From assembly GCA_023231475.1 (NCBI GenBank), contig JALJEE010001774.1, forward strand, positions 1-64,000: DNA of 64,000 nucleotides, in the 5' to 3' direction. The translations under genes were made by a program, and so were the position numbers. The notes under the pieces are model-generated. The model made no database searches. It saw only the letters and a list, made by a program, of their open reading frames with translations, and was not told where the DNA came from. How positions within the stretch are numbered: position 1 is the first letter of the stretch; each line of letters opens with the position of its first letter. Below, one piece after another: positions 1 through 64,000 of this stretch. This DNA comes from Seison nebaliae (taxonomy: Eukaryota).

Positions 1-122
1 TAAAGATATAAAAAGGAATAAGTAAAGATATAAAAAGGAATAAGTAAAGATATAAAAAGGAATAAGTAAAGATATAAAAAGGAATAAGTAAAGATATAAA
101 AAGGAATAAGTAAAGATATAAA
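1..122. repeat. 22-bp minisatellite (TAAAGATATAAAAAGGAATAAG)n
   Basis: Five exact copies at 1-110 plus a partial copy. The array may extend beyond the window start. Confidence 0.95.
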
Positions 123-154
123 GATACACAAGGGAATGAGTAAATGTTGAAAAC

Positions 155-247
155 GGATGAAGAACCACGAAGACAAATATTTGAGAAGACAAATTGAGTT
201 ATACTGATGTTGTTGGCGAACAATTTTAAATGTCTTGCATTTCTCAT
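155..247 (-). CDS. Possible first exon of a gene leaving the window (mitochondrial-presequence-like)
   Basis: ATG at 247 gives MRNARHLKLFANNISITQFVFSNICLRGSSS (Arg/Ser-rich, no acidic residues). It is followed by a GTTTT donor typical of this genome, and the minisatellite would lie in the intron. Confidence 0.3.
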
Positions 248-1301
248 TTCACTTTTTGATGGATTTATGATTTCAATTTGAAACAACTTTTTCTTTCAAA
301 CTTTAGCTTTAAAATATTCTTAATAAAATTTTAAAACCATTTAACAAAAGTCAGTTTCAAAATTCAATTTAATATAAAAAAAGTTTATGAATTCTTATAT
401 ACATCAACTTCTAACAGTAAGTCATAATTGTTAGTTATAAAATTAAACCAAGAAGAAAAAGTATAAAGTTCTTCTGAAATATATTTAAAAATATTTATAA
501 ATATGATATTAGTTGAAATGATTATAAAAATTAATTATTTTACAATCTGCAATATAAATAAATAATTGTTGGTGATAAATTCCCATGACAAATAGAAGGT
601 GTGAAAATTTTCACGTATATTAAAACCTTAACAAGATTGGCATGGACTATAAATTGGAATTCATTCGCCGTAAACAAAAATATAAAGACACGTATAGTTT
701 ATTTTTATTTTGTCACTGATTTATAAATAAAATTTTCTTTTCTGTGATGAAATCATATCAAAATTCATTTTAATGTTTATTTACTGTGTTTTCCATTTTT
801 ATATTATTCATTCCAATATTTATTCATTGAATAAAACCATCATCCATCAGATAACTAACCATATTATTTGGTAAATTGTAATAAATAGGAATGTAAATAG
901 GAAAATTTAGTTTATTTTCAACTTCCGATTGTTTATGAGATACGAAATAATTTTTACAAATTGAAGACAATTGTCACTTTTGGTTCGATTCAACAAATTG
1001 GACATCAAAAAGAATTGCGAAAAATTATTATAGTTTTGAAAAATGTTGTCCAATTGAATTGTGGAATGGTGTCGATTCTTAATAAGTATGCACTCTGTCT
1101 ATGTGAAAGACAGAGAAGTCACATGCACTTGTACCGAGAATGAATAAATGAAGAGAAAACATTGAAATTTTTAAGCCTTTAACTGAAAAGTACAACGTAC
1201 ATAAATAATATATGATATAAGGAATTGGTTTCTTAAATCATTGTTTCCCCATCAGGCTAAGAAATAATTCATAATTTATAAAGTTTCATTTTATAAAGAA
1301 A

Positions 1302-2708
1302 ATGTCACTAGTTGATTATTTTTCAAATAATGATTTAATATTAATCGATAATGATGTGAGTAATGATTATGAGAGATGGATTCGATTTAATTGGCCTGAT
1401 GTCCAGAAGAAATTCCATCAGTTGCAATCTCTTCTCAACTTGCATTGGAGCAAGTGTACTTGTTTGGATGAGTGGAATGTAAATGGACAAATTTATCAAA
1501 TGTTATTGTATGGTGAATATTTATTTATCTTACATTCATTAGAATTAATTCCCTTGAATGAAATGAATAATCTCATTACGACAATGATGGAATTGCTTTG
1601 GAAAGAACAACATTTGTCTGACAAATATGATAATTATTTGGAGAAGTTAAATGATAATGATTTGATAAATGATCTTAATAAGATCTGGAAGATTTACATG
1701 AAATGTCATAAAGGTCTTCTGGCCAATCAGAACATTATTGAGAGTGTTGCTTTCGATAATCGATTGGAATTATATGAAATGATGATTTCTAGCGATGTTT
1801 CTTGTAATTTATATCATCATTTTTCCAGCGTAGATTTGGGCGGTTTCATATTTCATTGGAAGTGGTTAAATCGTGAATTGAAGGATATTAATTTGTTGAA
1901 AAAATTTCTTTTAAAATTGGCAGTGAATGAAAATATGGAAAAATTTCTTTTCAATTTTGTCAATGTAAATAAAACGTTCGTCACTGACGCTAGAATAGTC
2001 ATGAAAAATGTCGAATCAAAAATTCTCAACATTCTTCAACATCAAGAGAAGGAGAACATTTCAACTTTCTCCTTACCCGAATCGCCAATTTCTTTAACAA
2101 ATGACAAAACGAATCATGTCTTGTCCTATCTGGAGGATAATTCATTTACAAACGACAGAAATTCGAGTACGAATAGTAAATATGATAATTTTGAGTTATC
2201 GATGCGAAAACAGCATAAAAAAAGGAAACGCTCTAGCTATCTTTCTTCGACCAAAGCGAAAAGTAGGAAAATGTTACGAGATGCAGATTCATTCGATTTC
2301 AATTCCATGGACATTGATGATATTATGAATGATCCATGTTGCGTCACTGAATATGATATTTGTTATATCGATCCATTTGATTTGATCATCTTCAATGGTT
2401 TCAATCGACCGACAGATCGTTTATTTATGGTCATTTTCCCTTATGGTGATACTTATCAATTGAGTTTTGTGGATAATCGAGAAGGAAAAAGAAAAATTAA
2501 ATATGAATCACCATCAGGAATTTATCCGTTTATTCCAGCTCCCGATTTGAGACATCAGATATATCGACATATAAAAACGAAAGAACAATCTTTATCGTAT
2601 TTGAAATTATCGGAGGAAAGAAAGAATCTTCGAAGAAAGTTTCTTGCGAAAAACGAATTTTCTAAATCATTTCGTATCGTCGTCAAAAAAGAATCGTTAC
2701 CAACTTAA
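1302..2708 (+). CDS. Uncharacterised 468-aa protein with a basic NLS-like stretch and possibly a degenerate C-terminal PWWP-like domain
   Basis: Long single ORF in very AT-rich DNA. Contains RKQHKKRKR and a C-terminal DPFDLI...YQLSFVDNR...IYPF pattern. Confidence 0.75.
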   Translation: MSLVDYFSNNDLILIDNDVSNDYERWIRFNWPDVQKKFHQLQSLLNLHWSKCTCLDEWNVNGQIYQMLLYGEYLFILHSLELIPLNEMNNLITTMMELLWKEQHLSDKYDNYLEKLNDNDLINDLNKIWKIYMKCHKGLLANQNIIESVAFDNRLELYEMMISSDVSCNLYHHFSSVDLGGFIFHWKWLNRELKDINLLKKFLLKLAVNENMEKFLFNFVNVNKTFVTDARIVMKNVESKILNILQHQEKENISTFSLPESPISLTNDKTNHVLSYLEDNSFTNDRNSSTNSKYDNFELSMRKQHKKRKRSSYLSSTKAKSRKMLRDADSFDFNSMDIDDIMNDPCCVTEYDICYIDPFDLIIFNGFNRPTDRLFMVIFPYGDTYQLSFVDNREGKRKIKYESPSGIYPFIPAPDLRHQIYRHIKTKEQSLSYLKLSEERKNLRRKFLAKNEFSKSFRIVVKKESLPT

Positions 2709-2848
2709 TATTTTTTCAAATTTTATCATCCATATCGTTTTATCCTCAAAATTTTTATTTTTTTAATTATCTGTTATATATTTACAATTTTCATTTATCC
2801 GTTTTCCACTTTCATAATAATGATCCAGTTTTTCTCCCTAAATAAATA

Positions 2849-4554
2849 TTATCCAAAATCTATCCGATCTCTTATACGTCTGCCATATAATTTAAATAAA
2901 ATTGCTGTGAATAAACTCAAATGTAACTGTTCAATTTCGGCTGCTTCCGATTTAGGGAACGATCGTCCTTCACCAGCGTGGATTTCATCGTTAATATATT
3001 CATCGATTTCTTCACTTGTCAATGTGGTGACCTGTTTGAGAAATGTTTATTATGATAATGGGAAATATGAAAACTTTGTTAAGATTAGTCAAATTCTGTA
3101 CAACTCTAGCAACGAAGTTGTCGATCTCATAATCTTTCGTCATATCTACAATGGTATTACGAGGTACTCGAGGTGGTTCTCTTGGCATTCGATTATATGT
3201 TCTCTTCATTTTTCTTGGATTAACAACATTGACATGAGATGGAATTGTTCGACCTATCAGATGATGATAATAATACAATAAAATAAAAAAGAAGAAAAAA
3301 CCATACATCGATGATTGGATTGATGGTCGGTTTGCTGACAACATGGAAGTTTTGGGAACTCGAGCATCTCTTGAAAATAGAGTTTGGTTAGTGGGAAGAA
3401 AAAATTAAATTTTTAAAATTAGAATAACTTCCGAATTCTAATACATACACAAATGGCTATGATGAGCATGACTAATAAAAATATCATTACACCGAGAACT
3501 ATATTAATTGTTGCTTTCTTTTTCCTCGTCGCTTCATCATCTGGTTCTACTGGTACTGGAAATGTGTGATTTACTTCAGGTTCTTTTTCCGGTTTCTTCG
3601 TCACTGTCTGACTTTTATGTTCCGCTTTAGTTTTATTTTTCGATTTATCTTCTTTTGGAGGATGTTTAGTGGACGAGTTCGATGGTATAGGAGTAGTTGA
3701 TGAATTCGAACTAGTTTTATTACTATTAGTTGTGTTACTTGTCTTGTCATGTGAAGTTATATTTGATGGAGCATCTGTAGGTCGGAGAGCAGTTAAATTT
3801 AAGTCATCAATTGAATGTATCCCAAATGCATTTACAACATAATCAGGAGCTAAATAAGTCGATCCTAAATTATAATAATCATTATCACTATCATCATATG
3901 CAGGATAGTAAGGAAATGGGATGTTTGACGAATCGACATTCTCCTTCTCAAGTACTTCCTCAGTCGGTTCACTATAATCAGGTAATTGTTCCGCAGGTTC
4001 AAGTGGGGAAGCGAAAGGATTACTCATTCGAGCATAAGCGGGAGATGTTTCTCGAGTTGGATAAATCGGTTGCATTCCTCTTCTCCTCAGTCCAAACCGA
4101 GTGATAGGTATAAAATGTGATAGTCGTCTTCGAGCTAAAACATTCCTACTACATATCTTACGACATGTCGGCATACATTGTGGTATACAATATTCTTTCA
4201 CCTTCAATATTTTCACTGGATTGTGTGCGAAACGATGAAATTTTTCATTCGACACACGTATCTTTTTAGCGGGAATAGCTTTAAAAAAAATTCGTTTGAA
4301 CAATAAAAAAACGGTTCGTAATAACCAAATCGCCCATACGTGTATATATGTTGTCTTCTTTTCGAACGTTTCTTTTTCGGTTGCGATCCCTTGTCTTGTG
4401 ACATTTCTTCCATTGAAGCAAAATCACCAGGTTGAGAAAAGTCATTATCTAACTCTTTCGATAAAGTTTGAAGCGAAATAAATTTATTTTTCGTATTGAT
4501 TACATTAGTATTAATGTAATTGAACGATAAAATTGTAAAATACAACAAAATCAT
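2849..4554 (-). CDS. Family member A: type I membrane protein (signal peptide, shared family motifs, Ser/Thr-rich stalk, TM helix, cytoplasmic tail), 5 exons
   Basis: Four GTT..AG introns join ORFs 4213-4626, 3419-4303, 3012-3344 and a final exon in frame, ending at TAA 2849-2851. Signal peptide MILLYFTILSF; TM IVLGVMIFLLVMLIIAICVCI. Confidence 0.75.
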
Positions 4555-4753
4555 TTTAAACAATGCGAAGGATGGAAAGAAGAAAATTATTTCACTTGTA
4601 CACGAGTTGGAAATATCTAGTTTCAATCGATCAATAAATAAAATATTGATTTAATTTTTCTACTTTTTTCAATAATCCTTAACATCATTAGATAATGATT
4701 AATTAAGTCAACAATGAAAGAAATTGTTACGCGTTAGTTCAAAATAGCTTATG

Positions 4754-5343
4754 TTAGGTTATATAATGAGATTGGCCATAAGACGAAGGTGAATAAGGAG
4801 TTAACGGACTGTAAGGTGTTAATGGAACAGTCATCCTAGCATAACCAGGATATTGTTGAGGACTTGGGTAGATGGGCGGTATGCTTCGTCTATGGTAAGG
4901 GCTGTGTTCTAACATTTTAAAATTATGGGCTAAACGTCGAAAAATAATGTCACCTTCAATTTGTTTTTTGGAAAGGACTCGGGCTTTCTCGCGATACAAT
5001 TTGTTCTCAAAGTTATACAATTTAACCGCAGAATAAGGTATATGGGCAGCTCCTTTGAAAGGAAAAAAATGAGAAACAAAAACAACATGTTCTAATAATA
5101 ACCATAAGTGTTGAAAGGATAATGTGAATGTCCATCTCGTTTCTGAACCTGTCTAGTTCTCGAATCATCAATAAGTCCTTTGTCTTGTGACATTTGCTCC
5201 ATCGAATCGTAATCTCCTTTCTGAATATAATAATTATCCATTTCGTTCACTAAATTGTTGTGCGAGTTACGTGTATTCTTCAGGTTGATGACGGTCGTTT
5301 CAACGAGATTTAGTAGGATTATACAGGAAAGTAGCGCGATCAT
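4754..5343 (-). CDS. Family member B: small secreted protein, 2 exons
   Basis: Signal peptide MIALLSCIILLNLVET, GDYDSMEQMSQDKG and KR site. An intron after FNTY-G joins ORF 4754-5020 in frame. Confidence 0.8.
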
Positions 5344-5869
5344 TTTAAACGATTGAAATGAGACAAAAATGAATTGGATGACAGATGAGGATTGTCAATT
5401 GATTTTCCTTTTCTAATTCGATTTATACTTTCCAATTTAATTGGAGATCAATATACATAATAATTTTTAATAATTTTTTTAAAAATTAATTTTTGTTACA
5501 ATAATTCTTTTCTTACTATTCTTTTATAGACTCTATACCAATCGATCGAGATTCTCTTACCAAATAACACCGATTGATCGACGTTGGCGATGATTGAAAT
5601 TTTTTAAATCTATTTTTTAAATATTATCCCGACGTGAATTTCATTAATAAACAATAATAATAATCGATTTTTATGATTATTTGAATCTCAAGTAGACTAA
5701 AATAAATCCAATAAAATATTACTTAAATAAAAAAATTAGAGATCAATGTTTATTGATGAAAAACACAGAAAAAACGGTGGTTGAAAACGACTATAGATAC
5801 TTAATAACAATCTTAATAATAACTGGAATGAATTTGATTCAAGAGGAAACATTAAGATAATAAAAATAG

Positions 5870-6426
5870 TTACACTCTTCGAAAATTGACAAATGGATTC
5901 CTCATATAACGAGGTACCATTCGATGAATCGGATAAATGGGAGAAATACTTCTTCTCACCTGATTATTCATCATGTTATATCTCTCACCTCCTGTCGTTG
6001 CAACACATTCAGGTTCACATTGTGGTGCACATTGTGGTTGACATTGATAAACCATTTTCTGTCTATGTTTCTTGCGCTGTCGATGTATTTTTGGTTTAGT
6101 TACTTTTAATTTGACGGCAGTAAATGGTATTCGAGCGGGTCCTTTTTTGAAGAAGAAATATAAAAATTGAAGGAGGATTAGAAGAAACCATATGTATTGA
6201 AAGGATAAGGTTCTTCTCTCTTTTCTACGTTTCTTTCTGCCGGCTCTCTGCTTAGACTACCTTTGTCGTGAGACATCTTCTCCATCGATGCGAATGCCCC
6301 AGGTAAAGAGTAATCGTTATTTAATTCGCTCGATAACGTGTTCAATAAATTTAATGTATTTTTCTTATTGATGTTGTTGGAATGAGCCAAATGGAATGAG
6401 AAAATCCCAAAATACAATAAAATCAT
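5870..6426 (-). CDS. Family member C: small secreted protein, 2 exons
   Basis: Signal peptide MILLYFGIFSFHLAHS, GAFASMEKMSHDKG and KR site. Same intron position as B, joining ORF 5870-6055 in frame (CQPQCAPQCEPEC, RRSISPIYP). Confidence 0.8.
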
Positions 6427-6481
6427 TTTAAACAGTAGGAAAAGATGAAAGAAGTAAACGATCGAACTATTTCATTTTCAA

Positions 6482-9210
6482 ATGAATCACACAGATGAAC
6501 ATTCCAATAATTTAGATGGCAATCGATATAATCTCATCTATCAAAATTCAGTATTGGAACATATACACAACTTAGAGAGTTGGGTGAATCGTCGATATGA
6601 TTCGATTTGGTTAATTGTCGGAGCGTTATATTTGACCATAGCCATTGCTTCCATCATTATTAATGTGTTGTCAATTTTAAAAATTAAAAATAATGTCGAT
6701 AAATTAGACAATTATTATATGGCAGCTATTTTTTCCCGTTCCATCGGAATCATGTATTCCTTCTTCTTCATCACTCCAATGGTTTGGTATTTGTTAGAGA
6801 AGGATACTCATAATTATTTCCATGGAATTCCATGTACAGTTCTCGGAATAGTTCACACATTTCTCACTCTAGCTATCGACTATTATTTAGCTCTCGAATA
6901 TATTTTCTGGTTAGTTTTTTTTATATTTTCATATCTTTATTCATTTTAATTTCACTAATATTAATTTAATTTTGTTAATTTAATTTTAATTTATTTTAAT
7001 TTATGTGAACTATATAAAATTTAATTTAATTTAGTTTTATTAATTTCATTCACTTTAATTTAATATTTTTAATTTCATTATTTAATTCTGTTTATCTTTA
7101 TATTTGGCAACCAAAAAATGACGTTTTAGTCTTGTAACATTTATTGAAGAATTTTCATAAAAGAATCTTAAGCTATATGGATCGATATGTTCGATAATAA
7201 TTATTATTTTCTCTCATTAATTTATTATTATTTTATCAATTTATTTTTCCACTACTTTTCTTCATCATCACTTCTCATTAGTTGTTCACAATCCACTGTT
7301 GTACCTAATATTTTCCGCCTATTTTTTCACATTCATAAGAGACGAGAATGTAAATAATCTACAATAGAAAAGTTTAATAAATTTCGTCCATCAACAAAAA
7401 ATTTAGCAGGTCAAATACCATAACATCATTCGACGGTGATGTACTTTTGAAGAATTTTTTATGATTTTTTTATATCAATGTCTTTTTCTTCCAACATTTT
7501 CATTTTTTCACACGAGAATCATGATTTAGATATGTTCAAATAATTTCTTTCAATGAAACTTTATTGAAATTCTTTAATGTCAAAAAAATATTGAAAAAAA
7601 TTTATTTGATTTTATTGTTTCAATGAAACTATATGAGACATCTAAAAGTTTAATAGATGAAATTTAAGTATTTGTCCCATTTCTTTTTTAGGGCTATCTC
7701 TGTCACGTTCACGATGGACGCCAAATCGCAATTGAACATTTTCTTGAGACGAATAATATTCGTGTCATTTCCATTATTATTAATTTATTCGATTGCACCA
7801 GCCTTCTGGTCAGCTCATGTATTTGTACCCGAAATTAATTCTTGTGTATATGATGTAAGAGATTTAGCGGTAGTACTTCTATTCCGAACGATCTTCCAAT
7901 TGTCGATACATATCGTTTTGTACTTATTCTTTCTACTCATTCTACTTTCTATTGTCAAAAATCAACAAACGATTATCAACATGTTACAGTTACAGTATGA
8001 CACTATCCTGTTTAATAAAGATGTCAACTTATTGAAACGTTATTCACTTCAATTGAATGCCTTAAATCAGTCACATACTAGAACTAAAAGTTCGGACAAT
8101 TCGTCATTCCGATTTCATAGAAGGAAAACTTTCGGTAAGTTTTTCAAAGAAAGTGAAGTGAAGTTACGAGAGACGTCAGAGAAGCAGCAGTTAGATGTTG
8201 CCCCAGATAAGGATCAGTTAATGACATATGTTGAACGAGATAACCGTTTGACAGAGATTGAGAAAGACACCGATATCATCAATAAAGAAATGACGATAAC
8301 TAAACAGACTTTATATTTTATGATTAGTCAAGCCGCGTTACATATACTTTATCTACTTCTCGTTCATTTATCCACTCTTCTCACATATTGGAACAACGAA
8401 TCGTTATTAGATCATCTTTATAATTATCAGTATATGATGGTACCGTTACTTTTAGCTAATATCATTTACATGATAATTATTCCATTAATTTTCATTCTAA
8501 TTAATCCCGATTGGATTAACATCACAATTTTCCATAAGGGTAGTAAGAAAATGAAGAAACAAGTCGACGAGAAAACGTCATTGAAACATCATTTGAAAAC
8601 GATCTCTTTGAAAGCTTATGAGATTTTCGACTTAAGAATTAGTTGTTGGCTCTTTTACACCATCAAATCGCCACTCTCTTTACAACAATTTCCTGAGCGA
8701 CATATTTACATTCCTTTAAGGAAAATGAGTGGACAAGTTAATGGTTCGAAATCGAAACACACTCCACAAAAACATTTGACCGAATGGTCATCGAAAAGAA
8801 ACGATCGATATTATAAAAAATTAAGACGATGGAAATTTATCGATCATGAAGATCGTTTTTTACACAATTTCTCAAACCGTTTCCATAACCATCATCCAGT
8901 GACGAAACTGAAAAAATCCGTCTCCGATTCCTATCTAGCTTGGCACCGTCTACATACGGAGAATGGTATCAGAACCATTACAGACGACGAACCAATTAAT
9001 GAGAATCGTGTTCTCTGGAACTTCGATACGGTTCGTGTGAACAAAGCTATCGGACGAGCAGATCGACCGCGTTGCCATAACGACCTGAGAATTTATTGTA
9101 GAAATGTTGAGAATGATTTAGCTACGACAACTTATTCGGATACCGAATGCTTTTCAGTTACCAATAATACCATAAAGAATAATATGTGTAGAACTTGTTT
9201 CTATTTCTAA
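6482..9210 (+). CDS. Highly divergent rhodopsin-class 7TM receptor, 2 exons (intron 6910-7691)
   Basis: TG|GTTAG...TAG|G rebuilds a Trp codon in frame. Seven hydrophobic segments, Cys at the top of TM3 and in ECL2, long ICL3 and C-tail. No DRY or NPxxY motif. Confidence 0.7.
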
Positions 9211-9500
9211 TTATTTATCGTTTTCGTTCCCATCTTCAATTTTTCAAATATCTCCAAATTAAAATCTCATTTTTTTTTTGAAAATAATGGAAAGAAAACA
9301 GAATAAATGTAAACTAATTTTTGAGAACGTTTCAGTTTTTTTGTGTTCTGATTAATTTTCAATCTTCTTTTCTTTTGTCCATTCTTTTTTATTAAGTTTT
9401 ATTTCCCCAAAAAGTTTTTAATTAATTTTGTTCTATTTCTCAGAAAAATAATCTGAAAAAATTAATTTTCAATTTCAAACAGAAAAAATTCATCAGAATA

Positions 9501-11004
9501 ATGACCGATAATTTGATTGACGGACATTGGGATGATTTGTTGAATATATTGAGGAATAAAGGTAAAATCATGGTGATGATGGGCGCCGGTTGTTCAACAG
9601 AATCAGGAATTCCAGATTTTCGGTGAATTATTTTTTTTTCGAAAAATTTCTTTCTAATTTTCTAGTTCACCAGAAACTGGTTTATATGCGACATTGAAAG
9701 ATTCTCAATTATCAAGACCAGAAGACATTTTCACATTGACATACTTTCGGAAGAATCCCAAACCGTTTTATGATTTGGCAAAGAATATTTTATTTCCAAT
9801 TCATTTTGCAATCAAAAAAAATCAAGAGAATTTGGATATAACTCAAAATTTCGTTTCACAATATCGACCGTCTTTATCACATTATTTAGTGAAATTATTA
9901 CAAGAGAAGAATAAATTGGGATATTGTTTTACTCAGAATATTGACGGATTGGAAAGATATGCAGGAATTGATGAGAACCGATTAATTGAAGCTCATGGGA
10001 ATATGTTCACAGGGAAATGTATCAAATGTTGGAAACGATATAATTTGAATGAAATTATTGAGAGAAGTGTTGCATCAAAAGATGGAATTCCTAGATGTAA
10101 CACAGATATGAGTGGAATGGACAAAAAGAAAATGATGAAATTAATTGCAGAATTGAACGACAATAATAATAATAATTGTGGTGGTGACGGTGATGATAAT
10201 TTAATAACAAATCAGGAAGAAGAAGAGAAAACTGAAATTTCAACAGAAATAACTGAAAAAGAAGAAGAAAATAGAACGACAGAAGAACCGAAAATTGAAA
10301 TTCGAACAGAAAAAATAGAAATTCCAATAGAACAAATTGAAAAAGAGGAAGAAAAAACGACAGTGGAAGAATCGAAAGATGATGTTCCTACATTTCCCCC
10401 AACAGCTTTTAATTTATTCGATGATGACGATGATGATTTTGTCAGTCTCTCCGAATTGACTAATAGAATTAAAAATTTAAAATTCGAGGAGAATCAGTCG
10501 CAAAATGCTCGTCCTGGAAATTGTTCAGGAATTCTTAAACCAGATATCGTATTCTTCGGAGAAGGGCTACCTGAAAAATTTATGAAATTTTCCAGGAAAA
10601 TTTTCGATGGAAACGCTCTCATTATTATGGGAACTTCATTGGAAGTTTATCCGTTTGCAAGTCTTCAAAATTTCGATGGATATCGATTATTATTAAACAT
10701 GAATCTTGTCGGTTCATTCACAAGTTCTTCGGAGAAGAAAGATTTGATGTTGTTGGGCAAATTGAAATACGGAGTCACTAAACTAATTCTGGACTTGGGA
10801 TGGGAGAAGGAAATGAGGAATTTGTTGATAGAAAGTAACGATAAAGAAATAGTTTTATTTTTTTTGAATTTAAAATTTTTTAAAATTTTTTTCAAGTTAA
10901 CAACATTCGACGAATGTTGCGAAAGAATGAAGAAAGATTATACGAAGAAACTTGTGCAGTATAGCGCATACGGACAACAACAAGCCAAATCATTGTTTAG
11001 TTAA
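9501..11004 (+). CDS. Class I NAD-dependent deacetylase (SIRT2/SIRT3-like sirtuin), 3 exons
   Basis: GAGCSTESGIPDFRSPETGLY (across intron 9623-9665), TQNIDGLE, EAHG, KPDIVFFGE and GTSLEVYPFASL. Second, in-frame intron at 10852-10896. Confidence 0.93.
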
Positions 11005-14000
11005 TGGAATTTTGCACTAAAAATGATGAAATGTTACTATTTATAGATTTGCTCGAATGAAATTATCTTTCCAACGACTCTTCTAATGCTAACTCTAATT
11101 ACGATCATTACGTTACGTTAAAGAATATTTGTTGCTGATCATGTTAATCTCAAGATTTCTCCCAATCGATTGCATAGAATAATTTTAAATTTCCAATTAT
11201 TTCTCATATTTAATTTATAATAAAATAAATCTTATGAATTCGATAATAAAAATTTAATACTTTTCCTTTATTTATTTATATAATTTAATTTATAATAATT
11301 TCAATAAATCAATTTTCCTCCAAATGATTTTTTATGGAAATTTTAACGATTTCTTACAAAGTTTTCTCGATAATTGATAGTATGGATAAAAGAGAGAAAG
11401 AGAAAGAGTCGGAATTGAAATGTTATTAAAATACCAAATAAAATTAATATATTTTTTTTTCGGTTGTTCCAAGTAGATTAACATAACTGTCGAATATATG
11501 ATGTAATGGAGAGATAGAGTATATATACAAAATAGAATGTTCATCATCAAATGGCATGAGCTGTCGTCTCTCATTTCTTTATTCATATCATCATAAATGA
11601 TGGTTCGCTCTAAAGTTATTATCTCATCCATTTTCCCTATTTTCCAATTTAACATCGTATGTTAATTTTAAGAATCGAATTCAATTCTCATCAATTTTCA
11701 TTAAAAAACAAAATATTATTCAGAATAAAAATTATTAGAAAAGTTTTGTTGAAAATTATTTTTGTTTTCCTGGTGGAAGGAAGAAAAAAAATTCCGATTA
11801 TGTAATAAAGGAATAGTTGGGAATCAATTATCTATTTTACGTATTATCATGTTCTTTATTCTCCTCTGACGATTTTGGTTGATGATACAATTATTATATT
11901 AGACGAGGAGGATTATACATCAACGGATTAGTGTTATGTCAATGTTGTAGGAAGTTTAGGGTAAATGAAGTAGGAATATTGTGGGAGGAGTAGGTTGAAG
12001 AGTTATCACTTCCTCATTCAGTTTTATTTATTTTCTGATGATTTTATTGGAACTCACTAAAAGTATTCGATGTAAATTCTCGTAAATGAGAGAATGACGT
12101 TGACATTTCTATTTCCAGTTCGTTGGAAATGATAAAGTTCTCTGATAATTCTTCATTCATTCGGTGCCGTTCTTCTTGTTGTCAAATGAAATTTTTAATA
12201 ATTCTTATGATTATCAACGAATGTTAGCTTTCGGCTGACTTCATACGAACATGATCGTCGAGAAGAAAAAATTCAATAAAATAAATAAATCACATCATCA
12301 TTAACAAAAGACTAATAATAAGAAGAACAACAATAAAATTATTTATTGTAATTATTGCTCGAACATTCTTTTAATAAAGAACAGAAAGGAATAGCATGAC
12401 AAGAAAGAAGATGGTGGAAATTTCCTTATAATACGGTAGATGTCCGCATCGAAAGGAATGTATGATCGAATCCATCTGCCGGGCGAAGAAAGGAGAATTG
12501 CCACTTCCACCAATTTTATTAGAAGGAGAATTGGTGAGGGAAGAAAAAACAAGAGTGTTTTATTGGAGGAATCCTTATATTTTCCGGTTGATTATTGGAA
12601 AACTCGTTAAATTGATTTGTTTGTGACTGCCGAATATTTGAAGGCAATCAAATTGAACTTATTATTATTGAAATGTTGTTATCTCCTTCGAGGATAATAT
12701 TATTCAGATGTTCCACGTAATGAGTTTGAGAATATTGCTAATAAATGTTAATTGGAGAAGGAGTTACTTTTTATGGGAGTACCTGGAAGTTAATAGTTCT
12801 TTTCCCACAACTAAGACGGGGTGAGAGATCGGCTGAATAAAAAGTACATTAAGTGAAGATTTAATGGTAATGACACATAATTGTAGAAGAAATTTCTTTT
12901 ATAATCATTTCCACAATCATTTCTTCTTCTTTTACGACTGCACTATGTTAATTTGCTGAGGAACTTTATTACATCTTCATTTTTTCCGTCATCTCTTAAT
13001 TCTTTCTACTGTTCCAAGAAAGAAAAATAGAATGAACTTCAGAAATTATGAGCAGGAATTCTTCCATCGAAATCAGTTTCCTACTTAAACGAATTCAATG
13101 TGAACTCAAATCCATTCGTCGCTTTTTTGTTCTAGTTAAAGTCGATTGAAAATCATATTGACAAATGAGTCATCAACATCGCACCACTTCACCATCATCA
13201 TCGTCAATGGAAAAGAATTGATAAAAAAGACATTGATACTTAATCGCTCTTGACCTTCAATAGGGGAGGAGGGAACCGGTTCTAATATCTGAAAAATTTC
13301 CTCTTATATCACATCAATAACAATAATCTATAAGAAGGAGACGATGAAGAATAATCGTCATCAAACATAAAGATAATTATGATGATGGAGTAGTAGTTCT
13401 GTCTTGCAGCAAATCTTTTGATTTAGCAGATTATTTTCATTTGCATTCCTATTCAGTTAATCATCATCAGTCGTCTTTCTCATACGCATTAGGTATTAGG
13501 TGCAGCATACAATATGTGCCATCTTATAGGTTAGCACTAATTTTGTTGGATTTAAGGAAAATGCACGAATATTTTCAATAAACTTACGGTATTCTCATAA
13601 ATCGTAATAACAAGGAAAAATAATCGAGTTTTTGTTTTGGTTCAAAGAATTAACTATTTCTTCATTCTCTTCTTTCTTCTTATATGTTTCTAACATTCTA
13701 TCTTCTCCATTCGATCGTTCCTTATTATTTACGCGATTCTCTTTAATTATCCGATCTCAAAATTATTGTCAGATGAATCTAATATGACCATACAAGCAAA
13801 TATTGACGTTTCTTTTTTTTCTTTATAATTTATAACATTTTCCTAACGGAATCAAAATTCGATCATCGTAAAATATTATTTTTATGGCCAAACATTTTCC
13901 CATTTCAACAAACTAATAATTTTCGTTGAATATAATGTTGGGACATTAATTCCGTTTGTATTTCAACTCAATATTAAATGATTGATTTGTGAATCATTAA

Positions 14001-17000
14001 CAATATAATTTATTAGAAAAGGCTTTTCATCGAACTCATTCCATCACTGAATGAGATTAGTACTTGTACGATAAAAAAGAAACAACTAATAATTTATGTC
14101 GAACGAATTTAACAGGACCGATTTCGTAAATAACATAATTTACTCATATGATGACAAGCGATGATATGAGGAAGAGATAAATGTTTTAAATGGGAAAGTT
14201 GTAGTCGAAGGAAAAAGAATTAGCAGTAGATAGCGCAATAATTAGTAGAGTAGTTGAAGGATGAATTAAATGGAAAAATAGTTTCTATCATAACACCTTC
14301 CCAGTTTGAACGGTTCCCACACTACAACGCTATTATTGAATAATCAAATCGTTTAAGTTGGTTGAAGTTAATGGAATGAGAATTGGAAGACAAGAAGATG
14401 ATTTCTTGAGAAATTAGTTGAAATTATTTTAACGTTTCTTATATTCCACTTTTCGATTCTGTGAGGTTAATGCATTGGAAGTCGTATTCTACTTAAATCG
14501 ATTAGAGAAACCATATTTAACGATATCATAATAAAACAATGTTTCCTTCTTCAAAGTTCATTCATTTCTCGCTAAGTTTTTGGTAGGAAGTTCGAAGAAA
14601 TTTCTGCTCATTCTTTCTGTTTCTTTTGCGGATATTTAGTTTTGTGGCACTTTTCTAACTCTTTCTACAAATTATTTACTTAAGGCTTATCATTACTTAT
14701 CAGGGTTAAATGATGAAGATCCCGAGGCATTTCCTCATAAGATGTTGGGAATCAATATGATGAGACATTGGAATTATTAATCGATGTAGAAATGGATGTT
14801 TGTGGATTCTTCCTCAATCTTATTCAATGTTTGAGAGAAGTTCTTTTGTTGGTGGGAAATAATCCTCAAAATGAAGAATATAATTCGATTTTTGTTTATA
14901 GTTTTATAGTAGAATGAAAAAATTCTCTAATTCTTCTCGAGTTTTAAAAGATATTAATAATAATATTAATTTAATATTTCTGCAATGGCAATTATGTACT
15001 TGTTTGTTCAACAAAGTTTTAATTCGTGTCGGTATTGCTGATGGTCATAGTTTGTTAGGAGGGAGTGCAATTCTCCTTTACTAATCTGCTCTTACTAATA
15101 TCTAAATATATACTCTATCGAATCCACATGCAAAGAAAATAGTAATTCTCTTCTTAATTTCGTCTTCATCATCGACGAATTGGGATTGATTTGAGTTCTC
15201 CTGTACACGAACTTATGCATAGAAATAGCCATATGCATGGAAATAATGATTGTTCATTTTCTCCAAATTATATGCTCTCCCAATTGCATCCACTGCATCA
15301 ATGACCAACATGTAATTTCGATCCATGCACACACCACGTAGAGAGTGTCGGTATCATGATAACAAAGCAACTATTCGCACATGGCCATATTAGAAAGAAG
15401 CAGACTGACAGTTGTCCACTGCCATTAGGAGATGAGAGAAAAGTAAATTTATGATAGGACTTACCACCCGACACCTTTCATTCAACGTCAACTGCTTTCA
15501 ATACTATTGACTGAGACCGCTAATTCATTGAGTGAAAGAAATCGACCCATAATTAATAGTACATTTGGCAAATAATACTTTTCTCATTTTCTTTCATAGA
15601 AATAGAAATTAATATGAATTTCACCTTTATTCTATCCTTTCATCTTCACACAACAGACATATTTGTAACATCTACAAAATACTCTTTCAAATAACGTCAA
15701 ATTGTTCTTGTTCTCACCAATATTTAGAGACCAATTTCCTTTCTTGGAGAGAAGATTTATAACATAAAATAAAGTTCTACTTGGAAGTTTTTTTTTCAAC
15801 AAATATTCAACTTTTAATTTATTCTAATATATAAATAAGTTTATAAAGAAAACTTGAGCAAAAAATAATTTATTTTAGTGAAAAGTAAAAATTTTCTGAA
15901 AATACTTTATTTGAGTACTGTGTACTAATTTGAATATGGTGTCTACTAATTTTGTAGAATTTAAATTGGTTTTAGGTTTAATTTGAAAATTATTCTAATG
16001 AGATTAATGTTGGAAAATATGATAGTTATTGGTTTAATTAATCTCCTTGTGAAGTAAATGAGTCGTTGATTGGAACGGAATTAATAATTATTCGTCAAAA
16101 GATGAAACTTTCTCATTGAGAGTACGTGATGACTCATCACTGATGAGAATTTGTCAAAAAAAGGAATTCACGGAATGGTTAACATTCCTGAGTAGATACG
16201 TATATTTGTTACAATCATTCCTGCGACTACATTACAATTAGTCTCACTTCCACTATTGATAGATAGTCAATAGGACAAAACGATTAGTAAGTGGAATGAA
16301 GCGATACAACTTCCCATATCGAATTGCAGTGAAAGTAGCATAACTTCCGTATCCTATTTCTCGTCTCTCAAGTGTTCGTCGATGTCCTAATCATAGTTGT
16401 CGTTCTCACTAATTTTTTCCATTCATCAAAACTATTTATTTATCTATTCCATCCAGATGATTGTTTTCTATTCCACTTCATCAGTAACAGTTCTTCATAT
16501 ATTGTAATTATTAAATGAAAACAACAACAACAATCCTTCCGTATATCGCCCAAACCATTTATCTTTGTGCATTTGAAAATCGTTGTATTTACTCGTCAAT
16601 TGTTGGGAACTCTTCATTCATTCTCTTTAAACATAATCATGTTCCAGTAACCGAATTAATCTGCATCATCATTCACTTACCACCAAGTACTCAGTGTAGC
16701 CGATGGTCAGATTTTTTTTCATCTACTCACATTCTGTTTTAAATGAACAGTAAACACATCCTAAACTGCCTTTAGCTTGAAGGTTTCTCTTATGCTCCAA
16801 TTCATCTGGTAAATACATCGATGAATCTGCCGACGTTTTCATTAATCATTCTTCTCCCAAAAATAAATCATCATCTAAACTAATCGCTTTAAATTCATCA
16901 ATCTTCCGCATCGTTGCTGTTCAGCTGATTCCTTAAAACATTTTTGAAAAATCAAAAAATCATCTCATAATTTCGTGTTTCTCCCATCGCACTATATTTC

Positions 17001-19400
17001 CAATTTCTTTCCGCAACATTATTACAAAATTTCATTAGTTAATTAACTCATTAGTAAAGTTTACTAATTCATAAAGTAACACAAATAAATAATACGACAT
17101 GTAAGTTTACCGAAAAAGGAATTCCTCCTGATTATTCCCTCTAAAATTCCTGGGCATCATATGAACTTCCTTCTCCATGTTTTCTTATTTTTTTCTTATT
17201 TACCTCTCTAATGTCACTCCCAACAGATAAACGTGAGGAAACTATACATTTTTCAGCTCGAATAAATTTTGAGATAATCTTCTTCATTTCGTCGTCGAGT
17301 TTCGACCACATTCGCACTAGAAATTTCTCTTTCTATTGTTTTTTTTTTAAACAATCTCCATTGCTTCATAATATTGTGTTAAGCATCAGATTAGAAAGAA
17401 ATGAACGTATGATAACATAAATAAGTTCCCATTCATCATCTTTCGAAACGAATTGATCTATGATATTTTGACAAGTGAATTTCCACACTAATCGCCCAAT
17501 TCAATCCCACATTTTTCAGTTTTATCTCATTCATTCTCGTGAAACAATTCGTCAAAAGCGTTTCATTTATTATGACAAAAACGAAAACGGTTTCAAAGTT
17601 CAACAAATTGTCGTTGCCATTAGAAGATTACATCAGAATAACTGAACTCGTGGTTACGGTTTGATAGTAGAAGAAAAGATGAAAACGCCTTTGGTTACTA
17701 TTTTCCCCCTAAATAGCTTTTTTTCCATTTGGAAAACGAATTGAAATTTTTAGGAGGAAGAATTTCCCATTTAACATTTTCTTCAAACTTTTATAATGAA
17801 AATCATTCCGAAAAGAAGAACGTCATTCGAGAGTTTAATAGCTTTTCTCAATTCGATATAACGTGTTTGTTTGTTCAAATCACATTTGTACTCAGATGTT
17901 AGAAGAGTCGATCAGGAACAGTGGAACAATCTTTATTTCCGCAATCGCCCAATTACCAAACTATACAAACTACTAAAACGGTTTTAGAAGTTTTTCCAAA
18001 AATTTTTCCTCGAAATTCTTCCTCTGTTTTTTTTATAGTCAAGTGAAAAGTTATTTTTCTTAAACAAATATTTCAAATCTCAACATTCCAACGGGAGAGT
18101 TTGTTTAGTTTTAATCTTTCTTTCCTACTTCATTTTCTTCTAAGATTTCACTTATCAAATTAACAATTTAACGAGAGATCTTTGATCGTAACCAGATTAC
18201 GAGTCAAAAAGAAGGAAATTACGAGCTGAAAAGATGATAATTACAGGTTGAAAAAAGGGAGGGAATTGGGACATAAATTAAGAGAAATTTTATTCATTTC
18301 TCAATTTAGTTAGAGGAAAGTCAGATGATTTATCTTTGAAAATTGAAAGATCATTTCGTTTCCTTTAGACGCTACAGAAAATTGCACAAAATTTAAGAGA
18401 ATGATTGACAGCTGATGGATATTCCCATATCCAGTGTCCATATCAGATCGTAATATGAACAGGTGAAACAGGAGGACAAAAATGAGTTATTATTATTTTT
18501 GTCTTTCAATCGAACAGTTGTTTGGGTCGTCGAGAAGTCATCCATCATCATGATGTATATGTTAAAGTTAATCAATCTATCTCTCCAGTCGTAATCTCAT
18601 CGATGAATCATCAATATCGATAAGAGATCGAAGAATGGCAAATAAATATGATTTTAGAATTAAAATTAAAAGAACGAACAAGTTCATCTCATTTGAGATT
18701 AGTTTTGACGGATTCATTTTTAATTTATTTATGTATATAAATCATGATAATCATCTTTTATTGATAACATGCAACATCAACCACAATAACTTTCACTATG
18801 TGTCTGTTGGGTATTGCATGTCAACTGAATTGTCAAGAGTTTTCATTTTATTCAATACTCCCTCTCTTCTATCAAATGTTCTACCATTTATTCTGGTTCT
18901 TTGTTTTGGAAGTGTTTCTCTCGTTCTTCTTAGGAGGATAATAATAATAATTATTACTATCGATTGTAAGAAATTTGAATTTTCATTGAAACGAATCAAA
19001 ACAAATTATCTTGTTTTACCTTCAAACGGAAATTAATCTTCTCATTCACCCATTCATATGGTTGCAGTTGAGGCATGAGACATCGTTCTTGTAGTTTGCA
19101 TGTCGAGAAAGGAGAAAAAGAAATTTCATTTCAAGGTTTTCACAAATCATAATTATCTATTTCTATTTGTTTTCTTCATGAAGACAATCGATTGAAGAGA
19201 AGAGATTTATTCCGCTTTTCCACATTTCCCATAAGAGTTTTGTAAGCAGGGAGTAGATGAATGCACAAACCTCTTTTTCCAATGATCATATTTCTCATTT
19301 GAATCTCATATCATCCACTGATAGAACGGTATCATGATTCATAGAAGTAATTTAGCGAAGTAGCTCCAGAATGAGTCGTAGTTGGAAAGTTTCATTCCCC

Positions 19401-19474
19401 TTTAATTCTTTTATCAAACGCAAACTTTTATCATTTCCATTTAATTCTTTATCAAACGCAAATTTTTATCATTC
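19401..19474. repeat. Imperfect ~40-bp tandem duplication
   Basis: tttaattcttt(t)atcaaacgcaaa(c/t)ttttatcatt occurs twice in tandem. Confidence 0.75.
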
Positions 19475-22400
19475 GATTTAAGTTGATGACGGAATGATAT
19501 CATTCCGATGATTCGGTAACTTCAAACGAAAACCATCAACGCGAAACAGAAAAATCATTTTTCTTTCTCTCCCCAAACCAAATTCACTCGTTCTAATTAT
19601 GAAAGATTCGTTTATTCTTCTATTGATCATGATAGGAAAGTATGGATGATGATGATGATGTCTAGTACTTCCACCTATTCGCTTTCTCCTATTAAATCCA
19701 ATTATGGTAGAGATAGACAGTAAAACGGTCAATTCTTTCTTCCTCATCAATATTCTCTTCTTCTTTCTACTCTTTCTATGATTTATGAGTAACCGAATTA
19801 CATATTCGGATGGACGATTATACATTTCCATATTTTGTTATCTTCTAACAATATTATGTAAGAGAATTCCACATTTCCACTACTCACCCCACAAATACTC
19901 TGCCATTTTGTTCATTAACAATAATTAATTCATCTTTTCCTCCTTTCATTTCTACCATTTTCCAGTTGAGAACATTCATCTCATTTCATTTTTCTCCAAA
20001 TTGTTCCAATCGAACTCACTTCGATAATATATCGTCACTTACGTCATTCTCTCTGGTAATAAAGAATTGTCAGATACTGGAATGAATTGTCGAATCTTTT
20101 TTCTTTTATTCCCAAATAAAACCGCAACATTTGATCTATGACGATTGTGTTACTTTTGTAACTTTATATTATTCATCTGTTTACCAATCTTCTTCTTCTT
20201 TTTCTTCTTTTGCAGTTAGTGAAATTATTACGTAAGAAAATAGTAGAAGATCTAAAGTAATATTTTCTCATTTCGGAAGTTTGTTTCAGTTGATGAAACG
20301 GTTTTCTGATTTTAAAAAATAAATATTGAAGAAATTTTGATTTGCAGAATATCAGAATTTCATTCAATCTATAATCGATAAATATTCCGTATTTATTTTC
20401 CTTTTCCCAATTTCAATTAAAACGGTAAACGACGTGGTTCTGAGAGGAATCCGATGAAGGATATTCATGAGAATTCTGCGGGATTTCCAATTTGCCTTAA
20501 GGCAAAAACATCTGGAATCATGATTCATTTGATACCGTTACACATGGAAAATAACAATTGTGAAATAGACGAAAGATCAATTTCTCAATTTTCACACTTC
20601 GAACAGATGGATGATCAGTGGGAGAATTGGAAGAATGAATTTATCATAACGAGATAACTAACTACCTATTCGCATTAGTGACAAGATAAGAAGAAAATTT
20701 TCTCTTGAAAAACTTCCGAGGAAGATGGAATGAGAAAGAGAGAAAAGGAGTGCATTTATCAATAAAGCATGTAGAGGAACAACTGTCGTGTAACGGTAAA
20801 AGGAAAGAGAATGAATTGAGGATTGACAATTTGTGCATTGACGAGAGTTGACTCCCAAGTATTTCTTATCAGTAAATTTATTTATCAGATCATTGCATCA
20901 AAAAATATTGTTGTTGTCATCATCACCATTCCTCCATGCTCATGTCGTTACAGTTGTTGAGTGTGTGGATGATGGTCAGACCGTTGGGAATCATTCATTC
21001 CCTGTCATAATTAATGTTTATTAGAAAGTTAGACTAAGATAATGGTTCGATAATCGAACGACACATAACCAGAAGAATTGCTTCCTTCATTCATTTCTCC
21101 AAAGTTCCTTATCTTTCAAGAAGCGAATTCTACTGAACAAATTTATTTCTATTCACATTTCTGTCAAAACTCTAAACTGAACTGGAAGATATTAAGTTCG
21201 TTTAAGTAACTGTTTTCCTTAACTGTTCAACTCATAATTCTTATGACAAATAACTGTCGATGAGAAAAATGAAATAAATTGGGAATGGAGCAATTGTAGT
21301 GGACGTTAATCAATTTCTTTTGGAATTTCCACTCTAATTCGGTACAATCATTCTCATCTTCAGACTGGTAGTACGATTAGGAAGATTTGGAATGAATGTT
21401 TACTTTTATTAAGTGGTGCGAAGAAAAACACCGAAAATCTTCTAATTTGATTTTAGAGATACTAATGTTTTCATTCTGTTACTTTCACTCACACACTCAG
21501 TCGTCGGTGCGCAAATGAAGATGTGTGTGAATAGATCCACATTATTCATTTACACATTTTACGTAATCTCTTTTTTCATGGTCCGATACATTCGATCTAC
21601 TAATCACATAATTCGATAATGGAACTGTCGGTTATGTGGAAAAGTTTTCCAAATCTAATTTGATTCTTCTATTTGGACTTCTTTTCTTCCCCCCGAAAAA
21701 GAAAATTTCATATTTAATGAAACAGATATCTAATGAATCAATGGATATATTTCAAGTAAATTTTTATTTTAAGTGAAAATGTTTTTATAATTTTTTTAAT
21801 TTCATTATTTATCATCTTATTTTTTTACTATCAATATTTCATCCCATGAGATTTGCGAGGAGGAACATTCAATATATTCTTGTCAAATGATAAGTAAATA
21901 ATAATTTGAGATTTTGTTCAAACACTTCACACTCATTTTCGAAGAGTAATTGACGAGAAATTATTCTCTGCGGCTATATTGCTCAATACTTGAGATTGTC
22001 GTTACCATGACAACACTAACAGAAAATTCAGAAGATTTATCCCATTGTTTTCTAATGAAGATTTGATTGAATCAAATTCGTCAATTTGTTCACTTTAATC
22101 GTTTTGTCGTGTAGAACGATTTGGAAATGATTTCTCATAAAATTTTGCTTCTCCAAGAAAAGAAGGAATGGTAAATCTTTATAATTTATTCATAATTACT
22201 TCCATTCCCCTCACTATCACCAAATTATGGACAATTAAATAACAATTGATGTAATTCTAATTTTATTTCTATTTGATGATGGAAGACGAACAAGAAATTC
22301 TCCGGAAATGTCCTGATTATCGCAATCAATAAATATGTGTACCTCCTCCCCATTTCTTCTCGTCCATTTCTTTTCAATTATCCTCTCACATATCGAGATT

Positions 22401-25400
22401 CGTCGAACAATCGGTCATTAATGGGGAGGGGGAGAAGAAAGCATTCATCTCATTCTCACAGCAAGCCATCAACATTTGAGTGATGTTTGACCAGTATGAG
22501 ATTGGAGTCGAATCGAACCATAAAAAGTGATAGTAGATTATAATAATAATGACACCTTGAACACGTTTCATTTCCCCATTTTTCATAATTATCTCCATTG
22601 TCAGGTGTCGGTGATGCAGATGAGAGATGGAGAATAATATACTATTAGGAACAGATGTAGTAAATGTATCGAGATTAATTGAAATTCTCCCAAATCATGT
22701 GACGGAGGTGGACAGTGGCTATTCTCAACAATTCTGCTCTAAACATTTGAATATTCTTTTATTGTTAAATGAGACGTGGCCGATTAAGTGAGTCGAGTGG
22801 AAAGAAGGTCACGTTTTTCATAAAGAAGAATGTCTTCATATCGAACACACTCATTCTTTTCCTTCAAAGTAATCGACGATTACTTTTACTGTCGAAACTG
22901 AATTTTTTCTTCACAATCTGATCTCTCATTCTTCTCATTCTTCTCAAGATTATTTTGATAATATCGAAATAATCATATAAATATTTGACACGTATTTCCG
23001 ACTTTGATTGAGAAGTATGATTTTAAATAAACAAAATCTGATATCGGCTAAGATGAAGGGGGAGGATGAGAATTTAATGGAAATGAACTTACCAATTTGA
23101 TGATTAAAGGAATGACTTCCGATTTCTGGTATTGTGTCGAAGTGACAGAAGATATTTTATCGAAATATTTTATCGAAATATCTACTTGTTATTTTCATGT
23201 GTTTGAAGTGCGCTGAAAATATTCCAAATTAAAATACGATAGAAATTCCTTTCATTCACATCACATTTCTCACATCGATTAATCGATAAAATTTTAATAT
23301 TCATAATTCTCGATCTTTTAAGGAATTCCTATTAAATTGAATTTTAAAGGAAAATATAGTTTCTACTTATTTCTTCATTTTCTTTTCAAGTAGAACGTTT
23401 TCTTTCTGATCGTCGATTGAATATGACTAAATGAAGAAAAAAGTGGTCGAATAAGTAACCATCATTCTGAACGATAACGAACATTCTTAATTGTTTTCGT
23501 GATTTATGTCAAACGACGAAAAGAATTTATTTCATTGTATTGGGAGTTACATGGGAAAATTGGAAGACATTCACTTTCTTGAAAGAAAGTTGAGGACGTG
23601 CAATTTCTAATGGAACATGTTTCCAATTATTCCAATATTTCTCCTCAATTTTTCTGTTATATGATCATTCTTTCCATTGACGACAATCGAATTTTCCTTA
23701 ATAATATTTATCTAATTCATTTACAATTCTCGGCGAACGTCGGATATTTTTACAAATGTCATTGAAGTGATTTATTTTTAGGAAATTTAGTTGAAACTAA
23801 ATTTATTATTAGTTCGTCAACTAGGAATTGTTTACGAATTTGTTTGTTTGTTTGGATTGATAATGAAAATTGAATATGTGGAACGTACGGAAATTCATTA
23901 ACATCAGACGAATTTTCTGCAGCGAATGAGGAAGAAGAAGAAGTTGAGTGTAAATAGTTTTGACCTTTCATAATTAAAGTGTTAATTGAAGGAGACATAG
24001 AGCTCTAATCGGTACATCGTGAATGTATGTTGTTAGAAGTTATGATACGTCCGATCTCAGATTTCTTCATCATCATCATCTTCTTCATTTCGATGCGGTA
24101 GAAGAAATTGAGATGTTTTCACCTTCATTTCCTCCATCATTTCACTTCCATCATATACCACACGAGATGATTTTAGGAGAAATGTTTAGAAAGACTTCCT
24201 ATTGTGAGTTAGTTAATGAAATGAATGAAGGATGGAAATGGAGGAGATATTGGTGAAGATGAGTGATATAATCCATAATGGATGAAGTTATGAATAATAA
24301 TTGATATTTGACAACTATTTGATCACTCACAAATTCCTTTTCACTTCCTTATCCATCGACGATTTGTTATTCTTTCTCATACGTTTCCCCTTTCAACAGT
24401 CAGAGATTTAGTCATTCCGTCTCTCCAAATCCCACCAATCTCAATTTGCTTTATGGAGGAAGGAGATTGTTACAATGAGTCGATGTTTGTCCGTTTCCAA
24501 AATGTGAAGGTGTTGACGGAGGAGTCAATGAACTCTACCACATCACCAATCTTGATAAGATGATTGGTAAGATCATGTCGATCGATTATATAATCGTCGT
24601 TATTTATCTATTTTTTTATCTACGTCCATATAATTTTCATTTCTTTCATTTGATGAGATAGAAGATGGTTTGAGAACAATTAATATCGAACCACACTATC
24701 GACAAACAATACATCGACTGATTGCTGTGAGATGGAAAGCGGAAATTAGTAACAATCATGAGAGTTCAATCTCTTCATTAGTTATTGGCATTAGTAGTAT
24801 GATGATAGAGAGAGTAGAGAATAGATACACAAGATGATCTTAGCCTAGTCATAAGTCGTCGATAAATATTCGAATTGAATTAACTGATTATTTGAGAGGG
24901 GGAGTGAATAAATCGAATCATTCCCATCATGTCAATGAAGATGACGATAACAACTCCTTCTCAAAGTCAATAATAAGAATTTCATAAATTGATGATCTTT
25001 TCATCATTATCTTATAAATGTTTAATTGTCATATTGGTAGAGACGATATACCATTTATGTTGTTTACTTATATGCCAATTGAAGTTGGAAGATGAAACGA
25101 TCGAACGATTGACCTGATTCATCCATTTTTTTCTATTGCCTCATATCTTCACTGGTTACAATGAAATTATTAGTTGTATTGCGATCATGGCGTGTAGACA
25201 AGTGGTAGACGAGGAGTTACTTTGTTCGATTACTTTTTCTTCTTCTTCTTCTTCCATTGCGTTCGTCCTTAACTCACTCGTCAATCGTTCATTGCATGAT
25301 ACATTTTATTCTCACAAAACATTAATACTCTAATTTTAGAAATGAGCTTATGAGAATCGAAGGAGACTAACTCTAGCGCAAGAACACAATTGAGTTTTGT

Positions 25401-26439
25401 GAAGAAGAAGAAGAAGAATGGAGTGTTTCTCTAACAATTCAACGAAGAAATTTCTCCTTCTTATCTTCTTTAGTTTGTTCATCTAATCTCGTTGATCATG
25501 TGCGATAAATGAAAACGAATCAATTTAACTTTCTCTTCCTCTTAATTCGAGAAGTAGAGAAAGGTTCTCGGAGCAAATTGAATTTAATAGTTGCATGAAT
25601 TAATAGTGATCATCAATGATGATGTGTATGAGGGAGAAATCAAAAAAAAAAGAAACATTTTCTTCACAAAATTTATTATAATTCAATAATTGATTTTTTC
25701 CCATATTAAAATGAGTGTGATTATTCTAATCGTTCTTCATGGCCTCTTCAAGTTCAATATGTGGATTATCATGTTGTTATGTAATGATCATGCATTTGTT
25801 AAGTGCACTTTTCTTTCTCTCAATGAACGATCAGGTTTGAGTATGATGACGACGATGCTTCAAGTGGTTAATAAGTAAAAAAATCATTTCCTTCTTCTCC
25901 CTAGTCATATTGAAAGTATTATTATAGAAGTTTTATTCTCTTTAGCATTCCTCCTTTTTTTCCATCAATGATTTCATTCAATCTTTCCATCAAAACCATC
26001 ATTTCGATGACATTATGATGAACAGGTTAAAGAATAATCAAGAACATTAAACTTTCTTATATTCCTATCAAATTCCATTTCCAATGAACTATTCTATTCT
26101 ATTCCATTCCATTCTTCTTTCTTCTACTTCTTCTTCTTCTTCTATGACAAGAAGAAACTGATGTAATTTTGTCGATCGAACTACCAGATCGATTATTTCC
26201 CTAATGATATGAACTGAACGTCTCTGTGTATTTGGCATAAAACTGGAACTGATTTAAATTTCATAAACTTTTCATATTTTATGTCATTCCTTCACTTTCT
26301 TAAATGTTTATCACTTATTTATTTCTTCAATAATTCGTCGAATAATAAACGTCATTTATTTTTCATTTTTCATTTTCTCATAGAAATTTTCTTCTTTTTC
26401 CACGAAATTTAATGCTGCATTCGACTCAATAGAAGATTT

Positions 26440-29400
26440 GTGCAGATTTTATTTCAAATGAAACGAGTCAAATACAAGTTTGAAAGTGAAGAAAAAAAAT
26501 CGTCAAAATCGATAAAGAATAAACCGATACCGAAAATGACGAAATCGAATTCGTTTGACGAAGTTATGAATGAATCGTTCGATATAATTCCATCAAATAA
26601 ATTCATTGATGGTGCTGCAGAACGATCGATATTCGATGAGAACGAAGAAAATGAATCATTTAAATTCTTCCCTTTAGATCAACAGATCATGAGATTGACT
26701 TGGAATGTGATGGATAGTAAAAATGAAATGGTTCATTGTAACGGGAAATTAATGAAAGATGTTGAAATTAAAACATATCTCAACGCCAATCAATACGGAC
26801 AATCGAGTGGAGAAGAGAAGAAGAATATCGAAGTAAAATTAGTTCGGAATGAATTGATCGATTTTTATCGATTCGCTCCAAAAGAAACTTTCGATTGCAA
26901 TTTGACATATGACACTGGACATATCAATAACCATAAATCAATTTCCACTGCAATTCTTCTTCCTTATATGGAAGAGAAATTCATCTGGGAACCGTTGGAT
27001 GTTAGTAAACCGTCAGGTGAAATGATTGAATTACGTTGTACGGCACCAGCGGCATCACCACCAGCGAAAATTTTCTGGGTGAAAAATGGAAAATTGATCA
27101 TGTTAAGAAATACGATAATTGATAAAGAATTAGAAGAATTTTTAAGTGAACATCAAATTGATAAAATGGAAGATAATTCGAGATATTTGATGATGAATGA
27201 TAATTCGTTAGTGATTCATGAAAGTAACATAAAAGAAGATGATGGCGAATATATTTGTATCGCTCACAATTTGGCTCATACTCGAATGGCGAATGCGGCG
27301 AAAGTGAAAATATTCGAACCAAAAGGTTGGTCGTCATGGACATCGTGGTCGGAGAGTTGTCTGTTGAAGAAACAAATTGATAAATTAGCGATGGAATATC
27401 AAATTGATGGTAAGATATCGAACAATTTCATTAAATCTGATTATCCGTCATCATTGAATGAATTTTGTGAGGAATCGTATCACTTCAAATTCAGGAAATG
27501 TCAAGATAAGTCCTTCAAATCTGGAATAGTTTTATGTGATGGTGGATTGGCAAATTCAACAGAACTCCAACCATGTTGTACAATTTGGTCAGAATGGGAG
27601 AAGAATTTCATGAGAAATGATGAAGATTATGTACCGTCAAAGATTTTTTTGAATGATCATTTAAATTTCCATAAGAGAAAAAAGAAAGAGATTCGTTATC
27701 GAAGTTGTGGAAATTCGAAATTGGAAAGTGAAGTTTTCGAGAGGAAATTGGAAATTTTAGTAAACGAATTTTCTTGTCCGAGAGAGGAAGTGAGAGAATG
27801 TGACAAATTTAATTATTGTGAGAAAGTTCTGTCGAACAGCGATTATGAGAATGAATCGAAATATCTCAATATGTTGAATAATGGAAAATTGGATAGTTTC
27901 AATGGAAATAATAAAATTAATGACGGTCAATATTTGGGTGATTATAATGTGGAGTATGGACGGGAGAAATTATCAGATTATGTATTTGATGGAAATGATT
28001 ATGGAAATGAAGGTGAACGAATTATTGAGAAGGATTTCATTTATAACGATGATTCGTCATTCATTATCGATGATTCTTCATCATCATCATCACCGTCGAA
28101 TGGATTGTTGGAGGAGAAAGTGAAAATAAATTATAATTTATTAGAAAATTTTAAAAATTTAAAAAATTCTAAAATTGCCATTATTTCCAGTGTCAGTTCC
28201 ATTAGTATTATTCTGCTAATATTAATCGTTCTATTGATGTTATTCATTCGGAAGCGATGGCAGAAGAAGAGGAAACAAAATCTTGCATTCCGCAACGAAT
28301 GGAAGCAACAACAATTGCAACAACAACAACAGATGAGACAGGATCATAATTCTAATCAATATCAACATCATAATTTAGAGTTTGGAAATAATATGTATTC
28401 ACATTATAATTCGTCGAATAATGAAACATATACGATGAATAAAAATACGAATGGAAGTAATGTGGAGAGGAAGAAAGGAGGAATGTATGGTTATGTCAAT
28501 CCGTTAGATTATAATCAATTAAGTCGATCACCAGGATTCTTTTCATTCTTAACCAAATCGAAAAGATTAATGAAAAATAAAGATAATGAAGAAGAAGAAA
28601 TTATTTTGAATTCCACATCTAATCAACGTTATGATGGTGAGTGTAATGGAAATAATAAACAGTTTATCGATTATCCATCTTATGAGGAACATAAAAAATT
28701 CGAATCTTATCCATTCACTCAACACAACAATTTATTGACAAATATTGATAATTATATCAATAATTCTTCAGATATCTGTCCACAACACACCTACCAACAC
28801 CATCACCATCATCAACAACAACAACAACAACAACATCATTTAATTCACCATCAACATCAACCACAACAACAACAACATCAACCGAATTTCAATGATAATA
28901 TTCATCATCATTATCATTGTAGTAATGACGGTTCGATGACGGATGGCAATCTTCAATTGTACGATCAAAATAATAATAAATTGGATTCCAATCAAGTGAT
29001 GATGTTGACCGATCCACAAATTATTCAAAAAAATAATAATTCCATTGCATCATCTGATCGTTCCACCAATTTCTCCAATAACAATAAAACAGAATCGATT
29101 ATACTATCAGGAAACAAAAGTGAAGATATTTCCCCATCATCTACTTCACCTCAACAATGTTCCAGTCAAATGAAACCAGAATATTTCATACGTATGTTGT
29201 CGAATGGCAATGATAGTATTTATCATCAATGTATTAATATTAATGATTATTATAGTAATTCAAATGTTCGTCATTGTAACGAGAATCAAGTGAAAAATGA
29301 TTCCGCAAGATTAACATCAACTCGAAGTGTTGCCACCACGAAAGATGACGATGGAAATAATAAGAGAAGGAAGAAAAGATCTTCCAGGAAACGAGTTAAA

Positions 29401-29808
29401 CCGTTGAGACAAGATAACGATTCGATGACGTATGAAACGGCATCGATCACAATGTTGAATTCTTCCGAACTACAACAATACCAAACCACCAAACAACCAG
29501 TTGCACAGTCATTATATTTAGACGGGATTATTCTACCTCATGAAATGAATAATCCACATCATAACAACGATACTGAAATTGAGAATAAACTCGATACGAG
29601 AGATAGTTGTTTCTTCGATCAAACAAACACCATTCAGGATTATACATCCTCCTCCGCCAGTAATAACACTCATGAAGATAAAATATCACCAAATAATCAT
29701 CCGGCATCGAATCGAAAAGGAATGAGTATGAACATTAAACGATTCGAACGAACAAATTCTATTTCAGTAGAAAACGATCCAATATATCAAAGTATTAAGA
29801 CACAATGA
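26440..29808 (+). CDS. UNC-5-like netrin-receptor-type protein (Ig, Ig, TSP1-like, TM, long N/Q/H-rich tail); 5' exon not located
   Basis: HCNGKLM; PYMEEKFIWEPL...IELRCTAPAASPPAKIFWVKNG; DDGEYICIAHNLAHTRMANAAKVKI; GWSSWTSWSESC; TM IAIISSVSSISIILLILIVLLMLFI. This parallels the UNC-5 ectodomain. Confidence 0.75.
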   Translation: MQILFQMKRVKYKFESEEKKSSKSIKNKPIPKMTKSNSFDEVMNESFDIIPSNKFIDGAAERSIFDENEENESFKFFPLDQQIMRLTWNVMDSKNEMVHCNGKLMKDVEIKTYLNANQYGQSSGEEKKNIEVKLVRNELIDFYRFAPKETFDCNLTYDTGHINNHKSISTAILLPYMEEKFIWEPLDVSKPSGEMIELRCTAPAASPPAKIFWVKNGKLIMLRNTIIDKELEEFLSEHQIDKMEDNSRYLMMNDNSLVIHESNIKEDDGEYICIAHNLAHTRMANAAKVKIFEPKGWSSWTSWSESCLLKKQIDKLAMEYQIDGKISNNFIKSDYPSSLNEFCEESYHFKFRKCQDKSFKSGIVLCDGGLANSTELQPCCTIWSEWEKNFMRNDEDYVPSKIFLNDHLNFHKRKKKEIRYRSCGNSKLESEVFERKLEILVNEFSCPREEVRECDKFNYCEKVLSNSDYENESKYLNMLNNGKLDSFNGNNKINDGQYLGDYNVEYGREKLSDYVFDGNDYGNEGERIIEKDFIYNDDSSFIIDDSSSSSSPSNGLLEEKVKINYNLLENFKNLKNSKIAIISSVSSISIILLILIVLLMLFIRKRWQKKRKQNLAFRNEWKQQQLQQQQQMRQDHNSNQYQHHNLEFGNNMYSHYNSSNNETYTMNKNTNGSNVERKKGGMYGYVNPLDYNQLSRSPGFFSFLTKSKRLMKNKDNEEEEIILNSTSNQRYDGECNGNNKQFIDYPSYEEHKKFESYPFTQHNNLLTNIDNYINNSSDICPQHTYQHHHHHQQQQQQQHHLIHHQHQPQQQQHQPNFNDNIHHHYHCSNDGSMTDGNLQLYDQNNNKLDSNQVMMLTDPQIIQKNNNSIASSDRSTNFSNNNKTESIILSGNKSEDISPSSTSPQQCSSQMKPEYFIRMLSNGNDSIYHQCININDYYSNSNVRHCNENQVKNDSARLTSTRSVATTKDDDGNNKRRKKRSSRKRVKPLRQDNDSMTYETASITMLNSSELQQYQTTKQPVAQSLYLDGIILPHEMNNPHHNNDTEIENKLDTRDSCFFDQTNTIQDYTSSSASNNTHEDKISPNNHPASNRKGMSMNIKRFERTNSISVENDPIYQSIKTQ

Positions 29809-30357
29809 TTTCTTCTTTGTTTCTTTTCCAAATATCTACTACCTCCATATCTATATTCTTTATCAATAAATTTTTTTCTTTTACATTTTTTCTAATCAAA
29901 TTTTTCCTGCTCGCTATTTTTAAAATATCGAAAAGTCAGTAAATTATTTCGAAAAATTTTTACCTCCCTCATCGAGAATCGAAACTGAGTTATCATTGTG
30001 AGAGGACAAAATTCTCTCCCCTAAGCTACATGATACAATGTCATCTTTGCTATTATTATAATTCTATTGGCTTTAATATTCGTAAGAATTAATTGAAACC
30101 GGAAATAAGTAGGAAATATAGAAATAGAAAAAGAATATTGAGATGAAAATAAAATTGAAAAATGAGAAAGTTAAAGGAAATTCCATCCAATTATTATGAA
30201 TTATTTGGAATTATTTGAGGAAACAACAAAATTTGGAAATCGAATTAAGAAAATTCGAATTTGCATATAATATACATTCCATATAAAATGAGGAATGGTT
30301 GATAGATATTCCAATTTCACCTTTTAAATTCAATTTTAATTTCCGATCGAATATATC

Positions 30358-32407
30358 ATGAATTACTGTTTAGTTCCGACATTTATATTACTTCTTTCTA
30401 CTGTCTGCATGGATACTTCACATCATGTTCGTGAGAATGACATTAAAAACGTTCTAACTTTACACCATTTCAAAGTGACTCATGCACCGAAAATTTCTAA
30501 AAGTTTATTCCTTTCTACAATTACCAGTTGTTCACTCTCCTCGTCAATTAGTTCAATTTGAGAATGATGACGGTGAGAAGTTTGTTGAAGAAGAAAAGAA
30601 AATGGGGAAATCAAAATCCGAAGATACTATTCAAATGATCACGAAAGAGGAGGGACCCCAAGAATTGGTTCTGATGAAGAGACGTGTCAAAAAAGGTTAC
30701 CATCGACCACAAGAAAGACAGCGACATAGACATCGTTATGAAAACGAAAGAAATCATCGAACACATAAAAGTCATCGGCGACCAACTTCTTCCAGTTTGT
30801 TTCCGATTTTTTAGACATTTTAACAAAAGAAATTTGTAGGAAGAAAACAAAAACTTTCAGAATTCGACGATGATGAACTGATGGTTTTGAGAGGTGAAGC
30901 AAATCGAAGATTTGAACAACACCGTCATCGAAATTATCAGCATAAGAATCGATATAATAATAAATATGAAGAGAGAGGTGATGGAAATAATAAAAGTAAA
31001 AATAAATTTATAATAATTGGAGTGAGTCTTGTTGGAGTTGTGATTGTGATCATAATTCTCGCATTGTTCGTCATCAAATATCGTTTGAAGAATCAATCGA
31101 GATATTCTTATGCCAACAATAATACCAGTGCCAACAACAATAGTAACAATGTGAATAATAATGCGAATGAATTTACACAATTAATAGCGCCAATTCCTGA
31201 TATTATGAAATCGGGTAACGAATTAGATGACACATCAAAAAGACCAACACGACCGAAACATAAGAGTAAATTCAATAAGAAGTCGCTTGGTAAATTGTGT
31301 TGTTGTTGTGCTAATCATCGAAGTCGATCACGATCAAAGAATAAACAACGAGAATATTTGTTGACGGATAGTAATCGAATTAATATGGACACGTCTGTTG
31401 GTCATGAAGGATTGTCTTCTCCGTTTACGATGGATACTCAAAACACGACTACAAATAATTCTGAAGAATTAATTAGTGGAACAGCTTATAAGAACGAACA
31501 ACATTTCTTGAGTAAAATGATTGATAAATATAATCATTTGGATAATACGATGAATGAATTAATAGAAAATCAAATAATTCGTCATCCGAATGATGTAGAA
31601 GTGATGCACAATTTCTCTCAGAATGCTGATGCAGCTTTATCATGCAAGAATGAAGTGAAAGAAGTTTGTAAGATGAAACGAAAGACAAATAGTGACAAAT
31701 TGGAAAGTTATCGAAAGAAAACTTTAAAAATAAAGAATGATTTAAATGCGATGTATGACCAATTGAATATTACACGATCTTCTAATGAATCCAGTCGGAG
31801 TATCTTGTCAGTCGATGATGTTATGTTACTCCTATCTGTTCCGTTAGAAGAATATAGTGAGAAATTGAAAAGATTATCTCAATCGGCTTGTTCACATTCC
31901 ACCGGTACCAATACTATCTTATCTTCCAATTGTCTCGAAGAAAATAAATGTGAATCGGAAACATTCGTTTGGGATAACATCAAATCTCATCCCGACTCTT
32001 CCGTTTATGAAGCATTCATTAATGATATAACTGAAGATAGCGAATGTTCGATTGATGATGCTACTTGTAGCGAGAACACTTATAGTCTTTCAACTAATCA
32101 GAATTCATTCTTTACCAATACTCTCAGTGATTCCACCATTAAAGATGATTTTAAGTTAGTGAGACCGTTGGGTGAAGAAAGTTGGAATTTCGACAACGAC
32201 AATAAAGATTCCAGTAGTTTATTTCAGGATGATATCGATAATCTACCGTTTGATGTGAGAGCATCCAGTGACGATATTGGATTACAAGTTAATGGAGATC
32301 TAATTGGGGAACGACCACCATCAACTACTTTCCAACACAACTCACGTAATAACCCAGACATCGTTTGTGAATATATTGACAATGGAATTCAAACTGATCA
32401 AGAATAA
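30358..32407 (+). CDS. Uncharacterised type I membrane protein, 3 exons (introns 30503-30551, 30795-30839)
   Basis: Signal peptide MNYCLVPTFILLLSTVC, Arg/His-rich ectodomain, TM FIIIGVSLVGVVIVIIILALFVI, CCCC cluster and acidic tail. Both introns restore the frame. Confidence 0.72.
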
Positions 32408-33389
32408 TTCAATAATGATAAATATGAAGTAAATCTAACCGTAGAATATTTCAAAGTTCATTTTCCAATAACAAAGAATGAATTATTAAAAAATAAACTA
32501 TAAAGCTTATCCTCCTCTCATTCTCTTAATCTCATCAAAGATTCTTTTATTTTATTCGAATTTCTTGTTGTTTACATTTTTTTAATAAATTTCAAAAACT
32601 AGAACTGTTCATCCAAGGAATGTATAAGAATTCATCCCCAGTACTGGTGGTTCTTCTGGTACTTCTTAAATTACTTGCTTGAACAATAATTTTGTTGTAT
32701 TTCCTTTGATCTTGTCGTTTTCGTAAATGAGTTTAATGATTTAAAGGATTCAAAGACAGAGAGAATCTTTCTCTCAAACGAATACCTAAAAATTTCTAGT
32801 TCACAATTCCATGAACCTGTAACCGAATCTGATAATTGTGCGTCTATTGGTGGGACATTCTTCCAATGAGTGTTCGATGTTTCGACTAGAACGTTAACAT
32901 ATTTTATTTAAATTTGGTAAAAAATCACGAACAATTTTTTGTTTCAACCTTCTAAACATTTAGATGCAAATTTCTTTTATTAAAATTAAAGATGTTTCTT
33001 TTCGAATAAATTTTATATTTTAAATAAAGAAAATTTATTTCTTCACATGATTTCCCGAAACTGTTTCCCCTTTAATGAATGCCTCTTTGTTTTATCGAAT
33101 AAGGAAAAGAGTTGTTGGTTATCTTTGAAGTATCAGTAAGAAGGAAATTAAGTGTCTAAACAAATTTATCAGATCATGAATGTCAATGGTCAAAATGGAA
33201 TGCATAAATTACCATTACCAATGAGATAAGGAACCGAAGGCAAAGGTCGAAAACGATCGATAAGTTTGGTTAGTTGACTAGTTCGACTGACCGTCAATTC
33301 ACTCAATTTATTTTCGATAAGAGAATATTCTACAAATACGTTTCCTTTCTTTACAAACAGGATTAGTTAAAGGAACATCTCCCCATCTC

Positions 33390-36300
33390 ATGTATTCAAT
33401 TCTCTACCTCATATTCATTCTTGTCAAAGTTTATTAAATTTTATTCATATTTCAAATTCTAATTCAACGACAATTAGATAAGTGTTATACAAACCATCAA
33501 TTTCTATAAACATGAAGGACAGATCGAACAGAAACTTCACGAGTTACCGAAAGAAAAACGTCAGAATTTCACATTTCTCACAATTTGAATTCTCATTTTT
33601 ATTCTAGTTAAATTTATTACAACAATCCCAAAAGGATCGAAGAATATTCTCATAAACGAATTGGAGAATACTCAAAATTACATTTGTTTCATTTTCATTC
33701 TTCTATTATTTTTTAAAAAATTTTTCAATTTTCAGTATTATGGAATATCAATAATGAATCATATCCATTACATTCACCTGAAATCTCATTGAAACATGAC
33801 GTTCGACGATGGAATATTTTAATTCCATCAGAAAATTATGTTATTGCCAATGCCACTTTTCGATACGAACGGAAACCACATTTATTTTATGGATCTGATT
33901 CATTGTCAACCAACCAAACCATCAACGAATCACTAGACGTCTATGTTAATCGATTATTTATTAAATATCTTTAATAAATCTTTAATTATTAAATTCTCTT
34001 TAGTTATTATTGAACGATGGACGAATTTCAGTTGAATTTTCAATGGAAATACCAGAAAATGTTGTAGTTATCGGAAGTAATTCATTTAGATGGATAACTG
34101 AAGATTGGTTAGAATGTTCTTCATCGTGTGGAGAAGGTTTTACTTCATTAATTTATTGACAATTTGAGAAAATTTTAAAGGAATTTCAACAAGAAAAGTT
34201 CATTGTTTCAGCGATCGAGCCAAATCGGTAGTGGTGGACAGTTTGTGCGAAAATATCAAAATTAAATTTGAAACGAAAAAAAATTGTTTCTCACAAAAGA
34301 ATTGTTTGAAAACGTTAGAAAAATTTCTTTCGAATATGTTAATTTAAAATATGTTTCTAGTCCGAAATGGTTCGCAACTCCATGGAATGACTGTGGAGAA
34401 TGTGAGAGAAAAATGGAAATTGTGGAATTGAAGAATCGGAAGAAACGAAGTGATTATTATGAATATAATATTTATCAATCGGACGATTATAATTTGAAGA
34501 ATTCATTCATTGATGATTCATCATCATCCTCATTCTCACAATATGAAATCGATACCAGTAATGATGGTAATGATGGTGATAATGAAAATTATCAAAATTT
34601 AACGAAAAATAAAATCTACAAAATGAATTCAAATGAACGAACATTTATTCGAATGAAATTCAAAGGGAAACGTTCGAGACAACTTTCCTGCATCTCATTA
34701 ATTTTGCGGAAAGAAATCGCCAGTTCTGATATTGATTTAACTGGTGCGATATTGAAAGGAGAAATTCCGATAAAATATCATCCAGTCACAGAATGTATGG
34801 AAGAGAAACCGGTAGAAACGGAAGAATGTGATTGTGGAGAAAGTTATGAATTAATTGAGAGAAGTTCCGGAACGAATAAAAAGATTTGTAAAGAAATGAA
34901 AATTATCGATTTGTTATTGAAACGAAGTGGAATGGAAATGGAGAAGGAATTCAAAGAATTTTATGAAAATCTCAACATTTCCTTAGAACAATTTGATGAG
35001 AATGAATTTACGTGTGTTTTTAGAAATTCAACGGAAAATTCAATTTTCGATGTTTCAACTGATGAGAATCATGAGAAAAATTGCACTCTACTCGTCAATG
35101 AAATGTTTGAGAAATCGGCAACATTCTGTTCGGAAGAGAATTATATCGATTGGTTCTCCATCAATCATATTGATAATTGTCCATTATTATGTGATTCCGG
35201 ATATGTTCCCGTGAAATTTACCTGTGTTTTATTTACAAATGACAAGAACGAACATATTGAATTACATAAGAATGTTTGTGATTTATTGGGAATTAAGAAT
35301 AAGAATTCTGATTTTAATTATTGTCAAACTTACATTCCATGTGAACAAGCCATTTGGATGAAGAATGGACATGGAGAACATATCTGCATTGCAGGAAGTC
35401 GAGCCGTTCATGAAAATTGGTGTTTTGGGAAAGAACCATTCTATTCGCAGAATCATAAACAAATCAATCGAACAATCAATCAATTACCTCAATGGATTAA
35501 AGTGAATAAGAAAAAATTTAATTCGAAAATAATAAATTCGGATAGAAATAAAAGTAACGAAACTTTCCAATGGTTCTCTACCGATTGGGAATTGATTGAG
35601 AAGAATGTAACACATTCAATTTTCGGGAGAAATAGAAGATGTATAAAAAATATTGAAACTTTTATCGGTTATTTGCTGGTTCCCGAATCGGATTGTAGTC
35701 AACTGAAATCGCCAGATTTAAGGAAATATCGGAACAATTATCAATTATTCAGTGATGATGAAAACATATTCTCAATCGATACAATTGAGAATGGCGATGA
35801 ATTTAACGATTACAATTTATGGAATCGATATATTCAATTTAATCATAAAGTTCGATCTTTTTTAAATATTTTTATTCAAATTTAATTTCTATCAAAGAAT
35901 AAGGAGAGAAGTAAAAGAGACGAGCAAAATCAATTATATGATAATAATTTCATTCAACACAATTCCTGTGATATTTCCAAATATGGTTGTTGTCTTGATG
36001 GATTAACAACTGCTCAAGTTCTATTAATTCAGATGGAAAATTAAATGAAAAATTAAAATTTTTTATGCGACCTAATTTTGGATGTTTCAGGGTGAAAATT
36101 ATGAAGGATGTTCCCATCGATTGCCCAGACTGGCGAAATTTGGTTAGAAATATTATATGTTAAGAAAAGATATTTTTATTTGTAATTTAAAGATAAATGT
36201 TTGGAACGATTGCTTGATAATGAGATTATGGGAAATGGCCAAGTGTTTTGGTATTTCAATAAAGAATTTGGTAAATGTGAAAAGATAAAGGATAAATATC

Positions 36301-39300
36301 CATTGAATATCGTTAATCAATTTCAGAGTGAAGATGAATGTCAATCGACTTGTATTGAACCGAGAGAAGTTGAAGGTTAATTTTAGGAAAATTCAATTTT
36401 AAGTATTGACATGATAGAAATATCACAAAATGGATTATATAGATTGGTGTTATATGCCGAAAATTGAAGGTAAATGTTCTGGGAATGAATTGGGGGGAAG
36501 TGGTTGGCAATTCTATTTCGATACGATTACGAACAAATGTGAAATGTTCACTTATTCGGGTTGTAATGGAAATAAAAATCGTTTTGGGACAGAATTCGAA
36601 TGTTTGAAATTATGTAAATATGGAGAATTCATTCGGAAAGATCAGATTCAAAATAGTCAAGACTTTCCACTAAATTTCGATTTGATTCGAAGACAAATGT
36701 TTAATGTTGACGGTTCCAATGTTTATTGAAATTTATAAGTTCAATTTTTTGGTAGATGTTTGTGGTTTGCCGAGTGAACAAGGTCCATGTCGAGGTCAAT
36801 ATAACCGTTGGTTTTATAACGCAAAAATAGGGATTTGTGCACCGATGGTATATGGAGGATGTAAAGGAAATGCGAATAATTTCATTAAAAAAGAAGATTG
36901 TGAGAATCGTTGTAAGAAAGGCAATTCGAATTGTTAGTTAATTTTTCGATATTTCGAATTTTTCAAATTTCTTTTAGTTCGTTGTGTTCTTCCGAAATCG
37001 AGAGGAACTTGTCATGACATGTTAAGGAGATGGTATTTCAATGTGAAATCAATGAAATGTGAACAATTCTCATATAGTGGATGTGATGGTAATGGGAATC
37101 AATTCCATTCGAAAGAACAATGTGTGGTGGAGTGTGGTGGGACAATGGTGGGAATCGAATCTAATATGAATCAAAACAGTTTTATTTTATAAAGAAATTA
37201 TGAAATTAAATTAATTTGATTTCAGATAATCTTATTACGAAAATCGAGTCACGTTGTGATGCGACGGCGGCACCAGAAACGGTATTCGAAGTCAATAGTT
37301 ATTTCGACCAGAGGAAAGGTGTTCAGATATTTGTGAATAAATATCAGCAAGAGAATGGTGATAAATTATTTTATTATTTCAATAAAATTTCAAGTTTTCC
37401 CAAATTTATTTCTCGAAATTAAAACTGTTTAATTTTTAGAATCATGTCAACCAATAAAATATTATCGATATGAATCGATATTAACATCATCGGATCAAGA
37501 GAATGTTATGTCGATCTTGGATTATGAAAAACGATCGAGAGAAGATATTGTTAATTCGAATCTCTTCCTCAATCTCTCCATTTGCGAGAAAGTTTGTGAA
37601 GGAAAAAACTATGGTTTCTTTTTATTGTGCATTGTCTAACTTTATAATGATTATGAAGATATTTGTAAATTGGAATTCGAGGCAGGTAGTTGTGATAATT
37701 GGACGAATAAATATTATTATGATGATCGAACAGGAAGATGTCAACAATTCTATTATGGTGGCTGTGACGGGAATAAGAATAATTTCGATAGTGAATTTCA
37801 GTGTTATTTCAATTGTAACCAAGATGTGATCCGTGAGAAATTGAAGGAGAAAGAACAAATTACAACAACTCCAATTCTCACATTACCTACAACTACCACA
37901 CTAAATATTTTGGAGGAAGATATTTGTTAGAAATTTATATTTAAAAAAAATCTTAAAAATTTTTTCTTCAAAAATAGATGGAATGTGTTCCATGTCGATG
38001 TTGGTTGGAATTCCATGTAGTCGGAATGTATCTCATCATTTGAATGAATGGAAGAATTATTGGTATTATGATATACGGATACAATTGTGTAGTCAATTCT
38101 TTGGACATCAATGTGGTGGTAATCTTAACCGTTTTTTGAGTGAAGATGAATGTACGAAGAAATGTAAATATTCAAATTATTATCATCCAGATATCGGTTA
38201 TAAGAATGAGAATAATTTATTATTAGTTAGTAATCATTATGAGTTGGGAAAAGAACCCGAACTCTCCATAAGAGACGCAATTCTCAACTGGAATTCATAC
38301 GAGAAATCTAACTACCAAATGTCAAGTTTCTTTTTTCAAAAAACAATTTAATAATTTTCGATTTTCTAAAGATTACAATCTGAGAAAATGTTCATCGAAT
38401 TCGAATGATAATTTGAAAGTGAGTTGTGGATATCTGAATGAATATTCGAACGAATTAAATGAATTGTTGGGGAATGGTCTAATGAAAAGTTTTTTGACAA
38501 CAAACAAATCTTTACGAGTTTTCTCCATTCTGAATCATGTGGAGAGAGTTGTATTCGACAATAACTTCTGTCGTGCACGAAATATCTCTATAATTTTCAA
38601 TTTTATTTTGGATGATGAAACGAGAGAAATTTTGAATGAAAATCTTCTAAATGTTTTATCGGAAAATAATTCGGTTCTTGTCAATAAATGTTTCGAAAAG
38701 AAATCTCCATCAAATGCATTCGATCTTCTCCAATCGGAGGAAAATATGAATATAAGAAAATTGAATTCATATTTCTCATCAAGAATCTTTATGAATTATA
38801 AGGAATGTGCAGCGGTATGTGAACGATATGAAGCGAACAGTTAAAATTTCTTTCGATAATTTCTAGTTAAGGTAAATATCTTTCAGGAAAATGTTTCGCA
38901 CAAAGACAACAAATCAGATGTTATAATCGGCCGAATGATAAGAAGTATTATTATCATTCAAAGAAAAAGAAATGTCAAAAATTTCCGGATCGAGGTTCAT
39001 TCCCAAATATTTTAAAAGATAATGAAAATAATATTGTTTTAGTTTGTGGAACAGGAGATAATTCATTCAAAACTTTCGACAATTGTGATTATATTTGCGA
39101 TAAAGATTATTTCACCAAAGAAACCACTACTGATGATGATACACAAAGGAAAATTCAAAATTTACCTACTCCAAATTCTTCTCCTCATCCAACTTATCCG
39201 CCAAGAGAACGACAGACACAAAAACCGAAAACTTCGAGAATTACTCCACTTTTTACGACAACTACTTCATATTCAACAATTCGTATTAATGAACATATTG

Positions 39301-40663
39301 AACAATGTCCAAGTACAACAAGACGAATCGGTTTCTGTCGAAAAATTTGTGAGAAATTATCAGAATGTAATCCAAATGAGATTTGTTGTATTGATGCGAC
39401 TTTAAGGAATCCGTTCACCAATAAAGATCAACGATGTTGTCGAACAATTGAAGATACGAGTTCCTTCGTTTCTTTTCCGTAAAATTTCAAAAATATATTT
39501 TTTAGGTAAATTTATTTTAGTTAGTGGAAATAAGAGATTTTCGAATAATCATCCCGATGGTGAAGAATGGCTCCGTATTCGATCGCCGTATAATCTTCAA
39601 TGTGAGACGAATGCAAATAATTTACGTTTATATGACGCCCAAAATAAATTGTTGGGTGACACATCGAACGAGGCAACTCGACGATTAATAAGTTAAATTT
39701 TCGTTCGTACAAAATAAACCGAATAAATTTCTCAAGATAACAACATTAATATTATGACAACAAGCAACTCAATATTTATTGGAATTTATCGTATCAATAA
39801 ACAACATTATGGCACTTGGCGATGCTTATCATCAGTCAATGGAGTAACACTTCAACGGAGTGTGATGTTAAAGGAAGAAGGTTTCCTTATCTATTTCTTT
39901 TCAAGTCTTTTCATGTTAATCAGAACCTCTTCGAGTACATGTAACACCGAATGATCAACGGAAACATATTGACGTATCAGCTCAAATCAATTGTATCGTC
40001 AATGGGAAGCCTCAGGCGAATGTTAAGTGGCAATGGAGAAAATCCACTGAATTCCCATATCAGCAACTTAATACTAATTTAAAGTTCATTTTCTTTTCAA
40101 TTAACTTTTAATTATTTGGCGAAATATGAGTAGTGCGGAAGTTCGGCGAATTCCATCGGAAAATGGAATTAATTATCTATTGCGATTAAGAAGAATTCAA
40201 TCGAATAACGCCGGAATTTATGAATGTGTTGCAACAGATAATTTAGGAAGAATGGAGAGACGTACAAGTATTCTTCACGTGCTCAATCGTTAATAGACCA
40301 TCTCCATTATCGTTTTTTTGAAAATTGTATACATCTTCTAATGTTGTTGAAGGTCGACGCACTATCAATCAAGATCGAACGAAAATAACCACACTATCTA
40401 CAACATCGCCAATTGATGAAGAGAAATGTGTTGACAAGAATGTTCCAGGTAAGTTTATTTAAAAAAAATCTAATTTTTTCTCATTTTCCCTAAAGACTAA
40501 CAAAAAAATTTCTAATTGAAATTCTCCATTTTTTCTTTTCTTCATTAATTCTCTTTATCATAATTTCATCGATACAGGTATTCGTTGTGATCTGGTTGTT
40601 CGGTACAATATTTGTACTTATCGAAAAATTTTCGGTGAAATTTGCTGTGGGTGCAAAAAATAA
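33390..40663 (+). CDS. PAPLN: Papilin-like extracellular matrix protein (ADAMTS spacer, TSP1 repeats, papilin-type Cys repeat, ~8 Kunitz domains with some degenerate, 2 Ig, PLAC), >20 exons
   Basis: Signal peptide MYSILYLIFILVKISVIQT; spacer TTIPKGSKNILINE..NY; WLECSSSCGEG; CDISKYGCCLDGLTTAQGENYEGC; Kunitz motifs (YGGCKGNANNF and similar); Ig NAGIYECVATDNLG; PLAC CVD..CDLVVRYNICTY..EICCGC; stop 40661-40663. Confidence 0.85.
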
Positions 40664-43600
40664 TAATAATCATGTTCATTTAGTGCATTTTCCTTTTGTT
40701 TTTCTTTTCTTTTGCTCTTGTGAATAAATTAATTTTTCCCGATAATGACAGATGATTGGCGATTATTTGAAGGAGATATTCATTTTGGGTAGTTCTTCTT
40801 TCCTTCCTCTCGTCTTTCAATCACTATAGACATCATCATATTCTTCACCAATTCAATCAAACCTTTTCGATTTCCTTAATTTTTTTACTCTTTTACCGCC
40901 AAGAAAACAGGAATGACTGATTGAATATTTTGATAATTTCATCTACCTTACATAATTATATGAAGAAGTGAAGTCGAATAATTTTCCTCTTTTTCAACAA
41001 TATCTCCACAAATGACGAATTCAAATTAGTTAGTGAATTACTTATCTGAAAAAGAAAGTATCGCGAGAAAGAAGAAAAAGTGATTTTGCATAATTCTTCA
41101 TTCTCCTCCTTTAAATTTATGGGGACAATAGGACCATTATTACTGAAAAGAAAATTCATTTATCTTCCTACGATTTCTTGCATGCGAGATAATTTTTATT
41201 ACCATAAATTAATTCTATCTTTTATCTTATTGGCCTTTTCCCACTCGAAATTCGCCCGAAGGTCTAGAATAATATAACGATGAATACTCCTGAATTCGGT
41301 AGAGCAGAAAGAAATATTAAGAGATTTGCTCCATTGTGACTTAAATCACGAAAGTGGTCTATAAAAAATCATCTTCTAATTTATGTTCAATTTCATAACT
41401 GTACTTGTTATCATAACCATATTTGTTAATAATAAGTGGATCAAAAACGATAAATACTGACAATCTAGTGAGCGGAAAATCTAGACAATTTCCCCCAATT
41501 CTATTACACAGTTCATTGTGAAAAAAAATGAATTAAAATTGATATGAATGCATTCCGTTTCCTTTTTCACCTGGCCTCTATTAATTATAAATCAGATTCT
41601 GTCTCGTTTCCATAATAATTATTTTATCTGTTTCAATTTTACTGACAGTTTTACATTTTACTGTGAATTGTACTAATTGTAAGAAAGTGAGTTTTTGCGA
41701 AGAAATCAACGAGAAAATATTTTTTGGAAATAAAAAAGATTTTTAATTTTTCCAATTTCATTCATGTTTAAAATTATCTTACACTAATCTATCCGATCCT
41801 TGTATGTTATGGAACACTAGTTTTTTCGTTAAGGAACATGAACCAAATTGACCAATGAAGAAAATTATGCATTAAAACTAATTCTTAATTGTTTCAGATA
41901 TTTCTTGTTGTTCAATAAGGAATTGGAAATTAGAGTTCGATGAGTTGATTAAATTTAAGATATGTGAGTTGTAATTCGAATGTATTTTTATGAGATACAT
42001 GTCGATGTATGTCGATTACGTTAATATGTTTCCCAATTTAATTCAATTTTAAATTGTGTTTTGAAAAGAATAACGATGCTCATCAAAATCGATTTAAGAG
42101 CAATGATAAGTGGAGATGATTATAAAAAAGAATACGGCTCTGTTCCAAGGGAAAAGTGTTATGTTCGTGTCCAGTTTCATTGCATCGTTAGATGGAAATT
42201 AATCGATGGAGGACACGCGAGGGAAATGACGGATTATTGAACATTTGAACAAATACTTGATTAAATAATAGTGATCAGGCGAAATCATTTTCCAAAGAAT
42301 AATCGTCGTGTATGGATTTTGTATGAAACAATTCAGTTTTTCACCAATTGCTTCTTCCGTTTGAATTGCACAAATGAAATACGATTGAGTGTTCGAATTA
42401 GATTAGACGAAGAACAAAACAAAGAATGAAACAAATCTTTCTGAGGATAATAATGAGAAGGAAGAATGAAAAGTTAAAGTCGTTTTTAGGAGGCTATTTT
42501 ACAATCATTGTTATATATAACGGAAGAGAAAAGTTAACAAAAGAGAAATTCGAACGGAAAATGGACATTCTTTTCTAAACTATACAATCTCTCCATTCTC
42601 GTACTAGTGTAATAGAAAGTAAATATTCTTTTCAAATTTGGTGTCGATTGGATATCAGGATTTCCTAAAAGAGGAACGTAAAATACTTTCTTTCCCAAGG
42701 ATCATGCAACTCTATCGATTTGACCATATTGGTCATTGTCTTGGTGGATCGATGATCGAGTTAAGTCTAACCATGGCAACGAACAATGTTATGTAATTGA
42801 ATTTTAATTGACGAAAAGGAATAATGCAAATACATTTATTCGGTCAATTATTTATGGGAAATGAGACAGTTGCGTGTTCTTTTCACAATAATTGTAGTCA
42901 ATCGATTTTTAATATTGTTCCGTTTTTTTCCTTCCCTCTCTTGAGCTTTGACAGATAGTCAAATTATCTATATTTCCCAATCTATTAGAAATATATTATA
43001 TCTCAAGTTAATTTCTCCTTCCTTCATTCTCAACAAAATATTATCTATCCAATTAATTTATCAATCGTTTTATCCGTTTTAGTACAATAAAGAAATCCAA
43101 TAAATTTACTTAATAATTTATGTTTCATTAATGACATTTCTATTTTCTATATATTCAGTTTAAAATAATAATTGAAGATTGTGAAGAATTTAAATTATTT
43201 GGATATGATTAAATGATTGATTTGAGCATGTTTTTGAAAGAATAATAATATCATAATCCGATAATAAAATTCACATGTTTCATTGAGATTTCATTGAGAT
43301 TTCATTTTCGAGTAAACCAGAATCAGATATTGTCTCCAGACGAATTTTATGATTGATATTTCTCTAATATTCCAGTCAATGCACATCGTTTAATATGGCA
43401 TCGAATTGGATTAATTCAATTTAACTATTTCAAGCATAGTAATCGGCCCTCCTACGTAAAAGAAAAGAATAATAGATCGGAAATTGGAAAAGCATCGATT
43501 GTTCTTTCTAATATAATTAATTAATTAATAGTATTATGTTTTTATGACATTAGAAGAATATAGGAAATTTCATATGCTACTGATAGAAAAATACTACAGA

Positions 43601-44086
43601 TTGTGAGAAGGTGATGATATTTGGAGAGAAGGTGATAAGTTCGAAAGAGATGATTGATGTATTTATTAAACTGCTTCATTAAAGAAGCGAATGTTAATGA
43701 TATATTTGAACGAATATTAATATCATGTTGGAAGACATTATAAGATGTTTATGTGAAGTGAATTGATGTATCATGCGAGAGGAAGAATGGAAGCGATCAG
43801 TTTTTGATGGATCATCTTCCGATCTATCTATTATTTTAAAATAATTACAAATATTAGATAATCATACGATGAAAATTATGAGGAAGAGATTGTTTGTGTA
43901 AAAAGTAAAATAATAAAAATCTAAATCTAAAATCATAAAATTTATTCCATCAGAATAATTCGTTTAATAATTCTCCCTGAAATTATAATTTTTTTGTTAA
44001 TTTTCAAGAATAATTTTCGAAAGTTAATTATTCATAATAATCTCTTTTCAATTACTGATATGGGAGAATAGAGGGATTGGAAGAAG

Positions 44087-45775
44087 ATGGTGGAAAATGA
44101 ATGTAATCAATTAATTCAATATAATGATTATACTCAATACAATGCTGTTTATTATACGATATTCGCTTGTTATATGCTCATGTCCATCATTGGCACCATA
44201 ACAAACAGTTTATTGATATTTGTTATACTTCTCAATCGTTCATTCCGATCTCAAATCAACAATATTTACCTTCTCAATTTAGCACTATGTGATCTACTAG
44301 TTTCCCTCATCAGTTTGCCATTGAAAGCTTTCGAATTACTCGTACCAATCACTTTAATTATTCCATCGGATCATTGGTTAATTCACACGTCAATTCTTTG
44401 TAACATTAATGAATTCACTGCGCCACTTCTCGTATTCTCATCCATTTATACATTAGTAGCAGTTTGTGCGGAAAGGTTAAATAATTTTTAAATAAAAATT
44501 CAATTAATCAATTAAATTCTCTTTCAAAGATACTTCGCTATTTGTCATCCAATGTCGACGTTGAAGAGTAATGGAAAGAAGAGAGCAGCAATCACTCTCA
44601 TTTTTAGTTGGTTGGCCTCCGCCATCATTTGTTGTGGTTTCCTCATCGTTAGATATAAACCGGAAATTCTTTGTGAAATCGGAAGTATTTTAAATCATTT
44701 GAGAGATAATCCAATGTTAAGACAATTCTATTCACCATATCTCAAAAATCAAACTATTGAATTGACCACTCCAAATTTGGAAGAATTTTTCATCGCCAAA
44801 TTGAATACTACCACATTTCCATCATTTACTACCGATGATATTTATTCTGACAATTCTTTCAACTATTTAACAATTAAACAGAATCTCCATATGAGATTGA
44901 GATGTCCACCAGCCACACCAGAAACTTATTATAAAAAATTACATGTCACTTTTCTATTTATCGTCGGTTACGCCTTACCAATGATTCTCATCACATTCCT
45001 TTGTGGTCGTATCATTTTCACTTTATACAAATCAACAAATTTCCATTCAGATTCCTTAAAGAACAATAGTCATGCCAATTATCCCCAATCATTCCGACAA
45101 ACCATCAAACGATTCACTTTGACCGATAATGAAATTTTAAAGAAACCGTTATCAGGAAATACACGGAAAAAATCATTTCTTCATATAAAACGCGATTCGG
45201 AAGTATCAATATTTTCAGATATAAACAAAAATTCAGATAATGATATTAACGACGGTAACAAATTATTAGATGGACATCAATCCTCCGAAACAAACGACAG
45301 GAAAAAATCGACAAATAATTTAAAACGGAAATTTTCCAGTTATATCGGAACATCACGTCGATTAACTACTCCGATCAATATGCCTGCATCAATACAACGA
45401 CAATCAGAAAACCGTTTAAAATTAGCAAAGATGATGTTAATCGTCATCTGGTCATTCATGTTAGCATGGACACCGTTTTTTATGATAAATATGTTTACTG
45501 TTTATGGTTCGAATGTTTTTCGTTATGGAAATTTCTTTTTTATCGGATCTCTAGTTCACTTTACCGGATTTTTAACTACTTGTACGAATCCATTAATTTA
45601 TATGTGTATGTCGGAACGATTCCGTCATCATATTCCAATCGCCTTCCGTAATTTCGCGAAAATTATTCATCTCATCAAATCCACCAACAAATCAAATCAA
45701 CGATCAACATATGAATTCTCATCGATGGATTATTCGATACGTCGATCAACAATCACACATCATCAAAAGATATGA
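44087..45775 (+). CDS. Rhodopsin-family neuropeptide GPCR (CCK/gastrin/QRFP-like), 2 exons (intron 44476-44529)
   Basis: NIYLLNLALCDLL, SIYTLVAVCAERYFAICHP across the intron, GYALPM, FMLAWTPF and CTNPLIY. Confidence 0.9.
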
Positions 45776-45956
45776 CCACTTTTTTCCTTCAAATATTTTC
45801 AAATTAAACAACAAATTTTACGATATATTTTTTTCTTTCAAAAGGAAATTTCTCAGTCTTTTCTTCGAATTTTTTCATTATTCATTGGAAATTCCAGAAA
45901 AATTAGAAAACAAAATAAAAATTACAATTCTTTTAATTTTTCTTCAATTGATGGAA

Positions 45957-47284
45957 TTATTCCGTGCCGATCAATTCATTAACTAGAAAATGGAAAATTA
46001 TAAGAAAATTAAATTTTTAAAAATTTCAAAACTGTTCATTGGCATCTCATCGATCTGTGTCGAATAGAATTGTTCGATGTCACGTAATAATTGAATATCA
46101 TCACTTCGAGCGAAATTAATTGCGACTCCTTTTCGTCCAAATCGTCCCGAACGACCAATACGATGAATATATAATTCTCGATTATTTGGTAGATCATAAT
46201 TGATAACTAATGAAACAGAAGGAACATCTAGTCCCCGTCCACAAACATCGGTTGATATGAGAACTCGTCTAAAATAAAAAGAGAAAAATTTAAATTTAAA
46301 AAAATTTTTAAAAAAATTTTTAAAAAAATTTGAAAAGAAATTTAACGTTTTTGCATCTCGAAATTGTTTGACAATTCCTTCACGTACTTGTTGTTTCATA
46401 TCGCCATGTATTGATGATACAGTAAAATTAGATTCTTCCAATTGATTCGCTAACCATTCCACTTTCCGTCGAGTATTACAAAAAACTACTGCTTGAGCTA
46501 CCGTCACAGAATCATAAAGATCACATAAAGTTTCAAATTTCCATTCTTCCCGATCTACAGCAACGAAGAATTGTCGAATACCTTCCAATGTCAATTCGTC
46601 ACGATTCACCAAAATTCGAATTGGTTCCGTCATAAATTTATTTGTGATTTCAATAATTTCTCTCGGTAAAGTGGCGGACAAGAGAACAACTTGTGTCTCT
46701 GGTGGAAGATGACGATAAATAGCATGAATTTGTTCACGGAATCCTTTATTCAACATCTCGTCCGCTTCATCTAACACGAGAATAGAAATATTTGACGTTC
46801 TCAAATGTCCTCGTTCTATCATGTCAATTACACGACCAGGTGTCCCACTTATCACATGTTGACCATAATCTAATTTCCTGATATCTTCATTCAAATTCTT
46901 CCCACCAATACACGAATGACATTGCACGTTCATATAGTCACCTAAAGCTAACATGACACATTGGATCTGTTGGGCTAATTCACGTGTGGGAGACAAGACT
47001 AATGCTTGACAATCACGATGTTCAATTTGAAGTCGCTGCAATATGGAAATACAATAAGTGGCAGTTTTTCCAGTTCCTGATTGTGATTGTGCAATTACAT
47101 CTCGACGACGAATTATTGGACGGATGGCACGTTGCTGAATTGCTGACGGTTTCTCAAATCCATATGAATAAATGCCACGAAGTAAATTTCGGTTCAATCT
47201 CATATCATCGAAACTACGATAGACACCAATATTCTCATTCGTCTTAAAGTCTTTTTCGCTTAAATCATTTGTAATCGTTGGCAT
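45957..47284 (-). CDS. EIF4A3: DEAD-box RNA helicase eIF4A-III (exon junction complex core), 3 exons
   Basis: [76 protein letters not shown]. Introns at 46269-46346 and 45983-46032; the spliced C-terminus is MPMNINELIGTE*. Confidence 0.95.
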
Positions 47285-47754
47285 GATTTTCGTCCGATAT
47301 ACGACTAAAAATGTACTTTGAAGATATATATATATTATTCTCAAATATTACTCTCTCCCATTTGGAGAGTCGTTTTATTTTTTCTCTTCAGTTTTCGATT
47401 TTAATAGAAATATAACATATTCTAAATTCAAATTTTAAGCAGTTAAAAATAGAATCAATTGAAAATTAATTATTAATTTAGATCATCAATCTAATTAAAA
47501 TTTGAAAGGACTTTGATTTAAAAAATTTTAGAATATAAAAGTTAAGCGTAATTTAAATAATATTAAATTTTCTTCTTATAAAAAGCTTATAATTTGAATT
47601 ATTACAAAGTGAACCATTAGACTTAGAATTGGAAAATAACACGAAAATGAAAAATATCATTCAACACTTTTCCTGAAAGTAGAAAAATAACATTCTCATT
47701 ACTAGAACTATAATTTCTGCTTGCAACATCTATTCGGTAGAAAAGTTCCAAATA

Positions 47755-50700
47755 ATGTTTTTGCTGAAGCAACGTTCATTATACAGGAATTTATCCCGTT
47801 GTCGTATTGCCAGTACACAACGAGACTTCCAAACTTCGAAATTATTATCCAATTATGATAAGAAGAAAGAAAAAATAGTTCCCATAAACAAATTACTGGT
47901 TGCTAATCGAGGTTCCATATTCTCTTGTCTTTTTTTTTTTATTTCTAATCATCTTCATCAAATTTTTCTTTTTTTCTTATTTACTAAATAAATTATTGAA
48001 ATTGATTGATAAATAAATTTAATTTAAAAAAAATCTCAATTTGTTTACAGGTGAAATTGCGATAAGAATCTTTCGAGCTTGTACTGAACTTGGAATTCGA
48101 ACGGTTGGAATTTATTCGCCGCAAGATTTGGGACAAGTTCATATCATCAAAGCTGATGAGTCGTATTGTATTGGAGAGAATTTGGAACCATTACAAGCTT
48201 ATCTTTCTGTCGATCAAATTATTGAGACGGCAAAAGAAAATGGTGCAGATGCTGTGCATCCAGGATATGGTTTCTTATCGGAAAGAAGTGATTTTGCTAA
48301 AGCTGTGGAAGACGCTGGATTAATTTATGTTGGTCCAAAATCATCAGTTGTGAAATTGATGGGTGATAAAGTGGAAGCGAGAAAATGTGCAATCGCTGCA
48401 AATGTTCCAGTCATTCCAGGAACGGATCAACCATTAATATCAAGTGAAGATGCTCTGGAATTTTGTGAAGAACATGGAATGCCAATTATGTTGAAAGCAG
48501 CATATGGTGGTGGTGGTCGTGGAATGAGAATTGTGAAAAGACTAGAAGATTTAGAGTCTCAATTTAATGCAGCTTTTAGTGAAGCGAAATCAGCATTTGG
48601 AAATGGAAGTTTATTTATCGAACGATATATGGAACGACCAAGACATATTGAAGTGCAGATTTTAGGAGATAAATATGGAAATATTGTTCATTTATATGAG
48701 AGAGATTGTAGTGTTCAACGACGACATCAAAAAGTCATCGAAATGGCACCAGCAGCAGCTTTGTCACAACAACAACGTGACGCTTTGACAAATGATGCGT
48801 TAAAATTGGCGAAATATGTGAATTATTCGAATGCAGGAACTGTTGAATTCTTGTTAGATACGAAAACGAATAAACATTATTTTATTGAAGTGAATGCTCG
48901 ATTACAAGTGGAACATACGGTTACAGAAGAAGTAACAGGAATAGATCTCGTTCAATCTCAAGTTCGAATAGCAGAAGGACATTCATTAAGACAATTGGAA
49001 TTAACACAACCAAATATTTCAATTAGTTCATGTGCAATCCAATGTCGAATGACAACAGAAGATCCAACGAAAAATTTCCAACCAGATACTGGTCGTATCG
49101 ATGTATTTCGTTCGGGTGAAGGTTGTGGAATTCGAATTGATTCAGCTAGTGCATTCTCTGGTGCCATCGTCTCACCATATTATGATAGTTTATTAGTGAA
49201 AGTGATAGCAAGAGCAAAAGATCATCGAGGAGCTGTCAATAAAATGTTGAGAGCATTGAAAGAATTCCGTATTCGTGGTGTGAAGACGAATATTCCATTT
49301 TTGTTCAATGTATTAAATCATCCTAAATTCAATGGGAAAGATATTGGGAAAGTTGATACATTGTTCATTGACGAACATCCCGAACTCTTCAAATTGCCAT
49401 GGGGACAAAATCGAGCGAATAAAATTTTGAAATATTTAGGTGAAGTCACTGTGAATGGTCCGACTACACCGATGGGAGTTCCTGATGTCAAACCAGCAAA
49501 TGTTCAACCAATCGTTCCACCAACAGATCGTAATACAAAATTGACAGGTTGGAGAGACATTTTAACGAAGGAAGGACCTCATGCATTCGCTCAAGCAATT
49601 CGTTCTCATAAACCGTTATTATTAATGGATACGACAATGAGAGATGCTCATCAATCTCTTTTAGCTACAAGAGTTCGATCATATGATATTTATAAAATCG
49701 CTCCATATGCAGCACAAGAATTAAATGGATTATTAGCATTGGAGAATTGGGGTGGTGCCACATTCGATGTCGCTATGAGATTTTTATATGAATGTCCTTG
49801 GGAAAGATTAATTCGTATGAGAGAATTAGTTCCAAATATTCCATTCTCAATGTTACTTCGTGGTGCAAATACGGTAGGATATACCAATTATCCTGATAAT
49901 GTACTCATCAAATTCGCCGATTTATCAGTCAAATTAGGAATGGACATTTTCCGTATTTTCGATTCTTTAAATTATATGCCCAACATTAAAGCTGGTATGG
50001 AAGCGGTGGGAAATGCTGGTGGTGTAATCGAAGCTGCTGTTTCTTATACAGGAAATATTGCTTCGACGAAAGAAGGACAGAAATATACTTTAAAATATTA
50101 TACAGATATCGTTGATGAAATGGTAAAATCTGGTACTCATATTATCGGAATTAAAGATATGGCAGGTTTATTAAGACCACAAGCAGCGAAAATTCTTATC
50201 GATGCCATTCGACAGAAACATCCAGATACACCAATACATTTACATACTCATGATACATCAGGTTGTGGTGTAGCTACTCATTTAGCGGCAGCTGAAGCTG
50301 GTGTAGATATCGTCGATGTAGCATGTGATACAATGTCTGGAATGACATCTCAACCATCAATGGGTGCGATAATTGCTGCTTTAGAAAATACACCGAAACA
50401 AACAGATATCAATTTAGAAGATACTTTCCCTTATTCGACATATTGGGAACAAGCGAGAAATCTCTATAAACCATTTGAATGTACTCATACAACGAAAAGT
50501 GGAAATTCCGATGTATTCTTTAATGAAATTCCTGGTTCTTTTTCAATTTCATTGTATTTTCTTATTTCTTATAATTTTCATTGAAATTAGGTGGACAATA
50601 TACTAATCTACAATTCCAAGCATATTCATTAGGCTTAGGAGAACAATTCGAAGAAGTGAAGAAAGCATATATTGATGCCAATCAATTATTGGGAGATATC

Positions 50701-51746
50701 ATTAAAGTTATCATCTTTTTTCTCATCTCATTTATACTCTCTATTTAGGTAACACCATCAAGTAAAATTGTTGGAGATTTAGCTCAATTTATGGTACAGA
50801 ATAAATTGACGAAAGAAGAAGTAGAAGAGAAAGCAGACGAATTAAATTTCCCACAATCCGTCGTCGATTTCTTCCAAGGTAACATCGGAGAACCATATGG
50901 AGGTTATTTTACCCAATATTCATTTCCATCAAATTTACCATCAAAAAAATTTTTTTTTCAATTTCTATCAAAATTTAAATTTCCATTTTAAATTTATATT
51001 TTTGTTATTTAGGATTTCCGGAGGAATTAAGAAAGAAAGTTCTCAAAGGAAAACCAATCGTTCATGGTTACATAATTTTAATTTTTTAAGGATTTTTTTT
51101 TATTTCAATTTTATTTTCAGGAAGACCTGGCGAACATATGGAACCGTTGGATTTCGATGAAGTGGTGAAAGAGTTGAAGAAGATTGATGTGGATTCTCAT
51201 GAACCAATTAAAGAGAAAGATATCATAAGTGCAGCATTATATCCACAAGTGACGAAGGACTTTCTTCGAATGAGAAACGAATATGGTCCAATGGAGAAAT
51301 TGGAGACTCGAGTCTTTTTTACCGGTCCAGAAATATCGGAAACTGTCACATTAGAGATAGAGAAAGGTAAACGATTAACGATCAAATTGATTGCAATCGG
51401 TGATCTAAATATGAAGACTGGAGAGAAGGAAGTCTTCTTTGAAATGAATGGACAAATTCGATCGATTATGATCAAAGACAAAAAAGCGTCATCGAATTTG
51501 AAAATTCATCCGAAAGCGAATGAAAACGATATTGGATCAATTGGTGCTCCAATGCCTGGATCAGTGATGTCAGTCGCCGTCAAAGTTGGAGATAAGGTAA
51601 AGAAAGGCGATTCATTATTAGTAATGAATGCGATGAAAATGGAAACTAATATCACCGCACCGTTCAATGGAAAAGTAACGGAAATTTTAGTTCAATCAGG
51701 TGACAAATTGAGTGGCAACGATTTATTATTGAAGATTAGCGAATAA
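47755..51746 (+). CDS. PC: Pyruvate carboxylase, mitochondrial, 6 exons
   Basis: Presequence, [16 protein letters not shown], biotin carboxylase motifs, [24 protein letters not shown] and the biotinyl AMKM motif. Introns at 47912-48050, 50535-50590, 50707-50748, 50903-51012 and 51067-51120. Confidence 0.97.
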
Positions 51747-53430
51747 ATTTAATTTGGAATTAGAGAAAATTTTAGTTGTGTTTAGTCTCAATAAATTTCC
51801 ACAGAACAAACATATAATAAGAACATTTAAGCAAAATAGTTGATAGTTGAATTTTTTGAGAAGAAATTTCTTTTTTCTTTAAATAAAATTTTATTTATTT
51901 TTATTTATAATTTTAATTAGGTTGTCGTTGTCGTTGTTGTTGTTGTTGTTGCTTCATCCAAGATGACCATTATCATTGAATATGTTTCATGTAAATTTAC
52001 AAAGAAAATTATTGAATTTAGTTGACGTCGAAATAATGAGGAAACTGAATAATCGACGTCCAATTCAGATAGAGGTGAATGGCAAAGCGACCAATTACTA
52101 TTAGAATGACGTCAGAGAAGGAAATGAATTAAAGAGGTTTGAAGGATGAACATCGTCAAAACGATTTGAAAGTGAAAGACTATTAGAGAATTTATGATTT
52201 AACGTACTGGTGGAGATTGAATGAATTGTGAGATTGATCGGATATTATTTCATTTGGATAATCGACAACTTTTTCTTTTTTTGATGATAAACTATTAAGC
52301 AATCATGAAAGTTGGAAATGAAAGTGAATCAATAAATTTTACGATACTCATCGTCCAGTGAGGACGGATGGCGACGTTGAGAAGGTGAAGTTCATGAAGG
52401 TGAAAAGGAAAGGTTGTTGAGAACGTGTGAAAATTGAAGAATATTAGGTAGAGTTAGATAAATAACCGGAGAAGTAGTAGAAGAAGATGATGATGAATAA
52501 GAAGAAGCAATTTATCTCTTGATCCAATCGAAAATAAAGTAGAACGAAAATGGGAAGTGAAATATAAGTGAGGATGGAGTGAGGATGGAGGACGAATCAC
52601 GATATGGCTAGATCGACAATGACGACAACAATCGGGAGAAAAGGAAACTCTATATGTGGATTTAAGTGAGGATTGGACGCATCGGGTCGAATGATTGACC
52701 ATGTGCTATTATTATTGATGTATTTGAGAAGATCTGAAGCGAATAGTCGCTTATCAACTAAAATTATTGATGTTGATCATGTTAACGATAAGATGGGAAT
52801 AATTAATATTGCATATAGAAATATAATGAAGATGATCATGATGACGATAATGATGAATATGATGAAATAATGATTGTAAGAATACGAATAATAAATTTAT
52901 CGATCGATTCGACACTATATATAATGAACGTTGTCTTCCTAATTTTTCGAATTAAATTAAAAGTTTCGGGATGTGACACTGAGAGCGATTACAGATGAAA
53001 ATGAATAAATTTCTTTCGTCAAATGGACATCATATTAATGACAATGATTTGGGAGATATAAATGTAGGAATAGACGGATGGCAGACTACTAGAAATGTCA
53101 TTGAATTTTGAAAGATTATGTCAAACTGTACGATTGATTAAGTTACAAATCGAATGACGCGTTTCAATGTTAAATAATCCCTTCTCTTGCATATAAGACG
53201 TAAGATCGTGGAGAATCTTTTCTATCTTTATATTCTTATTCTTATCGAAAATAAGTTGAGTTTGTGAAAAGATATTCTTCTTCAATATTCATTCACCAAC
53301 TTCTTGTCGATTGAAGATATTAAAGAACTTTCTAATTCTATTCTATTATTCTATTATTCTTTTTTCCATTTTTTTATAGAAAGAGACTCTAATTAATATT
53401 TTATTTTAAAACTTCAAAAAAAAACGAATA

Positions 53431-54861
53431 ATGAATTTTCTTAGCCAAATGATGGGAGGTATGGGAGGTATGCCCGGTATGATGGGCGGTATGGGCGGTA
53501 TGCCAATGATGGGAGGTATGGGCGGTATGCCAATGATGGGTGGTATGCCCGGTATGATGGGAGGTATGGGAGGTATGCCAATGATGGGAGGTATGGGAGG
53601 TATGGGAATGGGCGGTATGCCAATGGGTGGTATGGGAATGGGAGGTATGGGAATGGGTGGTGGACAACCATTTACATCTATTCCTCTCCAAGGACAAGTA
53701 ATGAATAATCCTTCTGCTTATCGTTTAGTCATGTCCCGTTCAGGAGGAATGGGAGGTGGCGGCGGTTTCCCCACATTATCTTCCTTAGTTGGAGGAGGAA
53801 TGGGTGGATATGGAGGCATGGGAGGTATGCGAGGAGGAATGGGAGGAATGGGAGGTTATGGAGGTGGTTGTGGAATGGGAGGAGGTATGGGAGGAGGTAT
53901 GGGATTGGGAGGCATGGGAGGTATGGGAATGGGAGGTGGAATGGGAGGAGGAATGGGAGGTGGATGTTGCAGTGGTGGATCAAGCGGTGGATATGGCGGT
54001 TCAAGCGGTGGATATGGAGGTTCTAGTGGAGGTTATGGAGGTGGTTATGCTGCCCCTGCTCCCGCTATGGCTTATTCTGCACCCGCACCGGCAATATCTT
54101 ATGCACCAGCACCAGCTCCAATGCCAATGCCAATGCCAATGCCAATGCCAGCTCCAATGCCAATGGCCGCTCCAATGCCAGCACCAATGCCGATGCCAAT
54201 GCCAATGCCAGCACCAATGCCCATGGCAGCTCCAATGCCAATGCCAGCACCAATGCCAATGCCAGCTCCAATGCCAATGCCAGCACCAATGCCAATGCCA
54301 CAACAATCCGGCGGTGGTTGTTGTCCATGCCCACCACCTGCTCCAAGAGGAGGAGGAGGAGGATGTGGAATGGGAGGAGGAATGGGTATGGGAGGAGGAA
54401 TGGGAGGAATGGGAGGTGGATGTGGAGGAGGAATGGGTGGAGGTATGGGTGGTATGATGCCGGGAATGGGATTAGGTGGAGGTATGTCTCCAGGAATGGG
54501 AGGTGGAGCAATCTCTATGGGATTCCGACCAAACCCAGTTCTCGGTCATGTTGTTGTCAGAACGATGGGCAATGTTCCACCACAAGCAATGATGGGAATG
54601 GGAGGTATGGGTATGGGTGGTATGCCCGGTATGGGAGGTATGGGAGGTATGCCCGGTATGATGGGAGGCATGGGAGGTATGAGTCTTCCAGGATATCCAA
54701 TGATGGGCGGTATGATGCCCGGTATGGGAGGTATGGGAGGTATGATGCCAGGTATGATGGGAGGTATGCGACCAATGATGCCCGGTATGGGAGGTATGGG
54801 AGGTATGGGAGGTATGATGCCCGGTATGATGGGAGGTATGGGTATGCCACGTATGTTCTAA
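53431..54861 (+). CDS. Gly/Met-rich, Pro-Met-repeat low-complexity protein, no signal peptide
   Basis: 476-aa ORF whose repeats vary mainly at third codon positions. Shares two non-repetitive motifs with 56600-58159. Confidence 0.85.
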   Translation: MNFLSQMMGGMGGMPGMMGGMGGMPMMGGMGGMPMMGGMPGMMGGMGGMPMMGGMGGMGMGGMPMGGMGMGGMGMGGGQPFTSIPLQGQVMNNPSAYRLVMSRSGGMGGGGGFPTLSSLVGGGMGGYGGMGGMRGGMGGMGGYGGGCGMGGGMGGGMGLGGMGGMGMGGGMGGGMGGGCCSGGSSGGYGGSSGGYGGSSGGYGGGYAAPAPAMAYSAPAPAISYAPAPAPMPMPMPMPMPAPMPMAAPMPAPMPMPMPMPAPMPMAAPMPMPAPMPMPAPMPMPAPMPMPQQSGGGCCPCPPPAPRGGGGGCGMGGGMGMGGGMGGMGGGCGGGMGGGMGGMMPGMGLGGGMSPGMGGGAISMGFRPNPVLGHVVVRTMGNVPPQAMMGMGGMGMGGMPGMGGMGGMPGMMGGMGGMSLPGYPMMGGMMPGMGGMGGMMPGMMGGMRPMMPGMGGMGGMGGMMPGMMGGMGMPRMF

Positions 54862-56599
54862 GACATCTTAAGAACAACCGTCCACTATATATCCTATTTC
54901 CATTATTATTATTAGTTTATTATATCTGTAGTCAAATCAACCACATAGCCAATTCCATCAAATTCAATAGTTATCTACTTTCAATCTCAAACCTTCATTC
55001 TTAGAATCATGATAGAATAATATTATCAATCCATTATCAATTTTACTAACCAAATATGGTTCCAACAATTATTAGTCTCTTTAGTTTCATCGAATTCACT
55101 CGATCAATTTCCAAATATTCATCATTAGAAAAAATATTTGAGTCTCTTTATCTTAATTCTTATAGTCAAATTATTCGATTATCAATATTTATAAAATATA
55201 CCCAAAAACAGAAACTACCCGTCTTATCGTTTATTACACAAATTCCATCCAATATCTTTAGTTAGAGCTATTGCAATCGTTTCAAACCCAAACAATTATT
55301 CAAGTAAGTTGTTATTCTTTTCCTGAGAAAAGAATTATGAAGAAATCCTACGAACAAACCAGATTAGACAATTGATTAAAATCGATTCATTTTGCACAAT
55401 AATCAATGATTATCAATTTTATTTGGAAAGAAACCATTTTTCTTCATTCTATTCCATTTTATTCTTCATTTATTATTATCATTCAATATTGCTCCGTCGA
55501 ATATGTGTCTTCATATATTGTCGATGTCGAGCATAATTATTAAGAGCAATTAAAGAAAATAAATTTGCCTACCTATTTCTCTTTCAACATCTTCCTCTTT
55601 CACTTTCACAATTACTCTGATGATTGTCTGTCGGCTTCTTCTTCTACCACTGAATCTTCGAAATTGTTCATTTCTTTTTATTACGATGAAACAAATATAC
55701 AAATTGAAACTATGAAACATGCTTTAAATATTTCGAATTTTTCATTCATTTTCTTCTCATTCTAAATACATATTATACAACAGATTATTTTCGAGTAAAT
55801 TTCAATTGAAAAAAAGAAGAAAATTTCCTTCATTTTCCTCAAAATTTGTTAGAAAACTTTTGAAATAATATTTAATTGTATCACATCTTAATATGTCGAT
55901 CGTTCAGTATAAGGAAGTTGAAATCAATATTAAAATATATTAATTTAGTATAAGGTGAATCGTACTTTCTCCATTTACTTTTTAACTTGTTTAATTTAAC
56001 AATCGGAACTTTCTCAAAACAAAACGTGAAACGAATCTTTCATCGTTCATAAGGCAAAATTCGATCAATGTTATGCAACTTTAACTGCAATAATGCTGTA
56101 GTCAATGTTTGCTTATATCATGTTAGTTTCTCATGTCGAATACTTAGATATGATGACAAGATAAAATTCTCGCTAAAAATCAAGTAGAAACGGATTACAC
56201 ATTTATTGGCTGAACGAAACGATAATTCGAATAGTAAAATTGATCACTTTCTGACGTTCGGCATCGGAGAACGAAGGATATTTTTCATATTCTTGTTGAA
56301 CTTTTCACATTTTAACACATTTTTCCTCAACAAATGTCTCCATATCTTCCTACCGACATTTATCCATATTTGTTAAAGGAAATGAAGTTCTCATTATTTG
56401 GAAGAAGATTTCTTGATTGATTTGTTTCATAAGAATATTCATAATAGAAACAAAAGCGATTGTCATCCTTTTCAATTATCATACATTCCCCGTTTTCTTT
56501 TTCTTCTTCTTTTTTAATAGATCCTCTTAAATAAAGTTTCCTTCATTCAAATCATTTCATACTTGCTGATCAATTTTCACATAATCTTATTGTTTCGAT

Positions 56600-58159
56600 A
56601 TGTCTCTAATTACACAATTGTTATTTCCAACAATGAGTACAGCTAATGGATTATTGAGAAACAGTTCAGGTTTCTTCCCCAATTCCGGAATGTCTAACTT
56701 TTATAATTCGACTTTTCCAAACCTTCTTACCGCTAATGCGACACCACTTCCAATGGGTATACTTAACGGATTTTTCCCATCAAATGTCCTACCTCAAATG
56801 GGTATGCCGATTAATGGCGTTCCCTTCACTTCCTTACCAATCCAGGGATTAGTGATGAATACTCCATCCGCTGCCAGAACTATCTTATCAAGAAGTTCGG
56901 GTATTGGCGTTTATGGTATGAATGCCGGTTCTTTTGGAAACCATCAAAACTTAGGAAATTATGGTTTGCCAATGATGTCTTCATGCTCTGTTGGCAATTT
57001 CAATAACAATTTAATGAATATGAATAATTGTTATGGTATGGAAGGAATGAATTATTATAATCAATTGAACACTTATAATCAAACATCGCCACAATGGAAT
57101 CGTCAAAATTATCAACAATATCAGTCATATCCACAACCGAATTTCCAACAATCGAATTTCCAACAACCGAATTTCCAACAACCGAATTTCCAACAATCAA
57201 TCGATATGTCTCCTCAAACTATTCAAATGTTAACAGCAATGGCACCAATGATGCCACAAATAAATGAGATTCAAAAGAATCTCTATAATCCCTCCATGAT
57301 TTTCAGTGATCATAAAAGAGGTTTCGCCTATTCTCCTCCCGTACCACCACGCGAACCAATGGAAACGGCCATAATGCCGATAGCTATAACTATACCAAGA
57401 AGCAAATTACCATCATATGATTCCCAGTATTCACCTGATAATGATATTTCATCATCCATCTCATCATCATTCGAAGATTATGGTAATTCTTATGGATTCC
57501 ATCCCAATCTCTCATATGCGTCAATTCCATTAAAAGGATTACAATCCTCTATTAGTCAACCGATGTCAATGCCATATTATGGTGTCACATCATTCATCAA
57601 TCAGAATATGTCCAACAATCAATCACCGTCAGTAATTCCATCAAATACTTTCAATTCCTCACAATCCTTCCAACCCATTTCAACTTACCCACAAAAGCTT
57701 GATAATAATTTAATGAATTATTCTTCATTGACACCGTTTAATAATTCTTCAACAGTTCCTCAAACAACTTATTCATATTATAATTCAAATAAACACTATC
57801 CATCTCAACCATCCAACATTCCTCCTCAAACAACACTTAATCAGTATCAATATAATAACACGCAACAACCGTTTCAAGATGATTTCGTCGAATTCAACAA
57901 TTCCTCAAATTACAATCTTCAACCAAATAGTCACTTATCGTCCTTAACTACTACTCCGTCGTTGTTTAATCAAGGTGAATTGAGTGGTCTGATGCCGTTG
58001 GTAAATAATCCGTTCGAGAACGGCGCCATCCTCTCACCCACAGTAATTTCATGCGGATTTCAACCTTCACCAATTTTGGGTCATATTAAAATGAGATATT
58101 TCCCTAAAGGTCACGGTTTACGAATGGCGACTAGTCTTCCTCGTACGTTCTGGGAATGA
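56600..58159 (+). CDS. Asn/Gln/Ser/Pro-rich low-complexity protein, paralog of 53431-54861
   Basis: 519-aa ORF with QQPNF repeats. Shares the PFTS.P.QG.VMN.PSA..SRS.G and IS.GF.P.P.LGH motifs. Confidence 0.85.
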   Translation: MSLITQLLFPTMSTANGLLRNSSGFFPNSGMSNFYNSTFPNLLTANATPLPMGILNGFFPSNVLPQMGMPINGVPFTSLPIQGLVMNTPSAARTILSRSSGIGVYGMNAGSFGNHQNLGNYGLPMMSSCSVGNFNNNLMNMNNCYGMEGMNYYNQLNTYNQTSPQWNRQNYQQYQSYPQPNFQQSNFQQPNFQQPNFQQSIDMSPQTIQMLTAMAPMMPQINEIQKNLYNPSMIFSDHKRGFAYSPPVPPREPMETAIMPIAITIPRSKLPSYDSQYSPDNDISSSISSSFEDYGNSYGFHPNLSYASIPLKGLQSSISQPMSMPYYGVTSFINQNMSNNQSPSVIPSNTFNSSQSFQPISTYPQKLDNNLMNYSSLTPFNNSSTVPQTTYSYYNSNKHYPSQPSNIPPQTTLNQYQYNNTQQPFQDDFVEFNNSSNYNLQPNSHLSSLTTTPSLFNQGELSGLMPLVNNPFENGAILSPTVISCGFQPSPILGHIKMRYFPKGHGLRMATSLPRTFWE

Positions 58160-58753
58160 AATGAAGAAGAATCAATAATTAACTGAAAGAATTTCCTAAA
58201 GAATCTTTTTCCACCTTCGTCTTCTCCTTTTTCATCATTAGCTCATCGAACATTAATTGTAAAGGAATCCAATTCCTTCAAACAAAAAACACTCTAATTA
58301 TTTTCTAGACAGACACTAAAAAATCATTCAGTAATCTTATGTTACTGTTGACTTCTTATTCATCTTATTCAACGTAACATCGCAACGAAACGTTTCCAAA
58401 TGCATCATTTCCTGAAATTGGAAACGTTTCCAAATATAAAAATTCCAATAGATTTCTTTCATCATTGTCATCATTATGTGATCGGAACTCTTCTACTCTC
58501 TCTCCGTTTCTTTCTCGCCTTATCATTCTACTCATCATTCCGTTACGAACATCATGTTGACTTAGTTTCCGATGAATCTTTATGAATTTTTAACGTGTAT
58601 TAAAAAGAAAATTTTAGAAATAAATCAAACTTTTCTTTCTACGTAACAACTTAAGAATTGCCAAGTATTTCTTTAAAAGTAATTTTTCTTAAAAAATCCG
58701 TTTATTGAAAACATCATTCTCAACTCAATATCATCATTTATCATTGATTGAAA

Positions 58754-59192
58754 ATGCATAAACTTCTTCCAATCATCTGTCTCTTATCTGTCACTATCTC
58801 ATCTGTTTACTCCATCCAATGTTACCTCTGTGCACCAGGAACTGCCGATTGTGATTTACAAGGTAAAAAGTTCAGAAAGAGTCCATTGACTTATACAACA
58901 CATTGTCAAGGAAGTTGTGCGGTTAGTGAATACTTGAAGTTCTCTCTTTTTCTTATTCCTCCTTTAGAAACGATGGGTAAAAGATCCACTGACAAATAAA
59001 CGACAGATTATGAGAACATGTGACGTTCCCGGTTGTGCTAATATTACCAATCACGAAGTCAACACCGGATTATATATCTATGAAACTCATTGTTGTCAGA
59101 ATAAAGACTTTTGTAATAACTCACCAACAATCACCAAATCAGTATTTCTGATCATTTCAACAGTACTTTTATCAATGATCCTTCGATTTTAA
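58754..59192 (+). CDS. GPI-anchored Ly6/uPAR three-finger protein, 2 exons (intron 58922-58967)
   Basis: Signal peptide, IQCYLC, GSCAK, IMRTC, CCQNKDFCN and a hydrophobic C-terminal GPI signal. The intron joins the two ORFs in frame. Confidence 0.88.
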
Positions 59193-60191
59193 TTGAGCTA
59201 ATGTGAACATTTATTTTCTTGTTGTCTCGCCGATTTATCTATTTTCCAATTCTACTCAATCACTCCAATGTCTTTTGTCATTAAATGTTATCCAAAAAAA
59301 CTTCAAACAAATTTTTTCTATGTATCACATTTTTTAAGAACAAGAACTTTAAATGAAAAATTTAATTTTCATTCAATATCAGTCATTGTAGAAAGATAAT
59401 AACTATTCTCCCATATTATCTGAAATATAAAGAAATAATAATATCTGAAAGTTTTCGTTCTCAAATATAAAGAATGATTAATTTCTATCTAATAATTATT
59501 TATCATTCTATTGGTCATTGAGCCGCCGAGCAATATCGCCGGATAATGATGGAGAACAACTTTCGAAGAACCATAATTACGGTGAAGAAGAATAAAACTG
59601 TAATCTGAAATATGTCATAAGCCAAAGGAACAGGAAAAAAAATTATGTTTCAGGAACAAATTTTTTTGTCTAACTTTTATCATTTGTTCCAGAACAGCTG
59701 TTAATTATTCTCATCTAACAATTTCTAAAAGTTCCTAACTTTGTTCCATATCATTAGTCAATTTACACAGTTATTCATGTGGTCATTAGCGTTGTATTGT
59801 TTCGATTGTAGATAATTTTTTATATTATTTTATTTTTAAATTTATTTCCCAAAAACTTTAAATATAAGGATACAATAGGAATATAAATAAAAATTAAATA
59901 CGATTAAATAGATACGATATAAATAAATTAATAGTTCTTTTCCTCTAAAAAAGTTGAGACATAAACGTATGAAAGTGAGAAAAAAATTGAGAACTTTTCG
60001 AAATGTTAATAACGGGTTGAGAACGGTAAGAAAAGAAGAAAACAAAATTTTTTAATTATATCTATCTACATGAAATTAACAATTTGTTTGACTATATATG
60101 TTCGATTAATGATATCTATTTCATTTATGATTATATTGATTTTTTGAAAGAAGATGTGAATAGAAACTGAATGGTTTCAATGTATTAACAA

Positions 60192-60986
60192 TCAATAATC
60201 ACAATTATGATATTTTTCGTTGAAAGTGCTTAAAAATTCTTTTGATATACAAGAAGATTGTGCGTTGAATTGAGGAATTTGGGTAAAACGACAGTTTTTC
60301 GGAAGATGTTTCAAAAATCGTCCGTCCATTAAAATTTTATTAATAGAATCAACATTCATTCCTTCTTTCGTTATCGTTCTGGTAATAGTGGGATGTTTTT
60401 TCTGGAATTGCTGATATATCCAAATTTTCCGTTTGATACTTTCCAAATAATCAGGAAATACTTTTATATAGTATCTCATAAAACCCGAATATTTGTACGA
60501 AGTAAGATTCCGACGATAATTCATAATAAAACGCGATTTGGGAAATAATTTCAGCAGAAATTCTAATTCGTATAATTCTTTAAATCTGATCTCTTTGAAA
60601 CCGAGTACATTATAATTGTCTGTGTTATCAACTCCAACGAGAAGGTCCAAAATCATTCTTCTAAAATATCGACTTCTCTCTTTCCTATCCGTTTTATCGT
60701 CGTCATTCTGATGAGCGAATCTTAAAACATAATAAATATTTCTAATGTGCATCATCGCATTTTTGTTTTCCCCATCAATAAAATAATTTGGTAAAGAATT
60801 TAATAAATATCTCAATGTTGTACTTCCACTTCTTCCAACTGAAACGATGAACAACATATTCTTGTTAAAAGGTCGAACTGATATCGATTTGTTTATTGTG
60901 CGAGGTGGACGATAATCGGTATATTTGAGGTATATGATATAAGTCAAAGATGAATATAATAATAGGTAAAGGAATTTGATTTGCAT
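60192..60986 (-). CDS. Type II membrane-anchored sulfotransferase (P-loop sulfotransferase family), intronless
   Basis: N-terminal hydrophobic anchor; 5'-PSB-like loop FIVSVGRSGSTTLRYLLN; GFKEIR; LFPKSRFIMNYRR (3'-PB-like). Confidence 0.8.
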   Translation of the reverse strand: MQIKFLYLLLYSSLTYIIYLKYTDYRPPRTINKSISVRPFNKNMLFIVSVGRSGSTTLRYLLNSLPNYFIDGENKNAMMHIRNIYYVLRFAHQNDDDKTDRKERSRYFRRMILDLLVGVDNTDNYNVLGFKEIRFKELYELEFLLKLFPKSRFIMNYRRNLTSYKYSGFMRYYIKVFPDYLESIKRKIWIYQQFQKKHPTITRTITKEGMNVDSINKILMDGRFLKHLPKNCRFTQIPQFNAQSSCISKEFLSTFNEKYHNCDY

Positions 60987-61703
60987 TTCTTGATTTTTAT
61001 AATACGGAGAATAAGAGAACGGTTTTCAGATGATTTTTATACACTCGAAACTATTTCACTAAATCTTTCATTAAAGTTATTATTTCAAATTGTTATTAAG
61101 ATTAATTTTATGACATTGGAAATAAAAAACATATCATCAAGTTACGTCATCTAGAAAATGTTTTTTGTTTTATATAATAATTTTGATATCGAGATATTAT
61201 CGAGAACGAATTTTCATCATTAACGATTAAAAACCATCAATCAACGAAGAAAGGATAAAGTAAAATTTATTTGAATTTCTCATGAAGAATTTAATGGAGG
61301 AACAATTAATCGAATTATGAATTTATTCTTCTACAAATTTATTGAAACTATCTCAAATTTAATATTTAATAATTCAAATTTCATTCCGTCATATTACACA
61401 TAATCGTCAAATTATAAAAGCTTAAACATAATTGGAGAATTACTCGAGGAGGATTAAGCCGATTAAATTAATTTTTTATAGAAATAATTTAAAATTTATT
61501 TATTTAAAAATCATCAGAATTTGGTTTTGATCATTATTTTCTTTTTCTTCCTGTGTCTTTCATAAATGGACGGGCCAAATTTCTAAATAAACTCTTACAA
61601 AGAAATTTGTGTTTATTATAAAAGAAAGTTCATCGGTAGTCTTGAAAAATCTCTAAAAATTGAACATTTATCATCAGAGAAGGTTCATAAGTTTGATTAG
61701 ATA

Positions 61704-63525
61704 ATGTTAAGGAATCGTTTCTCTTTATTTACAAATCAATGTCGATGGAATTCGACATTAGTAAAAGATTTGAAAAATATTTGTAAAAATAATTGTAAAA
61801 TAAGTAGTGGTCCATCGATCATCCAACAACATTCTCATGATGAATCTCATCATCGGTTTTCCTTTTCTTTTATTAATTTTCACTTTATATAATAATTGAA
61901 AAAATTTCTGAAGAAAATTTCTTCCAAACATTGTAATTTTTCCGACGAATGAAGAAGATATCTCATCCATTCTATCATATTGTAACAAAAATTTTATTTC
62001 TGTAATTCCTTATGGCGTTGGAACAGGATTGGAAGGTGGAGTAGTTCCGTTGAAAGTTAGAAATTTAATGAGTCGATTTTAAATGAAACGTTTCGAAAGG
62101 ATAATTCGATTTCGATAAATATGGAGAAAATGAATAAAATTATTGAAGTGAATCCATTCGATTTTGATTGTATCGTTGAAAGTGGTGTGACGAGAGAGAA
62201 ACTTAATCATTTCTTGAAAGATGATGGTCTTTATTTCCCTATCGGTTTCCTCTTCATTTTTTATATAGAATTATGAGATTATTAATTTCAAATAGATCCA
62301 GGTGCTAACGCTTCACTTGGGGGAATGTGTTCGACATCAGCCAGTGGAACAACAGCTGTTCGATATGGAACGATGAAAGAGAATGTTCTAAATTTACGAG
62401 TGGTCCTTCCATCCGGTGAGATAATAAAAACAGCCGGAAAACAATGTCGTGCCAGGTTCCACATTTTTTCTTCTTAATAAAAGAGATAATTTGAGAAATT
62501 TTAAAGAAAAAGTTCAGCTGGATTAAATTTGACGAGTTTATTTGTGGGATCAGAAGGTACACTTGGTGTCATTTCTGAGGCTACATTAAAATTACATGCT
62601 GTACCGATGGAAGTTTATATCTTTAACTCATTTTCGAATATTATTCCATTCTTAGTTAGGTGTTTGTGTCGTTTCATTTAAAAATGATCAGATAACACAC
62701 GAGGCAGTAAATACAATTTTATTATCAGGAGTGACATTATCTCGAATGGGTTGGTTAAATTTGTAGAGAAGTTAATTCGATTTTGGATAATGAGAATAGA
62801 ATATTTGAATGATGTAATGGTTGGAGCGTGCAATAAATATTCGAATTTATCTCTTCATAAATTGCCACATCTTTTCATCGAAGTGGAAGGTGTCGATAGT
62901 GATGAATTAAATATGAAATTGGAAAATATTCGATCATTATGTGAATCTTTCGAACCGAAATCATTGGAAATAGCGTTAAGCTTAGAGGAACGAAAGAAAT
63001 TATGGGCCGCCCGTCACAATTGTCTTTATGCAACGAAAAATATGAGGAACAATTCTGAGATGTATGTCACTGATATATGTGTACCATTATCAAACATTGG
63101 ACCATCGATTGAATTTAGTCGTAAATGTTTGGATGAAACCAAATTAATCGGTTTATTATTTCCTTCATCATTCTATGTTAATATCATTCTTTTAGGAACA
63201 ATTCTTGGTCATTTAGGTGATGGGAATTATCATTTATTTATTCATGTCAATTCAAATGACGAATTAGAAATAGCGAAAGATCTTTCTACCAAAATTGCAG
63301 AGTTTTTTTTAAATTTCTAACTCAAACAAAACTTCTTTTTTTTAAAGACATGCTATATCTTTAGATGGTACTTGTACAGGAGAACACGGAATAGGAATCG
63401 GTAAACGACATCTGCTAAAGAATCAGTTTGATCCGTTGACCTATAATTTCATGAAATCGTTGAAGAAACATGTTGATCCAAATGGAATAATGAATCCAAA
63501 CAAAATGTTTTATCTCGATGAATAA
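61704..63525 (+). CDS. LDHD: FAD-dependent D-lactate dehydrogenase, mitochondrial, 9 exons
   Basis: [93 protein letters not shown]. Eight introns of 43-58 nt all restore the frame. Confidence 0.95.
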
Positions 63526-64000
63526 TGAAATAAGAGTTTAAAAGAAAAGATTGACCATTTTGGTATGTTTTTGGGGAAAATGAGTGAAATACTTAAATCG
63601 CCACCAATTTTTCAATTAATTTATGAAGAAGTTATTAAAGAGATATTACATTTTCACATGTAGAATAAGTAAGGTTTTGAGAAAATCTAGTAAATTACAA
63701 TTTGCAATTTTACGGTACGAATTAAAGAACCTATAGTTTATTTACTCTTTCTTACACAATGGAAAAATAGGAATTACACTGTATAACAATCTAAAATATT
63801 GTGATTTTACCATAAATCTTTGATTATGCTGTTGACATCCTTACATTGTTAGTTGTTCCAATAATTGAAGATAATGTTGAAAATAATGATAAGAAATTGT
63901 TGATGAATGTAAAAATGAACGACCAAAATGAAGTGTAGGAAGTAATTTTTAAAATATTACATTTTCTTCATTAACCTTCCTTATTGATAAGTTTCCGGTT

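What the first reader, a model, noticed from the sequence alone, without database searches (positions are those of the whole stretch)
2849..63525. Window-wide shift of the 5' splice site to GTT, lacking the usual GTRAGT consensus
Seen: of 28 introns I reconstructed outside papilin, 27 start GTT. That includes all 8 in LDHD (GTTTT, GTTAG, GTTTC, GTTCC, GTTTA, GTTGG, GTTTA, GTTTT), all 5 in PC and both in eIF4A3, where conserved protein sequence fixes the boundaries. The exception is a GTG in the sirtuin. Positions +4 to +6 show no AGT consensus. Papilin introns I read are also mostly GTT, with one GTC and a canonical GTAAGT in the longer last intron (40449-40578). Established: animal donors usually have A or G at +3 and pair with the U1 5' end and the U6 ACAGAGA box. 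Inference: this lineage may have altered U1/U6 snRNAs or use intron-definition-dominated recognition of ~45-nt introns.
Basis: partly seen in the sequence, partly recalled or inferred. Interest (0 to 1): 0.85.

Follow-up and report, generated by a model that had tools for sequence, protein, structure and literature searches.

The report
GTT intron starts in rotifer Seison
In this stretch of DNA from the tiny marine animal Seison nebaliae, almost every predicted intron begins with GTT instead of the GTA or GTG that animals normally use, which likely means its splicing machinery reads intron starts by a changed rule.

Summary
Confirmed. The window is Seison nebaliae (Seisonidea, Syndermata): three proteins match named NCBI models on one contig. 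Of 54 introns in 12 genes, 51 start GTT; database protein models supply 43 of them (41 GTT). Alignment to non-Seison proteins, blind to +3, recovers 14 of 14 donors, all GTT; the same aligner gives 0 of 26 GTT in other eukaryotes. T-rich composition does not explain it (P=2e-8). A weak +4A/+5G signal survives, so 'no consensus' is slightly overstated. Most likely mechanism (0.5, untested): a U1 snRNA changed opposite +3, as in Entamoeba, working on ~48-nt introns. A published BUSCO table scores METTL16 missing in Seison alone among 25 syndermatans, but the +4U shift this predicts is absent. Not obtained: RNA junctions, U1/U6 sequences, any rotifer or acanthocephalan introns, other contigs. My searches found no paper on Seison donors. 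The scan noted GTT donors before in the protist Bonamia (unchecked AI notes); my look-ups showed none in an animal.

The parts
2849..4554 (-). Seison-specific membrane-type protein (SNEBB_007807), 5 introns, all GTT: 4325-4279, 3428-3370, 3301-3254, 3074-3032, 2927-2880
   Evidence: Exact mapping of NCBI model P0131; four of the five I had called by hand beforehand
4754..5343 (-). Paralogue b of the same family, 1 intron 5102-5053, GTT
   Evidence: Hand model, open ATG-to-stop frame; only possible in-frame GT donor
5870..6426 (-). Paralogue a of the same family, 1 intron 6188-6142, GTT
   Evidence: Hand model; only possible in-frame GT donor
6482..9210 (+). Hydrophobic, probably multi-pass membrane protein (no Pfam match), 1 intron 6910-7691 (782 nt, the longest), donor GTTAGT
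   Evidence: Hand model with open frame; Pfam blank
9501..11004 (+). SIRT2/3-type sirtuin, 2 introns: 9623-9665 GTGAAT (exception) and 10852-10896 GTT
   Evidence: Hand model; SIRT3 match; +3-blind pick
30358..32407 (+). Unassigned protein with one hydrophobic segment, 2 introns 30503-30551 and 30795-30839, both GTT
   Evidence: Hand model with open frame; no homology support
33390..40663 (+). Papilin-like Kunitz-repeat protein, 25 introns: 23 GTT, GTC at 33560-33607, GTAAGT at 40449-40577
44087..45775 (+). Rhodopsin-family GPCR, 1 intron 44476-44529, GTT, splitting the ER-Y motif
   Evidence: Hand model; Pfam 7tm_1 on both exons
45957..47284 (-). eIF4A3, 2 introns 46346-46269 and 46032-45983, both GTT
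   Evidence: First intron fixed by human eIF4A3 alignment and by spliced alignment to the L001 protein; same codon and phase as an intron in locus L006; second intron by hand
47755..51746 (+). Pyruvate carboxylase (SNEBB_007816), 5 introns, all GTT: 47912-48050, 50535-50590, 50707-50748, 50903-51012, 51067-51120
   Evidence: NCBI model P0001; recovered from other animals' proteins alone
58754..59192 (+). Small cysteine-rich Ly6/CD59-like protein, 1 intron 58922-58967, donor GTTAGT
   Evidence: Hand model; weak Pfam CD59 match, E=0.004
61704..63525 (+). D-lactate dehydrogenase LDHD (SNEBB_007821), 8 introns, all GTT: 61856-61913, 62056-62099, 62245-62295, 62456-62506, 62613-62655, 62750-62799, 63151-63195, 63302-63347
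   Evidence: NCBI model P0121; all 8 donors recovered with two non-Seison proteins

Best explanation
Seison nebaliae starts 51 of 54 predicted introns in this window with GTT, likely because the U1 snRNA base that faces intron position +3 has changed from U to A, so that the major spliceosome would select GUU donors genome-wide. Shown: the +3T rule, short G-poor introns, purine-ended exons, a residual +4A/+5G signal. Inferred: a U1 arm reading ACUAAC in place of ACUUAC would pair only with U at +3, whereas the standard U pairs with A or G; the core helix would be the exon end plus GUU, topped up by +4A/+5G where the exon end pairs poorly or the intron is long; intron length and composition would supply the rest of the specificity. 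A loss of U6 m6A (METTL16) may have helped to flatten +4..+6 but is not needed for the model.
For: The signal that remains downstream is the U1-type one: of 12 donors with +5G, 9 have +4A and 1 has +4U (P=0.003 against background); 7 of 8 donors after a pyrimidine-ended exon have +4A against 17 of 46 otherwise (Fisher P=0.016); the 782-nt intron has GTTAGT. Exon -1 is a purine in 46 of 54 against 54% of coding bases (P=1e-6). The rule holds at an old intron position (eIF4A3 codon 313, phase 2, shared with locus L006, whose donor is GTA). Precedent: Entamoeba, with U at +3 and +4, has a compensating U1 arm and an unchanged U6 ACAGA (bioRxiv 10.1101/2022.06.08.495308, results read).
Against: No Seison U1 or U6 sequence was seen. 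The same preprint reports standard U1 arms in Thecamonas, five Mamiellales and 69 yeasts with atypical donors, and PMC10581693 found the arm invariant in 227 Saccharomycotina, so compensation is the exception, though those are +4 changes. Seison donors are far looser than Entamoeba's: with the changed arm they would average only 4.6 of 7 pairs. The compensation tests are post hoc, rest on 8 and 12 donors, and two related tests were blank (-1G against not, P=0.75-1.0; exon-side against intron-side match, rho=-0.13, P=0.34). GTA, GTG and GTC donors exist (3 of 54). One contig only.
Confidence: 0.5

Rival explanations
1. The snRNA arms are standard, and +3U is imposed later or by proteins: a reduced spliceosome (no METTL16 and so unmethylated U6, no U5-40K, LSm2 or SPF45, perhaps a diverged U1C, LUC7 or PRP8) would rely on U5-exon pairing and on a G-U wobble between U6 G44 and +3U.
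For: In the BUSCO sheet of PMC12256650, METTL16, LSm2 and SPF45 are scored missing in Seison alone of 25 syndermatans, U5-40K in Seison and one bdelloid (column checked). +3 faces U6 G44, and METTL16 mutants shift to sites with stronger U5 pairing (PMC11732430). Exon ends here are purine-rich. Roy and Bowser note that +3U could add pairing to U6 ACAGA.
Against: METTL16 loss predicts +4U, but +4 is A 24, T 20 of 54 against 32% and 50% background, and +5G donors prefer +4A. G44 would pair best with C, yet GTC is 1 of 54. SNRNP27, PRP8, PRP6 and PRP31 are scored complete. 76 of the 674 BUSCO genes not lost in the Seison-acanthocephalan stem are scored missing in Seison (11%), so one such call is weak and may be a detection failure.
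Confidence: 0.33
2. Donor recognition has merely relaxed to exon-end plus GT in very short introns, and a T-rich mutation bias, perhaps shared with other rotifers and acanthocephalans, fills +3 with T.
For: Introns are 50% T; +6 to +10 sit at background; acceptor -3 is near background (T 27, A 17, C 10, G 0); five branch-site patterns show no enrichment (P=0.14-0.94). No relative could be examined.
Against: +3T is 94% against 50% for intron interiors and 61% for GT inside introns (P=2e-12 and 2e-8); +3 carries 0.71 bit, +6 to +10 at most 0.07. Relaxation predicts about 32% A at +3; 1 of 54 is seen. Long introns obey the rule too (7 of 8).
Confidence: 0.1
3. The pattern is an artefact of gene prediction or of choosing GTT sites by eye, or is local to this contig.
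For: No RNA junction was seen. How the database models were built is unknown to me. A short-window homology score left 4 of 8 LDHD junctions ambiguous when averaged over distant, mostly prokaryote-like homologues. 11 of 54 introns are my hand calls.
Against: Spliced alignment to non-Seison proteins, blind to +3, gives the same donor in 14 of 14 introns, while the same aligner gives 0 GTT among 26 GT donors of 13 other eukaryote loci. A composition model blind to +3..+6 picks GTT in 49 of 54, although only 31 of 110 rival in-frame donors are GTT; 8 of 9 introns with a single possible donor are GTT. Twelve genes on both strands over 61 kb agree.
Confidence: 0.04
4. The introns were spread recently by an intron-making mobile element whose end reads GTT.
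For: Known route to odd donors elsewhere; the copepod GA/GG introns are described as recent gains (PMC5714493, abstract).
Against: No intron family: the best pairwise score (49) lies within the maxima of 20 shuffles (32-51); no common end duplication. An eIF4A3 intron position shared with L006 also has GTT.
Confidence: 0.03

Closest known systems
Entamoeba GUUUGU(U) donors with a co-evolved U1 snRNA (Roy and Bowser, bioRxiv 10.1101/2022.06.08.495308; abstract, introduction, two of three parts of the results and one discussion section read)
   Same: U at +3 in nearly all introns (96.9-98.5% GUUUGN there, 94% GUU here); GT-AG ends kept; host-associated lineage with a reduced gene set.
   Different: Entamoeba is a protist with few introns and a strict 6-7 nt signal including +4U and +5G; Seison is an animal with about 3 introns per gene in this window and only +3 fixed, +4 split between A and U, +5G in 22%. 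The U1 change is shown in Entamoeba and untested in Seison.
Saccharomycotina +4A-to-+4U switch linked to loss of METTL16 and SNRNP27K (PMC10581693, passages and section 5; PMC11732430, passages and part of section 9)
   Same: Lineage-wide change of donor preference; METTL16 is scored missing in Seison in a published BUSCO table.
   Different: The changed position is +4 there and +3 here; Seison shows no +4U preference and SNRNP27 is scored complete.
Ordinary animal U2-type donors, with C. elegans as a short-intron benchmark (PMC6140464, passages)
   Same: GT-AG ends, G-rich -1, a +4A/+5G component.
   Different: C. elegans has A at +3 in 58% of introns and fewer than two AGU matches at +4..+6 in 27%; Seison has 1 of 54 and 35 of 54.
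GA and GG donors of the copepod Eurytemora affinis (PMC5714493, abstract and opening)
   Same: An animal with a lineage-specific change in donor recognition.
   Different: There +2 is relaxed in about 12% of introns, apparently recent gains; here +3 is switched in nearly all introns, including an old position.
+1 shifted-register donors (GTT-NN-GT), known to me only from earlier AI notes of this scan
   Same: Intron starts with GTT.
   Different: The shifted signal needs G at +6; Seison has it in 1 of 54 and GT at +6/+7 in 0 of 54.

Membership tests
Major (U2-type) spliceosomal introns | GT-AG ends whose removal restores conserved protein | tested here: met
   54 of 54 GT-AG; exact mapping of four database proteins; 14 of 14 donors from foreign homologues
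Major (U2-type) spliceosomal introns | Purine at +3 within a GTRAGT-like donor | tested here: not met
   2 of 54 have a purine at +3; 1 of 54 is GTRAGT
Major (U2-type) spliceosomal introns | Excision seen in RNA | not testable with these tools
   No run giving splice joints was obtained
Entamoeba-type transformed donor with co-evolved U1 | Near-universal U at +3 | tested here: met
   51 of 54
Entamoeba-type transformed donor with co-evolved U1 | Strict +4U and +5G (GUUUG) | tested here: not met
   GTTTG in 1 of 53; the intron added later is GTTAC; +4T 20 and +5G 12 of 54
Entamoeba-type transformed donor with co-evolved U1 | U1 5' arm changed to complement the donor | not testable with these tools
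   No snRNA gene in the window; no genome held
Entamoeba-type transformed donor with co-evolved U1 | Intron-poor genome | tested here: not met
   54 coding-region introns in 12 of about 17 genes in 64 kb; one window only
METTL16-loss (+4U) splice systems | METTL16 absent | tested here: inconclusive
   Scored missing in Seison only, in a published BUSCO table; no search of my own was possible
METTL16-loss (+4U) splice systems | Preference for U at +4 | tested here: not met
   +4 A 24, T 20, C 9, G 1 against 32% A and 50% T background
Shifted-register donors (GTT-NN-GT) | G at +6, GT at +6/+7 | tested here: not met
   1 of 54 and 0 of 54
Introner (mobile-element) introns | Families of similar introns with end duplications | tested here: not met
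   Best pair score within shuffle range; 47 of 54 have end repeats of 2 nt or less

The most novel reading that the evidence does not exclude
Seison is an intron-rich animal whose major spliceosome has been recoded: a U1 arm with A opposite +3, with U6 m6A lost along with METTL16, and ancestral donors across the genome rewritten from GTR to GTT on the seisonid branch alone, the first such case in animals.
Probability: 0.3. Interest if true: 0.85.

Novelty: new variant of a known kind. Interest (0 to 1): 0.68.

Why it matters
The purine at +3 is one of the steadiest features of animal splice donors. A lineage that has replaced it in nearly all introns poses a sharp question: how can many loose donors and the machine that reads them change together? 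The one described +3U system I found in print is an intron-poor protist with a strict signal; Seison seems intron-rich with a loose one. The genome, a transcriptome and relatives on both sides (acanthocephalans, bdelloids, monogononts) are published, and the species is reported to hold two diverged lineages (PMC8351084), so the U1, U6 and METTL16 predictions can be checked at once. In practice, gene finders trained on ordinary animal donors may mis-model Seison genes, which could inflate reported gene loss.

Tried and rejected
Rfam: 0 hits at gathering score, one chance-level SmY hit at E=0.56. Sequencing runs: no RNA holder listed; laying X1, X2, X6 and X7 on 44001-59700 gave no joint at any predicted intron; X1 and X2 were laid as DNA-like contigs and X6, X7 laid nothing; this says nothing about splicing. 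LDHD and papilin were not covered by any laying. The metagenome scan with eIF4A3 returned 80 loci; the 23 eukaryote-like ones examined have GC 42-66% and none could be named as a rotifer; 13 with introns served as an unnamed control, the other 57 loci were not used. A short-window homology score supported 5 of 5 PC and 4 of 8 LDHD junctions and preferred other junctions for LDHD introns 2, 4, 6 and 7; whole-gene spliced alignment to P0122 and P0125 then gave all 8 donors, with the acceptor of intron 4 six bases downstream; one of three PC references (P0108) did not span the first intron. The first +3-blind run had one training exon out of frame and gave 46 of 53; the corrected run gave 49 of 54. 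A coding-potential scan of eight intergenic stretches found no further exons; UTR introns and stop-free in-frame introns may be missed (one such was found only through P0131). Locus tags imply 8 public models between SNEBB_007807 and SNEBB_007816 where I count 9 genes. Rejected: shifted register, introner origin, AT content, intron length as the cause. Literature: Seison nebaliae + intron (5 papers), splice site + rotifer + Seison, Seisonidea set, Adineta donors, bdelloid donors, atypical donors, Seison + spliceosom: none describes Seison or rotifer donor usage; passages of PMC8351084, PMC10125929 and PMC7310846 gave none either. Most subscription papers are not in the library, the supplement of PMC10125929 was listed but not read, and preprint supplements were not seen, so a donor logo for Seison or its relatives may exist there.
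Full report
Source. The long pyruvate carboxylase exon is 99% identical to SNEBB_007816 of Seison nebaliae, next hits about 65%. LDHD (SNEBB_007821) and a gene at 2849-4554 (SNEBB_007807) match models on a contig of the same length, 83,868 bases. The window is thus from S. nebaliae, the epizoic sister group of thorny-headed worms, with a compact genome of about 46 Mb and 32% GC (PMC8351084, passages).

Intron set. Four database proteins map letter for letter onto the window with GT-AG introns: PC 5, LDHD 8, the papilin-like P0130 25 and P0131 5, together 43 introns, 41 GTT. I added 11 by hand in eight genes, each giving an open ATG-to-stop frame, 10 GTT and one GTG. Total 51 of 54 GTT, one each of GTA, GTG and GTC. 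Median length 48 nt; 46 of 54 are 60 nt or shorter.

Is it a prediction artefact? Three checks that do not see position +3. (a) Spliced alignment to foreign proteins (limpet, frog and annelid PC; two non-Seison LDHD-like proteins; an eIF4A3 from locus L001) returns the same donor for 14 of 14 introns tested, all GTT. The same aligner on 13 unnamed eukaryote eIF4A3 loci from metagenomes gives 15 GTG, 10 GTA, 1 GTC, 0 GTT and one GC donor. An earlier short-window score had left four LDHD junctions unsettled. (b) A codon-versus-intron composition model with +3..+6 set flat picks the listed donor in 51 of 54 and a GTT donor in 49 of 54; rival in-frame donors are GTT in 31 of 110; in 41 informative introns it picks 38 GTT against 19.5 expected, reached in 0 of 200,000 random draws. 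The candidate range was centred on my listed introns, so this tests the donor, not the existence of the intron. (c) Where only one in-frame GT donor exists, 8 of 9 are GTT. No junction was seen in RNA.

Is it composition? Intron interiors are 50% T, 32% A, 12% C, 6% G, and 61% of non-donor GT in introns are followed by T. Against these, 51 of 54 has P=2e-12 and 2e-8. +3 holds 0.71 bit over background, +5 0.32, +4 0.10, +6 to +10 at most 0.07.

Rest of the signal. Exon -1 is G 25, A 21, C 4, T 4, purine-enriched over coding background (P=1e-6). +5G occurs in 12 of 54 and goes with +4A (9 of 12). Donors after pyrimidine-ended exons have +4A in 7 of 8 against 17 of 46 (P=0.016); two related tests were blank, so this compensation is a hint. 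Acceptors are T-rich with -3 T 27, A 17, C 10, G 0, and five branch-site patterns were not enriched over shuffles. Seven of eight introns over 60 nt start GTT, so the rule is not confined to micro-introns. The first eIF4A3 intron sits at the same codon and phase as an intron of locus L006, which starts GTA: one old position that now reads GTT. No intron family or end duplication was found, and the shifted-register reading fails (+6G 1 of 54).

Mechanism. Established: +3 pairs with the U1 5' arm ACUUAC at first recognition and later faces U6 G44 weakly, while +4 faces m6A43 (PMC11732430). Inferred: a U in the U1 arm accepts A or G, which gives the usual GTR; an A would accept only U, which matches the near-exclusive GTT. 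The leftover preference for +4A with +5G is the one U1 would impose. Entamoeba shows that this change can happen: donors GUUUGU, U1 arm ACAAAC, U6 ACAGA unchanged. I put this at 0.5 because compensating U1 changes are rare among lineages with odd donors and no Seison snRNA was seen. The main rival is a change at the U6/U5 or protein level. It gains from a published BUSCO table (PMC12256650 supplement, rows read) in which METTL16, LSm2 and SPF45 are missing in Seison alone among 25 syndermatans and U5-40K in Seison and one bdelloid, while SNRNP27, PRP8, PRP6 and PRP31 are complete. It loses because METTL16 loss predicts +4U, which is absent, because G44 would favour C at least as much as U, and because about 11% of the genes at stake are scored missing in Seison (76 of 674). 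The two readings can both hold.

Comparison and novelty. It works like the Entamoeba system at +3 but fails that system's other marks (strict +4U/+5G, few introns), so I do not file it there. It keeps the GT-AG ends of major introns but not the purine at +3: C. elegans has A at +3 in 58% of introns (PMC6140464), Seison in 1 of 54. Ten literature searches found no account of Seison or rotifer donor usage; the library lacks most subscription journals. Earlier AI notes of this scan report GTT donors with AAG acceptors in the protist Bonamia and shifted donors in other protists; they are unchecked and none concerns an animal or this genome.

Limits. One contig, 54 predicted introns, no RNA, no snRNA, no relative. 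Whether acanthocephalans or bdelloids share the bias is open; the metagenome scan gave no rotifer locus. Verdict: observation confirmed; new variant of a known kind; interest 0.68.

Noticed in passing
window 40449-40577 (+): The only GTA donor overlaps a GTT four bases on (40453) that reaches an AG at 40495, a 43-nt intron of typical length. That splice would stay in frame and swap the cysteine-rich end of the papilin-like protein for a hydrophobic tail of about 77 residues; it may be only translated T-rich intron.
   Followed up: partly
acceptors of the 54 introns: AAG in 17 of 54; -3 looks like background apart from no G, so the usual pyrimidine preference at -3 seems relaxed. LDHD intron 4 has AAG and CAG acceptors six bases apart.
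   Followed up: partly
PMC12256650 supplement, BUSCO sheet: ZMAT5 (recalled as a minor-spliceosome protein) is scored missing in Seison and both acanthocephalans but present in all 22 others; no minor-type donor was seen among the 54 introns.
   Followed up: no
window 2849-6426 (-): Three tandem paralogues with a shared first exon type and intron position; the search with the largest found only its own Seison model.
   Followed up: partly
window 53410-54861 and 56585-58159 (+): Two intronless low-complexity genes (one Gly/Met/Pro-rich, one Ser/Asn/Pro-rich) share two short conserved blocks and look like paralogues; no Pfam match. Possibly structural proteins.
   Followed up: no
window 11000-26400: About 15 kb with no coding signal in my scan, upstream of an intronless 1131-codon Ig-domain receptor-like frame (26413-29808), unusual in so compact a genome. 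A chance-level SmY hit lies at 17966-18045 (-), E=0.56.
   Followed up: partly
window 60192-61025 (-): Intronless sulfotransferase (Pfam Sulfotransfer_3); origin, including horizontal transfer, not examined.
   Followed up: no
window 9658-11004 (+): The sirtuin carries an insertion of about 20 residues and a long acidic insertion of about 140 residues relative to human SIRT3.
   Followed up: no
window 1-125: A 22-nt tandem repeat, five full copies and a part, at the window's start.
   Followed up: no

Follow-up and report, generated by a model that had tools for sequence, protein, structure and literature searches.

Three adjacent genes on the minus strand, here called C, B, and A in the order in which that strand reads, lie in tandem in the window, which is the whole 64,000-nt stretch of Seison nebaliae DNA that was analyzed. 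They have a common start, GTTTAAAATG, at positions 6433, 5350, and 4561, and these are its only three matches in the window (shuffled sequence gave a mean of 0.60 and reached three in 2 of 100 shuffles). The ATG codons are at 6426 (C), 5343 (B), and 4554 (A), each preceded by GTTTAAA. A degenerate pattern for SMExMSxDKG matches exactly three places even with three mismatches allowed, one in each gene, a number reached in none of 100 shuffles; the serine of SME is residue 47 in all three proteins, and there is no indel before residue 56. A KR site, TYG, RR(S/G)(I/M)xPIYP, and Y(A)RM or YMR were likewise found in C, B, and A, as listed in the sequence-only reading of this DNA. In the list below, ↓ marks a predicted cut.

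Gene C
6189..6426, minus strand: exon 1, with predicted signal peptide, conserved N-terminal segment, first dibasic site, and YPFNTY
6260..6288, minus strand: SMExMSxDKG of C, residues 47-56 (pattern match)
6142..6188, minus strand: intron of 47 nt, phase 1, GTTT...AAAG, 26% GC, in-frame stop inside; the public model has the same splice
5870..6141, minus strand: exon 2, with basic middle segment, Cys4 motif (6043-6005), RR↓SISPIYP, and stop

Gene B
5103..5343, minus strand: exon 1; TATAAA 84 nt upstream of the ATG
5177..5205, minus strand: SMExMSxDKG of B, residues 47-56 (pattern match)
5053..5102, minus strand: intron of 50 nt, phase 1, GTTA...AAAG, in-frame stop inside; inferred from sequence only
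4754..5052, minus strand: exon 2, with middle segment lacking the Cys motif, RR↓SIPPIYP, and Tyr/Pro/Ser-rich tail

Gene A
4326..4554, minus strand: exon 1, with predicted signal peptide, conserved segment, KKKRSKRR polybasic site, and QHIYTYGRF; matches SNEBB_007807 (P0122)
4388..4416, minus strand: SMExMSxDKG of A, residues 47-56 (pattern match)
4279..4325, minus strand: intron 1 of 47 nt, phase 1, 9 nt downstream of the B and C position relative to TYG
3429..4278, minus strand: exon 2, with basic middle segment, Cys4 motif (4189-4151), and RRR↓GMQPIYP (4087-4079)
about 3991-3812, minus strand: acidic/Tyr segment, 8 Y and 13 D/E in 60 aa
about 3799-3518, minus strand: Ser/Thr/Pro/Lys stalk, 28 S/T and 11 P in 94 aa, 8 N-x-S/T sequons
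about 3502-3446, minus strand: predicted transmembrane helix, residues 336-354, 19-residue Kyte-Doolittle mean of 3.4, then RIRK
2849..3428, minus strand: introns 2-5 and exons 3-6, predicted cytoplasmic tail of 126 aa
3428-3370, 3301-3254, 3074-3032, and 2927-2880, minus strand: introns 2-5, all GT-AG, 43-59 nt

Gene models

The first introns of C, B, and A are phase 1 introns of the GTT...AG type, 47, 50, and 47 nt long, with 23 to 26% GC versus 31 to 40% in the exons of these genes; in B, an alternative AG lies 3 nt further on. An intron directly after TYG had been proposed for the whole trio. This is the arrangement in B and C, with the intron placed after TY-G; the intron of A comes after TYGRF, 9 nt on. 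Since the three proteins align without gaps as TYG-xxx-IP and the intron of A still lies 9 nt later, either the intron has slid or there have been compensating indels. In an alternative alignment, of YTYGRF-A with YPFNTY-G, the intron position is kept and the TYG of A is a coincidence.

The spliced gene C (169 aa) is SNEBB_007809 (P0121), letter for letter. Residues 1-360 of A as first spliced are the start of SNEBB_007807, and a six-exon reconstruction gives P0122 exactly. The models of C and A agree with the public S. nebaliae models, an agreement between predictions on both sides that is not proof. None of 7 sequencing runs, of which 5 contain this stretch, was listed as RNA, and four runs compared with positions 2600-5440, a range that covers genes B and A, gave only 18- to 33-nt pieces with no joints, which bear on neither splicing nor expression. 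For gene B (179 aa), no match to the protein was found in the protein collections searched, and exon 1 matched none of 7 candidates among longer proteins. Four unspliced or partial readings were absent from the protein collection. We infer that B is annotated under the free tag number between those of A and C. The failure to find B in the collections is what would be seen if the trio were a gene model artifact or a set of nonfunctional copies, but the reading frames have stayed open although silent sites are close to saturation, dN values are lower than dS values, and the introns are canonical, of the local size, and of the GTT...AG type, with public models in agreement for A and C. We find an artifact barely credible.

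The window has a GC content of about 31%, is dense in genes, and has short introns. It includes a pyruvate carboxylase frame whose residues 1-450 are 100% identical to S. nebaliae SNEBB_007816 (next match, 70%) and whose five introns, of 42 to 139 nt, are of the same kind as those of A, B, and C.

Gene A and the secretory pathway

Gene A had been taken to end at 4040, but in the SNEBB_007807 model it runs through six exons to 2849 and encodes 486 aa. Past the shared module, exon 2 continues without a stop for 197 codons, and none of 20,000 shuffles stayed open that far. Left unspliced at 3428, A would reach a stop at 3419 and be 362 aa long; polyA-type hexamers are present after 2849, and none occurs within 260 nt after 3419. 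Beyond the module, A has a stalk-plus-hydrophobic-helix architecture, and the protein is predicted to be a type I membrane protein with a mucin-like stalk, a single transmembrane helix, and basic residues on the inside. The cytoplasmic tail was compared with Pfam and the PDB only and had 2 weak, unrelated Pfam matches; a proposed likeness to cadherin tails found no support.

Signal peptides were assigned by hydropathy and inspection only. The N-terminal 11 to 16 residues are hydrophobic (11-residue means of 2.2 in C and 3.1 in B), and the putative signal peptides are short and without a basic n-region, that of C being weak (19-residue mean of 1.07). All three proteins probably enter the secretory pathway. 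The description of a secreted trio suits B and C, which look secreted, but not A, with its stalk and a helix of transmembrane strength.

PSGL-1 and CX3CL1 are sialomucin-type or stalk-tethered surface proteins, and A resembles them as an analogy of architecture only: a predicted signal peptide, a furin-type R-x-K-R site followed by Gln, an acidic Tyr cluster, a Ser/Thr/Asn stalk, a single transmembrane helix, a cytoplasmic tail, and soluble paralogs adjoining. No sequence similarity to them was found, and the head module of A is outside known families.

Sequence constraint

C, B, and A are old tandem paralogs. Their pairwise identity is 32 to 40%, and the z scores of pairwise local alignments (500 shuffles each) are 34 to 41 for whole proteins, 19 to 25 for exon 1 minus the signal peptide, and 9 to 11 for exon 2. 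By the Nei-Gojobori method, applied to three sequences with 154 to 157 aligned codons near saturation, so that the values are rough, dS between paralogs is 1.33 to 1.72 and dN is 0.55 to 0.72, and dN is lower than dS in every segment compared. Of the residues that are identical in a pair, about half are encoded by different codons (34 of 55, 34 of 68, and 29 of 57). The family is thus old and under purifying selection. The columns most often invariant are those of Tyr, Pro, Ile, Gly, and Met (47 to 56% of occurrences).

The constraint is strongest in the core up to and including SMExMSxDKG, with a dN of 0.17 to 0.36 and an identity of 50 to 71%, against 27 to 35% in the middle piece and 45 to 48% in the PIYP piece. 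The segment that had been called a propeptide is therefore the most constrained in the family, and it is doubtful that it is a disposable spacer.

The same estimates bear on a possible role at the gamete surface or in seminal fluid, in which A would be a recognition protein on the sperm or egg surface and B and C would be seminal or acrosomal proteins that undergo processing. Tandem genes for orphan, basic proteins cut at dibasic sites are typically met with among reproductive proteins, for example bindin and ovulin. Seisonids are also described as strictly sexual, with well-developed males (PMC8351084). Yet at the depth of these paralogs, where synonymous sites are near saturation, no segment shows a sign of positive selection, and we consider this role unlikely.

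Search for relatives

With an exon 1 profile, 1.84 billion representatives gave seven matches at an E value of ≤0.001, two of them C and A. The other five were long helical-repeat proteins in which positions 14-50 were matched in four to seven stretches (E values of 3e-5 to 6e-4), and they were dropped; three are named as fungal and two are without a name, and one of the five has a cluster member named CHAT-domain. The whole-family profile retained 2 of 4,881 candidates (lengths of 44 to 851), both self. DNA scans retained 0 of 598 in metagenomes, 0 of 601 in viral sequences, and 1 of 158 in prokaryote genomes, the last a chance match inside a 583-aa Vibrio open reading frame that we take to be DNA primase. 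Neither the family profile nor A matched a PDB sequence at an E value of ≤10. In the Atlas, the best score was 0.80 (A exon 2), and there was no usable match for C; neither result shows novelty. The AlphaFold model of C (pLDDT of 52, pTM of 0.18, one N-terminal helix, four-row alignment) is unusable and cannot show disorder.

No fourth copy occurs within the window, where the best other tblastn match has an E value of 0.27; beyond it, further paralogs were looked for among predicted proteins only. Two genetically distinct strains of S. nebaliae are known (PMC8351084), and no ortholog from the second strain was found among the collections searched, which may lack the proteins of that strain. 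Among the papers listed, no title or abstract opening dealt with these proteins, with secreted or surface proteins of seisonids, or with seisonid spermatophores or foot adhesion, and the tag prefix SNEBB returned, among the matches listed, only plant pathology or herbicide papers. A survey of rotifer neuropeptides deals, as excerpted, with four other rotifers, Seison not among them, and describes HMMs for invertebrate neuropeptide families, the NP-HMMer set (10.1101/2024.07.20.604414).

We thus found no homolog outside Seison, and the trio appears to be an orphan family. Seisonids, of which four species are described, are placed as the sister group of the acanthocephalans, the parasitic thorny-headed worms (PMC8351084, PMC3919803), and the Seison genome is compact, at about 46 Mb (PMC8351084). 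Since about 40% of metazoan BUSCO genes are reported absent from Seison (PMC12256650), the absence of homologs is unsurprising on this branch.

The cysteine motif

The C-x3-C-x3-C-x3-C spacing reported for A and C was recovered, and in all six frames of the window it occurs only in these two genes (C, 6043; A, 4189). Pfam gave only subthreshold matches. C_tripleX (PF02363) is the best Pfam match of C, with E values of 0.003 to 0.007, and scores below the 22.9-bit gathering cutoff (exon 2, 18.2 in C and 15.1 in A; whole proteins, 17.0 and 14.1). Compared with the C_tripleX proteins in Pfam, A and C have the same spacing, but it is present in a single copy and absent from B, and the rest of the proteins is unrelated.

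The spacing had also been compared with that of minicollagens. Minicollagens have a pro-segment ending in KR, which is a further likeness to the trio beside the predicted signal peptide and the C-x3-C spacing. The group 1 pattern of their Cys-rich domain is CXXXCXXXCXXXCXXXCC, with six Cys (PMC4195985). Unlike the cnidarian proteins, A and C have four Cys and no Gly-X-Y run and come from a rotifer, and the motif is missing from B; no run of three or more G-x-x triplets occurs in C, B, or A. We conclude that this is not a minicollagen-like Cys domain.

Dibasic sites and predicted products

Two aligned dibasic sites are conserved in C, B, and A, in the form of two [KR]R alignment columns common to the three proteins; B and C have only three dibasics each. 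At the first site the sequences are R-N-V-E-K-R↓E, R-Q-V-Q-K-R↓D, and, in A, K-K-R-S-K-R↓R; position P6 is basic in each, and A alone has the complete R-x-K-R (as R-S-K-R). The second reads RR↓S, RR↓S, and RRR↓G. These features fit the preferences of proprotein convertases. Convertase cleavage rules are cited in PMC4237046. As a control, basic residues outside the two sites are matched by basic residues in both other proteins 24 of 64 times (38%), which makes the conserved dibasic pairs only moderate evidence. With these sites aligned in all three proteins and no relatives found outside Seison, the earlier description of a lineage-specific, processed product gains support, the cleavage being a prediction only.

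The predicted N-terminal piece has about 50 aa and is near neutral (net charge of -1 to -3). The middle piece, of 65 to 73 aa, is basic (net charge of +4 to +14), and in A and C it includes the Cys4 motif. The final piece is Pro/Tyr rich and starts with (S/G)(I/M)xPIYP; it has 26 to 43 aa in B and C, the tail of B containing 7 Y, 10 P, and 11 S/T in 43 aa, and is bound to the stalk in A.

Release of the basic middle piece would be the central event if the genes encoded precursors of cationic antimicrobial or host interaction peptides. Precursors of antimicrobial peptides have a conserved prepro exon and a variable basic part, and the trio has a conserved prepro exon ahead of an exon 2 that is basic and varies more. 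Against this proposal, such peptides seldom have a membrane anchor and cytoplasmic tail, the pro-piece is near neutral instead of strongly acidic, and the middle pieces are of considerable length and show only moderate amphipathicity (hydrophobic moment, 0.6 to 0.8 in most cases). The gills of Nebalia, given as the dwelling place of Seison (PMC3919803), offer a setting for host interaction; even so, this function seems to us quite unlikely.

The string KRR-QHIYTY-GR is present in A, as had been observed, and a classical neuropeptide precursor would yield pGlu-HIYTY-amide from it. The peptide is confined to A, since B and C carry TYG-A and TYG-P at this point. Monobasic cleavage calls for a basic residue at P4, P6, or P8, and the single-Arg cut needed here has none; there is also no paracopy, and A is predicted to be a membrane protein. 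More generally, B, C, and the ectodomain of A contain no G-[KR]-[KR] amidation signal (A alone has one G-R), no repeated peptide is present in C, B, or A, and no neuropeptide family in Pfam matches any of the three. A pyroglutamyl, amidated product is thus very improbable. A likeness of the segment SELNNDYSLP of C to pigment-dispersing factor was rejected, since the segment has no flanking processing sites and is not kept in B.

Discussion

The trio is a real, undescribed, three-member orphan family whose design is ordinary; the unexpected feature is paralog A, which is predicted to be tethered to the membrane. Seisonids produce spermatophores and hold on with an adhesive foot. They are described as epizoic rotifers that live on Nebalia crustaceans (PMC8351084), and the family is a candidate for how they coat themselves, stick to the crustacean host, or handle gametes. 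Since orphan secreted genes are expected on the long, thinly sampled seisonid branch, the design is familiar, and the roles named are candidates, the value of the family is that of a lead.

The reading we favor, tentatively and with somewhat less than even confidence, is that convertases process the products of all three genes into an extracellular coat or adhesive, in which B and C would be soluble components and A the membrane anchor. Proprotein convertases would cut all three at the two shared dibasic sites, parting the near-neutral, conserved N-terminal piece from the basic middle piece and the Pro/Tyr-rich last piece, which would be released as a free peptide in B and C but remain in A at the end of a glycosylated stalk. 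Cleavage would act as a maturation switch, after which the basic, aromatic pieces could associate with one another or adhere to an acidic surface; further links, by disulfides, could come from the four-Cys motifs of A and C. B and C are likely secreted, while A likely holds the same module in the cell membrane. The body coat, an attachment glue, or an egg or sperm packet are candidate places of use.

We favor a coat or adhesive because of the predicted secretion signals, the basic Tyr/Pro-rich products, the optional Cys cross-linkers, the stalked membrane paralog, and the lack of neuropeptide hallmarks. The subthreshold C-x3-C spacing, the prominence of Tyr, Pro, Ile, Gly, and Met among the invariant columns, the absence of amidation signals and repeats, and the absence of a confident globular fold were also counted in its favor. 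Against it, the most conserved part is the "pro" piece, as would be expected of a functional peptide more than of a simple mask, B is without the Cys motif, and the predicted signal peptide of C is weak. Glue and coat proteins are typically long and repetitive, and the products of C, B, and A are short by comparison. The annotated 126-aa tail of A would suit signaling equally.

Prohormones of the B-C-A kind share a layout of conserved, variable, and conserved segments, and in the trio this layout is split by KR and RR. It is this likeness, together with how strongly the short pieces at the two ends are constrained, the exact length kept to residue 56, and the sequence of module, stalk, transmembrane helix, and tail in A, that would fit a lineage-specific signaling family, in which B and C would give rise to soluble ligands in the manner of prohormones and A would be the juxtacrine, membrane-tethered form. 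Conserved segments around a variable one, with dibasic borders, are found in convertase-processed prohormones and reproductive proproteins (insulin B-C-A, bindin, and ovulin), but unlike these the trio has no conserved Cys frame, amidation signal, or sequence match, and one paralog is predicted to be membrane anchored. Insulin and relaxin prohormones have six conserved Cys across their B and A chains, and the conserved N- and C-terminal segments of C, B, and A have no Cys for such a frame. The absence of an amidation signal, shared Cys, and paracopies speaks against signaling, which we regard as unlikely but as the main rival to a coat or adhesive.

The neighborhood of gene C offers a possible receptor for such a ligand. 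A plus-strand gene lies head to head with C, with 55 nt from ATG to ATG, and its product has six hydrophobic segments above the threshold and GPCR-like features. It has no Pfam 7tm match, and we read it from its sequence as a divergent GPCR-like protein. Short intergenic gaps are usual in the window (140, 199, and 526 nt), and a second GPCR lies at 44 to 46 kb; with tight gaps being common and another GPCR present, the adjacency to C says little. A ligand system found in seisonids only, in which the cut at the second site frees (S/G)(I/M)xPIYP...YARM from B and C and exposes it on the stalk of A, perhaps with the GPCR-like neighbor as its receptor, strikes us as distinctly improbable. If it did exist, one PIYP motif would serve as a ligand in two forms, one soluble and one tethered to the cell.

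Intron 1 of gene A

The first intron of gene A (4279-4325, minus strand), one of the tandem orphan paralogues A, B and C, is displaced by three codons relative to the introns of B and C, and around it the A protein aligns without gaps to those of B and C (TYG-xxx-IP, TYG being the motif near the end of exon 1). Intron sliding or compensating indels could account for the offset. The 3' end of the intron (4279-4311) matches a 34-nt piece of a different contig with 2 mismatches and 1 gap. This match, found in runs X1, X2 and X3, stops exactly at the acceptor and is probably a similar intron end at another site in the genome.

Neighboring genes

The tandem array is flanked by two plus-strand features:

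1302-2708, +, 468-aa ORF without a Pfam match
6482-9210, +, divergent GPCR-like gene, named from sequence features

The 468-aa ORF lies tail to tail with gene A, with the stop codons 140 nt apart. The GPCR-like gene has six hydrophobic segments above threshold, a sequon in its N-terminal part and DYY at the expected DRY position, and the Pfam search gave no 7tm match for it. It is head to head with gene C (minus strand), and since the two ATGs are only 55 nt apart, the promoters or 5' UTRs of these genes must overlap.

Ordinary genes of the window, named by Pfam or homology

9500-11004, sirtuin with a long acidic insert
26413-29808, Ig-domain membrane protein
34272-39482, Kunitz-domain protein
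44072-45775, rhodopsin-family GPCR
45998-47347, DEAD-box helicase
47755-51746, pyruvate carboxylase
60192-61025, sulfotransferase
62688-63320, FAD-linked oxidase

A second orphan pair

Two neighboring ORFs were also without a Pfam match:

53434-54861, +, single-exon ORF, Met/Gly/Pro- and Asn/Gln/Ser-rich
56585-58159, +, single-exon ORF, Met/Gly/Pro- and Asn/Gln/Ser-rich

They have two short motifs in common, PFTSxPxQGxVMNxPSAxRxxxSRS (21 of 35 positions identical, E 8e-9) and, close to the C-terminus, GFxPxPxLGH. Judged from their sequences, they are a second orphan paralogue pair in the window.

Follow-up and report, generated by a model that had tools for sequence, protein, structure and literature searches.

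A tandem pair of low-complexity genes in Seison nebaliae keeps two short motifs in common between spacers of different composition

The window analyzed here is a whole stretch of 64,000 nucleotides from Seison nebaliae (assembly GCA_023231475.1, contig JALJEE010001774.1, positions 1 to 64,000). Gene A occupies positions 53431..54861 (+) and is a single coding exon, which specifies a protein of 476 aa and about 44 kDa. The protein is composed largely of Gly (37%), Met (25%) and Pro (14%), is devoid of Asp, Glu and Lys, and has 7 Gln, 8 Arg and one His. Its build is symmetric, as a Gly/Met region is followed by a Cys group, a Pro/Met rod, another Cys group and a closing Gly/Met region. The two groups, comprising 8 Cys, flank the central P/M/A rod (54052..54303, +; residues 208-291), which is 42% Pro, 27% Met and 24% Ala. 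GGMGG spacers are present and residues 107-207 are 59% Gly. Tandem arrays cover 1028 of the 1431 nt, with every repeat period being a multiple of 3, and the other five frames contain 3-23 stops. Shadow ORFs at 53810-54457 and 54327-55004 are by-products of these repeats, and the conserved motifs lie in the frame of A. Searches of the protein collection did not recover gene A.

Gene B (56600..58159, +) is also a single coding exon, encoding 519 aa (about 58 kDa) that include 13.5% Ser, 12% Asn, 10% Pro, 8% Gln and 12% aromatic residues. With Gln and Asn together making up 21%, beside the aromatic share, the composition is prion-like, and there are NFQQ repeats. Gly amounts to 5.8% overall and to at most 10% in the segments measured, Met to 5.6%, and there are 3 Cys. 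The 519 codons are open in AT-rich DNA, where the other five frames have 29-47 stops. The public protein P0001 is the gene B ORF starting at Met12. A start at Met1 is favored because the N-terminal 8 residues weakly resemble those of A.

Both genes were initially read as intronless and on the same strand. This is correct for the coding regions, but an acceptor-like site, consisting of a pyrimidine tract and AG, precedes each ATG: at 53360..53379 (+), 51 nt upstream in A, and at 56493..56520 (+), 79 nt upstream in B. These are likely to be acceptors of 5' untranslated introns and, in both genes, an in-frame stop lies between the site and the ATG. A 5' non-coding exon is likely for each. The highest 19-residue hydropathy is 0.78 in A and 1.06 in B, and by hydropathy neither protein has a signal peptide or membrane segment, in agreement with the earlier view. 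When upstream exons were enumerated, A gained one in-frame extension, which is not hydrophobic, and B gained none, so that no plausible spliced-on signal-peptide exon emerged for either gene. No RNA families were found in positions 52000-60000.

The two proteins carry the same two motifs in the same order, as proposed in the sequence-only reading, which had placed both ORFs and all four motif starts (53668, 56822, 54511 and 58046) exactly. Motif 1 of A (53668..53748, +; residues 80-106) sits in a gap between tandem arrays, while that of B lies at 56822..56902 (+; residues 75-101). Here, 18 of 27 residues are identical, and the codons differ at 14 of these 18. Motif 2 is found at 54511..54561 (+; residues 361-377) in A and at 58046..58096 (+; residues 483-499) in B, with 10 of 17 residues identical and different codons at 5 of the 10. 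The scores are 98 for motif 1 and 63 for motif 2, values that none of 10,000 global and none of 10,000 local shuffles attained. The motif borders were picked after the fact, a choice from which a whole-protein shuffle test is free; in this test, the Smith-Waterman score of 119 between A and B was reached by 0/2000 shuffles in each of three schemes, whose maxima were 71, 87 and 76. Among the 153 pairs formed by the 18 stop-free stretches of at least 200 aa in the window, A-B is the sole match at E<=0.05. No third paralogue was found in this set, where the next best E was 1.4, and the family has two known members, A and B.

Similarity beyond the motifs is weaker. The termini had been described as alike, and a likeness is present, but it is weak: for the N-terminal 8 residues of A (53431..53454, +) and positions 56600-56623 of B, an equally good score is obtained by 1051 of 200,000 random sequences of B's composition (also 11/200,000), and for the C-terminal PRxF of A (54847..54858, +), echoed in B at 58139-58150, by 233 of 40,000 such sequences (also 12/40,000). 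The spacers fall into two composition classes and look disordered. The claim that everything between the motifs has turned over is accurate to that extent; B nevertheless keeps, in the relative position of A's rod, a weakly supported P/M/A-enriched block (57206..57385, +; residues 203-262; 50/5000 shuffles do as well), and it has half-copies of motif elements. These lie within a spacer at 57488..57547 (+), where a motif-2-like GFxPN is followed by a motif-1-like YASIPLKG, and BLAST of the half-copies gives E 3.5-7. Two further copies of GFxP[NS] start at 56669 and 56768 (+), making four in B, a number seen in 0/20,000 shuffles for a pattern set after inspection. A central AYSAPAP/AYSPPVP was considered as a third motif and is not significant (56/500). 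Motifs 1 and 2 have an FxxxP-hydrophobic-xG element in common; their origin as mutual ancient repeats is unsupported, with 547/5000 column shuffles equaling the observed score and an hhalign probability of 0.3%.

Between A and B, 64% of the motif residues are retained although change at synonymous sites has reached saturation. The same codon is used at 8 of 27 conserved degenerate residues, against 10.3 expected under full randomization, and third-position identity is 0.36, compared to 0.64 for amino acids. In 2000 runs of a neutral simulation at 0.39, amino-acid identity averaged 0.10 and did not exceed 0.30. Saturation together with the retention of residues shows that A and B are old paralogues under protein-level selection, that is, an old tandem pair of low-complexity genes whose two motifs are held by selection.

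The motifs correspond to no known domain, as was anticipated. Pfam returned no family for either protein at E<=1, nor for any of the four motif fragments at E<=10. Searches of the PDB produced no match for motif 2 and, for motif 1, just 8 neuropilin-2 matches that are not significant (E 0.31-0.93). The ESM Atlas yielded no usable match to A or B. A motif HMM search, of the kind called for at the outset, was run for motif 1 on 1.84 billion proteins, at a sensitivity where most relatives at the A-B distance would escape, and it recovered only B itself plus one false match. The latter, P0002 (3689 aa, E 1e-6), is a bacterial surface repeat protein without motif 2, and its score is the sum of seven identical 4.6-bit matches, which makes it false. 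Protein searches of this low sensitivity found no relatives in acanthocephalans or further rotifers. Such relatives might be expected of a body-wall protein that is conserved, and the failure to detect them, given that sensitivity, counts somewhat against a structural role. In DNA libraries, motif 1 was found in 0/154 metagenome stretches. Matches to motif 2 in metagenomes (L001, 1/68 stretches) and to motif 1 in viral contigs (L002, 1/41) and prokaryote genomes (L003 and L004, 2/33) are dismissed as chance since E is at least 6 at library scale and none has both motifs; in two of the four, the stop-free stretch is only 43 or 41 codons.

The motifs had also been thought of as ordered, forming a split core. 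AlphaFold run on single sequences, which is weak evidence either way, gave no confident fold over either motif (pLDDT <50); pTM is 0.15 for both proteins and mean pLDDT is 38 for A and 36 for B, with no predicted helix in A and a longest one of 8 residues in B. Both products are likely to be mostly disordered. The extra half-copies in B fit short repeated binding sites better than an ordered split core.

Several known systems resemble the pair in part. Vertebrate SEDC genes, such as loricrin and SPRR, are clustered and have a non-coding exon followed by one coding exon, and EDC proteins have Gly/Ser/Cys/Pro-rich low-complexity interiors and short conserved ends (excerpts of PMC11816140 and PMC13487633). 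A and B are likewise arranged in tandem, with a single coding exon and a putative 5' non-coding exon (compare PMC13487633, in part). Similar to loricrin, A carries a GGSSGGYGG run and Cys pairs. In contrast to loricrin and SPRR, A is 25% Met with few Gln, the conserved elements are internal and 27 and 17 residues long, the host is an invertebrate, and no sequence relation was found. Lys and Gln at both termini, the transglutaminase sites of SEDC proteins, are not seen, as A has 0 Lys and 7 Gln, and neither is descent from the tetrapod EDC locus, the host being a syndermatan with no EDC-type genes among the neighbors scanned. In the corneous beta-proteins of birds and reptiles, a conserved segment forms the filament and variable low-complexity flanks form the matrix (excerpt of PMC8072682). 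With short conserved segments amid variable stretches in A and B, these proteins are by analogy the best working model for the proposed assembly core. They have one 34-residue beta core, whereas A and B have two motifs 280-400 residues apart, and no such core was detected in Pfam or the PDB. IDPA, IDPB, IDPC and APPG, which are protein families of the nematode pharyngeal cuticle, are lineage-restricted, low-complexity and predicted to phase-separate, and like A and B have patches of positional identity (excerpt of PMC9629831). Those families are secreted and show no detectable sequence relation, and in A versus B spacer composition differs wholesale. An intermediate-filament, keratin-like coiled-coil rod is also missing, there being no Pfam match and no predicted helix beyond 8 residues.

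The reading we put first, at somewhat below an even chance, is that A and B are confined to their lineage and serve inside the cell as structural or matrix proteins, in the way that loricrin or corneous beta-proteins do but without relation to either. It draws on paralogy, motif selection, the lack of an export or membrane signal, composition, gene layout and host anatomy. The motifs, in part short aromatic-Pro-Gly elements, would dock both proteins on a common partner or polymer, either each other or a filament, and the spacers would then set the bulk state. A would be an uncharged, rubber-like Gly/Met/Pro chain, lockable through its two Cys groups, B a sticky Gln/Asn/Ser/Tyr chain, and their co-assembly would give a composite. 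With a numerical line near 60, the 2P+G values of 65 (A) and 27 (B) fall on opposite sides of the proline/glycine divide. This divide separates elastomeric from amyloid-like chains (10.1101/2024.12.03.626628, in part). Seison nebaliae, to which a neighboring gene also assigns the window, belongs to the syndermatans (Syndermata). In this group the epidermis is syncytial and contains a dense layer internally, and seisonids also have epidermal fiber bundles and sperm dense bodies (excerpt of PMC3919803). The likeliest sites would be the sperm dense bodies or, within the syncytial epidermis, the dense layer or fiber bundles. No sequence-defined component of syndermatan epidermal lamina or fiber bundles, or of the sperm dense bodies, was found in the literature searched. 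The Seison lamins, as excerpted in PMC10125929, have no bearing on A or B. Because A is without Lys, it has no loricrin-type cross-link acceptors, which counts against a structural role, as does the resemblance of B, with only 3 Cys, to many regulatory Q/N/S/P disordered proteins. Rotifer lorica proteins are keratin-like filaments, and the unlikeness of A and B to these also speaks against it.

Alternatively, and with a smaller yet substantial share of our belief, the genes may encode disordered proteins that act as scaffolds or regulators, for instance in germ granules or RNA granules or as co-activators. The motifs would then be short linear sites bound by a single shared partner, and the spacers would drift freely without a material role. 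The prion-like composition and NFQQ repeats of B suit this, as do its four GFxP[NS] copies, which repeated binding sites would show, and the shortness of motifs that lack a confident fold. That germ-plasm scaffolds are fast-evolving and lineage-restricted is a further point in favor. However, the symmetric build of A, without acidic residues or Lys, would be unusual in a regulator, and Pfam detects no RNA-binding or other domain.

It is improbable that the pair are extracellular materials (jaw ligament, egg shell, spermatophore or glue) exported without a classical signal peptide. The GGMGG spacers of A are like the GGFGGMGGGX repeat of abductin, the scallop hinge elastomer, as both combine di- or tri-glycine blocks with Met (excerpt of PMC9999432), and A easily exceeds the Gly threshold for silk-like proteins, defined as at least 25% in an 80-residue window plus a signal peptide (excerpt of PMC4944945). 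B is not Gly-rich, falls below that threshold and has nothing in common with abductin. Moreover, abductin is a short extracellular protein that likely has a signal peptide and contains about 1% Pro (excerpt of PMC9999432), in contrast to the 14% Pro of A, and neither hydropathy nor splice enumeration provides A or B with a hydrophobic N-terminus. A methionine-rich sponge for copper, silver or oxidants, suggested by the Met content of A, is very improbable; the low Met of B and the one His of A mean that it cannot account for the shared motifs, and metal-handling neighbors are absent among the ORFs scanned. We give hardly any credence to the notion that these are not two functional genes, whether because the repeats of A just happen to leave a frame open or because B is a decaying copy. 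The extent of the arrays in A and the failure to find it in the collection searched would fit, but saturated synonymous sites beside conserved residues, the long open frame of B, repeat periods that preserve the frame and the public record of B all oppose it.

A bolder form of the structural reading, which we regard as a long shot, is that a syndermatan protein family, of which A and B would be the first members defined by sequence, builds the skeleton within the cells of the syncytial epidermis. Motifs 1 and 2 would pair into a split polymer core, and the material would be graded as paralogues swap spacers of the rubber-like and prion-like kinds. If true, an invertebrate would have, in a living syncytium, its own parallel to loricrin and beta-keratin. 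The internal body-wall layer, epidermal fiber bundles and sperm dense bodies are traits used in linking seisonids with the parasitic acanthocephalans, and the pair supplies concrete motifs for rotifer and acanthocephalan genomes and peptides for insoluble fractions. The importance of the pair, known from genes alone, is moderate. Public protein sets seem to lack gene A, so other genes of its kind may commonly escape notice as well. A and B offer a clean natural case in which paralogues keep short motifs as spacer chemistry moves from elastomer-like to prion-like.

Gene A (53431–54861, forward strand) and gene B (56600–58159, forward strand) lie 1.7 kb apart on the same strand, and each is a single open frame, of 476 and 519 amino acids respectively. 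Their low-complexity proteins share two short elements in the same order: motif 1, with 18 of 27 residues identical, and motif 2, with 10 of 17. The four motif coordinates proposed in the sequence-only reading were exact on recheck and the similarity is significant against shuffled sequence, as the alignment score of each motif was reached by 0/10,000 shuffles in each of two schemes. Under all three schemes used for the whole proteins, 0/2000 shuffles attained the observed score of 119. The termini are modestly similar (about 1 in 200 against the composition of B). When 18 long stop-free stretches of the window were compared (153 pairs), A and B were the sole matching pair and no third copy was found. 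An FxxxP-hydrophobic-xG element is common to both motifs; a relationship between motif 1 and motif 2 themselves was not supported (547/5000 shuffles; hhalign 0.3%).

A and B are real genes and their motifs are under selection. Between the two, the motifs have a third-position identity of 0.36 and an amino-acid identity of 0.64, while neutral simulation, continued until third-position identity had fallen to 0.39, gave a mean amino-acid identity of 0.10 and a maximum of 0.30 (2000 runs); choosing the motifs for similarity inflates this contrast, yet not to the extent seen. Eight of the 27 conserved motif residues with degenerate codons share a codon, with 10.3 expected under full codon randomisation. 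The other five frames contain 3–23 stops in A and 29–47 in B. In A, tandem arrays cover 1028 of 1431 nt, every period is a multiple of three, and the motifs lie in the gaps. That the pair is an artefact is hardly credible.

From its N-terminus, A consists of a Gly/Met spacer, motif 1, a Gly/Met/Ser/Tyr spacer with cysteines at 147, 179 and 180, a central Pro/Met/Ala rod (residues 208–291), a Gly/Met spacer with cysteines at 297, 298, 300, 312 and 331, motif 2 and a Gly/Met/Pro tail; Asp, Glu and Lys are absent. The spacers of B are instead built of Asn/Gln/Ser/Pro/Tyr, with NFQQ repeats. It had been claimed that everything between the motifs has turned over, but the turnover is incomplete: B keeps a P/M/A-enriched block at the relative position of A's rod (50/5000 shuffles were as good); the sequence match within this block is not significant (56/500 shuffles). 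In addition, B contains four copies of GFxP[NS], one of them within motif 2 (0/20,000 shuffles), and three of [FY]xxxP[LIV]xG (1/20,000), counts whose significance is overstated because the patterns were defined after inspection. One of each adjoin at residues 297–316.

The coding sequences were described as intronless. This holds for the coding frames, but a 5′ non-coding exon is likely in both genes, judging from sequence signals: a pyrimidine tract and AG precede each ATG (51 nt upstream in A, 79 nt in B), the five introns of the neighbouring pyruvate carboxylase gene (47755–51746, forward strand) are about 42–139 nt long and all begin GTT, and GTT donors occur at fitting distances upstream of the acceptor-like sites. 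The uniform GTT start is an unusual donor preference. An in-frame stop lies between AG and ATG in both A and B. Hydropathy revealed no hydrophobic N-terminus or membrane segment in either protein. Enumeration of upstream exons gave no in-frame extension of B and one of A, which is non-hydrophobic and would bypass the stronger acceptor. By hydropathy and this enumeration, the reported lack of a signal peptide is supported. P0001, the public model of B, begins at Met12 (window 56600–56632, forward strand); Met1 is suggested as the true start, because the first 8 residues of B resemble the N-terminus of A.

The pyruvate carboxylase matches a Seison nebaliae protein at 100%, with 119 other matches listed at 65–68%. 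Downstream of B is a two-exon gene for a small secreted Cys-rich protein (58754–58921 and 58968–59192, forward strand) with a CCxxxxCN end and a hydrophobic tail, Ly6/uPAR-like, whose Pfam matches are weak and below curated cut-offs (CD59, E 8e-4; Activin_recp, E 0.027). It is followed by a single-exon sulfotransferase (60192–60986, reverse strand; Sulfotransfer_3, E 4.5e-8). A DEAD-box helicase frame, presumably eIF4A3-like (45998–47284, reverse strand), apparently reads through a short in-frame F/K/N-rich intron. An Ig-domain membrane protein (26458–29808, forward strand; Pfam Ig_3) has a long N/Q/H-rich tail and what we take to be an UNC5-like layout. Two long forward-strand frames, 1302–2708 (468 aa) and 7657–9210 (517 aa), have no Pfam match at E<=1; the latter, together with 6482–6949, resembles a portion of a seven-helix receptor of divergent sequence.

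The motifs match no known domain: Pfam gave no family for A, B or any of the four motif fragments, PDB no real match and Atlas no match. Word-based protein searches returned B itself only (1/1 and 1/24 candidates). The motif-1 profile, run against 1,835,955,588 representatives, gave two matches, B and P0002, the latter dropped as false. This null covers motif 1, since the shorter motif 2 would give E above 1000 in a set of that size and escape detection. Its sensitivity is limited: of 300 simulated relatives per level of divergence, 300 were recovered at 6 changes in 30 residues, 250 at 9, 67 at 11 (the distance between A and B), 5 at 13 and none at 15. P0002, a surface protein of bacterial origin 3689 aa long, has a planctomycete-type leader and seven SdrD_B/SpaA-like units of ~320 residues that hardly differ from one another. 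Four short DNA matches, in contigs from metagenomes, viruses and prokaryotes, were put down to chance. Neither exact look-up nor the word and profile searches found A among the collected proteins, and masking of its repeats is a likely explanation. A is likely an unannotated gene, since it was not found there, whereas B and pyruvate carboxylase, which lie beside it, were.

Our preferred reading, a tentative one, is that A and B are intracellular structural or matrix proteins, with the motifs as a shared docking or assembly code. Docking via the motifs would bring A and B into co-assemblies, presumably inside the cell, to which the spacers would lend different bulk behaviour. By their 2P+G values, A (65) would belong with the elastomers and B (27) with the amyloid-like chains. 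As a concept, this proline/glycine divide between elastomeric and amyloid-like chains appears in 10.1101/2024.12.03.626628. Single-sequence AlphaFold models have a mean pLDDT of 38.2 (A) and 36.0 (B) with pTM 0.15; both motifs are under 50, and residues 89–96 of B, within motif 1, form a low-confidence helix. Such models fit disorder, and folding on binding would be compatible with them, as they were built without an alignment.

The main rival, in which the proteins are scaffolds of a granule or of a regulatory kind and bind through short linear sites, is rather unlikely, but the repeated half-motifs of B are as compatible with it as with the preferred reading; they agree less well with a single split folded core. 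An extracellular material, for proteins in which no signal peptide was found, is improbable, and a metal sponge very improbable. The structural interpretation given earlier is partly supported.

Rotifer lorica proteins are keratin-like. The lorica is described as scleroprotein in PMC10246822, and PMC13403294 includes a figure of an intracytoplasmic lamina from a monogonont. No published account of A/B or of sequence-defined syndermatan lamina proteins was found among the papers listed, from a literature set that has few subscription journals. A and B would, on the preferred reading, work like loricrin-type vertebrate single-coding-exon EDC proteins (PMC11816140, PMC13487633) and corneous beta-proteins (PMC8072682), but the tests placed them in neither group. 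A resembles abductin (PMC9999432) in composition only, and has the glycine content of silk-like proteins (PMC4944945) but, by hydropathy and exon enumeration, not the signal peptide; it also differs from nematode IDP families (PMC9629831), which are secreted. That the products are material of the syndermatan internal skeleton is doubtful. A and B make up a genuine family of two members, one that is apparently undescribed though its general type is familiar; the wholesale switch of spacer chemistry between paralogues is unusual.
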